Source: a virus
Virus record (IMG/VR): IMGVR_UViG_3300045988_052173
Reading direction: 5' to 3' (one strand)
Length of the DNA: 29,871 nucleotides
How positions within the stretch are numbered: position 1 is the first letter of the stretch; each line of letters opens with the position of its first letter. The translations under genes and the position numbers were made by a program. Shown here piece after piece: positions 1-29,871 of the stretch. The notes beneath the pieces were generated by a model. It ran no database searches. It was given only the letters and a program-made list of their open reading frames with translations, and was not told where the DNA came from.

Positions 1-55
1 CGACTGGCCCCGCTGGTCCTAAGGGTGACGTCGGTCCGACTGGCCCCGCTGGTCC
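1..55. repeat. Terminal overlap: nt 1-55 identical to nt 29817-29871
   Basis: Direct character-by-character comparison of both ends. The overlap lies inside the 36-bp collagen-like tandem repeat. Confidence 0.95.
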
Positions 56-170
56 GGCTGGACCGGCCGCCACCATCACCAAAGCCGCCAACGTCAACCC
101 GGAGACCGGCACGGTCTCAGACGTAGTGAAAGCCCTGATCGCCGCGGGACTAATGGAAGCATCAGTCTGA
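1..170 (+). CDS. Collagen-like repeat protein, 3' portion (5' portion at 29597..29871)
   Basis: Frame 3 is open from the window edge to TGA 168-170. It reads ..[55 protein letters not shown]. Confidence 0.8.
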   Translation, partial: TGPAGPKGDVGPTGPAGPAGPAATITKAANVNPETGTVSDVVKALIAAGLMEASV

Positions 171-188
171 CAGCCAACCAATATCAGC

Positions 189-222
189 TAGGTCCTATCG
201 TTACAATTAACGGTAGGACCTA
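189..222 (+). terminator. 12-bp stem-loop downstream of the collagen-like gene (possible terminator or processing site)
   Basis: taggtcctatcg (189-200) pairs with cggtaggaccta (211-222), with one G-U pair valid only in the plus sense. The following U-run is weak (ttcatata). Confidence 0.3.
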
Positions 223-243
223 TTCATATACCACGGAGGAAAA

Positions 244-906
244 ATGATAATCGACGACACCATACGCGACAAAGTCGGCGACACCGCATACGACACATGG
301 AAAGACGCCGCACTCGCCACCCTCTCCGACTTGATCTGCATGAACGATCTCGAACAATCCACCACCGACATGACAGGCACCGTCAGCCAAGACGGCAAAC
401 ACGTCCACATACCATCATGGTATTCAGAAATACGGTCAGCCAAAACAACGAACGACACTCCCGTCAACTATAAAACCACCTACGACAAGAACGACGGACT
501 AACGCCATCCACCACATACACGAAAACCCTGACCCTCACCCGCGAATATCCAGCCGGCACAAAAATCATCATCAGCGGCCAACACGGATTCAAAAAACTC
601 CCGGCACCACTCGCCACCATCCTCACGGCCATCATCCAAGCCGACCAGTCGATGGCAGACCGGTCCGACAGCATCACCTCAAAGAAAATCGAAGACGTAA
701 GCGTCTCCTACGCCACCAGTACGCAAACCACGCTCGAACGCGCCATCACCCCATACAAGGCGCTAATATCCTCCTGGAACCTTTGCCCAACCAACCCAGA
801 CACGGGAGGAACCCTCGACATGCCAACCCCCCACCAAGAACTGCCATGGTGGCTCAACACACAAGACTACCTAGGAGGAGACTACACGTATGGAACCGCA
901 ATGTGA
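244..906 (+). CDS. Putative head-tail connector/adaptor protein
   Basis: 220-aa ORF with GGAGG at 235-239. It is the first gene after the capsid and collagen-like genes. The function is assigned from position only. Confidence 0.55.
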   Translation: MIIDDTIRDKVGDTAYDTWKDAALATLSDLICMNDLEQSTTDMTGTVSQDGKHVHIPSWYSEIRSAKTTNDTPVNYKTTYDKNDGLTPSTTYTKTLTLTREYPAGTKIIISGQHGFKKLPAPLATILTAIIQADQSMADRSDSITSKKIEDVSVSYATSTQTTLERAITPYKALISSWNLCPTNPDTGGTLDMPTPHQELPWWLNTQDYLGGDYTYGTAM

Positions 907-1261
907 CCCATTCAAACTATTCCCCAACCAAACCCAGTCAGCTACCCTCTGGAAATACACGGCACCCGGCCTCGACAACATCAAACTCGCCGACATCAAA
1001 GTGATCATCAAACACTCCACCGAAAGCGACCAACCCACCGAATACGCGAGCCGTATCACCACCCGCCGTTTCCACACCCAACCCGACAACCTCCCCGAAA
1101 ACCTCCGCGAAGACATGGAAGCATGGCCCGACCTCATCCTCCGACTCGACAACGGACGCACCTACCAAATCACCAAAGCCAGCCGAGGCGACGACATGAA
1201 CACCGGCAAAACCATGTTCATCACCCTCACCGGCAACCCCTACGGAAGAAACAGCCTATGA
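890..1261 (+). CDS. Putative head closure / head-tail joining protein
   Basis: 123-aa ORF with AGGAGG at 873-878. It overlaps the upstream stop and sits in the connector block. Confidence 0.55.
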   Translation: MEPQCDPFKLFPNQTQSATLWKYTAPGLDNIKLADIKVIIKHSTESDQPTEYASRITTRRFHTQPDNLPENLREDMEAWPDLILRLDNGRTYQITKASRGDDMNTGKTMFITLTGNPYGRNSL

Positions 1262-1578
1262 GCTACCAACTCAAACTATCCACCACATGGACCCGTAAAC
1301 TCTCCACCCAACAACTCAACAAAGGCGGCACACGAATGATGACCGACATCCTACGCATGGCCCGCCAAAACGCACCAGTCAAAACCGGCGCACTACGCAA
1401 CAGCGGCCGCTTCCAACAAGTCGGAAACAACCACTGGCAAATCACCTTCGGCAACAGTCGAATACCATACGCACGCCTCCGCGAACACACCAACCGACTC
1501 CACCCCAACACCATCCGCTACCTCGAACGAGCCGCACACACCGCAACCACCCGCACCAAAACCTACTTCAACATGTAA
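1258..1578 (+). CDS. HK97 gp10-like tail/neck component
   Basis: The start forms an ATGA overlap with the upstream stop. The motif ARQNAPVKTGALRNSGRF resembles the HK97 gp10 family signature. The longer track ORF from 1123 is an out-of-context extension. Confidence 0.65.
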   Translation: MSYQLKLSTTWTRKLSTQQLNKGGTRMMTDILRMARQNAPVKTGALRNSGRFQQVGNNHWQITFGNSRIPYARLREHTNRLHPNTIRYLERAAHTATTRTKTYFNM

Positions 1579-1587
1579 GGACACCAC

Positions 1588-2013
1588 ATGATAGACCTAG
1601 CAGTATGCATGACCCTCCAAAACGAAGGATACGGCACCTACGGCCAAAACCTCTTCTTCGGCACCAGCCCCATCCTCGACACCGGCACCATCACCAACCA
1701 AGAAGGCATCTGGGTCAACGCCAACACCATCGACATCAACGGCGACCTCTACACCGACCAAATCACCATCAGCAGCCGCCACAACGACGTCCTCACCCAA
1801 GGACGCCTCATGCTACGACTCCTCAACCTCATCAACAACACACTCCCCCACTACTGCCAACTCACATGCCAACCAATCACCGACATCACCTACGAATCAA
1901 TCCGCACACACCCAGCCACCGCAATAGACCTCGACGCCATCGACCACGAAGGCCACTGGGTCAAAAGCATCCGCTTCCAAATCGACTACAAACTCAACCC
2001 CACAACACTGTAA
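1588..2013 (+). CDS. Putative tail completion / tail terminator protein
   Basis: 141-aa ORF with AAGGA 6 nt upstream, located immediately before the major tail gene. Confidence 0.5.
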   Translation: MIDLAVCMTLQNEGYGTYGQNLFFGTSPILDTGTITNQEGIWVNANTIDINGDLYTDQITISSRHNDVLTQGRLMLRLLNLINNTLPHYCQLTCQPITDITYESIRTHPATAIDLDAIDHEGHWVKSIRFQIDYKLNPTTL

Positions 2014-2072
2014 AATAAAAACGGCATAATACACCACAGTCAAAACAGGCACGCCAACCGAAAGGAAAAAAA

Positions 2073-2930
2073 ATGGCATCATACCCACTCATCGGCAAAA
2101 AAACCGTCTACATCGACGACATGATCATCCCACCCGACTACATCCAAGACGAAGTCGGCACCATCACCCTCACCCCAAGCACCACCGAAATCGCCAGCCA
2201 ATCAGGCACCATCAAAGTCCCCAACGGCAGCTACGACGAAATGAGCTTCGAAATCAACATCATCTGCCCAAGCGTCCGCTTCCTCGGCATGCTATTCCCC
2301 GAACTCTACCACAACGCCAAATTCAAACGAGCCCTCAACGGCACCATGAACGAAACCGGCCAAGTCCGATTCGGCGGCAACGAATGCATCAGCAACACGC
2401 CACGCGACATCATCATCCACAACGTCTGCGACGGACACTCCAGCGCACAAGACTTCCGCATCCCACAAGCCCTCATCAGCGCCGGAGGCGAATTCAAAAT
2501 CAGCCTCAGCGACCCCTTCGTCGTCACCCTCTCCGGCACCATGACCACCAGCCCCGAAGGCGCAGTAGTCATGGGCGAACTCAACCTCGACACGCCAGCC
2601 TACTACGACGAAACCACCGGTTCAATCAAAACAACAGAACACCCAATCACTGAACTAAAAGCCACGCCAACCTCCATCACCGGCAAAGTCAACGACACAA
2701 TGAAAATCAAACTCGCCATCCTCCCGGACGGAGCAGCCGGAGACATCACCACCGAACTCTCCCAGCAAGGCTTGGCCGAAACCAAGGACAACGGCGACGG
2801 CACATGGAACATCACCCTGAAAAACCCCGGTACCGGAACTCTAACCTTCAAATCCGGAAACGCGACATCCAATGTCAACCTCACCATAACAGCCGCACAA
2901 GCCGACAGTAACACTGACGAAACAGTCTGA
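2073..2930 (+). CDS. Major tail protein with C-terminal Ig-like (Big_2-type) domain
   Basis: 285 aa, positioned before the chaperone pair and tape measure. The C-terminal segment ATPTSITGKVNDTMKIKLAILPDGA...TLTFKSGNATSNVNLTITA looks like a bacterial Ig-like fold. Confidence 0.7.
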   Translation: MASYPLIGKKTVYIDDMIIPPDYIQDEVGTITLTPSTTEIASQSGTIKVPNGSYDEMSFEINIICPSVRFLGMLFPELYHNAKFKRALNGTMNETGQVRFGGNECISNTPRDIIIHNVCDGHSSAQDFRIPQALISAGGEFKISLSDPFVVTLSGTMTTSPEGAVVMGELNLDTPAYYDETTGSIKTTEHPITELKATPTSITGKVNDTMKIKLAILPDGAAGDITTELSQQGLAETKDNGDGTWNITLKNPGTGTLTFKSGNATSNVNLTITAAQADSNTDETV

Positions 2931-2943
2931 CAGAAACAAAAAA

Positions 2944-2985
2944 AGCGTCCGTCGCGAAAGAAAGGCAAAGAACACGACGAACGCT
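2944..2985 (+). other. Interrupted stem-loop after the major tail gene
   Basis: agcgt/acgct and cgtcg/cgacg arms with one mismatch and a 20-nt loop. There is no U-run. It could attenuate or process the transcript. Confidence 0.25.
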
Positions 2986-3053
2986 GAATCACATGGTCTC
3001 TCAAACAAGGAACCAATCACCATGATACAACATTATTAACTGGAGTCCAAACA

Positions 3054-3404
3054 ATGGTTACACCAATCCTCGATATCGACACTCGCAAAAGCTTCCGTAA
3101 CCTCACCGTCAAACTCGACGGTATCATCTACACCATGCGACCACTCGGCTCTAAAGACATGCTCACCATCCTCGACAACGCCGAAGCCCTCGACAAACTC
3201 TCCACCGGCCGAATGACCAAAGACACATTAGAAACCGCAGAAGAAACCATCTTCCCACTCGTCGCCAACCTCATGGAACCAAACAACGCCTTCCACGAAT
3301 GGATGCAACAAACCAAACAACGCAGCGACCTCGCCTACATGCAAGCCATGACCGCCCTCTGCAAACTCATGGCCGAAAACCTCACCCTCAACATCAAAGG
3401 CTGA
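3054..3404 (+). CDS. Tail assembly chaperone (gpG-like)
   Basis: 116-aa ORF located between the major tail and tape measure genes. Confidence 0.65.
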   Translation: MVTPILDIDTRKSFRNLTVKLDGIIYTMRPLGSKDMLTILDNAEALDKLSTGRMTKDTLETAEETIFPLVANLMEPNNAFHEWMQQTKQRSDLAYMQAMTALCKLMAENLTLNIKG

Positions 3405-3412
3405 CACACAAC

Positions 3413-3739
3413 ATGCGCTCATGGGATAGCCTCCTCACCCCCGCCGAAAAACAGCGGATGCAAACATACAAACAACAAGAAACAAAACAACACACCCCAC
3501 CCAGCATCCGCATCCTCGCTGAACTCGGCGACCTCTACGGGTGGGAGGCCATCCGCGACACACTAGAAAACCACATAACACCAGACCTACTACTCGCCCT
3601 CATCAAAGAAGGCCGCCACCTCCACCAAACCCGACTAGCCGAACAATACCAATTAACCTTCGAATGCCTAACCGCCGCATTCACCAAACACGGAGACCAA
3701 AAAATCAGTCGCATCATAAACAAACTCGGAAAGGACTAA
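3413..3739 (+). CDS. Second chaperone-region ORF (gpT-like position, -1 frame relative to 3054..3404)
   Basis: This frame is open from 3299 and overlaps the 3' end of the upstream gene in the -1 frame. It has its own ATG at 3413 and ends 3 nt before the tape measure start. Confidence 0.55.
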   Translation: MRSWDSLLTPAEKQRMQTYKQQETKQHTPPSIRILAELGDLYGWEAIRDTLENHITPDLLLALIKEGRHLHQTRLAEQYQLTFECLTAAFTKHGDQKISRIINKLGKD

Positions 3740-3742
3740 CAA

Positions 3743-5791
3743 ATGGCTGACTCCACACTTACACTCGACGCGGAAATCAACACCAGTGACTGGGAAAACG
3801 GAGTCAAAACCATCCAAAACGGTAGCCGACAAATCGAACAATCAGCCCGCCAAGCCAGCGAAAACATGGAAGAAATCAACAAATCTTCCACCAAAGCCTC
3901 CAACAATACCAGTAAATTCGCCACCATCGCCGGCACCATGAGCGGCCTCGTATCCACCGGCATCAACATGGCAGTAAACGCAATCGGCAACCTCAGCAGC
4001 GACATCACCGAAGCCTCCGACAGCGCACAAAAATTCACTAGCACACTAAGCTTCGCCGGCCTAGACACAAGCACTATCAACCAGCTTACCGCCAGTACGC
4101 AAAAATACGCGGACCAAACAGTATACGATTTAGCTGACATTCGTAACACGACCGCACAGTTAGCAGCGAACGGTGTAAACAATTACGCGAACCTAGCCGA
4201 AGCCGCCGGTAACCTGAACGCTGTCTCCGGTGGCAACGCGGACACATTCCGTTCAGTAGGCATGGTACTCACCCAGACAGCCGGTGCAGGCAAACTCACC
4301 ACCGAAAACTGGAACCAGTTGGCTGACGCCATCCCGGGCGCTTCCGGCAAACTACAGGAAGCCATGCTCAAAAACGGCGCGTACACGGGTGACTTCCGTG
4401 ATGCGATGGCCAAAGGTGAAATATCAGCCGAGGAATTCAATAAGGCCATCATGGATTTGGGTATGACCGACGCGGCCAAGGAAGCAGCCACGAGCACCCA
4501 AACCATCGAAGGTGCGATGGGTAACCTGGAAGCTTCCGTCGTCAACGTGGGCGTGCAAATATTGGACTCGGTCAAAGGCCCCTTAACACAGGGGATGAGC
4601 ATGCTCGCCGAAGGTATCAGCGGTTTACCTCAAGCGTTCACCGGCATGATGGGATCGATCACGCCGGTTCTGCAACAAGTGGGTAGCGTGTTCCAAGCCT
4701 CTTTCGCGCCTGTCGGCCAAGTGGTCACCAGTCAACTATTACCCGCTTTGAAACCGTTCATGCAAGCCTGCCAGAATCTGGGCACGGCTATCATGCCGGT
4801 ATTGAATGCCGCGTTCCAAACGTTCACGCCCGTATTGGGTTCACTGGTCGCGAAACTCACCGAGGTCGGTGCGACCATCATGACCTCGATCACGCCTGTC
4901 ATCAATAACATGGCCGCACTGTTCCAAACCGCACTGCCGGTACTCCAAGCATTGTTCCAATCGTGGGGCGCTTCCATTCAAGGTGTCATCGACGCGGTAT
5001 TCCCGTACATTCAAACGGTCATCAGTACGGTAATGAACGTCATCAACGCGATCATCACTACCGTGATGGCAGTGTTGCAAGGCAATTGGGATGGCGTATG
5101 GGCTGGTATCGGTAATCTCGTCTCGACCGTATGGAATGGTATTAAATCGGTGGTTTCGGCTGGTGTGAACGCCATTTCCGGTGTCATCTCGACTGTTTCG
5201 AACACTATCAATACCGTCTGGTCGGGTTTATGGAATGCGGTCAAGGGATTGGCGTCCAATGCTTGGAATGGTATCACCGGTGCCGTCAAGAATGGTGTCG
5301 ACAGTGTGGCGAACACGGTCAATGGCATTGGGGGGAAGATCAAGGGCGCGTTCAGTAATGCGGGCTCGTGGCTGGTTTCCGCCGGTAGGAACATTATCCA
5401 AGGCCTTATCAACGGTATTAAGAATGCTATCGGTAATGCGGTTTCAGCGGTCAAGGGAGCTGCTTCCAGTATCGTGAATGCCGCGAAAAACGCGTTGGGT
5501 ATTCATTCTCCTTCTCGAGTGTTCCGTGATGAGGTCGGTAAGATGATTCCGGCTGGTTTGGGTGTCGGCGTGGAAATGAACGAGAAGCTCGCGGTCCAGC
5601 CGGTGCAAAGCATGGTGTCTTCCTTGCTTCCTTCTTCCTTTATGGGTTCCGTCGCGAGTGCGGTCTCATCGCCGGTAAGCTTGTCCGGTAATGATGGGCC
5701 TCGCGTGTCGGCTCCGATCACTGTGAATGCTTCCGACCCGACGATGGCGGCCCGGGAAACGGTCCGTATGCTTAACTTCTGCTACGTGTGA
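3743..5791 (+). CDS. Tape measure protein
   Basis: 682 aa. The N-terminus looks coiled-coil-like and there are repeated W..G/N..I segments. The conserved-looking GIHSPSRVFRDEVGKMIPAGLG motif is present near the C-terminus, and the position is canonical. Confidence 0.9.
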   Translation: MADSTLTLDAEINTSDWENGVKTIQNGSRQIEQSARQASENMEEINKSSTKASNNTSKFATIAGTMSGLVSTGINMAVNAIGNLSSDITEASDSAQKFTSTLSFAGLDTSTINQLTASTQKYADQTVYDLADIRNTTAQLAANGVNNYANLAEAAGNLNAVSGGNADTFRSVGMVLTQTAGAGKLTTENWNQLADAIPGASGKLQEAMLKNGAYTGDFRDAMAKGEISAEEFNKAIMDLGMTDAAKEAATSTQTIEGAMGNLEASVVNVGVQILDSVKGPLTQGMSMLAEGISGLPQAFTGMMGSITPVLQQVGSVFQASFAPVGQVVTSQLLPALKPFMQACQNLGTAIMPVLNAAFQTFTPVLGSLVAKLTEVGATIMTSITPVINNMAALFQTALPVLQALFQSWGASIQGVIDAVFPYIQTVISTVMNVINAIITTVMAVLQGNWDGVWAGIGNLVSTVWNGIKSVVSAGVNAISGVISTVSNTINTVWSGLWNAVKGLASNAWNGITGAVKNGVDSVANTVNGIGGKIKGAFSNAGSWLVSAGRNIIQGLINGIKNAIGNAVSAVKGAASSIVNAAKNALGIHSPSRVFRDEVGKMIPAGLGVGVEMNEKLAVQPVQSMVSSLLPSSFMGSVASAVSSPVSLSGNDGPRVSAPITVNASDPTMAARETVRMLNFCYV

Positions 5792-5809
5792 CAGGGATAT
5801 CATAGTTTC

Positions 5810-6700
5810 ATGAGCATTTTTTTAGAAGATAATCGTGATATCCGTTTAACGTTGGAGGGATTCCCGTTATATGGCGTGGACTCGTATGATTGTGAATGGC
5901 ATGTCACGTTTCAGGACGTGTCCGGCTTGTTCGATGGTGTCGCGTCCACGTTGCGTACGAGCGAGAAAGCCATGAGCGACGGATGGTATGCGAATCTGCC
6001 ACGCTTGCAAGGCCGGTCCATCAGTGTCGAGGGATATATCATCGGCCGGTGTACTGAATCGTGTATCACGTCATGGAACGCGTTCAAAAGGATTTTGAAC
6101 TCCGATGAAATGACGTTGGGTATACGATTGGGTGACCTTCGCCGTCAGGTACGGGTGTTGCAGTCCGCGTCCGCACCATTGGTTAAATGGGCTGGAGTGA
6201 ACATGCTCAGGTTCAGTCTTGGATTGACGTCTTTGAGCCCGTACCTGTATGGGGTGGATCCGGTGTCCGGTAGTTCTTATCTTCCGTCCTCGTCGGGTGG
6301 TATGACGTTTCCTTATCATTTCGGTGGTAACGACGCATCATCGGGGTTTTGGGAGTGGAGTGAGGTTGTCGAGTCCGGTAGCGTGAGACTGTCGAACGTT
6401 GGTAACGCTCCCAGTCCGGTGGTGATGCGTATTGACGGGCCTGTCGTGAATCCGCAGGTGTCGCATGCCGGGAGCGGTCACGTCATCGCTTTCGACATGA
6501 CTCTTGGCCGTGGCCATTATGCGACCGTTAACGGAATGACCCATGAGATCCTGATCGATGGGACTGATCCGGCTCGTGGTCGTGTCGTCCGTCGTGAGTG
6601 GAGTCAGGCGGAAGTCGGTTCGAATGTTTGGTCTTTCAGCGCGAGTGAATATTCGAAGGCGGCTCGCTTGCATGTCATGTTCTATCCTGCTTACGTGTGA
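5810..6700 (+). CDS. Distal tail protein (Dit-like)
   Basis: 296-aa ORF directly after the tape measure gene. The function is positional. Confidence 0.6.
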   Translation: MSIFLEDNRDIRLTLEGFPLYGVDSYDCEWHVTFQDVSGLFDGVASTLRTSEKAMSDGWYANLPRLQGRSISVEGYIIGRCTESCITSWNAFKRILNSDEMTLGIRLGDLRRQVRVLQSASAPLVKWAGVNMLRFSLGLTSLSPYLYGVDPVSGSSYLPSSSGGMTFPYHFGGNDASSGFWEWSEVVESGSVRLSNVGNAPSPVVMRIDGPVVNPQVSHAGSGHVIAFDMTLGRGHYATVNGMTHEILIDGTDPARGRVVRREWSQAEVGSNVWSFSASEYSKAARLHVMFYPAYV

Positions 6701-6711
6701 GGAGTGTCATC

Positions 6712-7812
6712 ATGGGTGATCGATGGTTTATGGGTTCTTCTTCGTATGCTTCCCGGATTCTGTGGGATACGGATGGTTTCCAGTTCCTTGCCGTGTCTTT
6801 GACTAGTGGGAGCGTGTTGGCGGAGTTCCCGGACTTGCAGGCTTCCAAGTTTTCGTATCGTTTCGAGGATATGACGAGTGAGACGGTGATGATTCCGTGG
6901 CATGATATTCCATCCAATTGGGTTGAGGCCACGGTCCCGTATGCTGTGGCTGTTCTTTTGGTTCGTGAGTCGACGGTATTGTGGGGTGGTATCGTGGTCA
7001 AACGCGAACGGACGTTGCAGGGTGAGGGGTTGACGCTTACGTTGGCTACTGTCGAACATTATTTAGATAGCGTGTATGTGAAGGATCATTCCTATTCCGG
7101 TTGGGAGCAGACTTGGATCGCGAGTGATCTTGTAACGTCGACGCTTGAGGGGCACCGGTTCATGATCAGTGTGGACACGGCGTCTAGTAGCGTTCACCGT
7201 GACAGGACGTATGAGGAGTCTTCGGGTAAGACTTTGTTGAGTGTTCTTCAGGAGTTGTCGAACGTGCAGGATGGTCCGGAATGGTGTACGTCATGGCGGG
7301 TTGATGGTGGCCGGTATACGCCGGTTTTGACGATTGCGGATAGGATAGGTTCGGTAACCCCGGTTACGACGTTTGATGAGAGTGTGATGACGTCTTTCAA
7401 GGTGTTGGAGGATTATACGAGTGGTTATGGTGCGAACATGGTCGTAGCGGTCGGGAGTTCGTCTGGTGAGGACCAGTTGCGTTCCGATGTGATGGTGGCT
7501 GATCAGTCTTATCGTCCTGTCGTGGAGCATGTGGTCCGCCCGTCGTCGAGTATTACGCGTAAGGAAACGTTGGACGCTTATGCGTCGTCCTCGTTACGGC
7601 AGTTACAGGATGGTACGAATACCGTTGATATGACGTTGAGTCTGATGGCTGCTCCTGCTGTTTATAGGGAGTGGAAGCCGGGTGATGTCGTCGCGTGGAC
7701 TATCGCTGATGATGATGGCCGTTTCACTGGTTTCGCTCAGGGTCAGGCGCGTGTCATCGGTTATAATATCGATTTCAGTGGCGCGTGGACTATTACGCCT
7801 GTGTTGCAGTAG
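6712..7812 (+). CDS. Tail-associated (Tal-like) baseplate protein
   Basis: ORF in the Tal position. I prefer ATG 6712, with GAGGAG at 6700-6705 six nt upstream, over the track start GTG 6697. Confidence 0.55.
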   Translation: MGDRWFMGSSSYASRILWDTDGFQFLAVSLTSGSVLAEFPDLQASKFSYRFEDMTSETVMIPWHDIPSNWVEATVPYAVAVLLVRESTVLWGGIVVKRERTLQGEGLTLTLATVEHYLDSVYVKDHSYSGWEQTWIASDLVTSTLEGHRFMISVDTASSSVHRDRTYEESSGKTLLSVLQELSNVQDGPEWCTSWRVDGGRYTPVLTIADRIGSVTPVTTFDESVMTSFKVLEDYTSGYGANMVVAVGSSSGEDQLRSDVMVADQSYRPVVEHVVRPSSSITRKETLDAYASSSLRQLQDGTNTVDMTLSLMAAPAVYREWKPGDVVAWTIADDDGRFTGFAQGQARVIGYNIDFSGAWTITPVLQ

Positions 7813-7818
7813 GAGGAT

Positions 7819-8511
7819 ATGATGCAGAGTAAGTTCAGGTTTTCGCTTGATGGGGTGGATGCTACTGCCCGTCAGTTCGCTGGGATTCACCGTCAGTTGG
7901 AGGAGTTGCCGGCGAGTGTCGGTAAGAGTGTTGCCCGGTTGAATGCGCGTATCGGTTCTGTTGAGAATGATTTCGCGTCGTTGACTACTGTCGAGAGTGA
8001 GAGTGGTGTTGGCGGGTCTGATGTGGTGGTGGTGCCGGCTCATGGTGGTACCGGTGTTCGGAACGCGTATTCCGGTCCGCTTTCGTTGATGCCTGTGAAG
8101 CCGGTTTATTGTCTTTATGATGGCACGTTGGGGTGTGATTGTTCGTCGGCTGGTTCGGTGGTGGATGCTGGTGATGCTGACGGGATTATTCCGGTTGATG
8201 CTCTCCGTCGGGTGAAATGGCGGGTGTATAGGTTTAAGGATGATTTGAATCAGAGGCTTGATGATGCGCAGCCGGTTGTCGGGCTTCTTGCTGAGGATTT
8301 GGATGAGGTTGGGCTTGGTTTCTTCTGTGAATATGATGATGATGGTGTTCCGACTGGTGTTGATTATCCGAAGTTAAGCGTGGCTGTTTTACGTTTGGTT
8401 CAGGAAAGCATGGATGAGGTGGATGGGTTGAAGGATACTGTCGAGAGACTTTCCGCGAAGATTGATAAAATGGAAGAGACTTATTCCAAGAAATCTATTG
8501 GTGAGGAGTAG
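7819..8511 (+). CDS. Tail fibre protein with C-terminal intramolecular-chaperone (S74-like) domain
   Basis: AGGAGG at 7811-7816. The C-terminal segment WRVYRFKDD...VVGLLAEDLDEV...VDYPKLSVAVLRLVQE, followed by a coiled coil, resembles the fibre/endosialidase chaperone domain. Confidence 0.6.
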   Translation: MMQSKFRFSLDGVDATARQFAGIHRQLEELPASVGKSVARLNARIGSVENDFASLTTVESESGVGGSDVVVVPAHGGTGVRNAYSGPLSLMPVKPVYCLYDGTLGCDCSSAGSVVDAGDADGIIPVDALRRVKWRVYRFKDDLNQRLDDAQPVVGLLAEDLDEVGLGFFCEYDDDGVPTGVDYPKLSVAVLRLVQESMDEVDGLKDTVERLSAKIDKMEETYSKKSIGEE

Positions 8512-8514
8512 CTT

Positions 8515-9420
8515 ATGGGTGTTGTTATGCATCCTTTGACCATGTTGAATGGGTATCCGTCTTATACTGCTGCTGATTATCGGCAGGTCATTAACCCGTT
8601 GCTGTTACCGTCGAATGGTACCCCGTTTGATGGGATACAGGGTGTGCGTGCCGGCTGTCCCCAGCCGTTGGTCACTATCGATGGTGTGACTGTGACGGTC
8701 AAGTCCCATTGCGGTACTGTCAGTCCGTGGCCTAATGTTGGAGCTTATACTTATGCTCTTACTACTCCGGTGTCGTTGTCCGTTGCTAGTACGACGGGTG
8801 ATTATAAGATCGCGGTCGTCGTTGATGATCCGAGTCAGTCGCATGGTACGGCTCCTCGGGGTATGGTGAAAGTGTTCGATGCCAGTGTTTCGGATGCGGA
8901 GATTCCGGGTTTGGTTATCGCCAATGTTTCGTCTGGCGTGGTGTCTGACGTGGCTCCTATTTTGCGGTCCACTACCGTGGTGGAGGTTTATGATCAGTCT
9001 CAGTTGAATACTATTGGTGCGGTTGATGGTCAGGAGGCTGTTGTTGGTTCGACTGGTCGTCGGTATCGTCTTATCGGTGGGGTTTGGCAGTCGTTGGATG
9101 ATATTCAGCTTTCGCCGGGGCAGTGGTATAAGGATTGGAGTTATGTTGATTATAAGTGTTCGATGGTTGGTAATGTCGTCACTATTTCCATTAAGGTGGG
9201 GCGTGGTCCTGAGTGGGCGGCGAAGGCGTGGGATAGGAGTCAGATCCTGACGTTCCCGGATTATGTGAAGCCGAGCTTTTCGGATCTTAATATTCCGGCT
9301 GCTGGCGTTGAGCATAGTGGTTTCCAGGTGGATAAGACGGGATTGTATGTGAGACCGTTTGCGGATGTAACGTATTATACTGGGGCGTGGAGTTCCGCGC
9401 TTTTTTCGTATTCCGTGTGA
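8515..9420 (+). CDS. Putative tail tip / receptor-binding protein
   Basis: 301-aa ORF with GAGGAG upstream. It is the last gene of the tail block and is followed by a strong terminator. Confidence 0.5.
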   Translation: MGVVMHPLTMLNGYPSYTAADYRQVINPLLLPSNGTPFDGIQGVRAGCPQPLVTIDGVTVTVKSHCGTVSPWPNVGAYTYALTTPVSLSVASTTGDYKIAVVVDDPSQSHGTAPRGMVKVFDASVSDAEIPGLVIANVSSGVVSDVAPILRSTTVVEVYDQSQLNTIGAVDGQEAVVGSTGRRYRLIGGVWQSLDDIQLSPGQWYKDWSYVDYKCSMVGNVVTISIKVGRGPEWAAKAWDRSQILTFPDYVKPSFSDLNIPAAGVEHSGFQVDKTGLYVRPFADVTYYTGAWSSALFSYSV

Positions 9421-9427
9421 TGTATGG

Positions 9428-9456
9428 AAAACCCCGGTTGTGTGCCGGGGTTTTTT
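9428..9456. terminator. Bidirectional intrinsic terminator between convergent genes
   Basis: The structure aaaaCCCCGG-ttgtgtg-CCGGGGtttttt has A-runs and T-runs on both sides. Confidence 0.8.
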
Positions 9457-9470
9457 CGTATTGTTTTTGG

Positions 9471-9815
9471 TTAGAGTGGGCAGATGCGGTTGCGGAGTTC
9501 GTTGGGTAGGGATGGTTTGGGGTTGCGTGTGAGGAAGTCGTCGTCGATGACTTGGCAGAATTTGGCGAGCCAGTGGCCTAGGCTGCGGATGTAGCCTGTT
9601 TCGAGGTCGCTGACGTGTTGGAGTTCGTCTCGTGTTTGGATGAGTTTGTTGATTTTTTCGTCTTGGGCGTCTATTTGTTTTTTGAGTTCGCCTTGGGCTT
9701 CGACGAGGTGTTGGTAGGCGGTGGTGAGGTTGTTGCGGCGGGTGCTTGCCCATGTGATGATGCCGCCTACTGCTATGCCGGCGAGTCCGATGATGGATGG
9801 GATTAGTTCGGTCAT
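9471..9815 (-). CDS. Membrane-anchored coiled-coil protein (reverse-oriented within the late region)
   Basis: 114 aa with an N-terminal TM segment (LIPSIIGLAGIAVGGIITWAS) followed by heptad-like LVEAQGELKKQIDAQDEKINKLIQTRDEL. No clear SD sequence. Confidence 0.6.
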   Translation of the reverse strand: MTELIPSIIGLAGIAVGGIITWASTRRNNLTTAYQHLVEAQGELKKQIDAQDEKINKLIQTRDELQHVSDLETGYIRSLGHWLAKFCQVIDDDFLTRNPKPSLPNELRNRICPL

Positions 9816-9856
9816 ATGGTTAAGTCTATCTTAGGTTGTTTTGATATGCTGGGGGT

Positions 9857-10006
9857 ATGAGTCGTGAATCTATCGAAGATATCGTGTTGATACTCTTGTC
9901 GTCGTTTCTTATTGGCGTCATGGTGGTGGCTGGTTTTCTGCTTGTCGTTGGGATTCCGGCTTTCGCCCGTTTTCTTTTTATTGTTTGGTATGTGTTGATT
10001 GTTTGA
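9857..10006 (+). CDS. Small hydrophobic protein (holin-like candidate), 49 aa
   Basis: Hand translation gives MSRESIEDIVLILLSSFLIGVMVVAGFLLVVGIPAFARFLFIVWYVLIV*. It ends 11 nt before the endolysin ATG. It falls below the ORF-track size cutoff, and the G-rich SD is very close to the ATG. Confidence 0.4.
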   Translation: MSRESIEDIVLILLSSFLIGVMVVAGFLLVVGIPAFARFLFIVWYVLIV

Positions 10007-10017
10007 AAGGAGACAAT

Positions 10018-10860
10018 ATGTCATATGAATATATTACGAAGTATGATAGTCCGAATTATACGAGTGGTCGCCCGTATGGGATCAAGTACATCGTCATTCA
10101 CTGGTGGGGTGACCCGGACACGCATCCTACGCTCGAGGGTGTGATCAATACCTTGTGCAGTAAGGCTCGTGGCGCTTCCGCGCATTACGTGGCTGAGGCT
10201 GGCCGTGTGGCGTGCATCGTGGATCCGGATGATCGTGCGTGGCATGCCGGTGATGGTGTCGGTGTCGGTTCGAAGGGCAATGACATGGGTATCGGCATTG
10301 AGTGTAATCCTCGCCAGTCGGATGGGGATTATGCGACGATTGCCGCTTTGATTCGTGATCTTCGTGTCGAGTATGGTGATCTTCCGTTGATTCATCATAG
10401 GGATTGTTCTGCTACGCAGTGTCCGGGCTCGTATGATTTGGAGCGTTTGGATCGTTTGTCTCGTGGTTTGGTGGCTCCGTCGAATCCGGTGCCTACTCAG
10501 CCGGCTACGCAGTCTGTGACGAGGCTTGTGGTGGATGGTTCGTGGGGTCCTTTGACGATGCGGCGTGCTCAGGAGGTTGCCGGCACGACCGTGGATGGTG
10601 TCATGTCCGGACAGGTCAGGTGTTTGGAGAATCAGAACATTGCCTGTTTGGAGGTGGGTACTTCCGGTAGTGATTGGGTTGAGTGGATGTCTCACCGGTT
10701 CGGGATTACGGATAGGCCGCGTAATGCGGGTCCGGAGTTCATTCACCGGTTCCTGTTGGAGATGAACGGTTTCCAGGGTGATGGTATTATCGGTCCGGCA
10801 CCGTCTCAGGCTGTCATGGAGTTTCAGAAGCGGCTTAACGACGGTCGTATTTTTAACTGA
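10018..10860 (+). CDS. Endolysin: N-acetylmuramoyl-L-alanine amidase (amidase_2/PGRP-like) with C-terminal peptidoglycan-binding repeats
   Basis: AGGAG lies 5 nt upstream of ATG 10018. Motifs seen are HWWGDP, AHYVAEAG, AWHAG, GIECNP and HRDCSATQCPG. The C-terminus has VDGSWGPLTMRRAQE and GDGIIGPAPSQAVMEFQKRLN. Confidence 0.85.
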   Translation: MSYEYITKYDSPNYTSGRPYGIKYIVIHWWGDPDTHPTLEGVINTLCSKARGASAHYVAEAGRVACIVDPDDRAWHAGDGVGVGSKGNDMGIGIECNPRQSDGDYATIAALIRDLRVEYGDLPLIHHRDCSATQCPGSYDLERLDRLSRGLVAPSNPVPTQPATQSVTRLVVDGSWGPLTMRRAQEVAGTTVDGVMSGQVRCLENQNIACLEVGTSGSDWVEWMSHRFGITDRPRNAGPEFIHRFLLEMNGFQGDGIIGPAPSQAVMEFQKRLNDGRIFN

Positions 10861-10878
10861 TTGGAAGGATTGTTGATT

Positions 10879-11178
10879 ATGGCTAAGCATGTGGCGTTGG
10901 CTGATGATGAGTTGACTGGTGAACCGACTTCGGAGACCATGATTACGAATGAGTGTGCGGACGGCAGTGATAATTATGTGCCTACGTTTGATGTTGAGAC
11001 GCGTCGTTGGGCGTATCTGGTGTCTGGGTTGGTTGGTATTGCCGGTGCTGTCGCGAGTCTTGTGAGTGCTGTTCCGGGTGTTCCGTCGTGGGTTGCCGTG
11101 GTCGGTGGTGCTTGCGCGTTGGTTGGTTCGGGTGTGGCTGGCTTGTTTGGCGTGCATTATGCCGGTGTGGGTCGCTGA
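10879..11178 (+). CDS. Holin candidate (2 TM)
   Basis: GGAAGGA precedes ATG 10879. The protein has an acidic N-terminus followed by two TM segments (WAYLVSGLVGIAGAVASLVSAV and WVAVVGGACALVGSGVAGLFGV). It lies directly after the endolysin. Confidence 0.65.
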   Translation: MAKHVALADDELTGEPTSETMITNECADGSDNYVPTFDVETRRWAYLVSGLVGIAGAVASLVSAVPGVPSWVAVVGGACALVGSGVAGLFGVHYAGVGR

Positions 11179-11196
11179 TCGACTCTGATATGATAA

Positions 11197-11240
11197 ATGC
11201 CCCGTGGCTGGCTTGTTTGGCTGTCTGCGGGGCGTTTTTG
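11197..11240 (+). terminator. Putative terminator at the end of the late operon
   Basis: atGCCCCG (11197-11204) pairs with CGGGGCgt (11228-11235), followed by tttttgtactgtttt. The loop is large. Confidence 0.5.
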
Positions 11241-11253
11241 TACTGTTTTGGGG

Positions 11254-11523
11254 TTATCTCCAGTAGAAGAAGTAGATGGTGACTGGTGCTGTCACGGTGA
11301 AGTCGAGTCCGATTCCGTTGTCGACTTCGTTGATTGTCGTGGTTTCGACTTCTTTGATGCCGTTTAGTAGCTTGTAGAGGTTGATGAAGGCGTCGTAGTC
11401 TTTGATGCCGATTCGGCCGTAGGTGATTTCCGGTTCGATGCCGTCTTCGTCGAGGACGGTGCCGATTTTCGGCTGTTGCATGATGAGGCTGATGATGGCG
11501 GTGAGGTATTTGACGGTTTCCAT
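11254..11523 (-). CDS. Hypothetical protein (89 aa) in an autonomous promoter-gene-terminator cassette
   Basis: AAGGAA SD is present. The gene has its own upstream terminator and -10 box, and a downstream terminator. Confidence 0.7.
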   Translation of the reverse strand: METVKYLTAIISLIMQQPKIGTVLDEDGIEPEITYGRIGIKDYDAFINLYKLLNGIKEVETTTINEVDNGIGLDFTVTAPVTIYFFYWR

Positions 11524-11571
11524 TGTGTTGTTCCTTTTTGTGTTGTGTCAGGTTTTCTGCCTGATGTTTTT

Positions 11572-11580
11572 ACTATATCG
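11572..11580 (-). promoter_or_regulatory. Putative -10 (cgaTATAGT on the minus strand)
   Basis: This is the reverse complement of 11572-11580. It is followed at about +1 by the conserved TCAGGCAGAAAA box and the hairpin at 11548-11564. Confidence 0.4.
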
Positions 11581-11614
11581 TAAAACGGCGTGCCGTGTTT
11601 GTGCGACACGCCGT
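11581..11614 (-). terminator. Intrinsic terminator after the XRE-family gene
   Basis: On the minus strand, ACGGCGTG-14 nt-CACGCCGT is followed by TTTTA. Confidence 0.6.
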
Positions 11615-11621
11615 GGGGGTT

Positions 11622-11948
11622 TTATTCGAGGTAAATGTCGTAGTGGAGTTCGGCATTGAGTAGTTCCCGGTGTTTCTTGCGTGGTTTCCTCAACCCGTTT
11701 TCCCATGTCATGACGACGGTCGGGCTGGAGACGTGGGCCAGTTCTGCGAGTTCCGCCTGTGTGTATCCGTACCTGTTTCGCCAGTATTTGAGTCGTTCCT
11801 GGCTGGTCGTCCGTGTTTTGACGAGAGCGTAGTCGACTGGTGTATGTTTCCCGTCGGCTGTGATGCCGTAGAAGAGGCCTGTGTGTGCGTTCTGGTGGAT
11901 CTTGAGTTCTTCGTTTCGGATGGTGATGGTGAAGAGTTCCTTTTCCAT
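11622..11948 (-). CDS. XRE-family HTH DNA-binding protein
   Basis: I prefer the start at MEKELF, which has an AAAGGAAAT SD. The C-terminal HTH reads YGYTQAELAELAHVSSPTVVMTWENGLRKP. Confidence 0.7.
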   Translation of the reverse strand: MEKELFTITIRNEELKIHQNAHTGLFYGITADGKHTPVDYALVKTRTTSQERLKYWRNRYGYTQAELAELAHVSSPTVVMTWENGLRKPRKKHRELLNAELHYDIYLE

Positions 11949-11956
11949 GGTTTTTC

Positions 11957-12244
11957 TTATTTCCTTTCGTCTGGTGTTGTGGTGTCGAGGATTTCCTCCA
12001 TGAGTTCCTCGCCTTTCTTGGTGAGTTGCCATCGCCAGCATGGCCTTTTTCGTTCGCTGATGCCGTTTCTGTCGATGCGATGGACGTATCCTTCGCGTTC
12101 TAGTTCGACCAGGCGGCTTCTCAGGCTTTGGGGCGTGTCCCGGTATCGGAAGTCTTCTGCTATTTGCGTTAACTGTTCCTGGGTGATTGGTTTTTTGACG
12201 GCGTGGAGGATTACGATTGCGTGGATTTGTGGAGTGCTGTGCAT
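11957..12244 (-). CDS. Winged-helix DNA-binding protein (MarR/PadR-like)
   Basis: The segment LRSRLVELEREGYVHRIDRNG...WRWQLTKKGEEL has the pattern of a wHTH recognition helix plus wing. The start forms a TAATG overlap with the upstream gene. Confidence 0.6.
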   Translation of the reverse strand: MHSTPQIHAIVILHAVKKPITQEQLTQIAEDFRYRDTPQSLRSRLVELEREGYVHRIDRNGISERKRPCWRWQLTKKGEELMEEILDTTTPDERK

Positions 12245-12579
12245 TAGAGTCTACTTTCTGCTTGATGCCGGTAGTAGGCGGCGATGCTTGCTGCTGTGGC
12301 CAGTCCGATGAGCCATTTGATGCCGAAGTGGATGTGGAAGGCTTTTGCGGCTGTTGTCCATGCGGGGAGTGTCATGTATGGGCTGAGGCACCATCCGCAG
12401 TGGGCGAGTGTGCTTAGGCTGCGGGTTAGGTTGTTGTCCGCTGTTTCGGTTTTGTCTGTGAGCTTGTTTCGGAGTTTGCTGAAGACGTATCCGGGTCCGG
12501 GGGATAGTTGCGTTACCGTGGTGGCGTATCCGGCTGTGAGGCCGGCGGTGATGACTGCGGTCCACCATGCTGTTTTCAT
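12244..12579 (-). CDS. Membrane protein with C-G-W-C motif (DUF1360-like)
   Basis: About 3 hydrophobic segments and the motif LAHCGWCLSPYMTL. The start forms an ATGA overlap with the upstream gene. Confidence 0.55.
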   Translation of the reverse strand: MKTAWWTAVITAGLTAGYATTVTQLSPGPGYVFSKLRNKLTDKTETADNNLTRSLSTLAHCGWCLSPYMTLPAWTTAAKAFHIHFGIKWLIGLATAASIAAYYRHQAESRL

Positions 12580-12863
12580 TGTTGGTTCCTTTCGTCGTTG
12601 TTGATGGTTTCGGCTGGGGTGTAGTGGATTTTTCCGTTGAGTAGTATCAGTGGGTATTTGATTGGTTTGTTTTGGTTTTTGGCGATGGTGCGGATTGCGG
12701 TGGCGGTGGGGCTACCGGAGGGGACGACATGTAGTTGTCGCCACATCCATTGTGCTGTTGTGTGGCATGAGTCCAGGAATTTTCTTGTTTCGGGGTTGCA
12801 TGTGGGGCAGCCGTCGAAGAGTACGTACATGTCGGGGCTGGTGAGGAGGGTGTCGATTGTCAT
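12576..12863 (-). CDS. Glutaredoxin/NrdH-like thioredoxin-fold protein (CPTC)
   Basis: The arrangement MYVLFDGCPTCNPETRKFLDS ... KYPLILLNGKIHY matches beta1-CxxC-alpha1 and the cis-Pro beta3 layout. Confidence 0.5.
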   Translation of the reverse strand: MTIDTLLTSPDMYVLFDGCPTCNPETRKFLDSCHTTAQWMWRQLHVVPSGSPTATAIRTIAKNQNKPIKYPLILLNGKIHYTPAETINNDERNQQ

Positions 12864-13765
12864 TAGAATGATGCTCCTGTTGTTTCGGTGATGGTGTCGA
12901 TGATGTGGAGGGTATTGAGTTGTTTGCGTTTGTGGTTGGTGATGAGTGGTTTGATGTCCTTTCGGTGGACTGGGATGATTTGGTGTCGTGCGTCTCCGTA
13001 GACTCGTGGGTCGTACATGCTGAAGTAGAGGGTTTCGAGCGTGTCGCAGACGACGAAGTATTGGAGGACTTGGGCTTGGTATGTGTCGGGGATGAAGTCG
13101 ATTCCGGTGGTGTTAAGGCTTGTGGCTGTTGGTGGGAGGACTTGTGCGGCCATGTCGGCGAGGTTTTCCGGGATGCCGTGGTGGAGGATGTTCTGTGAGT
13201 GGATCATCCATGGGATGACGGCTTGGAGGTGGTAGGCGCTGCCTAGGCTTTTGCATTCGATGGCCCATGTTGGGTTTTCGGATGCTTGGTAGGCGTCTGG
13301 GCTGCATGCGATTCGGTTGTCTTCGTCGCTTTCCCAGATGCCGCAGTCGGTGATGCAGTCTTTTTGCTCGTAGCCGAGTTGTTGGAGGGTGAGGGTGATG
13401 TTTTCGGGTTCGAGTCTGTGGCCGCGTGCCATGGGGTTTTCGCCGTCTGGTTGTTCGGCCATGGTTTCTGCTAGGAATTTCCAGAAGTCGATGCTGACTT
13501 TGAGGCGTTTGTTTTTGGCTTCGGCTTCGAGGATTCGTGTGTCGTAGTCTCGTGCTTTTTGGAAGTATTTGTTGGATTCTGCTTGTGTTTCCGCGGTTTT
13601 TGACTGTTCGAGGGCTTTGTCTCGGTATTCGGTGAGTTTTTTGATGTCGGTTTGTGGGTAGTGGCTCATGGCTAGGTTGCCGCTTTTGGTGCCGGTGATG
13701 CGGCCTAGGCGTTCTTGGAGCCATGCTTCCGTGTTGTTGGCTTGTGATAGGTTGATGATTTTCAT
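12863..13765 (-). CDS. YqaJ-like (lambda Exo-type) recombination exonuclease
   Basis: Motifs seen are EAWLQERLGRITGTKSGNLA, CSPDAY and AIECKS, typical of the YqaJ PD-(D/E)xK fold. The gene is adjacent to ERF. Confidence 0.75.
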   Translation of the reverse strand: MKIINLSQANNTEAWLQERLGRITGTKSGNLAMSHYPQTDIKKLTEYRDKALEQSKTAETQAESNKYFQKARDYDTRILEAEAKNKRLKVSIDFWKFLAETMAEQPDGENPMARGHRLEPENITLTLQQLGYEQKDCITDCGIWESDEDNRIACSPDAYQASENPTWAIECKSLGSAYHLQAVIPWMIHSQNILHHGIPENLADMAAQVLPPTATSLNTTGIDFIPDTYQAQVLQYFVVCDTLETLYFSMYDPRVYGDARHQIIPVHRKDIKPLITNHKRKQLNTLHIIDTITETTGASF

Positions 13766-13795
13766 TGTCGGTCCTTTCTTGAAGTTGATATATTT

Positions 13796-13804
13796 ATTAT
13801 ATCA
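13796..13804 (-). promoter_or_regulatory. Extended -10 promoter TGaTATAAT (minus strand)
   Basis: This is the reverse complement of attatatca, about 30 nt upstream of the exonuclease ATG. Confidence 0.55.
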
Positions 13805-13855
13805 GCTCGTATGTTGTTGGAAGGCATGCGGCGTGTCGTGGCTCGGATATGAGGA

Positions 13856-13880
13856 AGACCCCGGTGATGTGCCGGGGTCT
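13856..13880 (-). terminator. GC-rich hairpin after the ERF gene (weak U-run)
   Basis: AGACCCCGG-7 nt-CCGGGGTCT forms a 9-bp stem. The flanks are only weakly T-rich on either strand. Confidence 0.4.
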
Positions 13881-13884
13881 TGTG

Positions 13885-14478
13885 TCACATTCTGTTGACG
13901 GCGTCCATGAGTTTCGTCATGTCGGCTTGGGTGATCCCTCGCCAGCCTTTGACGGGCCGGCCGAGTGTGCCGCTGATGAATTCGCCGCGTGTTTCGCTGG
14001 GGATGGCGTGCGTGTCCATGGCTTTGACGAGCGTGGCGTACTGGTCGGCTCTGATCGGCTTGTCGGCGGTCTCGTACTGCTGTCGGGCGTAGCTTCCGTC
14101 GTCATCCTTGTCTGGGAAGATGCCGAGGATGGTGGTGAGGCTGTATCGGCGTGCGTAGGTGATGGCGCTGCCGACCTGTTGTGGGTCTCCGGTGACGAAG
14201 AAAGGGTATTCGCAGACCGTCATCTGGTCGGTGTCGTCGAAGATGATGGTTTCGATGGTGCCGAGGATCTGGCGGCCGTCTCCCGGGCCGTCGAAGGTTA
14301 CTTTTTGGGTGAATGAGAGTCCGTGTTTTTCGAAGATTGGTTTGATGTTTTTGAGGAGGGTGGCGAGGTTGAGGTATTTGTAGGTGCGGCTTCCGGCGTT
14401 GGCGGTTTCGTCGGTGCTGAAGTTGGGTACTTCGTTGAGGACTTCGGCGAATTTCCGGTTGAGGTTGCTGTTTTCCAT
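13885..14478 (-). CDS. ERF-family single-strand annealing protein
   Basis: AAGGAG SD is present. Motifs seen are YKYLNLATLL and QQVGSAITYARRYSLTTILGIFPDKDDDG. Confidence 0.85.
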   Translation of the reverse strand: MENSNLNRKFAEVLNEVPNFSTDETANAGSRTYKYLNLATLLKNIKPIFEKHGLSFTQKVTFDGPGDGRQILGTIETIIFDDTDQMTVCEYPFFVTGDPQQVGSAITYARRYSLTTILGIFPDKDDDGSYARQQYETADKPIRADQYATLVKAMDTHAIPSETRGEFISGTLGRPVKGWRGITQADMTKLMDAVNRM

Positions 14479-14505
14479 TGTGGTCTCCTTTGTTGGTGTT
14501 GGCTG

Positions 14506-14862
14506 TCAGTGCTTGTAGATGGGGTAGACGATGGTTTGTGGTTCGTTTTCGGTCACGTTGTTGTAGATGGTTTCGAGTGTTGCCATTCCGCCGATGTTGT
14601 ATGCCCGTGTGTAGAAGTCGATTCGTTCCGGATTGTTTTTGGTGAGTGTGTAGAGGTAGCATGCCCATTCCGCGCCGTTGTGGTCCCATTCGTAGTCTTC
14701 GAAGGCTTGGGAGTAGTCGTCGAGGGTGACGTATTTGTGGTCGCCGACGTGGTAGATGACGCCTTTTGGCGTGTGGTCGGTGTCGTAGTGGCTTTTCCGG
14801 TCGAGGCGGACGTCGATGTTGTGCATCATTGCTTTGACTTCGTCTGTGGTGATTGTGTTCAT
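14506..14862 (-). CDS. Hypothetical protein (118 aa)
   Basis: I prefer the start at MNTITTDEV, which has AAAGGAACAACAA upstream. The track ORF extends to 14889. Confidence 0.7.
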   Translation of the reverse strand: MNTITTDEVKAMMHNIDVRLDRKSHYDTDHTPKGVIYHVGDHKYVTLDDYSQAFEDYEWDHNGAEWACYLYTLTKNNPERIDFYTRAYNIGGMATLETIYNNVTENEPQTIVYPIYKH

Positions 14863-14909
14863 TTGTTGTTCCTTTGTTGTGCCTGTCAAGCCCTTTGCTT
14901 GATATGTTT

Positions 14910-14918
14910 AATATATCA
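14910..14918 (-). promoter_or_regulatory. Extended -10 promoter TGaTATATT (minus strand)
   Basis: This is the reverse complement of aatatatca. The conserved TCAAGCAAAGGG box and the hairpin at 14886-14902 start at about +1. Confidence 0.55.
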
Positions 14919-14949
14919 TAAAAGGCGTGCCACGCTAACGCGACACGCC
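14919..14949 (-). terminator. Intrinsic terminator
   Basis: On the minus strand, GGCGTG-14 nt-CACGCC is followed by TTTTAT. It shares sequence with the terminator at 11581-11614. Confidence 0.55.
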
Positions 14950-15019
14950 GTAAGACGTCAGATTCCCTGTGCCTATCGTCTCCTGTGAATGAGGGGCATC
15001 AAGAGCATCAGTATCAGGA

Positions 15020-15184
15020 TCAGAGTCCCCCAGTCAGTCTCTTCCATTCCTTCTCTTTCCTGTATTCCTTGATGACGGCTTCGATTTCCTGTCGACAATA
15101 TTGCGGGATGAGCGGGGCGAATTCGTCGACGGTCAGGCCGTCCTCATACCATTCGATGATCTGGTTCTTCGTTGCTTTCTTCAT
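15020..15184 (-). CDS. Small hypothetical protein (54 aa)
   Basis: Hand translation gives MKKATKNQIIEWYEDGLTVDEFAPLIPQYCRQEIEAVIKEYRKEKEWKRLTGGL*. An AAGGAGAAGCAA SD is present, and the start forms an ATGA overlap with the upstream ORF. Confidence 0.55.
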   Translation of the reverse strand: MKKATKNQIIEWYEDGLTVDEFAPLIPQYCRQEIEAVIKEYRKEKEWKRLTGGL

Positions 15185-15357
15185 TTGCTTCTCCTTACCG
15201 GCATGATGAATTTCATGTAATTGTCGTATATCTCTCTGACGTGGTCCTCGTTCATTGCGAGGATTTCGGCGGTCTTTTCGACCGACTGATTGAGGTCGAA
15301 GAGGTAATGCTCCGCTGCAATCCTTTCGATCGGGATGTCGTGAAGCTTGCCTGTCAT
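15181..15357 (-). CDS. Small hypothetical protein (58 aa), possible HTH
   Basis: Hand translation gives MTGKLHDIPIERIAAEHYLFDLNQSVEKTAEILAMNEDHVREIYDNYMKFIMPVRRSK*. A GAGGAGGAAAG SD is present, and there are ATGA overlaps at both ends. Confidence 0.55.
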   Translation of the reverse strand: MTGKLHDIPIERIAAEHYLFDLNQSVEKTAEILAMNEDHVREIYDNYMKFIMPVRRSK

Positions 15358-15707
15358 TTGCTTTCCTCCTCTATCATTCGGTCTAGGGCTTCGATGACCT
15401 TATGCCAGTCGCTGGTGCGGATGCCGTACCATGCGATGCGTTCTAGGCCAGTGGTTGATCGTATTAGTTCGCGTAGGATGATGTCGCACTTACCGGCGGT
15501 TTCCGTCCGTTCGTGTCTCGTGGCGGCTTTCCGTGCGTACCATCGGGCTTTCTTCAGGTCTTCGACGGGTTTTCCCTTGTCTTTGTGCCGCCATAGGTAT
15601 TTGATGGTGTTGCCGGTGCAGAAGTATTGGTGTTTGGCGAGGAGGATACATTCGTATCCGATGTTGCGGCCGGTGTAGTGCTTTGGATGGTTGACATTGT
15701 CGGTCAT
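15354..15707 (-). CDS. DUF3310-like protein
   Basis: I prefer the start at MTDNVNHPKHY. Motifs NHPKHY, GNTIKYLWRHKDKG and EDLKKARWY match the DUF3310 pattern. The upstream part of the track ORF overlaps the neighbouring gene. Confidence 0.7.
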   Translation of the reverse strand: MTDNVNHPKHYTGRNIGYECILLAKHQYFCTGNTIKYLWRHKDKGKPVEDLKKARWYARKAATRHERTETAGKCDIILRELIRSTTGLERIAWYGIRTSDWHKVIEALDRMIEEESK

Positions 15708-16138
15708 TTGTCTTCCTTTGCTTCTTTTGCGGCTTTGGCTTTGGCTCGTCTGATGCGGGCTCTCTCGTTTTGTTTCCGGATGTATTCGGCTTTCTGTTCC
15801 GGTGTCATGGCGTGGTAGCGTGCTCTCTGTCTGGCGAGCATTGCTTCCCGCCATTCCGGGTCGGTGTGGTATCGGAAGCGTGCGGTTTCGCGTTTCTTTT
15901 TCAGGGTTTCCGGTTTGCTGTGGTATTCTTTCTGTTTTTCTGCGTAGTGTTCGGCGTGTTCCGTTCTCCATTTGCGGTTTGCTTCGGCTATTTTCTCTTT
16001 GTGCCTGTGGTAGTAGCGGTAGTCGCTGATTTTGCGTCGTTCGTCTGCTGATGGTTGACGGTTGCGCATTTCGTTGACCCAGCCCATCAGGACGTCATCG
16101 TTGAGGTCGATTGGTTCCTGTTGTTTTCTTTTTGGCAT
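15704..16138 (-). CDS. Highly basic protein with about four R-x-YH-x-x-P-E-type repeats
   Basis: 144 aa. The repeats are RYYHRHKEKIAEANRKW, EYHSKPETLKKKRETARFR, YHTDPEWREAMLARQRAR and YHAMTPEQKAEYIRKQNERAR. Confidence 0.65.
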   Translation of the reverse strand: MPKRKQQEPIDLNDDVLMGWVNEMRNRQPSADERRKISDYRYYHRHKEKIAEANRKWRTEHAEHYAEKQKEYHSKPETLKKKRETARFRYHTDPEWREAMLARQRARYHAMTPEQKAEYIRKQNERARIRRAKAKAAKEAKEDK

Positions 16139-16155
16139 GTCGTTTTCTTTTCTTT

Positions 16156-16455
16156 TTAGAGGCTTTTGATGATGTAGTCGGCGATGTTTTCTTGGGTGAG
16201 ATCGTTTAGGGGTCCGCCATAGAAGACGTGGTAGGAGATTAGTGAGTCGGGTCCGTCGTATAGGTGCATTTCGGTGTCGGCCGGATCGCTGTAGGCGATG
16301 ATGTATAGTCTTTTTTCACTGTTTCGCTTTGTGATGCATATTGCTGAGTCTCCTGGTTCGCAGTCGACTTCGGTTATCGTGTAGTCGTCGCCGAGGAGTC
16401 GTAGTGTGTCTGCCATTTCGTGGTTGATGTTTCTGGGCTTGTTTTCGTTGTTCAT
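16156..16455 (-). CDS. Hypothetical acidic protein (99 aa)
   Basis: ORF with an AAAGGA SD and a coding-strand composition like its neighbours. Confidence 0.7.
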   Translation of the reverse strand: MNNENKPRNINHEMADTLRLLGDDYTITEVDCEPGDSAICITKRNSEKRLYIIAYSDPADTEMHLYDGPDSLISYHVFYGGPLNDLTQENIADYIIKSL

Positions 16456-16486
16456 TTTTTTGTCCTTTTCTTGTTTGTTTGGTTTG

Positions 16487-16777
16487 TTAGAAGAGCTGTT
16501 TGATTTCGTTGATGGCGTCGATGATGTTGAAGTCCGGGTCCATGATGTCGAGGTGGACTGTCACGTCGGGTGGGAGTTCGGTTTTTCCGGTGTCGTAGGA
16601 TGTCGCGTTGAGGGTTCCCGGTTCGGTTTCGTCTTCCGAGATGTATACGACGATGGGTGAATCCTTTTTGGTGATTGTGATGTATTCCGTGTCTTTGGTG
16701 AGGTGTTCGCCGTATTCGTGGGGGAGGGTGTCGGTGAGTGTTTTGAAGAGGATGTGTAGGTTGTCGTTCTTGTTCAT
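16487..16777 (-). CDS. Hypothetical acidic protein (96 aa)
   Basis: I prefer the start at MNKNDNLHILF, which has AAAAGGAAAA upstream. It has weak similarity to 16156..16455 (MN-N-N, DTL and ITK-S..Y-I segments). Confidence 0.65.
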   Translation of the reverse strand: MNKNDNLHILFKTLTDTLPHEYGEHLTKDTEYITITKKDSPIVVYISEDETEPGTLNATSYDTGKTELPPDVTVHLDIMDPDFNIIDAINEIKQLF

Positions 16778-16831
16778 TTTGGTTTTCCTTTTGTTTGGTG
16801 GCTTGGTGTTTCCCTTTGCCTGATATCTAAC

Positions 16832-16837
16832 ACTATA
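16832..16837 (-). promoter_or_regulatory. Putative -10 TATAGT (minus strand)
   Basis: This is the reverse complement of actata. The conserved TCAGGCAAAGGG box at 16812-16823 follows after 8 nt. Confidence 0.35.
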
Positions 16838-16870
16838 CCCACAATCGTGGTAGGACACGCCGGTGGGGTG

Positions 16871-16905
16871 AAAAAAAGGCGGCACGCTTTTTTACGCGTG
16901 TCGCC
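16871..16905 (-). terminator. Intrinsic terminator after the DnaC-like gene
   Basis: On the minus strand, GGCGACACGC-8 nt-GCGTGCCGCC (one mismatch) is followed by TTTTTTT. Confidence 0.7.
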
Positions 16906-16914
16906 TTGATGGTG

Positions 16915-17763
16915 TCAGAGGCCGAGCAGTGATTTGGCGCTCGCCATTTTGTCTTGTAGCTTCCTGCCGCGCCTGTCCACTCCTTTGACTTCGAGGCAGA
17001 TGCACATCTCCCTTAAACGGCTGAAGACGCGCTGACGGCGGATGTCTCCACGATCGGCGAAGTCCTTTGGCCCGAGGTTGGTGGTGATGATGATCGGCAG
17101 GCCGGCACGGTAGCGTGCGTCGATGACGTTCATCACCTTTTCCCACGTGAAGTCCGAATCGCGTTCCGCTCCCAGATCATCGATGATGAGGAGGTCGAAG
17201 CGGTTGAGGTCGTCGAGATATTTTTGGTCTCCTCCGAATTTTTCGCTGATTCGACTGATGATGCGGCTGAAATTGGTCATCAGGCATGGGGTGCCTTGGT
17301 TGATGAGCTCGTTGGCGATGCATGCCGCGAGGAAGCTTTTGCCGGTGCCTACCTGACCGCAGAGGAGCAGTCCGGTGCCTTGTTTGAGCATGGCGTCGAA
17401 GTTCGCCACGTATTTGCGGGCGATGGTTTCGTTCCGTTGGTCGGTGTGGTCGGATTTGGCGAAGGTCCATTCACGCATTTCCGCGTCTGGGAACCCGGTG
17501 CGTCGCATGCTGTCGAGGTATTGCATGCGGTCTCGTTTGCGTTTTTCTTCGGCTTCTCGTTCGTTCTGTTCGACGCTGCAGTCGCATGCGCAGTGGACGG
17601 TTTTTGTGGTGCCGTCGGGCTTGGTCAGGACGCATTCCTTCTGTGTGTGGCATTTGCCGCACATGAGGAGGCCGTCCTCGTTGCGGTAGTCTCCTTCGTG
17701 TTCCGCGTATTGGCGTGAGGCTCGCGTGTTGATGGTGTTGATGATGTCGATGCCGTTTTCCAT
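16915..17763 (-). CDS. DnaC/IstB-like AAA+ helicase loader with N-terminal Cys-rich (zinc-ribbon-like) region
   Basis: Walker A is GQVGTGKSF and Walker B is DLLIIDDLGAE. The PIIITTN motif is present. The N-terminus has CGKCHTQKEC...HCACDC. Confidence 0.85.
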   Translation of the reverse strand: MENGIDIINTINTRASRQYAEHEGDYRNEDGLLMCGKCHTQKECVLTKPDGTTKTVHCACDCSVEQNEREAEEKRKRDRMQYLDSMRRTGFPDAEMREWTFAKSDHTDQRNETIARKYVANFDAMLKQGTGLLLCGQVGTGKSFLAACIANELINQGTPCLMTNFSRIISRISEKFGGDQKYLDDLNRFDLLIIDDLGAERDSDFTWEKVMNVIDARYRAGLPIIITTNLGPKDFADRGDIRRQRVFSRLREMCICLEVKGVDRRGRKLQDKMASAKSLLGL

Positions 17764-17841
17764 GGTTTGGTTCCTTTTTGTTGTTTATGACAATGTTATC
17801 TCATGTGTCGTCGGCATTGTACTGCCGGCGTGTTGCGGGGG

Positions 17842-18687
17842 TTAGAAGACGCAGTTTTTCAGCCATTCTTCGTCTGCTTCCCTTTGTTTGCGTTCCTCTT
17901 CTTCTGTGAGGTCCCAGTGTGGCTGTTGTGATTGCTGTCGAGGCTTCTGCTGGTATCCGTTGTTTCGGTAGTTTTCGATTGGGAAGAAGCCGCTCCAGCC
18001 GCGGCAGACGATCTCGTCGAGGTACTCGTTGACGCTCATGTGGCTTTCCTGTGCGCGCCTGTCGAGTTTGTCGATGTTGCCTTGGATGGCTCGGTCGGTC
18101 ATTGCGGAACGCTTGGCCTTGCGGTTCTGGAGCCATGCTCCGAGGAGGTCCTTGGTGGTCGGGTCGCTGGTGTAGGCGTCGATGATGGCGTCGAAGCTTT
18201 TGGCTTTGCGGGTCTTTTTCGGTTGTGGCTTCGGTTCCGGGTTGGCGATGGGGATCTGGGGCTGTTCGGTGGTTGTTCCCGTGGCGTCGGCCCATGGGTC
18301 CTGTGCGGCTGCCGGGGCCTGTGTCGGCGTTGGTGCCTGTTCCGTGACCTGTGTCGGTGTAGACGGTATGGCGGTCAGGATGGCGGCGTAGTCGACGGAT
18401 CGGCTGCCATTGTCGTCAATGTGAGGATATTTTGCGATGAGGCCCTTGTTCACGAGTGAGCTGAGGGTCCTGTCGACGGTGTCCAGCGAGCAGCCGCACC
18501 AGTCGGCGATGTATTTACGGCTGCCTCTGAATCTTGATGTGCCGTCCTGTGAGAAACCGTAGATGAGGGCGTAGATGATGAGTGTGTTGCCTTTGAGGTC
18601 GAGCTTGGTGCGCATCCATCCTTGGATTGCGATGAAATTGTTGTCTTTGACGTTCATTTCGTTCACGCTTTTAAAAGTGAATCCCAC
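17842..18687 (-). CDS. Replisome organizer / DnaD-like replication initiation protein
   Basis: The N-terminal wHTH-like segment reads NTLIIYALIYGFSQDG...YIADWCGCSLDTVDRTLSSLVNKGLI. The C-terminal segment LLGAWLQNRKAKRSAMTDRAI...IVCRGWSGFF is typical of phage replisome organizers. The start is uncertain: GTG 18687 or ATG 18657, neither with a good SD. Confidence 0.7.
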   Translation of the reverse strand: MGFTFKSVNEMNVKDNNFIAIQGWMRTKLDLKGNTLIIYALIYGFSQDGTSRFRGSRKYIADWCGCSLDTVDRTLSSLVNKGLIAKYPHIDDNGSRSVDYAAILTAIPSTPTQVTEQAPTPTQAPAAAQDPWADATGTTTEQPQIPIANPEPKPQPKKTRKAKSFDAIIDAYTSDPTTKDLLGAWLQNRKAKRSAMTDRAIQGNIDKLDRRAQESHMSVNEYLDEIVCRGWSGFFPIENYRNNGYQQKPRQQSQQPHWDLTEEEERKQREADEEWLKNCVF

Positions 18688-18789
18688 CGACTGCTACCGA
18701 TGCACCTCAGTGGCAATCAATGGGATTCGTACCATTTCGAGCTGTACCTCCATTCAAGCGGGTGCACACTCGGAATGGCGTATGTCTTT

Positions 18790-18798
18790 AGTATAACA
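18790..18798 (-). promoter_or_regulatory. Extended -10 promoter TGtTATACT (minus strand)
   Basis: This is the reverse complement of agtataaca. It is followed by a ~95-nt leader before the replisome organizer gene. Confidence 0.5.
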
Positions 18799-18871
18799 CG
18801 TTTTTTGGATGACACGCCGAGATTTTGTGTATTTCGTATCGTTGGCGCGGTTTATGTGTGGCGCGCACGCT

Positions 18872-19189
18872 TCAGGCGAGGTCGTTGAACCTGTCGTCCG
18901 GCACCGGCGCATAGGACTTGATGACTTTGGTGTAGGTGTCGAAGCATGCTGATTCGATAAGCCCGAAGCGTTGGAGTTTATGAAGGATGGAACGGACCGT
19001 TTGGGGGTTCATGTACGGGAAGGCCTCCTCGAATCGGCTTTGGGGGAATTCCACCCAGAACCTTCCGTCGTGGCATTGCGTCCATTCCGTCGCATTGGCT
19101 TTGCAGGCGTCCACGATGAACTGGTAGACGATGGCCGTACTGATTCCGAGGTCCCCCGCGATTTCAGTGTTGAAATATTGCTCGCTCAT
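18872..19189 (-). CDS. Putative wHTH DNA-binding protein (DnaD N-terminal-like)
   Basis: 105 aa. Segments IAGDLGISTAIVYQFIV and MNPQTVRSILHKLQRFGLI look HTH-like. Confidence 0.6.
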   Translation of the reverse strand: MSEQYFNTEIAGDLGISTAIVYQFIVDACKANATEWTQCHDGRFWVEFPQSRFEEAFPYMNPQTVRSILHKLQRFGLIESACFDTYTKVIKSYAPVPDDRFNDLA

Positions 19190-19191
19190 GG

Positions 19192-19440
19192 TCAGTTCTC
19201 CTCGATGAAGGAGCTGAAGAGGCCGCGGTTGTAGAGAATGCCACTAAGCTTCGACAATGCGGTCACCGGATTGTCATACTCGTTGCATGCGATGTCCCAT
19301 GCTTCGAGTACCTCCTCATCACCAAACCTCGTGCACAGGCCTGCGAAGAACTTACGTGACTTTTTCCCACCTACCTCACTGAAGTGGACGCCGTACCGTT
19401 CAACAAGAGAACTGCCAATGGTTTCATAAACACTCATCAT
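19192..19440 (-). CDS. Hypothetical protein, possibly a DnaD C-terminal-like domain
   Basis: 82 aa with an AAGGA SD. It is the first gene of the leftward early operon. The segment EEVLEAWDIACNE...ALSKLSGILYNRG resembles the DnaB_2/DnaD repeat. Confidence 0.6.
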   Translation of the reverse strand: MMSVYETIGSSLVERYGVHFSEVGGKKSRKFFAGLCTRFGDEEVLEAWDIACNEYDNPVTALSKLSGILYNRGLFSSFIEEN

Positions 19441-19471
19441 GTAATCCTTTCATAGACTTGACGTTACTTCA

Positions 19472-19480
19472 AGTATACCA
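19472..19480 (-). promoter_or_regulatory. Extended -10 promoter TGgTATACT (minus strand) for the leftward early operon
   Basis: This is the reverse complement of agtatacca. The inverted repeat ACTTGA-7 nt-TCAAGT (19456-19474) overlaps the -10 and +1 positions, so it is a possible operator. Confidence 0.5.
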
Positions 19481-19559
19481 CAAAGCCGTAAAGAACACCG
19501 AAGGACAAACCACTCAAACGTACCCCGTAACCTCACGTCCCAACCCTCGTAACCACCCA

Positions 19560-19995
19560 ACCACCACCACCCTCCTGAGTTTCTTGAGGGAGGGAGCGAG
19601 CTCTGGTAGAGAGAGTAAGCCTTAAGAGCTGAAGATTTTGAGTGCTTCAGGTTAAGACTTAATGACTGTTTCCGTCGGTCGGTCGTTCGCACGGCGTCGG
19701 TCATAAGAGTGGCGCATTACTACCACTGGTGCGGCATACCCCATCGAGTCGCGCTACATCAGTGATGTGATGATGTCGGCACCCCGGTTATTCCATCATC
19801 GCTCGATGGGTCGGTTGAACATGCACCTCTAACGTGTGTATCAACGAGGGTTAGTCGTCGTCCCATTAACCCAAAGCAAGGACTGTCGCTGGGGAGTTGT
19901 CGTGCCTCCGCACCCAGTAAAAAAGATGGTAGACTGGATTTTCGGTTGTTTACTCACCCCATCATAGCACATCGTGCCGTGATGGGGTTTTCTAT
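19560..19995 (+). ncRNA. Candidate structured non-coding RNA (left part of the ORF-free island)
   Basis: No credible ORF. Helices are 19740-19748/19802-19810 (9 bp, enclosing nested hairpins) and 19848-19855/19865-19872 (8 bp, with a G-U pair valid only in the plus sense). The segment ends at a plus-strand intrinsic terminator. No promoter was identified. Confidence 0.35.
19957..19995 (+). terminator. Intrinsic terminator (plus strand) inside the ORF-free island
   Basis: CCCCATCA (19957-19964) pairs with TGATGGGG (19980-19987), with an inner GCAC/GTGC stem, followed by TTTTCTATT. Confidence 0.75.
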
Positions 19996-20490
19996 TACAC
20001 CATCCACGGCATCCCTTCCCCTACGCTTTTCACCGCACATGCCTTCAGAACGCACGTAAAGGCCCCTCAGACCGATTTACACGCCAAACCCGATAACTCG
20101 TCAGGACTCACCCACGACAGCCCGTCAGAAACGCCTTTACGCACGAAAGTGACGTTCCAGCACAAAACAGCACCGAAAAAGCATCGAGGACGCCAAGCAG
20201 CGAGAGGACCACACAAGCCAAGCACGGACCAACTCTCCTCCATGCCCTGACCAGATCGGATATCGGGACCAAGGCCCGAAGGGCAGCATCGAACCCCAGA
20301 CGGTATCCTCCTCGATGCTCAGAGCCATGGAAGGAGCTTCGAAGGCATCAGGTCGGATTCCATGGCTCCATGCCTCAGTCACCGAATCCATCGAGGCTAG
20401 GCTCTCATCGCTCTCAGCTCCCGATCCTTTGGGATTGGGATTGGCTCCCCTCCGGACACGCACGAGGCTCCCCGCGGGAGCCGTCTTACT
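19996..20490 (+). other. Second highly structured ORF-free segment (candidate ncRNA or cis-acting DNA)
   Basis: Helices are 20055-20063/20133-20141 (9 bp), 20180-20190/20309-20319 (11 bp), 20322-20332/20358-20368 (11 bp perfect), 20420-20427/20432-20439 (8 bp, with a plus-sense G-U pair) and 20466-20472/20476-20482 (7 bp). Confidence 0.3.
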
Positions 20491-20536
20491 TAGATTACCC
20501 ATAGAGTATCCAACCTAGATTATCCCACTAGAGTAT
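20491..20536. repeat. Two direct copies of TAGATTA-CCCA-TAGAGTAT (relatively AT-rich)
   Basis: The copies lie at 20491-20509 and 20516-20536, immediately left of the iteron array. Confidence 0.7.
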
Positions 20537-20543
20537 GGTGACT

Positions 20544-20656
20544 GATTTTGCGGCTAGGCCAACCACGATTTTGCGGCTAGGCCAACCCCGATTTTGCGGC
20601 TAGGCCGCTACGAATTTGCGGCCACCACCCTGATTGTGCGGCCGCCACTTATTGCG
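20544..20656. repeat. Iteron-like array: 5 tandem GATTTTGCGGC-type repeats (putative replication origin)
   Basis: Units start at 20544, 20567, 20590, 20612 and 20632, giving periods of 23, 23, 22 and 20 bp. The first three share GATTTTGCGGCTAGGCC. The later units degenerate to GAATTTGCGGCC and GATTGTGCGGCC, with a partial ATTGCG after them. Confidence 0.55.
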
Positions 20657-20664
20657 TCTTGGGT

Positions 20665-20696
20665 GACTGAACAAACAAGGCCCCGGCCAGTCCGGG
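20665..20696 (-). terminator. Putative terminator of the 21.5-20.7 kb leftward unit
   Basis: On the minus strand, CCCGG-actgg-CCGGG (alternatively the longer GGCCCCGG...CCGGGGCC at 20679-20723) is followed by TTGTTTGTT. Confidence 0.5.
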
Positions 20697-20741
20697 AATC
20701 TCTTCCCAAAACCAACCGGGGCCATGCCCATTCTCAGTCCG

Positions 20742-21077
20742 TCACGTCTCCTTGATGCTCATGCCGTACCGTCGTGCGAAGAGCTTGCTCTTGAGCCTGT
20801 ATACGTCGGTTCTCATGCCCTTCACGTCCTCGACGACCGTCTTGCCGTCCTCCACGTAGACGAAGTCGGCCACGTAGTAGACGGGCCGGTAATGCCTACC
20901 GTCCACGTCGAAGGACGGAATGAGCTCATAACGCACCTGACGGCGCAGATCCTCGATGCTCCCGTCCTCCTCCATGCCCTTCAGGACGAGATACCGGTCG
21001 GCTTCCTTACGTGAATCGAAGGTGATGCCGTCCACGGTCGTCTTCTTGGCATGGTATTTGCTTCCACCTCGCCACAT
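20742..21077 (-). CDS. DUF1064-like (PD-(D/E)xK-type) protein
   Basis: The N-terminus SKYHAKKTTVDGITFDSRKEADRYLVLK matches the characteristic DUF1064 opening. A GGAAGG SD is present. Confidence 0.7.
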   Translation of the reverse strand: MWRGGSKYHAKKTTVDGITFDSRKEADRYLVLKGMEEDGSIEDLRRQVRYELIPSFDVDGRHYRPVYYVADFVYVEDGKTVVEDVKGMRTDVYRLKSKLFARRYGMSIKET

Positions 21078-21080
21078 GGC

Positions 21081-21491
21081 TTACCTTCCGGTGCTTCCGA
21101 AGCCGTTGTCGCCGCGTTCCGTCGCATTGAACGCGGAGACCTGTTCCAATGGCTCGCAGACCACCGGGATCACGACCAGTTGCGTGATCTTGTCACCGGC
21201 TTTTACCTCATAGTCCTCGCCTTTATCGTTGTAGAGGTTGACGACGATGCTTCCCGTGTATCCCTCGTCGATGAGTCCGGTGCTGGTGATGCCGTGCTTG
21301 ACATTGAGGCCGCTCTTGCTGACGAGCAGTCCGGCGCATCCGTGCGGTAACGCCACATGCACTCCCGTGTCCACGGCGACGCTTCCGAAAGCCGGGACGG
21401 TCACGGCTTCCGGTGCACGCAAGTCCAGTCCGGCATCGGTGGCGTGGCCCCGTGACGGCTTGTACGCTCCGTCATTCAGAATGATTTCCAT
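21081..21491 (-). CDS. dut: dUTP diphosphatase
   Basis: Motifs seen are ATDAGLDLRAP, GLIDEGYTGSIVVNLYN and ERGDNGFGSTGR. I prefer the start at MEIILNDG, with AAGGAGG 7 nt upstream, over the longer track ORF. Confidence 0.9.
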   Translation of the reverse strand: MEIILNDGAYKPSRGHATDAGLDLRAPEAVTVPAFGSVAVDTGVHVALPHGCAGLLVSKSGLNVKHGITSTGLIDEGYTGSIVVNLYNDKGEDYEVKAGDKITQLVVIPVVCEPLEQVSAFNATERGDNGFGSTGR

Positions 21492-21569
21492 AAGGTTCCT
21501 CCTTGTGATAGAATCGTCGATGTCGGAAAGTTTTTTGGTTTCCCTTTTCGACTGCCTTTCATTGGATAA

Positions 21570-21612
21570 AATAATACCCACCCGGGAAGTCAACCGGGTG
21601 GGTATTATTTTT
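21570..21612. terminator. Strong bidirectional terminator (16-bp perfect stem)
   Basis: AATAATACCCACCCGG (21570-21585) pairs with CCGGGTGGGTATTATT (21594-21609). T-runs follow on both strands. Confidence 0.85.
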
Positions 21613-21623
21613 CCGTATCCGTG

Positions 21624-21842
21624 TCAGCGCTTGCGGTATCCGCCGCTCACGCTCTTGACGAGCCAGTAGAAGAAGTAGATGCCGCCTGTAAGGATGCTGT
21701 ATACGCACACCTTGATGAAGCCGGGGGCCTTCTTCTTGCCGCTGTCATCCGACTGTCCCATCACGTTGTTGATGATGATGGGCTGCTGCGTCGGCTGCTG
21801 GGTCGGCTGGGTTTCCGTCTGGTTGGTGTTCTGCTCGGTCAT
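21624..21842 (-). CDS. Small membrane protein (72 aa, Q/T/P-rich N-terminus, C-terminal TM)
   Basis: AAAGGAA SD is present. The TM segment is FIKVCVYSILTGGIYFFYWLV. The gene has its own promoter and a strong terminator. Confidence 0.7.
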   Translation of the reverse strand: MTEQNTNQTETQPTQQPTQQPIIINNVMGQSDDSGKKKAPGFIKVCVYSILTGGIYFFYWLVKSVSGGYRKR

Positions 21843-21899
21843 TTTTGGTTCCTTTCAATGTTGGTAGGTTTTTGATGTCCTACGTTGTTTGATGTATTC

Positions 21900-21908
21900 A
21901 TAATATCA
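21900..21908 (-). promoter_or_regulatory. Extended -10 promoter TGaTATTAT (minus strand)
   Basis: This is the reverse complement of ataatatca. It is divergent from the plus-strand promoter at 21960-21988. Confidence 0.5.
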
Positions 21909-21959
21909 CGCTCGTCATCGCAACACGCCGAACGGACGACAAGCCACCGCACACGACGG

Positions 21960-21988
21960 TTGCAATCCAAGAAAAACGATGCTATATT
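21960..21988 (+). promoter_or_regulatory. Near-consensus sigma-70-type promoter (TTGCAA-17 nt-TGcTATATT)
   Basis: -35 at 21960-21965, TG at 21980-21981 and -10 at 21983-21988. Confidence 0.65.
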
Positions 21989-21994
21989 GGTACT

Positions 21995-22076
21995 TGCCCT
22001 CATTGTGTCCTGACTTACCTCAGACAAGTGCTCAACCGGATTCCGCACCCCTTTCCTCCGGTTGAGCACTTTTTTT
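21995..22076 (+). ncRNA. Predicted ~80-nt short transcript (sRNA or attenuated leader)
   Basis: The inferred TSS lies about 7 nt after the -10. The transcript runs directly into the terminator at 22028-22076, with no ORF in between. Confidence 0.4.
22028..22076 (+). terminator. Intrinsic terminator (12-bp stem plus T7)
   Basis: GTGCTCAACCGG (22028-22039) pairs with CCGGTTGAGCAC (22058-22069), followed by TTTTTTT. The loop is C/U-rich (CCCCTTTCCT). Confidence 0.8.
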
Positions 22077-22135
22077 ATACCCAAAACCCTACGAGCCGCT
22101 CCACTCATACCAGCAATACACCGATGCGCAAAAAG

Positions 22136-22164
22136 TTGTAAGAATGTTCTAGTCGTTATATAAT
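22136..22164 (+). promoter_or_regulatory. Near-consensus promoter TTGTAA-17 nt-TATAAT
   Basis: -35 at 22136-22141 and -10 at 22159-22164. The ATG at 22172 lies 7 nt after the -10, which implies a leaderless mRNA. Confidence 0.7.
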
Positions 22165-22171
22165 GAGACGT

Positions 22172-22351
22172 ATGAACGCTAAAGATTACACTGCAACAGT
22201 CCCCGAATACGCCCAGCGCTGGAAGCTTAACATCCAGACCGTCCGCCGCTTCATCCGCGAAGGACGACTCCACGCAGTCAAGGTCGGCCGATGCTACTTC
22301 CTCGACCCGGACGTCATCCCGGACAAAGACACCCACCCCTCCAACGAATAA
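22172..22351 (+). CDS. Excisionase-family (HTH_17/MerR-like) DNA-binding protein, probably leaderless
   Basis: The sequence MNAKDYTATVPEYAQRWKLNIQTVRRFIREGRLHAVKVGRCYFLDPDV matches the HTH_17 pattern. The track start at 22163 lies inside the -10 box. Confidence 0.75.
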   Translation: MNAKDYTATVPEYAQRWKLNIQTVRRFIREGRLHAVKVGRCYFLDPDVIPDKDTHPSNE

Positions 22352-22465
22352 AAACAGGCAAACACACATAAAGGAGCCAATCCAACGAACACCGAAATCC
22401 AAACATTCAACTTCAATGCCGCACCGCTGCGCGTCCTGACCGGCGAAAACGGCGAGCCATGGTTC

Positions 22466-23179
22466 GTGGCCAAGGACGTATGCGACATCCTCGGCCACTC
22501 AAACGCAAGCATGGCAGTCGACCGCCTCGACGACGACGAACGGGCTAAGTCCAACTTAGGGCGTCAGGGAGAAACCAACATCATCAACGAAGCTGGCCTC
22601 TACACCCTCGTACTCGGCTCCCGCAAACCGGAAGCCCATGAGTTCAAACGCTGGATCACCCACGAAGTCCTCCCGTCCATCCGCAAGACAGGCGGCTACA
22701 TTCCGGCAACCGAAGCAGACTCGGATGAAGACATCCTCGCAAAAGCCGTACTCATCGCACAAAAGACCATCGACCTCAAAAACAGACAGCTCCAAGCCAA
22801 AGATGCGCGAATCATGGAACTGGAGCCGAAAGCGCAAGCACTTGACGCTTTCACCGACATCGAAGACCGACTGCTCGTCCGCGACGCAGCAAAGATCCTT
22901 TCCAACGCCGGCACGCCAATCAGCGAAAAGCAGTTGCGCGAATGGATGGCAACCAACGACTGGATCTACAAGACCAATGGCTCATGGCATGCGACAGCGA
23001 GACACTGCACGGCCGGCCACCTCACGATGGTCATGTCCACAAAGCACGGCACCAAGGCAGACGGCACAGCATTCGCCTTTCCCCCAACCGTGCGCATCAC
23101 CCGCAAAGGATTGGCACTACTCCACAGGCACCTAGGAACAGCCAACCTGACAAACGCCCTCGAAACAACCACCCACTAA
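22466..23179 (+). CDS. BRO-N / KilAC (ANT) antirepressor-like protein; true N-terminus probably upstream of the listed GTG
   Basis: Motifs seen are FVAKDVCDILGH, INEAGLYTLVL and FKRWITHEVLPSIRKTG (BRO-N). The C-terminal KilAC-like segment reads LLVRDAAKIL...WIYK. The in-frame upstream codons (22391-22465) encode the missing BRO-N start EIQTFNFNAAPLRVLTGENGEPWF. Confidence 0.8.
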   Translation: MAKDVCDILGHSNASMAVDRLDDDERAKSNLGRQGETNIINEAGLYTLVLGSRKPEAHEFKRWITHEVLPSIRKTGGYIPATEADSDEDILAKAVLIAQKTIDLKNRQLQAKDARIMELEPKAQALDAFTDIEDRLLVRDAAKILSNAGTPISEKQLREWMATNDWIYKTNGSWHATARHCTAGHLTMVMSTKHGTKADGTAFAFPPTVRITRKGLALLHRHLGTANLTNALETTTH

Positions 23180-23201
23180 CCAACAAGAAAAGGAAACACC
23201 A

Positions 23202-23657
23202 ATGAACGATCCGCACATCATCCTCCCCTCCGCCCGCCTAGTCGCAGAACCGGAACCCAAGCAAACCAAGAACGGCACCCCATACCTCCTCATCCGCGTA
23301 GCCGCCAACGGCAGCCACAAAGACAAGCAGACAGGACAATGGGTAGACCACGACACCATGTTCGCCACCATCTTCGAATACGACCAGCGTCTCGCCACCA
23401 CCTACACCCAAAACCTCCACAAAGGCACACCGGTACGCGTCGAAGGCGACCTGAAATGGCAGACAGGCACCGACCACAACGGACAGCCACGCACCGACTT
23501 CACCATCAACTACGCGACCATCACCCTAGTCCTCAAGAAAGCCAAAACCCAACAGTCCACGCCACAGCAGCCCACACCACAACAACAGGCCGCAAACTGG
23601 GGAAACACTAACCAGCCCGACCCGTATGCACAGTTCCCCGCCGTCGACGAATGGTGA
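23202..23657 (+). CDS. ssb: Single-stranded DNA-binding protein
   Basis: OB-fold pattern ARLVAEPEPKQTKNGTPYLLIRVAAN...KGTPVRVEGDLKWQ, followed by a Q/P-rich linker and an acidic-aromatic C-terminal tip (AVDEW). Confidence 0.8.
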   Translation: MNDPHIILPSARLVAEPEPKQTKNGTPYLLIRVAANGSHKDKQTGQWVDHDTMFATIFEYDQRLATTYTQNLHKGTPVRVEGDLKWQTGTDHNGQPRTDFTINYATITLVLKKAKTQQSTPQQPTPQQQAANWGNTNQPDPYAQFPAVDEW

Positions 23658-23662
23658 AAGAA

Positions 23663-23809
23663 ATGAATACAATGAACCCCAAAAAACATCCACTCAGCTA
23701 CAAGCTAGGCACATTCTGCGCCTACCTCCTCGTCGCGATGACAACAGTCATCGGAGTGACAGGAACCATCGCCATCCTTAAACTCCTCATCGACTTCATC
23801 CTCAGCTAA
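23663..23809 (+). CDS. Small membrane protein (48 aa)
   Basis: Hand translation gives MNTMNPKKHPLSYKLGTFCAYLLVAMTTVIGVTGTIAILKLLIDFILS*. A terminator follows. The ORF falls below the track size cutoff. Confidence 0.45.
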   Translation: MNTMNPKKHPLSYKLGTFCAYLLVAMTTVIGVTGTIAILKLLIDFILS

Positions 23810-23815
23810 AAACAC

Positions 23816-23842
23816 AGCCCCACACCAACGTGGGGCTTTTTT
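23816..23842 (+). terminator. Intrinsic terminator
   Basis: AGCCCCA-8 nt-TGGGGCT followed by TTTTTT. Confidence 0.8.
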
Positions 23843-23851
23843 CAAATTAGG

Positions 23852-23857
23852 TATAAT
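23852..23857 (+). promoter_or_regulatory. TATAAT -10 box 7 nt upstream of the small-terminase ATG (no recognisable -35)
   Basis: The geometry is the same as the promoter at 22159-22164 and its ATG. The -35 position falls in the terminator T-tract. Confidence 0.45.
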
Positions 23858-23864
23858 CGGCAAC

Positions 23865-24254
23865 ATGACAGAAGTAGTAAGAGACCGCCGCGGCAGAATC
23901 GTCAGCGGAGTATGCAACCCCACAGGCAAAGGCGGCTTTCAGGAGCGCCCACAAGACCGAGGCTCATGGACCAAAGACACCAGTCCAACCCGCTGGATAC
24001 GCGAATACAGCAAGCTCACCATATCGGAAATCAACGAAAAAGTAAAAGATCCGGACCTGACGATGGTGCAGCGAATCGCCATCAAACATGTCCTCAATGC
24101 ATACAAGGACCCACACGTCACGACCGACTACATCGACCGACTCGACGGCAAGGCCCGCCAATCCACCGACGTGAACGTCACCGGCTACGAACCGCCGACC
24201 ATCACGCTCGAAGTCTTCGACGACAACCCCGAAAACACCAAGGACAACCAGTAA
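23865..24254 (+). CDS. Putative terminase small subunit
   Basis: 129 aa, immediately upstream of the large terminase. The N-terminal NPTGKGGFQERPQDRG motif resembles small-terminase N-termini. Confidence 0.6.
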   Translation: MTEVVRDRRGRIVSGVCNPTGKGGFQERPQDRGSWTKDTSPTRWIREYSKLTISEINEKVKDPDLTMVQRIAIKHVLNAYKDPHVTTDYIDRLDGKARQSTDVNVTGYEPPTITLEVFDDNPENTKDNQ

Positions 24255-24273
24255 AAGCACATAGACCGGACTC

Positions 24274-25533
24274 ATGCAGATAGCAAGACCATACCGCGAC
24301 CTATGGTGGTGGCTCCACACGGAGACGCCACCATATCGTTATTACTGCTATTCCGGAGGCCGAGCCTCAGGCAAAAGCACCGCAGTCGCGCAAAGCCTCA
24401 TCCTCCGAGCCTCTGTCCAGCCAATCACCGTCCTCTGCGCCCGTGAATTCCAGAACTCCATCACCGACTCCGTCTACAAGCTCCTCACCGGCACCATCGA
24501 AAAATTCGGATTGCAAGGTTTCGAAATCAGACGTGACGGCATCGGCCACATCAACGGGAGCAGTTTCATCTTCCGAGGCTTGCATGACAACCTCCAATCC
24601 ATCAAAAGCATCGAAGGAGTCGACGTCTGCTGGGTCGAGGAAGCACAGACCATCAGCAAGGCGAGCCTGACTACACTCATCCCGACCATCCGTAAGACCA
24701 ACTCCACACTGATCTTCACGTGGAACCCGCTCACCAGCCACGACCCCGTCTGGACATACTTTGTCTCCACGGATTCAGAGGAACGACTACGTCAGACCTG
24801 TCACTGGCACACCACCTTCAACGACGTGCGACGACTCCTCAGCCAAGACGTCCTCGACATGGTCGAAGCCGACAAGCAGACAGCCGACTACGGACACGTC
24901 TGGCTCGGCCTCCCATACGCCGATACGGACAACCAGCTCATCAGCGACACCATGATCAACGAAGCCATCCGACGCGAGGCATCCGACGGACCCACGACCT
25001 TCGGCGTCGACGTCGCACGCTACGGCAACGACCGCACCGCCCTCACCATCAAGACCGGCAACCGTATCGAAACACTCGAATCATGGACGCACGCAAGCAT
25101 CGTCGACACAGTCGAACGAATCAGACTACACGCATCCCAACACCATCCGATCGACATTCGCGTCGACGACACAGGCGTCGGCGGTGGAGTCACCGACCTA
25201 CTCAAAACATACGGACTGCCAGTCACCGGCATCAACTACGCCGGCAAAGCCAAAGATCCACAATATCCAAACATCGCCTCGGAACTGTGGTTCGACTTCG
25301 CCTCCATGCTCCCCCAGCTCAGCATCAACCCGCAGATCTCCGACCTCCCCAAACTCACCACCGAACTCACCACACGCAAATGGCACATAACAAGCCGCAA
25401 CCAACGGCAAATCGAAAGCAAACAGGATTACAAGGACTCCACGAACCTCGGAAGCCCCGACCTCGCCGACAGTCTGCTCCTTGCCTGTTATGAGCCACCG
25501 AAACTCCCATCATGGGACGTCGTAGTATGCTAA
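24274..25533 (+). CDS. terL: Terminase large subunit (PBSX/Terminase_3-like)
   Basis: Walker A is SGGRASGKST and the Walker B-like motif is VDVCWVEEAQ. The C-terminal nuclease region contains DDTGVGGGVTD. Confidence 0.9.
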   Translation: MQIARPYRDLWWWLHTETPPYRYYCYSGGRASGKSTAVAQSLILRASVQPITVLCAREFQNSITDSVYKLLTGTIEKFGLQGFEIRRDGIGHINGSSFIFRGLHDNLQSIKSIEGVDVCWVEEAQTISKASLTTLIPTIRKTNSTLIFTWNPLTSHDPVWTYFVSTDSEERLRQTCHWHTTFNDVRRLLSQDVLDMVEADKQTADYGHVWLGLPYADTDNQLISDTMINEAIRREASDGPTTFGVDVARYGNDRTALTIKTGNRIETLESWTHASIVDTVERIRLHASQHHPIDIRVDDTGVGGGVTDLLKTYGLPVTGINYAGKAKDPQYPNIASELWFDFASMLPQLSINPQISDLPKLTTELTTRKWHITSRNQRQIESKQDYKDSTNLGSPDLADSLLLACYEPPKLPSWDVVVC

Positions 25534-25592
25534 ACAACACCCACTGAGCTAAACTATGAAACATACAACATACCACTACAAAACGAGGCAAA

Positions 25593-27686
25593 TTGACCAT
25601 TCTCAGCAACCTACGCTCAGGCTTCACGAACGCATTCGGCCGCGCCGACGCACCACACTCGACGCCAACACCAGCCGGCGGCAACGCATGGCAGCCAATG
25701 GGCGGCAACACCATCCCCATGCATGACATCTACGACAACATCTTCCCCTATGTCAACGCCATCGCGCAACGCTTCAGCACCATCATTCCCTACGCCGTCA
25801 CAGCTGACGGTAGAAAACTCGACACCGCCCCCGCAGCATTAAACGCACTATACGCACCGAACGACACCTACAGCTGCTTGGAATTCCTGAAGCTCATCGC
25901 CTCCGGCATGCTCACCCAATCCCACGTCGACATCCTCGTCTGGACGACGGAAGGCCCCGGCGGCAACATCACCCCGGACAACATCACCGGCTACACCATC
26001 CTCCCGGCAAACAGCCGCGTATACAACGACAGTCGCAGCGACTGGTACCATCACGTGACCATGGACCTCGGCAACGGTCCACAACCCTACGAATTCACCC
26101 GCGACGAAACCATCTCACTAAGCTACAGCCGTCACCCGAACGACCCCCCCCGCGGTATCAGCCCCGCCATGACCATCAAAAAATGGGCCAACGTCGACGA
26201 CATGATCGCAGACTACGAGCGCGGCTTCTTCGGCAACAACGCCGTACCCGCCGGCATGCTCGGCATCGTCTCCGAAAACGCCGAAGACTTCCAACGCAAC
26301 CGCGCACGCCTCGAAGAAACCTTCCGCGGAGCCGGCAACAACAACGGCATCGTCTACAACATGGTCCCAGTCGACCCGACCACCCATAAGCCAAGCCAAA
26401 CCAGCAAACTCGTCTGGGTCCCATTCCAGAACTCCAACGACACGCTCGACTTGCAAACCGTATCCGACGTAGTCAACAACCGCTTGGCCAACGCGCTCGC
26501 CGTCCCCGACATAGTACGAGGCATCGACAATGGCCAAACCTACGCCAACGCCGAAATGGCCGAACGCTCCTTCATCGAAAACACCCTCAAACCCCTCTGC
26601 ATGACCGTATGGGACAAATGGCAGTTCGAACTCGACCGCATCACCGGAGGACTCGGCTACGGAATCACCTTCGACCTCGACCTACCGGCACAGACCGAAG
26701 TCGAGAAAGCACAGGCGGAAACCCAACAGATCCGTGTCAACAGCCTCATCCAACTCGTCAACATGGGAGCCACGGTCGAAAGCGCAGTCGACGCACTAGG
26801 ACTCCCCGACCCCTACAAGCGACTCACCCTCCACAAAACCGACACAACCCCACTATCCTCCACCTCCCAAAAAAGAACCATCACGAAAGCCGCCAAAAAA
26901 ACAGACGACACGACAACCGAAAACCGGATACTGCCAGCGACCCGCACCTACATCGATAGGATCATCCGCCTCACCCGCCGCTCCCAAAACGGACTGAAAG
27001 ACGACCTCGAAACCATCGGCCGCCAATGGGTCAACGACGTGGAAGACACCCTCATCGCCCACCTCACCGAATACGCGCACAAAACCGGCATGAAACTCGA
27101 ACAGGTCATCACCGCATGGGCCGAACTCCACCCGGAAAACCCCATCGCCGTCGACATCCAGTCCTACACGACAACCGACTGGAAGAAACTCTACGACTGG
27201 ACCACCCTACCCGACGACATCATGACGGCCTACGAGACCCACCTACAGGAGATAGCCAACACAACATCCAAAACCATCACCAACAAAACCTTGGAACTAC
27301 TGAACCGAGCCGACTCGGAACAATGGGACGCACGACGACTACAAAACGAGCTCGCACGCTTCGGAAACGAACACGCCGAACTCATCGCCCGCTGCGAAAC
27401 CGTCCAATCACAGAGGCTCGGAAGCCTGTACAGCGCCCGTAACCTCAGCGAAACATTGGGCGTCAGACTCCACAAGGTATGGCGTACCACCGGAGACAGC
27501 AACACATGCGACTTCTGCCAACACATGGAAGGCACCACAATACCGCTAGACTCCACCTACATGGAAAAGGACGCGGTCGTCAACATCGGCGACCACTCCT
27601 ACACCAACAGCTTCGAAACCATGGCCACGCCAAACGGTCACCCACGATGCCGCTGCTACGAAGACTATGAAGTGGCGGAAGACTAA
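25593..27686 (+). CDS. Portal protein fused to a Mu F / SPP1 gp7-like minor head protein domain
   Basis: 697 aa with a TTG start and GAGG 5 nt upstream. The position after terL fits a portal. The C-terminal motif is WRTTGDSNTCDFCQHMEG...NGHPRCRCYE. Confidence 0.8.
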   Translation: MTILSNLRSGFTNAFGRADAPHSTPTPAGGNAWQPMGGNTIPMHDIYDNIFPYVNAIAQRFSTIIPYAVTADGRKLDTAPAALNALYAPNDTYSCLEFLKLIASGMLTQSHVDILVWTTEGPGGNITPDNITGYTILPANSRVYNDSRSDWYHHVTMDLGNGPQPYEFTRDETISLSYSRHPNDPPRGISPAMTIKKWANVDDMIADYERGFFGNNAVPAGMLGIVSENAEDFQRNRARLEETFRGAGNNNGIVYNMVPVDPTTHKPSQTSKLVWVPFQNSNDTLDLQTVSDVVNNRLANALAVPDIVRGIDNGQTYANAEMAERSFIENTLKPLCMTVWDKWQFELDRITGGLGYGITFDLDLPAQTEVEKAQAETQQIRVNSLIQLVNMGATVESAVDALGLPDPYKRLTLHKTDTTPLSSTSQKRTITKAAKKTDDTTTENRILPATRTYIDRIIRLTRRSQNGLKDDLETIGRQWVNDVEDTLIAHLTEYAHKTGMKLEQVITAWAELHPENPIAVDIQSYTTTDWKKLYDWTTLPDDIMTAYETHLQEIANTTSKTITNKTLELLNRADSEQWDARRLQNELARFGNEHAELIARCETVQSQRLGSLYSARNLSETLGVRLHKVWRTTGDSNTCDFCQHMEGTTIPLDSTYMEKDAVVNIGDHSYTNSFETMATPNGHPRCRCYEDYEVAED

Positions 27687-27705
27687 GCCACTGCATCTAG
27701 CATCG

Positions 27706-27714
27706 TGATATTAT
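27706..27714 (+). promoter_or_regulatory. Extended -10 promoter TGaTATTAT upstream of the capsid gene
   Basis: The nonamer is identical to the minus-strand promoter at 21900-21908. Confidence 0.45.
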
Positions 27715-27715
27715 A

Positions 27716-27758
27716 GTGCTCGTCAGAAACATCAACCACTGGTGTCACTGACGAGCAC
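27716..27758 (+). promoter_or_regulatory. 11-bp stem-loop in the capsid gene leader
   Basis: GTGCTCGTCAG (27716-27726) pairs with CTGACGAGCAC (27748-27758). No U-run follows. Confidence 0.5.
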
Positions 27759-27782
27759 CACTGTCTAATCCGGAAGGATCGT

Positions 27783-29594
27783 ATGAAGATTCGAAAGAGT
27801 CTAACTCACGGCGGTGCCGCTGAAACCGAAGGCCGGACCCTCACATTCCTCGCCAACTCCGGCAAGGTAATGTGCGGCGGACTCACCGTGGACCTCGACA
27901 CGCTCAAAGCCCCACTCATCGACGGGACCCTGAAACTCGTGTCCGGACTCGACGAATCCGACCAGCTTTCGCTCCCCCTCCTCATCGACCACATCCCAAG
28001 CGTCGAAGCACAAGCCGGCACCATCACCCGCCTGTGGACGACCAGCGACGGACTCATGGCCGAAGCGAGACTCAGCGAAGTCGACAACGGGGAACGTGTC
28101 CGCCAGCTAGCAGCCGACGGATGCCTGACCAACAGTTTCAGCATCACCGTTGAATTCACCAAACAGCCCGGCAACGACGGCATCATCCACAACGGCGAAC
28201 TGGTCGAAATCAGCGTCGTCTACCGTGGAGCCGACCCACGAGCCGCCTTCACCTCAATCAACAACCGAAATGGAGACACCATGCATCCTGACCTCATGAA
28301 CAAGCTGGCACGTACCGTCGCCGAGTTCAAACTCACCCCGGACGAAGCCGCTAACCTGACCTCGTCCATCACCGATATCATGCAGAACGCCGTCGACGAC
28401 ATCACCGAAGCAGTCGACGACCAGACCTCCGCCAACGAAGGAGACACCACAGTGAACACTGCCCCGGAAGAACCCGTCCAGTCCGCCAACAAGCGACCGC
28501 TCGTCATCATCAACAAGAGCAACCGTGCCGCCAAGCAGTCCGGTGTCGCTTCCTTCTCCCACTCCCGTGAAACGTGGCTTGACTCCCCGGACGCCATGGC
28601 CGCGTTCGAACGCACCCTCATCGACAACGACAACAAGGGCGTGGAAGCATTCCACAAGGAATGGGCCGACACCGTGTCCCGTAACATGGCCGACACCGCA
28701 TCCTTCGGTGTAGGCGCAAACGACGTGGACAAGTTCATCCCGACCGAAGCCATCACCACCATCAGCGACGCGTTGAACACGCGCGGCAGCGGCCTGTGGA
28801 ACCTGTTCCGTAAGACCGGCATGGACCGTCTCACCATCGGCGGTAACGTCCTCGGCCTGTCCGACGCGACCCGCGCACACGGCTACCCGGTCGCCTCCTA
28901 CGGCACCAAGAAGAAGGAACAGACCCCGTCCTTCGTGAAGCGTGAACTGACCGCCGACTACACGTATAAGTACATCACCCTGAACAAGGGTGATATCCGT
29001 CGTACGCAGAAGCCGGGCGCACTCCTCCGCTACATCCTCTCCGAACTGCCGAACTACATCATCCAGACCATCGAACGTCAGGTCGTGCTCGGCGGCTATG
29101 AGGACATGGCACACTTCCGTTCCATCACCGTCGACGCGGCCGACAAGTCCTCCGAATGGGCCGGCAATAAGTTCGCCCTCTCCTACACACTGACCGAGGA
29201 CACGCCGCTCATGGGCTTCGTGAAGGCTTCCCACATGGTCCGCGCACAGGGCAACAAGGTCCTCGTCTGCAACGCGGACACGGTAGCCGACCTCCTCATG
29301 AGCGCCAACGCGAACGGCAACACGTACATCGCCCTCGGCGGTGACGACACCCTCGCCCGCGCTCTCGGCGTCTCCCAGATCATCACCCCGGAATGGTGGA
29401 CTGCGGAAGACGACAAGAAGGTCGCCGGTGTCGTCATGAGCGCTTCCCACTATGCGCTCGTCGGCGACACTTCCGTCGAATCGTTCACGAACTTCGCATT
29501 GCAGACCAACACCAACGAATACCTCCAGGAAATTTACGCTGGTGGCGGTTTGGATGCTGAAAAGTCCGCAGTGGTCATCAATCCGAAGGCCTGA
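27783..29594 (+). CDS. Prohead protease (HK97 S78/U35-like) fused to an HK97-fold major capsid protein
   Basis: 603 aa. The N-terminus (LPLLIDH...AGTITRLW...SFSITVEF...[16 protein letters not shown]) matches the prohead protease pattern. The middle is acidic and coiled, like a scaffold. The C-terminal ~300 aa look capsid-like. Confidence 0.8.
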
Positions 29595-29596
29595 TA

Positions 29597-29871
29597 ATGA
29601 ACTCTGAAATGTATTCTCGAATCGGTGGCAAGGCGCTGCCGGAAGATAATCTGAACACGGTCAAGGTCATCAACTTCGTGGACGAGGAAGGGCAGCCGGT
29701 GGCTTTTGGCCAGGGCCCCGCTGGTCCTAAGGGTGACGTCGGTCCGACTGGCCCCGCTGGTCCTAAGGGTGACGTCGGCCCGACTGGCCCCGCTGGTCCT
29801 AAGGGTGACGTCGGCCCGACTGGCCCCGCTGGTCCTAAGGGTGACGTCGGTCCGACTGGCCCCGCTGGTCC
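29597..29871 (+). CDS. Collagen-like repeat protein, 5' portion (continues at nt 56..170 after removing the overlap)
   Basis: The sequence is [39 protein letters not shown] followed by ([12 protein letters not shown])x4 and then GPAGP.., running off the window end. Confidence 0.8.
29714..29871 (+). repeat. 36-bp tandem repeat (4.4 copies) encoding [12 protein letters not shown]
   Basis: Units start at 29714, 29750, 29786, 29822 and 29858. They differ only by a synonymous ggt/ggc change. Confidence 0.95.

Follow-up and report, generated by a model that had tools for sequence, protein, structure and literature searches.

Two-domain strand asymmetry of extreme strength in a circular gut phage genome and its possible link to bidirectional theta replication

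Replichore (chirochore) skew is familiar from bacterial chromosomes and theta plasmids; in bacteria it is as a rule smaller than about 0.2. The phage genome analysed here (IMG/VR virus record IMGVR_UViG_3300045988_052173; positions 1–29871, the window being this whole stretch of 29,871 nt) resembles such replicons in having domains of opposite sign on one strand, independent of gene orientation, with synonymous and intergenic sites affected, near-equal arcs and one switch at origin-like DNA. It differs from them in its whole-domain skews of 0.26–0.39 (up to 0.96 at four-fold sites), in AT and GC skews that are equally strong, in a polarity inverted relative to the origin-like element, in unbiased zones at both switches that cover 20% of the genome, and in the restriction of extreme bias to one clade. 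The heavy and light strands of vertebrate mitochondrial DNA (mtDNA) are comparable in magnitude, with an A+C-rich and a G+T-rich strand, an A+C-rich sense strand for most genes and an amino-acid shift involving T, I, K, N versus V, G; however, mtDNA has a single sign around the circle and a gradient by single-stranded time, whereas the phage has two signs, a flat amplitude per domain and an unbiased zone at each switch. Linear genomes replicated by protein priming (adenovirus, phi29 type) also show a mid-genome reversal with halves of opposite sign, but the phage assembly is circular, neither a terminal-protein nor a family-B polymerase gene was found among the genes annotated by PHROG and Pfam, and with ends at the unbiased zone around 20.6 kb the expected polarity would be the reverse of that seen.

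In lambda and SPP1, the origin repeats lie inside the initiator gene (lambda O and SPP1 gene 38, respectively). Judged by sequence likeness, the phage would resemble such iteron theta origins in its HTH O/DnaD-like initiator, AAA+ DnaC/IstB-like loader, SSB, exonuclease plus annealase and resolvase, and in direct repeats about two helical turns apart with short repeats adjoining, whose sequence varies with initiator type; unlike theirs, its candidate array is non-coding and located 1.9 kb upstream of the initiator gene. For mutational asymmetry, the EndoMS/NucS study of the actinobacterium C. glutamicum documented strand-biased G/T mispairing by a DnaE-type replisome: transitions predominate, their complementary types differ by 1.4- to 3.8-fold between the leading and lagging strands, the leading strand favours C>T and A>G, and the bias varies with the pairing of polymerase and repair, having vanished in a polymerase mutator that had lost the repair enzyme as well (PMC6159521). 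By our own arithmetic, these rates imply a strongly skewed neutral equilibrium, so the strength would be sufficient in principle; the leading strand of C. glutamicum, however, gains G and T, whereas that of the phage loses them if the iterons are the origin.

The terminal 55 nt of the window were identical at both ends, so the circular genome measures 29,816 bp. The phage came from human gut, with near-identical contigs in several human-gut samples, and its host is probably Bifidobacterium. Using PHROG and Pfam matches, head, tail and lysis genes were placed on the plus strand from 22466 through the wrap to 11178, and replication and recombination genes on the minus strand (11254–21842), in agreement with the gene orientations given in an earlier, sequence-only reading of this DNA. 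Plus-strand landmarks are the intact tape-measure (TMP) gene (3743–5791; phrog_58, E 4e-88, residues 1–673 covered) and the SSB gene (23202–23657; PF00436). On the minus strand are the replication initiator gene (17842–18687; phrog_678, E 9e-24; HTH_36 N-terminal domain, O/DnaD-like) and genes for a DnaC/IstB-like AAA+ helicase loader (16915–17763; phrog_50, E 3e-59; PF01695), a YqaJ/RecE-like 5'-3' exonuclease (12863–13765) and an Erf annealase (13885–14478); a resolvase is also encoded. Late plus-strand and early minus-strand genes converge at 11179–11253, where a hairpin is followed by a T-run on the plus strand only.

All seven 60-nt hand counts behind the sequence-only reading were exact on recount, and skew in 1-kb windows bore out its two-domain asymmetry at a strength beyond what hand counts could show. 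From 22 kb via the wrap to 4 kb, plus-strand GC skew was −0.16 to −0.44 and AT skew +0.14 to +0.46; from 5 to 18.5 kb, the values were +0.07 to +0.39 and −0.15 to −0.59. Domain I, with an A+C-rich (amino-rich) plus strand, comprises 22300–29871 (Ant, SSB, TerS, TerL, portal and protease-MCP genes, all plus) and, across the wrap, 1–3900 (connector, tail-tube and chaperone genes, plus), with an overall GC skew of −0.27 and AT skew of +0.36 (A.298, C.357, G.206, T.140). Domain II (6550–18900), with a G+T-rich (keto-rich) plus strand, contains plus-strand tail-tip and lysis genes (6.7–11.2 kb) and minus-strand early genes (11.25–18.7 kb), at +0.26 and −0.39 (A.144, C.196, G.331, T.329). The bias was strongest at four-fold sites, with GC skew of −0.44 to −0.81 and AT skew of +0.25 to +0.88 in 22300–29871, GC4 of +0.27 to +0.81 and AT4 of −0.5 to −0.92 in Domain II, and GC/AT extremes of −0.96/+0.92 in Domain I and +0.81/−0.91 in Domain II. 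Across the strongly biased clade, the maximum was at about 1.5 kb (GC4 −0.96, AT4 +0.92), and up to 3.4 kb third-position keto skew was 0.44–0.92 lower than in the sister clade. The cumulative keto-skew range of the whole genome was 4051, compared with 217 ± 46 after base shuffles and 1061 ± 238 (maximum 2124) after 300-nt block shuffles.

Gene-to-gene variance in third-position skew was explained by position with R2 of 0.79–0.83 and by orientation with R2 of 0.30–0.44; in an additive fit, the position term was 0.42–0.57 and the coding-strand term 0.07–0.14. The earlier claim that the bias follows position and not coding strand therefore stands, corrected by this small second term. No skew change occurred at the convergent junction: over 10.5–12.5 kb, GC4 was +0.44, +0.51, +0.40 and +0.54, and AT4 −0.88, −0.92, −0.68 and −0.74. 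The sign changed instead inside the TMP gene, with coding-strand GC3 skew of −0.56 in its N-terminal and −0.01 in its C-terminal part, and on either side of this gene plus-strand genes of one operon have complementary codon endings. Neutral sites are affected: intergenic spacers carried the sign of their own domain in 17 of 17 cases (keto skew negative in 7/7 of Domain I, positive in 10/10 of Domain II), and silent sites have turned over, because synonymous diversity within the clade reached 50–70% of saturation. The sense strand is A+C-rich over about two-thirds of the genome. The MCP gene retains T-ending codons despite its location in Domain I, and neither it nor the tail-tube gene is among the most biased.

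Compared with orthologues, A+C-coded genes were raised in T, I, K, P, H and N and lowered in V, R, A, G and F, and G+T-coded genes were raised in V, S and G and lowered in N, T, I and K; the proteome is thus reshaped as the earlier reading had it, with residue lists that were partly off (P, Q, F). The A+C-rich strand is indeed stop-poor (about 0.01–0.03 stops per codon vs 0.02–0.06 on the other strand), and the long antisense ORFs at 8605–9753 and 10021–11157 gave no family matches.

The best two-step fit placed switches at 5,050 and 19,300, with arcs of 14.25 and 15.57 kb, close to the near-equal arcs of 14.5 and 15.3 kb estimated before, and the sign changes anticipated near 4–5 kb and 19 kb were present in both windowed skew and fit. 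They are not points, as had been supposed, but unbiased zones 2.65 and 3.4 kb wide, centred on 5.2 and 20.6 kb, and their centres divide the 29.8-kb circle into arcs of 14.4 and 15.4 kb. The first zone, N1 (3900–6550), covers most of the TMP gene and Dit, is centred near the antipode of the iterons and is about balanced in composition (keto +0.04), equalling the sister clade in this respect. The difference in third-position keto skew (keto3) between the strongly and weakly biased clades was −0.08 to +0.21 over 4.0–6.4 kb, with steps at about 3.6–4.0 and 6.5–6.6 kb and flanking values of −0.9 at 2.2–2.4 kb and +0.7 at 6.8 kb. The zone's edges are near gene boundaries (TMP start 3743, Dit end 6700), which could hint at a module effect instead. 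Within N1, neither iterons or iteron-like repeats, clustered DnaA-box-like sites nor an AT-rich stretch were found, and across about 35 genomes synonymous sites showed no constraint. The second zone, N2 (18900–22300; keto −0.025), contains repN-like, g19192, a 1.3-kb non-coding stretch, DUF1064, dUTPase and g21624, with all genes on the minus strand, and lies 1.6–5 kb upstream of terS. Minus-strand genes at 19.5–22.5 kb, formerly assigned to the A+C domain, thus belong to an essentially unbiased zone. Since N2 genes are as diverged within the clade as other genes (DUF1064 83–93%, dUTPase 68–86%), they are not recent imports.

In the middle of N2, five copies of GATTTTGCGGC... spaced by 22–23 bp (20544–20642) form an iteron array that is unique in the genome. 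It is adjoined by a lower-GC stretch with 2.6 copies of a 13–14-nt repeat, TAGAGTATCCAAC (20502–20536), and by a conserved non-coding block (20000–20420; left part A+C-rich on the plus strand) with 82–92% identity to the window in 14 genomes vs a genome average of about 80–85%. Public gene calls are empty at 19.44–20.74 kb, and a minus-strand ORF at 20137–20502 lacked codon periodicity. Thirteen other strong-clade loci were examined that had sequence upstream of the initiator gene; 12 of these carried a 22–23-bp array (2.4–5 copies) 1.4–2.0 kb upstream of it, and 12–16-nt equivalents of the short repeat adjoin the iterons in other clade members. Iteron sequence varies among genomes and in part goes with the type of N-terminal domain in the initiator: the matching domain is present in each of six other genomes that carry iterons of this phage's type, and all five without this domain type carry other iterons, but three genomes with an initiator N-terminal domain like that of this phage (60–82% identity) nevertheless have different iterons. 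The repeats, the conserved block and the neighbouring initiator and loader genes make the array a candidate origin. The polarity puzzle raised by the sequence-only reading is real: the cellular rule would set the origin at about 5 kb within the TMP gene, and the sole origin-like DNA is at the opposite switch.

The extreme pattern is common to about 40 related gut contigs and confined to one clade. An assembly artefact was ruled out, because the identical pattern was seen in at least 13 independently assembled relatives and near-identical contigs came from several human-gut samples. In a sister clade whose genomes are laid out alike, this geometry recurs about one-fourth as strongly, and the sign flips near the antipode of that clade's initiator gene. 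The DnaC-like loader is present in every strong-clade locus covering the region, as one of two alleles about 50% identical to each other, and absent from all sister-clade loci. The replication module alone does not account for the strength of the bias. Within the clade the bias is the same whichever DnaC allele is present and with several types of initiator; ordinary composition is found in unrelated phages whose DnaC-like, DUF1064 and dUTPase homologues are 50–69% identical; and the sister clade shows no more than a faint bias, although its initiator is O/DnaD-like too.

The geometry points to replication as the cause. At a probability of roughly 45%, we regard the pattern as a mutational asymmetry between leading and lagging strands, left by theta replication that proceeds bidirectionally from the iterons, with an A+C-rich leading strand. 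The bias would then be the neutral imprint of continuous versus discontinuous strand copying on a circular genome. Replication would start at about 20.6 kb, in the non-coding DNA that holds the iterons and adjoins the initiator and loader genes. One fork would cover about 14.4 kb and the other about 15.4 kb before they met at the antipode, in the TMP/Dit genes at about 5.2 kb. Between the switch zones each strand would be permanently leading or permanently lagging, and unequal complementary substitution rates would push silent sites, spacers and some protein sequence towards A+C or G+T; the A+C-rich strand would lose G and T on balance, which on the complementary strand amounts to C>T and A>G. 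Around the origin and the meeting point, over roughly the length of an Okazaki fragment, both strands would be synthesised continuously, so unbiased zones at these two points would be expected from semi-discontinuous synthesis on a 30-kb replicon. The predominance of position over orientation, the neutral sites hit, the twin zones of similar width, the iterons in mid-N2, the lack of origin-like features in N1 and the faint repetition of the geometry in the sister clade argue for this reading, and forks setting out from 20.59 kb would be co-directional with 75% of the coding DNA. Against it stand the imperfect iteron-initiator covariation in three genomes and the polarity: an origin at the iterons makes the leading strand A+C-rich and the G+T-rich strand its template, opposite to every cellular replicon, C. 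glutamicum included. G·T-type errors, or damage, would consequently have to become fixed chiefly in the nascent lagging strand or in the template of the leading strand.

The twin zones and equal arcs suit either origin assignment equally, and an origin at about 5.2 kb in TMP/Dit, with forks converging on an iteron region that serves as terminus, fork barrier or in another role, would give a G+T-rich leading strand in agreement with all cellular replicons and with the C>T/A>G bias of C. glutamicum. We consider this unlikely, as N1 lacks the features of an origin listed above, an origin that escapes detection and a terminus would both be needed as cis elements, with their antipodal placement a coincidence, 75% of coding DNA would run head-on to the forks, and the initiator, loader and variable iterons partly matched to the initiator are all at N2. 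Transcription seems distinctly improbable as the source. Here the sense strand of the dominant transcript would turn A+C-rich, early leftward transcripts from about 19.2 kb passing the 11.2-kb junction, antisense over lysis and tail-tip genes, and fading near 6.5–4 kb, where late rightward transcription would be attenuated. The prevalence of A+C-rich sense strands and the small orientation term fit, the one-sided T-run makes leftward read-through conceivable, and a pair of strong, divergent promoters could lie where the bias sets in, at about 19.0 and 22.3 kb; yet known transcription-associated bias has the opposite sign, turning the sense strand G+T-rich, the promoter-proximal minus-strand genes at 20.7–21.8 kb are unbiased, the bias does not follow expected expression (MCP, tail tube), antisense would have to outweigh sense over 5 kb of essential late genes, and the antipodal N1 would be a coincidence.

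Resection of linear genomes with ends in 18.9–22.3 kb by the 5'-3' exonuclease with Erf would expose the plus strand left and the minus strand right of the ends, and deamination of exposed C and A would leave these G+T-rich. Ordinary chemistry would thereby give the observed polarity with a switch at the molecule midpoint, a terminally redundant zone would stay unbiased, and exonuclease, Erf, SSB and resolvase are all phage-encoded. Resection should become rarer away from the ends, however, and the bias is undiminished on both flanks of N1; the duplex would be destroyed if both halves were resected, the presumed ends are upstream of terS by the distance given above, and sister-clade genomes that share the exonuclease and Erf (64–72% identity) and the terminase type (TerL 80–83%, TerS 72–75%) are only faintly biased, which makes this explanation very improbable. 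We give still less credence to an absence of positional mutation, that is, to a mosaic of imported modules or to selection on codon usage or mRNA composition differing between gene sets. Phage genomes are mosaic, replication region and terminase differ between the clades and inside the sister clade, N1 has edges near gene boundaries, and selection visibly holds T-ending codons in MCP, but the non-coding spacers follow their domain without exception, codon endings are complementary across the TMP gene within one plus-strand operon, genes of the unbiased zones are as old in the clade as biased ones, with silent sites 50–70% saturated, and no donor of complementary composition was found among 367 loci.

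If replication from the iterons wrote the bias, the polarity of this phage would be opposite to that of bacterial chromosomes. The sister clade, with the same layout and only faint bias, changes the picture in that the extreme bias is a property of one clade.

The strand asymmetry of the window is real, extreme, dependent on position and specific to one clade. On the plus strand, domain I, running from 22.3 kb through the wrap to 3.9 kb, had a GC skew of −0.27 and an AT skew of +0.36, and domain II (6.55–18.9 kb) had a GC skew of +0.26 and an AT skew of −0.39. The cumulative keto skew (G+T versus A+C) spanned a range of 4051, compared with 217 ± 46 in base shuffles and at most 2124 in shuffles of 300-nt blocks. 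The best-fitting two-step model had its switches at 5,050 and 19,300, with arcs of 14.25 and 15.57 kb between them; the skew of one strand flipped sign in exactly two regions and divided the molecule into two arcs, as replichores do. Two such domains had been proposed in the sequence-only reading from hand counts of seven 60-nt lines, all of which were exact on recounting; sign changes near 4–5 and 19 kb were present, and the skew did not track the coding strand.

In head, tail-shaft and early genes, third positions of the coding strand were nearly all C or A (GC3 skew −0.45 to −0.89, AT3 skew +0.5 to +1.0), and in the tail-tip and lysis genes of the same plus-strand operon codons ended in G or T (GC3 +0.37 to +0.58, AT3 −0.79 to −0.89). 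At four-fold degenerate sites of about 60 clade loci, GC4/AT4 reached −0.96/+0.92 at ~1.5 kb and, in plus-strand terms, +0.81/−0.91 at ~13 kb; C accounted for up to 98% of G+C at silent sites of one strand. The bias was present at selectively neutral sites, i.e. at four-fold sites and in intergenic spacers, 17 of 17 of which carried the sign of their own domain (mean keto skew −0.26 in domain I and +0.29 in domain II). Since four-fold-site diversity within the clade amounted to 50–70% of the saturation value, these sites have turned over and mirror the current local mutation balance. An assembly artefact or chimera was ruled out, as at least 13 reconstructed relatives share the structure, and so do near-identical contigs assembled from several samples. 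Locally, the protease-capsid gene (27783–29594) kept T-ending and not A-ending codons at four-fold sites (AT4 −0.25 to −0.44), as did the capsid gene of a weakly skewed sister clade (AT4 −0.7), a pattern suggestive of translational selection that outweighs the mutational bias in the gene expressed most highly. In the region of the DUF3310 gene (15600–16100), four-fold-site diversity was very low (0.11–0.15 of saturation), suggesting an overlapping constraint, or a recent sweep or transfer.

The gene layout was obtained by family searches and is that of a siphovirus-type phage. The assembly is circular, 55 nt at the start and end of the window being identical, with a unit of 29,816 bp that is uncertain by multiples of 36 nt: a second assembly of this phage deviates from the length by 3 × 36 nt. 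This overlap falls within a 36-nt tandem repeat (4.4 copies, 98% matches, 29714–29871 plus 1–67) that, in a small ORF following the capsid gene, codes for collagen-like Gly-X-Y triplets, and many clade contigs begin there. On the plus strand, within 22,466→wrap→11,178, were placed an anti-repressor, SSB, small and large terminase, portal, protease-capsid fusion, connectors, tail tube, chaperone, the tape-measure gene (TMP, 3743–5791), Dit, a Tal-like gene, fibre and an amidase endolysin. The minus strand, within 21,842→11,254, carries dUTPase, a DUF1064 resolvase, a DUF3310 protein, Erf, a YqaJ/RecE-like exonuclease and small regulators, together with an O/DnaD-like initiator with an HTH_36 domain (17842–18687, minus) and a DnaC/IstB-like loader (16915–17763, minus). 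A 114-aa phrog_1397 gene (9471–9815, minus; E 3e-12) lies inside the plus-strand late operon and is flanked by the fibre-region genes and the endolysin; the plus-strand ORF overlapping it (9615–9806), with almost no four-fold-site diversity, is probably no gene. No tRNAs or known RNA families were found in the window.

Several assemblies of human-gut metagenomes contained near-identical genomes. Among isolated phages, the nearest are those of the honey-bee bacterium Bifidobacterium asteroides (portal identity ~50%), and the closest cellular homologues of the endolysin come from Bifidobacterium species; the host is therefore probably a gut Bifidobacterium, as judged from these sequence matches. 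A prophage carrying the replication bias of its host was rejected, as the portal protein found no relative in 185k bacterial genomes and the family searches run on the window found no integrase.

That the skew follows position and not the coding strand, as the sequence-only reading had claimed, was borne out by the variance of third-position skew among genes, of which position explained 79–83% (R2 0.79–0.83) and orientation alone 30–44% (R2 0.30–0.44). In a joint fit the position term was 0.42–0.57 and the orientation term 0.07–0.14, the sense strand being slightly C/A-rich. The skew ran unchanged through the convergent gene junction at 11.2 kb, and its sign change fell inside the intact TMP gene, a placement common to the strong clade, i.e. 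the window phage and its extremely skewed relatives. Plus-strand genes at 6.7–11.2 kb carried the sign opposite to that of plus-strand genes at 22.5→3.5 kb, and the minus-strand genes at 20.7–21.8 kb were unbiased. The sign was thus not set by the transcribed strand of each gene, as in transcription-type bias, orientation being a minor term only; nor was the single sign with a gradient observed that marks mitochondrial-type strand displacement, two signs with flat amplitude up to the zone edges being found instead.

Relative to sister-clade orthologues, net single-base differences on the A+C-rich strand were mainly G>A and T>C, accompanied by G>C and T>A, with the complementary set in the other domain; the partner strand sees an amino-to-keto change (C>T, A>G). 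This C>T plus A>G signature fits both cytosine/adenine deamination and G·T mispairs, and third positions were too saturated to rank or separate substitution paths. In close pairs, the commonest four-fold-site difference was between A and C in domain I and between C and T or G and T in domain II; these were rejected as a guide to the driver, as they largely mirror the bases common on each strand. A SNP spectrum from near-identical genomes was also discarded, each being 1–4 bases off the window, too few for use. At the protein level, compared with the same orthologues, A+C-coded genes gained T, I, K, P, H and N and lost V, R, A, G and F, and G+T-coded genes gained V, S and G and lost N, T, I and K. 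The possibility that the plus-strand tail-tip genes are artefacts hiding minus-strand genes was dismissed, since plus-strand Dit, Tal, fibre and amidase have family matches and the long minus-strand ORFs none. Two of the latter, at 8605–9753 and 10021–11157 (both minus; 382 and 378 aa), can mislead gene callers: they occupy the A+C-rich strand, which is poor in stops, lie opposite real tail and lysis genes and lack family matches.

With the sister clade as codon-usage baseline, the excess third-position keto skew was −0.44 to −0.92 up to 3.4 kb, about zero (−0.08 to +0.21) at 4.0–6.4 kb and +0.31 to +0.71 from 6.6 kb on. At 18.9–19.2 kb the skew dropped from about +0.5–0.7 to about +0.1; beyond 19.2 kb it was near zero save for a small orientation term, and it became clearly negative from 22.3 kb. 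Two unbiased zones were delimited accordingly, N1 (3.9–6.55 kb, centre 5.2 kb) and N2 (18.9–22.3 kb, centre 20.6 kb), whose centres are separated by arcs of 14.4 and 15.4 kb. Genes of N2 are as old in the clade as biased genes (identity across the clade 83–93% for DUF1064 and 68–86% for dUTPase), so their neutrality is positional and gives no sign of recent import. The centre of N2 coincides with iterons beside the initiator gene, and N1 sits near the antipode. Within N1, the only repeats were the degenerate internal ones typical of tape-measure genes, DnaA-box-like sites did not cluster, and synonymous diversity was the highest in the genome; a cis element within the TMP gene was rejected on these three counts.

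N2 includes a 1.3-kb stretch without a called gene, and an array of five repeats (GATTTTGCGGC..., 22–23-bp spacing) was located at 20544–20642. It is unique in the window, where no further cluster of iteron copies at one mismatch or fewer was found, and it has the features of an iteron origin, namely tandem repeats of ~17–23 bp in helical register near an initiator gene. A 13–14-nt repeat adjoins the array, as does a 400-nt block (20000–20420) that is 82–92% conserved in 14 genomes and lacks codon periodicity. This block, better conserved than most coding DNA of the clade and A+C-rich on the plus strand at 19.95–20.3 kb, had no match in Rfam; it may belong to the origin, serve as a pac site or encode an unknown RNA. 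Codon periodicity was also absent from the ORF at 20137–20502 (minus). The left part of the non-coding stretch (19438–19990) varies in length among clade genomes, the whole spacer measuring 832–1696 nt, and holds a sharply A+C-rich patch at 19.3–19.55 kb.

Of the 13 other strong-clade loci for which upstream sequence was available, 12 carried an array of 22–23-bp spacing (2.4–5 copies), placed 1.4–2.0 kb upstream of the initiator gene; at a stricter score no array was detected in 2 of 13 reconstructed genomes. The repeat sequence varied from genome to genome. The window-type N-terminal domain of the initiator was present in 6/6 other genomes with window-type iterons, and 5/5 genomes lacking this domain had different iterons; in three exceptions the domain was 60–82% identical, yet the iterons differed. 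Covariation of the iterons with the neighbouring small genes repN and g19192 or with ORF 20137–20502 was looked for and rejected. The N2 repeats thus show the anatomy of a putative iteron-type theta origin.

Hundreds of relatives of ~30 kb each were found in IMG/VR, and their mean absolute keto skew per kb divides them into two groups. The strong clade (about 40 contigs; portal identity ~77% or more, 78–85% nucleotide identity to the window) had values of 0.20–0.31, compared with 0.03–0.14 in the sister clade (portal identity ~74%) and no more than 0.16 in any other locus fetched; BlindUri1, an isolated Bifidobacterium phage, was unbiased. The sister clade shares the gene layout, the exonuclease and Erf, has its own O/DnaD-like initiator and, in many members, the same terminase type (TerL 80–83% identity). 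It lacks the DnaC-like loader, dUTPase and DUF1064 and has instead a DAM-like+GNAT protein, a ParB-like nuclease, DUF488 and RusA. Its geometry is the same but faint: head genes and spacers are slightly A+C-rich, tail-tip genes slightly G+T-rich, the skew changes near the antipode of its own initiator gene, and the bias is a quarter of that in the strong clade. In the sister-clade locus L149, DAM-like-phage1 plus GNAT-phage-like (2268–3689), ParB-like nuclease-domain (1558–2337) and DUF488 (3765–4178) proteins, all minus-strand and all missing from the strong clade, suggest a possible adenine hypermodification of sister-clade DNA.

Several single determinants were eliminated by these comparisons: the terminase type, because sister-clade genomes with 80–83% identical TerL are only weakly biased; and the DnaC-like loader, dUTPase or DUF1064 as sufficient cause, because unrelated phages with 50–69% identical homologues are unbiased and because two DnaC alleles (~50% identical to each other), along with several initiator types, occur in the strong clade at equal bias. 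Homologues of the SSB gene (23202–23657 in the window) in sister-clade loci L289–L316 were strongly A/C-ending (GC4 −0.3 to −0.6, AT4 +0.2 to +0.7), neighbouring genes not, which may stem from a recent transfer out of the strong clade or from some local influence beside the origin region. In a 142-kb IMG/VR contig with a sister-clade phage (L191), a TnpB-type IS element and not clear host DNA follows beyond the phage; a 413-aa TnpB/IS605-type ORF (19109–20350) begins exactly at the lysis/early-gene junction, for which insertion, integration or misassembly are all conceivable.

We infer that the skew is a new form of replication-type strand asymmetry; literature searches returned no description of this phage group or of inverted skew in phages. 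Given near-equal arcs, origin-like DNA at one switch, a featureless antipodal other and flat amplitude to the zone edges, the best explanation of the geometry is bidirectional theta replication in which both forks move at similar speed, one cis element then accounting for both switch positions. Replication would start at the iteron region and the forks would meet near the antipode. Near the origin, the first primer of each strand would give rise to the leading strand of the opposite fork, and near the meeting point each leading strand would complete the final stretch left unprimed. Over roughly one Okazaki length from either site, both strands would then be made continuously and no bias would arise. 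N1 and N2 would thus be products of semi-discontinuous synthesis.

By Drake's rule, the per-base mutation rate of a 30-kb phage lies orders of magnitude above cellular rates, which makes polymerase errors a likelier source of the bias than single-strand exposure lasting seconds. With an iteron origin assumed, 75% of the coding DNA is co-oriented with the forks, and the plus strand to the right has C>G and A>T, so that the leading strand is A+C-rich and not, as usual, G>C and T>A; if the origin is at the iterons, the polarity is reversed relative to all cellular replicons. In mutation-accumulation lines of the actinobacterium C. glutamicum, C>T and A>G are favoured on the leading strand, a bias arising via G/T mispairs of a DnaE-type polymerase (PMC6159521). 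When the wild-type rates of that study were taken as a transitions-only equilibrium (own arithmetic), leading-strand skews of ~+0.5 (GC) and ~−0.3 (AT) were obtained, so the size of the phage bias is within reach of replication errors and only its sign is odd. The preference is lost in a polymerase-mutator strain also lacking EndoMS (PMC6159521), and polarity therefore depends on the polymerase and repair context.

An origin in TMP/Dit would restore a leading strand with G>C and keep the chemistry orthodox. It is rather doubtful, as it requires that TMP/Dit contain an origin without detectable feature, that the iterons mark a terminus, that the antipodal placement be a coincidence and that 75% of the genes run head-on. 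Transcription with antisense read-through could place both switches as well and is considered improbable: its sign is wrong compared with known transcription bias, the promoter-proximal genes at 20.7–21.8 kb are unbiased, and the bias does not follow expected expression. The right sign would also result from two-ended 5′–3′ resection of linear genomes by the phage exonuclease, a very improbable cause given that the predicted decay with distance was not seen, nor the similar bias predicted for sister-clade genomes sharing exonuclease, Erf and terminase type. Mosaicism or codon selection fails on the intergenic spacers and on the age of the neutral-zone genes and deserves hardly any credence.

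The combination of an iteron origin, truly inverted polarity, Okazaki-scale zones and a clade-specific, about fourfold amplifier is possible but less likely than not, with a joint probability of roughly 0.35. Under inverted polarity, the discontinuous strand, or the template of the continuous strand, would take nearly all fixed G·T-type changes, and the zones of 2.6–3.4 kb would be the stretches of continuous synthesis of both strands that surround the origin and the site where the forks meet. Candidate amplifiers would be the mode of replisome recruitment, a repair inhibitor encoded by one of the early genes that lack annotation, or the lack of the DNA-modification genes of the sister clade.

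Genes usually run in the direction of the forks, so that in most genomes the strand biases of replication and transcription are inseparable. In this phage, late genes continue for 5 kb past the antipode of the origin-like DNA and the bias ignores their orientation, so both effects are separated on a 30-kb molecule. Codon usage and amino-acid composition are rewritten within a single operon, and the long false ORFs generated by the skew matter for virome annotation. What determines the strength of replication-strand mutagenesis could be learned from the contrast between the strong and the sister clade. If the iterons are indeed the origin, these phages break the rule of a G-rich leading strand, which routinely serves origin prediction in phages and metagenome-assembled genomes, and if the polarity is truly inverted, the zones would be an in-genome readout of the Okazaki-fragment scale.

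Follow-up and report, generated by a model that had tools for sequence, protein, structure and literature searches.

The island and its surroundings

The DNA considered here (the window) is the whole 29,871-nt stretch of a virus record from IMG/VR, IMGVR_UViG_3300045988_052173. Within it, between two operons that run leftward, lies an island (19441-20741) composed of three parts: block B (19585-19995), block C (20000-20404), and region D (20404-20670). On the right the island is bounded by the intrinsic terminator of the upstream operon (dUTPase, DUF1064), an inverted repeat with a terminator-like site on the minus strand at 20672-20726. It would insulate the island, and it appears in relatives in a stronger form with a TTTATTTTT tail. 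On the left is the promoter of the next operon, a promoter-like extended -10 motif, TGGTATACT, at 19472-19480 on the minus strand, retained in nearly all relatives: TG and TA...T are kept, and the spacer and inner bases vary. Behind it come leftward genes for proteins of 82 aa, 105 aa, and 281 aa, the last two initiator-like, and for a DnaC-like loader. A plus-strand promoter within the gene of the 82-aa protein (19251-19280) was considered and dropped, as it is not conserved. At the left edge of cassette B is a low-complexity C/A-rich tract (19500-19584) that varies in length and sequence among relatives and is missing at the cassette's sites in other phages.

An earlier, sequence-only reading of this DNA called the island free of open reading frames, and the relatives bear this out. 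Identity among them is 77-86% in the island, similar to that of the coding flanks, and 80-93% per 30-nt bin in blocks B and C. Substitution rates by position modulo 3 are 0.096/0.111/0.092 over 19581-19910 and 0.110/0.092/0.128 over 20031-20400, hence no 3-base periodicity, whereas the flanking genes give 0.237/0.056/0.087 and 0.205/0.061/0.072, a 3- to 4-fold periodicity. One might still imagine a decayed or unrecognized protein-coding gene, since the window has ORFs of 84, 121, and 67 aa, but relatives differ in which frames are open, so that no ORF in the island is conserved among them, one-base indels occur within the conserved 5' segment, and the longest ORFs match no PHROG family. With neither protein-family search nor codon pattern giving any sign of a coding origin, such a gene is scarcely credible. 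The island is non-coding and under selection.

Known RNAs do not account for it either. Rfam 15 gave no match over the whole window at gathering thresholds (GOLLD, ROOL, and HEARO included) and none over 19200-20900 with permissive filters and E up to 10, and ARAGORN found no tRNA or tmRNA. The earlier suggestion that this may be a class different from GOLLD and ROOL is a fair description. A nucleotide search with the island found no match in 50,697 phage records or 72,556 plasmids, nor did positions 1-25000 match the phage records, and no comparable island occurs in phages with a DUF1064 protein 50-70% identical to that of the window. The closest isolates are Bifidobacterium phages (terminase 49%), which would suggest the host; an endolysin search gave matches of only 42-47%, in Varibaculum and Brachybacterium.

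A conserved fold in block B

Folding the single sequence barely beats shuffles (z about -2 on both strands) and is uninformative, so the support for structure has to come from relatives. They supply it for block B, a cassette of about 410 nt whose plus strand has a complex conserved structure. About 14 helices, with a three-way junction, together contain about 87 conserved base pairs. RNAalifold gives -105.3 kcal/mol and 19 pairs changed on both sides. When the curated 87-pair structure is laid over 18 sequences, 97.8% of cells are paired and 18 pairs (68 cells) are changed on both sides, compared with 2-5 in slid controls; none of 500 shuffles reached 18. With 28 distinct sequences the count is 24 pairs (133 cells) compared with 3-6 in controls, both counts including inherited changes because the family is narrow (about 30 copies, ~84% identity). 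Column shuffling gives z of -9.0 on the plus strand and -6.3 on the minus strand. The divergent copy L127 keeps 81 of the 87 pairs and adds new pair types. All this argues that selection maintains pairing in block B, though covariation cannot by its nature distinguish RNA from folded single-stranded DNA.

The helices follow one another closely along the plus strand. P1 (19616-19625/19652-19661) encloses the hairpin P1a (19631-19634/19645-19648), where 9 sequences have GC and 7 have AU at pair 61:77. Then come P2/P2a (19663-19703), where 13 sequences have CG and 3 have UA at P2 pair 104:140, and P3 (19708-19714/19721-19727), with pair 152:163 GC in 11, AU in 4, and UA in L127. The three-way domain of P4 (19740-19810) consists of an outer helix (19740-19749/19801-19810), P4a (19756-19768), P4b (19769-19775/19794-19800), and P4c (19776-19787). 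Five double-changed pairs lie in P4 and five in P4b, and pair 184:254 of the domain is G-U in 6 sequences, which is compatible with the plus strand only. Beyond it are P5/P5a (19814-19845; U-G in 5 sequences), the P6 hairpin (19842-19860; compensatory changes at pairs 183:198 and 185:196 in 5 and 7 sequences), P7 (19862-19882), and P8 (19902-19913; AU in L127). A contact between the loops of P5a and P6 was rejected, the changes there not being compensatory.

The outer helix of P4 is the 9-bp helix of the sequence-only reading, which had listed seven helices across the island. All seven are there, with the G-T pairs ascribed to them, but their fates in relatives differ. One is strongly supported: 19740/19802 retains 7-9 of its 9 pairs in all 18 copies through compensatory changes. 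Two are not conserved: 19848/19865 keeps only 3-7 of 8 pairs and clashes with the covarying hairpin at 19842-19860, and 20180/20309, with 11 pairs in the window, is left with 7-10 in each of the relatives (1-4 lost), its 3' arm being CCTCCTTGC in 8 of 24 relatives without compensation. Another two, 20055/20133 and 20322/20358, are near-invariant and so uninformative on pairing, either way. The last two, 20420/20432 and 20466/20476, fall in a variable origin spacer where compensation is absent. The idea of helices throughout the island thus finds no support: its right half is a conserved block without convincing covariation, joined by an iteron-type origin region. The 7-mer CATCGAG, on either strand, does occur five times in the island, but the whole window has 7 compared with 4.85 expected, so it is clustered there and not enriched overall. 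The copies at 19742 and 19802 are helix arms, where relatives have other sequences, and the alternative pairings imagined among the copies are, like several of the listed helices, peculiar to the window.

Strand, ends, and distribution of block B

Wobble pairs point to the plus strand for block B, with 165 G-U cells compared with 20 A-C cells. In a structure predicted from the window only, the ratio of G-U to A-C is 186:69 on the plus strand and 72:91 on the minus strand, and transitions compatible with G-U are enriched at paired over unpaired sites on the plus strand only (1.87 vs 1.19). The plus sense once claimed for the whole island survives for block B; for block C a weak signal favors the minus strand.

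Block B ends in an intrinsic terminator on the plus strand (19957-19995), a hairpin (19957-19968/19976-19987) followed by TTTTCTAT, which had been noticed in the window and proves to be conserved in every copy. Two of its pairs, 440:462 (UA in 13, UG in 5) and 441:461 (CG in 9, UG in 7, UA in 2), vary in ways compatible with the plus strand, and the minus strand has no T-run at this site. As for the other end, no conserved sigma-70-type promoter upstream of 19585 was found in this phage family. In relatives the candidate TTGAGG-17-TAGAGA does not survive as a -10 element. In the foreign context described below, TATCAT stands 6-7 nt ahead of the conserved 5' edge of B.

At the 3' end lie two extended -10-like motifs that point toward one another. 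On the plus strand, TGGTAGACT (19927-19935) lies within the cassette, about 20 nt upstream of the terminator hairpin; TGnTAnnnT is kept there in 14 of the 17 distinct B-bearing sequences scanned, the window included, with the spacer varying as TGG/TGC/TGA, and it is retained in the foreign context too. On the minus strand, TGCTATGAT (19961-19969) lies in the 5' arm of the terminator, with TATRAT kept throughout the 18 copies and TG in 11 of 17 distinct B-bearing sequences scanned. The minus motif may be no more than a consequence of the sequence of the hairpin. A simple RNA gene leaves the facing motifs unexplained.

The cassette is carried by 18 of 30 close relatives and is absent from the other 12, which keep block C. 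Where it is absent the junctions are clean, and its boundaries are sharp. It was found in 12 human-gut metagenome contigs. In two contigs from unrelated gut phages a unit from TGTTTCTTGAGGG to the T-run sits between leftward genes, next to an HNH endonuclease gene, and in other phages it is without block C and far from any iterons. Its presence is independent of the type of replication module (initiator and loader). The B motif has no match in GTDB species genomes, hence no host copy or prophage there, and scanning 820 kb of other loci with a model of helices P2-P4 yielded no additional copy. No plus-strand gene lies downstream of the terminator in the window, and in L127 the next gene converges on it from the minus strand. 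The conserved single-stranded segments have no antisense targets in the phage. Block B is, in short, an independent, optional, and horizontally mobile cassette.

Block C and the origin-like region

Block C, present in nearly all relatives, is conserved (85-90% identity) without a codon pattern. On the plus strand RNAalifold retains only 42 pairs, with a covariation term of about 0. On the minus strand it retains 98, of which 9 are changed on both sides compared with 1-8 in slid controls, so that the covariation that stands well above controls in block B hardly does so here. Column-shuffle z is -3.5 on the plus strand and -5.4 on the minus strand, and a weak wobble signal favors the latter. An inverted repeat near the left end, CGTAAAGGC / GCCTTTACG (20055-20063/20133-20141), is near-invariant, with 7-9 of 9 pairs in 25 of 25 sequences and changes that are never compensated. 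At 20166-20188 on the plus strand the ARGCAYCGA motif stands twice in tandem, at an interval of about 10-11 bp (TRF reports period-10 repeats there), and in relatives the pair recurs beside the leftward promoter (about 19483/19493). Mapped over 26 relatives, the motif gives 17 and 23 matches at ~20170/20180 and 7 and 12 at ~19480/19490, in one orientation. A mini-hairpin, GCCC-GAA-GGGC (20274-20284), shows two independent compensatory changes from CG to AU, at two positions.

The right end of block C duplicates together with the origin repeats. A segment at about 20303-20494, which includes a second near-invariant inverted repeat, GAGCCATGGAA / TTCCATGGCTC (20322-20368), occurs twice in four relatives (L010, L022, L023, and L025), each copy beside its own repeat arrays, and L041 has a weaker, shorter second match (nhmmer E 4e-16). 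Block C may be origin-associated or regulatory DNA, or it may be a minus-strand RNA.

Region D begins with a variable spacer (20404-20489) that holds two short hairpins of the earlier list (20420-20439 and 20466-20482). Relatives have at least two unrelated versions of this spacer, and the version resembling the window's has no compensation. Next come short repeats of 13-14 bp (TAGAGTATCC..., 20490-20538), which adjoin the iterons; an array of 12-16-bp repeats occupies this site in every relative, though with varying sequence, and it is possibly a DNA-unwinding element. The iterons themselves are five direct copies of GATTTTGCGGCTAGGCC... on the plus strand (20544-20642), spaced 20-23 bp apart. 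Arrays with this spacing, of several sequence types, are found in 18 of 25 distinct relatives scanned, and in the other seven (L004, L005, L013, L021, L023, L029, and L041, leaving aside the second module of L041) TRF found nothing but the short repeats. Iteron type varies in step with one part of the 281-aa O-like initiator, its N-terminal helix-turn-helix domain: in loci with GATTTTGCGG-type iterons that domain is 73-85% identical to the window's, and in loci with other types it is at most 67% identical or has no match. Because iteron type follows the DNA-binding domain of the initiator, region D looks like a replication origin, at which firing would begin. The annotation of the neighboring genes, an O-like/DnaD-like initiator and a DnaC-like loader, fits.

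Composition tells a different story. Between about 19300 and 20000 the genome-wide strand skew, a very strong one, switches, the plus strand being G/T-rich leftward and A/C-rich rightward, a polarity that usually marks a terminus and is opposite to that expected of an origin. The other skew switch, near 4700, has no origin-like feature. The island has no DnaA boxes, and no iterons lie within the initiator gene, which is about 1.9 kb away from the array. Physical genome ends at the iterons were considered and rejected: contigs that end there, with terminal overlaps of 19-77 nt, are breaks of circular assemblies within perfect tandem repeats.

What block B might be

The island is composite and not a single large RNA of 1.1 kb, as had been supposed: a terminator splits it, and the structured cassette is optional and mobile. 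I propose, and consider rather probable, that an origin-like region has been joined here by a mobile cassette whose product is a stand-alone non-coding RNA acting in trans. The O-like initiator would bind the five iterons, and together with these the 13-mer-like repeats (20490-20538) and block C would constitute the origin-like region. Cassette B would have inserted between the origin and the promoter. The likeliest identity of block B is that of a new structured RNA that stands alone. It would be transcribed rightward from near 19585 and released at the Rho-independent terminator as a molecule of about 410 nt. To go by its context, its target would be a host or phage factor, on which it would act in trans in the manner of a 'moron', as an accessory RNA such as a protein-binding decoy in host takeover or counter-defense. 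I doubt that it works by antisense pairing or as a part of the replication machinery. More tentatively, and with the odds somewhat against it, block B could found a new class of large mobile phage RNAs with complex folds that act in trans and move between unrelated gut phages, whether as the component of a ribonucleoprotein, as a decoy for a host defense or enzyme, or as a ribozyme.

Pairing that is under selection need not be pairing in RNA. Block B might instead be folded single-stranded DNA, serving as a strand-specific signal for initiation or primosome assembly, or as a single-strand promoter, on a plus strand exposed near an origin or terminus. The cassette adjoins the iteron region, the canonical promoter is absent upstream, and pairing is strand-specific; furthermore, block B folds on the plus strand and block C seemingly better on the minus strand, in each case the strand locally richer in G and T on its side of the switch at about 20000. 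Read in the usual way, the skew would have forks arriving from the left and exposing the plus strand, the one on which block B folds, but forks moving left from the iterons would expose the minus strand. Against this, every copy ends in a textbook hairpin and U-tract, and 14 helices over 400 nt are far beyond known single-strand initiation signals. The cassette, moreover, is optional and elsewhere lies far from iterons, beside the HNH endonuclease gene. I regard this as unlikely, while placing it ahead of the other alternatives. The next of these, also unlikely, makes block B one half of a sense/antisense cassette, in which the minus motif TGCTATRAT (19969-19961) is a promoter producing a long leader for whichever leftward gene lies past the cassette and the structured plus RNA pairs with that leader, in the way of plasmid copy-control RNAs. 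The conservation of the motif, in the foreign context too, would be accounted for, as would the position of B directly upstream of a leftward gene in both contexts and the overlap of plus terminator with putative minus promoter, as in countertranscript systems of plasmids. Yet the hairpin arm may by itself be what produces the -10-like sequence, and base frequencies predict about 2.5 matches to TGnTAnnnT by chance in such an island. The leftward operon already has a conserved promoter of its own at 19472-19480, 410 nt and about 14 helices exceed the needs of known countertranscripts, and in the 12 of 30 relatives without block B the genes supposedly controlled are unchanged.

It is improbable that the whole island is nothing but origin and regulatory DNA, its helices being inverted repeats that bind proteins or palindromes due to chance, with no structured transcript at all. 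Blocks C and D would suit that description well enough: inverted repeats are invariant and never compensated, the promoter and C share ARGCAYCGA pairs, part of C duplicates with the repeats, and there are iterons and short repeats, the type of iteron varying with the initiator domain. What it fails to explain is block B, where arm sequences vary freely with pairing kept (five or more arm variants apiece in P4 and P4b), where the asymmetry between G-U and A-C favors one strand, and where the cassette is independent of the origin. I give still less credence to a single RNA of about 1.1 kb, or to block B as a riboswitch or leader that controls in cis whether plus-strand transcription enters block C and the origin. 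A terminator followed by conserved sequence does stand directly 3' of B, the hairpin at 20466-20482 resembles a plus-strand terminator, and block C has an A/C-rich plus strand, a composition shared by sense strands in the rest of the genome. But the 12 of 30 relatives without B retain C, other phages have B without C, consensus folds show no helix between the two, C shows no covariation on the plus strand, and there is no plus-strand gene downstream to be gated.

If block B is the stand-alone RNA that I take it to be, it joins a small company. Few well-supported non-coding RNAs exceed 300 nt, have many helices, and lack a known function, and large orphan RNAs of the past have proved to be ribozymes, ribonucleoprotein scaffolds, or self-assembling cages. 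The candidate is tractable, residing in a small 30-kb genome of a human-gut phage. As it is optional, natural variants with and without it are available for comparison, and its mobility between phage lineages points to a self-contained function. The island also provides a first map of the replication-origin region for this uncultured group of phages, with specificities of iteron and initiator that appear swappable and with tandem double origins, and it exposes a very strong skew in strand composition, in conflict by its polarity with the apparent origin.

Comparison with known systems

Region D has much in common with the origin of phage lambda and with the ORF-free origins of phages of lactic acid bacteria: direct repeats, four or five in number and about two helical turns apart, lie beside genes for an O-like/DnaD-like initiator and a DnaC-like loader, and the sequence of the repeats covaries with the DNA-binding domain of the initiator. 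It differs in that its iterons are outside the initiator gene by some 1.9 kb, that it lacks a DnaA box, that the adjoining conserved block of 400 bp is G+C-rich, and that the skew has the reverse polarity.

Block B as a folded RNA of several hundred nucleotides that would run toward an origin, with a promoter-like motif on the opposite strand overlapping its terminator, brings to mind RNA II and RNA I of ColE1 and other plasmid countertranscripts. Unlike the RNAs of ColE1- or pT181-type control, it is neither present in every replicon nor tied to replication genes, being dispensable (absent from 12 of 30) and independent of the type of replication module. Its terminator falls about 500 bp short of the iterons, and it occurs away from origins as well. 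The single-strand initiation signals (G4-type ssi, phiX174-type pas, and plasmid sso) are likewise strand-specific clusters of hairpins in non-coding DNA near an origin. Known examples span about 70-300 nt and have one to three hairpins, a size that block B exceeds; its 3' end, moreover, is a U-tract terminator, and it turns up at sites remote from origins. Leaders and riboswitches that act in cis would have, unlike block B, a regulated gene downstream on the same strand.

Phage 'morons' are accessory units, with their own promoter and terminator, set between conserved genes. The cassette resembles them in its presence or absence among syntenic relatives, its sharp boundaries, its own intrinsic terminator, and the different contexts in which it is found. 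A clear promoter at its 5' edge was not found in this family, and its cargo is structured non-coding sequence rather than a protein gene. Among large orphan RNAs of phages and prophages are GOLLD and ROOL, which, like block B, are long many-helix non-coding elements of phages, supported by covariation, of unknown function, and accessory, not part of any gene. Block B has no similarity to them in Rfam even at E up to 10, is about 410 nt rather than roughly 600-800 nt in length, and has so far been found in one group of human-gut phages, in about 30 copies. GOLLD and ROOL sit near tRNA genes, whereas the neighbor of block B is an origin or an HNH endonuclease gene.

The phage and its relatives

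The window (29.9 kb) represents a small tailed phage whose genome is complete and circularly permuted. Its plus strand carries the terminase, portal, capsid, tail and lysis genes, and its early arm runs leftward. The closest isolates are Bifidobacterium phages, with a large terminase identity of only 49%, and no nucleotide match was found in phage or plasmid collections. There are about 33 close relatives of 29-31 kb in IMG/VR, and human-gut metagenomes add 12 contigs. Neither the list of ORFs nor the 11 products scanned against Pfam or PHROGs contained a recognisable integrase or repressor. Both ends of the window (29716-29871 and 1-57) lie inside a 36-bp tandem repeat, GGTCCTAAGGGTGACGTCGGTCCGACTGGCCCCGCT, which encodes collagen-like Gly-X-Y repeats in an ORF that begins at 29598, crosses the junction and stops near 166-168; its copy number may have been collapsed by the assembly.

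To the right of the gene-free island studied here (19441-20741) are leftward dUTPase and DUF1064 genes. To its left is a leftward replication module: an 82-aa gene, a 105-aa initiator-like gene, a 281-aa O-like/DnaD-like initiator with a helix-turn-helix domain, and a DnaC-like loader. Further right, at 21600-22460, the leftward dUTPase operon and the rightward antirepressor and SSB genes diverge from a control region that has extended -10 motifs in both directions (TGATATTAT at 21908, minus; TGCTATATT at 21980, plus).

A noncoding island made of modules

The sequence-only reading had seen no credible coding potential in the island, and the relatives bear this out. Identity within the island is 77-86%, the same level as in the coding flanks. 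Variability does not depend on position modulo 3 (0.096/0.111/0.092 over 19581-19910 and 0.110/0.092/0.128 over 20031-20400); for the flanking genes the values are 0.237/0.056/0.087 and 0.205/0.061/0.072. Open frames in the island vary from one relative's genome to the next, and a PHROG search with the longest of them matched no family. A strong minus-strand terminator of the upstream operon (20672-20726) and the conserved extended -10 motif that starts the next leftward operon (19472-19480) flank the island, which is thus transcriptionally insulated on both sides.

Within these limits the island is modular. Block B (19585-19995) is optional, block C (20000-20404) is near-universal, and region D (20404-20670) is variable. 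The Rfam search that the sequence-only reading had suggested matched nothing, even at E values up to 10, and single-sequence folding, with z about -2 on either strand, was uninformative. Evidence of structure has to come from comparison.

Conserved structure of block B

Block B is present in 18 of 30 relatives and elsewhere is replaced by about 30 nt of unrelated sequence. In the alignment of the 18 copies, the 9-bp helix that the sequence-only reading had placed at 19740/19802 keeps its pairing while its arms change: CATCGAG/CTCGATG in the window becomes CTTCAGA/TCTGAAG, CGACAGG/CCTGTCG, CCTCAGA/TCTGAGG or CAGCAGA/TCTGTTG in other copies. The inner helix varies likewise (ATGATG/CATCAT, GCAGTG/CACTGC, ATGGTG/CACCAT, ATTGTG/CACAAT). 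RNAalifold gives the plus strand -105.3 kcal/mol, with both-side changes in 19 pairs. In a curated structure of 87 pairs, 97.8% of cells (pair by sequence entries) can pair, and both sides have changed in 18 pairs (68 cells), against 2-5 when partners are slid along; none of 500 shuffles reaches that count. Extending the set to 28 distinct sequences raises the figure to 24 pairs (133 cells) against 3-6 in the controls, and the column-shuffle z-score is -9.0. Judged by this covariation, selection maintains the structure of block B.

All the helices that the sequence-only reading listed do exist in the window, and relatives treat them differently. That at 19848/19865 is not conserved and competes with a covarying hairpin at 19842-19860. 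In the 11-bp helix at 20180/20309, in block C, 1-4 of the 11 pairs are broken in each relative, and the 3' arm carries CCTCCTTGC in 8 of 24 relatives, with no compensating change. Those at 20055/20133 and 20322/20358 are invariant inverted repeats. The 7-mer CATCGAG or its complement does occur five times in the island, as had been noticed, and is clustered there; the window as a whole holds 7 against 4.85 expected, so there is no overall enrichment. What had been observed was largely right, and the interpretation of the island as candidate large structured RNA holds for about 40% of it.

Which strand folds, and as what?

Several lines of evidence point to the same strand. Read on the plus strand, the aligned copies of B contain 165 G-U cells against 20 A-C cells, and G-U occurs at appreciable frequency in ten pairs, A-C in only one or two. 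Circularity was avoided by predicting a structure from the window alone and counting changes in the remaining sequences: Watson-Crick pairs went to G-U 186 times and to A-C 69 times on the plus strand, 72 and 91 times on the minus. Only on the plus strand are G-U-compatible transitions enriched at paired over unpaired sites (1.87 against 1.19). Finally, the hairpin and T-run at 19957-19995 are present as the sequence-only reading described them; the T-run follows B's 3' hairpin on the plus strand only, and the hairpin's pairs vary among U-G, U-A and C-G. Together the pairing asymmetry, the enrichment at paired sites and the one-sided T-run indicate that the plus strand of B folds. The terminator speaks for RNA as the folded molecule.

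Where such an RNA would begin is less plain. No conserved sigma-70-type promoter was found upstream of B in the window's phage family; TTGAGG-17-TAGAGA was considered and rejected, as it is not kept as a -10 element among relatives. When B stands in a foreign context (see below), TATCAT lies 6-7 nt ahead of its conserved edge. The 3' end of B holds two conserved extended -10-like motifs, TGGTAKAYT on the plus strand (19927-19935) and TGCTATRAT on the minus strand (19961-19969), the latter within the 5' arm of the terminator. The two point towards each other across about 12 nt. If they are promoters, a sense/antisense arrangement would be suggested; they may instead be functional parts of the B RNA and its hairpin.

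Block B outside its family

Two phage contigs from the human gut, L123 (OGXR01000293.1) and L127 (ORUI01000862), carry B at about 80% identity; they are larger than the window, the two sizes being 34.8 and 39.7 kb. The shared unit spans exactly from TGTTTCTTGAGGG to the T-run of the terminator, and the flanks are unlike the window's: to the left are a small leftward HNH endonuclease gene and then a ParB-like/methyltransferase gene, divergent to B, and in L127 the gene that ends immediately to the right of the terminator is a leftward membrane-protein gene. A palindromic CTATCATAG lies between B and the HNH gene and provides -10-like hexamers in both directions. In the L127 copy of B, 81 of the 87 pairs are kept and new pair types appear. 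Within the close family, the presence of B is independent of the type of initiator or loader. No plus-strand gene follows B in the window or in the foreign context, and the conserved single-stranded segments of B have no antisense target in the phage. Scanning 820 kb of other loci with a covariance model of helices P2-P4 turned up no additional copy, and GTDB species genomes lack the motif. Block B behaves as an autonomous, mobile unit.

The origin-like unit beside it

Region D tells a different kind of story. Of 25 distinct relatives scanned, 18 have 2.5-5 iterons with a period of 20-23 bp, and all except L005 and L014 have a short-repeat array of 12-16 bp. The iteron sequences fall into several unrelated types, and type follows the N-terminal DNA-binding domain of the O-like initiator: this domain is 73-85% identical to the window's in loci of the same type, and at most 67% identical or without a match in the others. 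No repeats of iteron type were found within the initiator gene. Such a pattern is characteristic of iteron-type origins.

Four relatives (L010, L022, L023, L025) contain two tandem modules, with a weaker second match in L041. Each module comprises the right end of C (about 20303-20494, including a CCATGG inverted repeat) and its own repeat arrays. Iterons of two types often occur in one of these relatives, such as CCTCATTTTGAG and TCGATACC in L025. Since the right end of C is duplicated together with the repeats, at least about 20303-20494 belongs to the origin unit. The contigs of four relatives (L020/L102, L024/L113, L012, L027) stop 176-204 nt beyond the DUF1064 gene, in perfect tandem iteron arrays. 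Physical genome ends at the iterons were considered and rejected; terminal overlaps of 19-77 nt mark these as circular assemblies broken at repeats.

Block C as a whole is found in nearly all relatives at 85-90% identity. RNAalifold keeps 42 pairs on its plus strand, with a covariation term of about 0. The minus strand gives 98 pairs, of which 9 have changed on both sides against 1-8 in slid controls, not clearly higher; a weak wobble bias and the column-shuffle z (-5.4 against -3.5 for plus) favour the minus strand. Outside its duplicated right end, C shows strong conservation and no convincing covariation in the relatives' alignment. Tandem pairs of ARGCAYCGA, 10-11 bp apart and in the same orientation, occur in C (20166-20188) and, in relatives, just upstream of the leftward promoter (about 19483-19503), which suggests protein-binding DNA, the sites of one DNA-binding protein. 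The promoter-side copy is degenerate in the window. We conclude that C is probably a cis-acting element tied to the origin or to regulation.

Strand skew points another way. The keto/amino skew is very strong (reaching +/-0.5 for GC and +/-0.67 for AT) and independent of gene orientation. The plus strand is G/T-rich over about 4700-19300 and A/C-rich over the other half, switching at about 4500-4800 and again at about 19300-20000, at the island. By the usual rule this polarity would make the island a place of fork convergence, a terminus, not a fork start. No origin-like feature was found near 4700, within the tape-measure gene. The skew and the iterons conflict. The tail genes (5000-11200) lie on the G/T-rich strand and all others on the A/C-rich one, and protein composition follows. 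Long shadow ORFs (380-400 aa; for example, on the minus strand, 8605-9753, 10021-11157 and 28254-29450) run opposite real genes and have low-complexity products rich in Arg, Pro, His and Thr; they arise from the skew, since stop codons are scarce on the A/C-rich strand.

Comparison with known systems

The best-supported reading makes B a candidate for a new structured RNA, mobile and about 410 nt long, that has been inserted next to an iteron-type origin region. Candidate structured RNAs of viruses have been catalogued on a large scale (PMC10690425). The support for B's structure is unusually good for an element of a metagenomic phage, and variants with and without the cassette occur naturally; the family is narrow. 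Replication-control RNAs of the plasmid or ColE1 type differ from B, which is dispensable and portable, and single-strand DNA initiation signals differ from it in size, in the terminator and in its occurrence away from origins. Region D resembles lambda-type origins, but its iterons lie outside the initiator gene. In its behaviour as a cassette B is like the phage morons, and it is alike in kind to GOLLD and ROOL, the orphan large structured RNAs of phages, though unlike them in sequence and structure.
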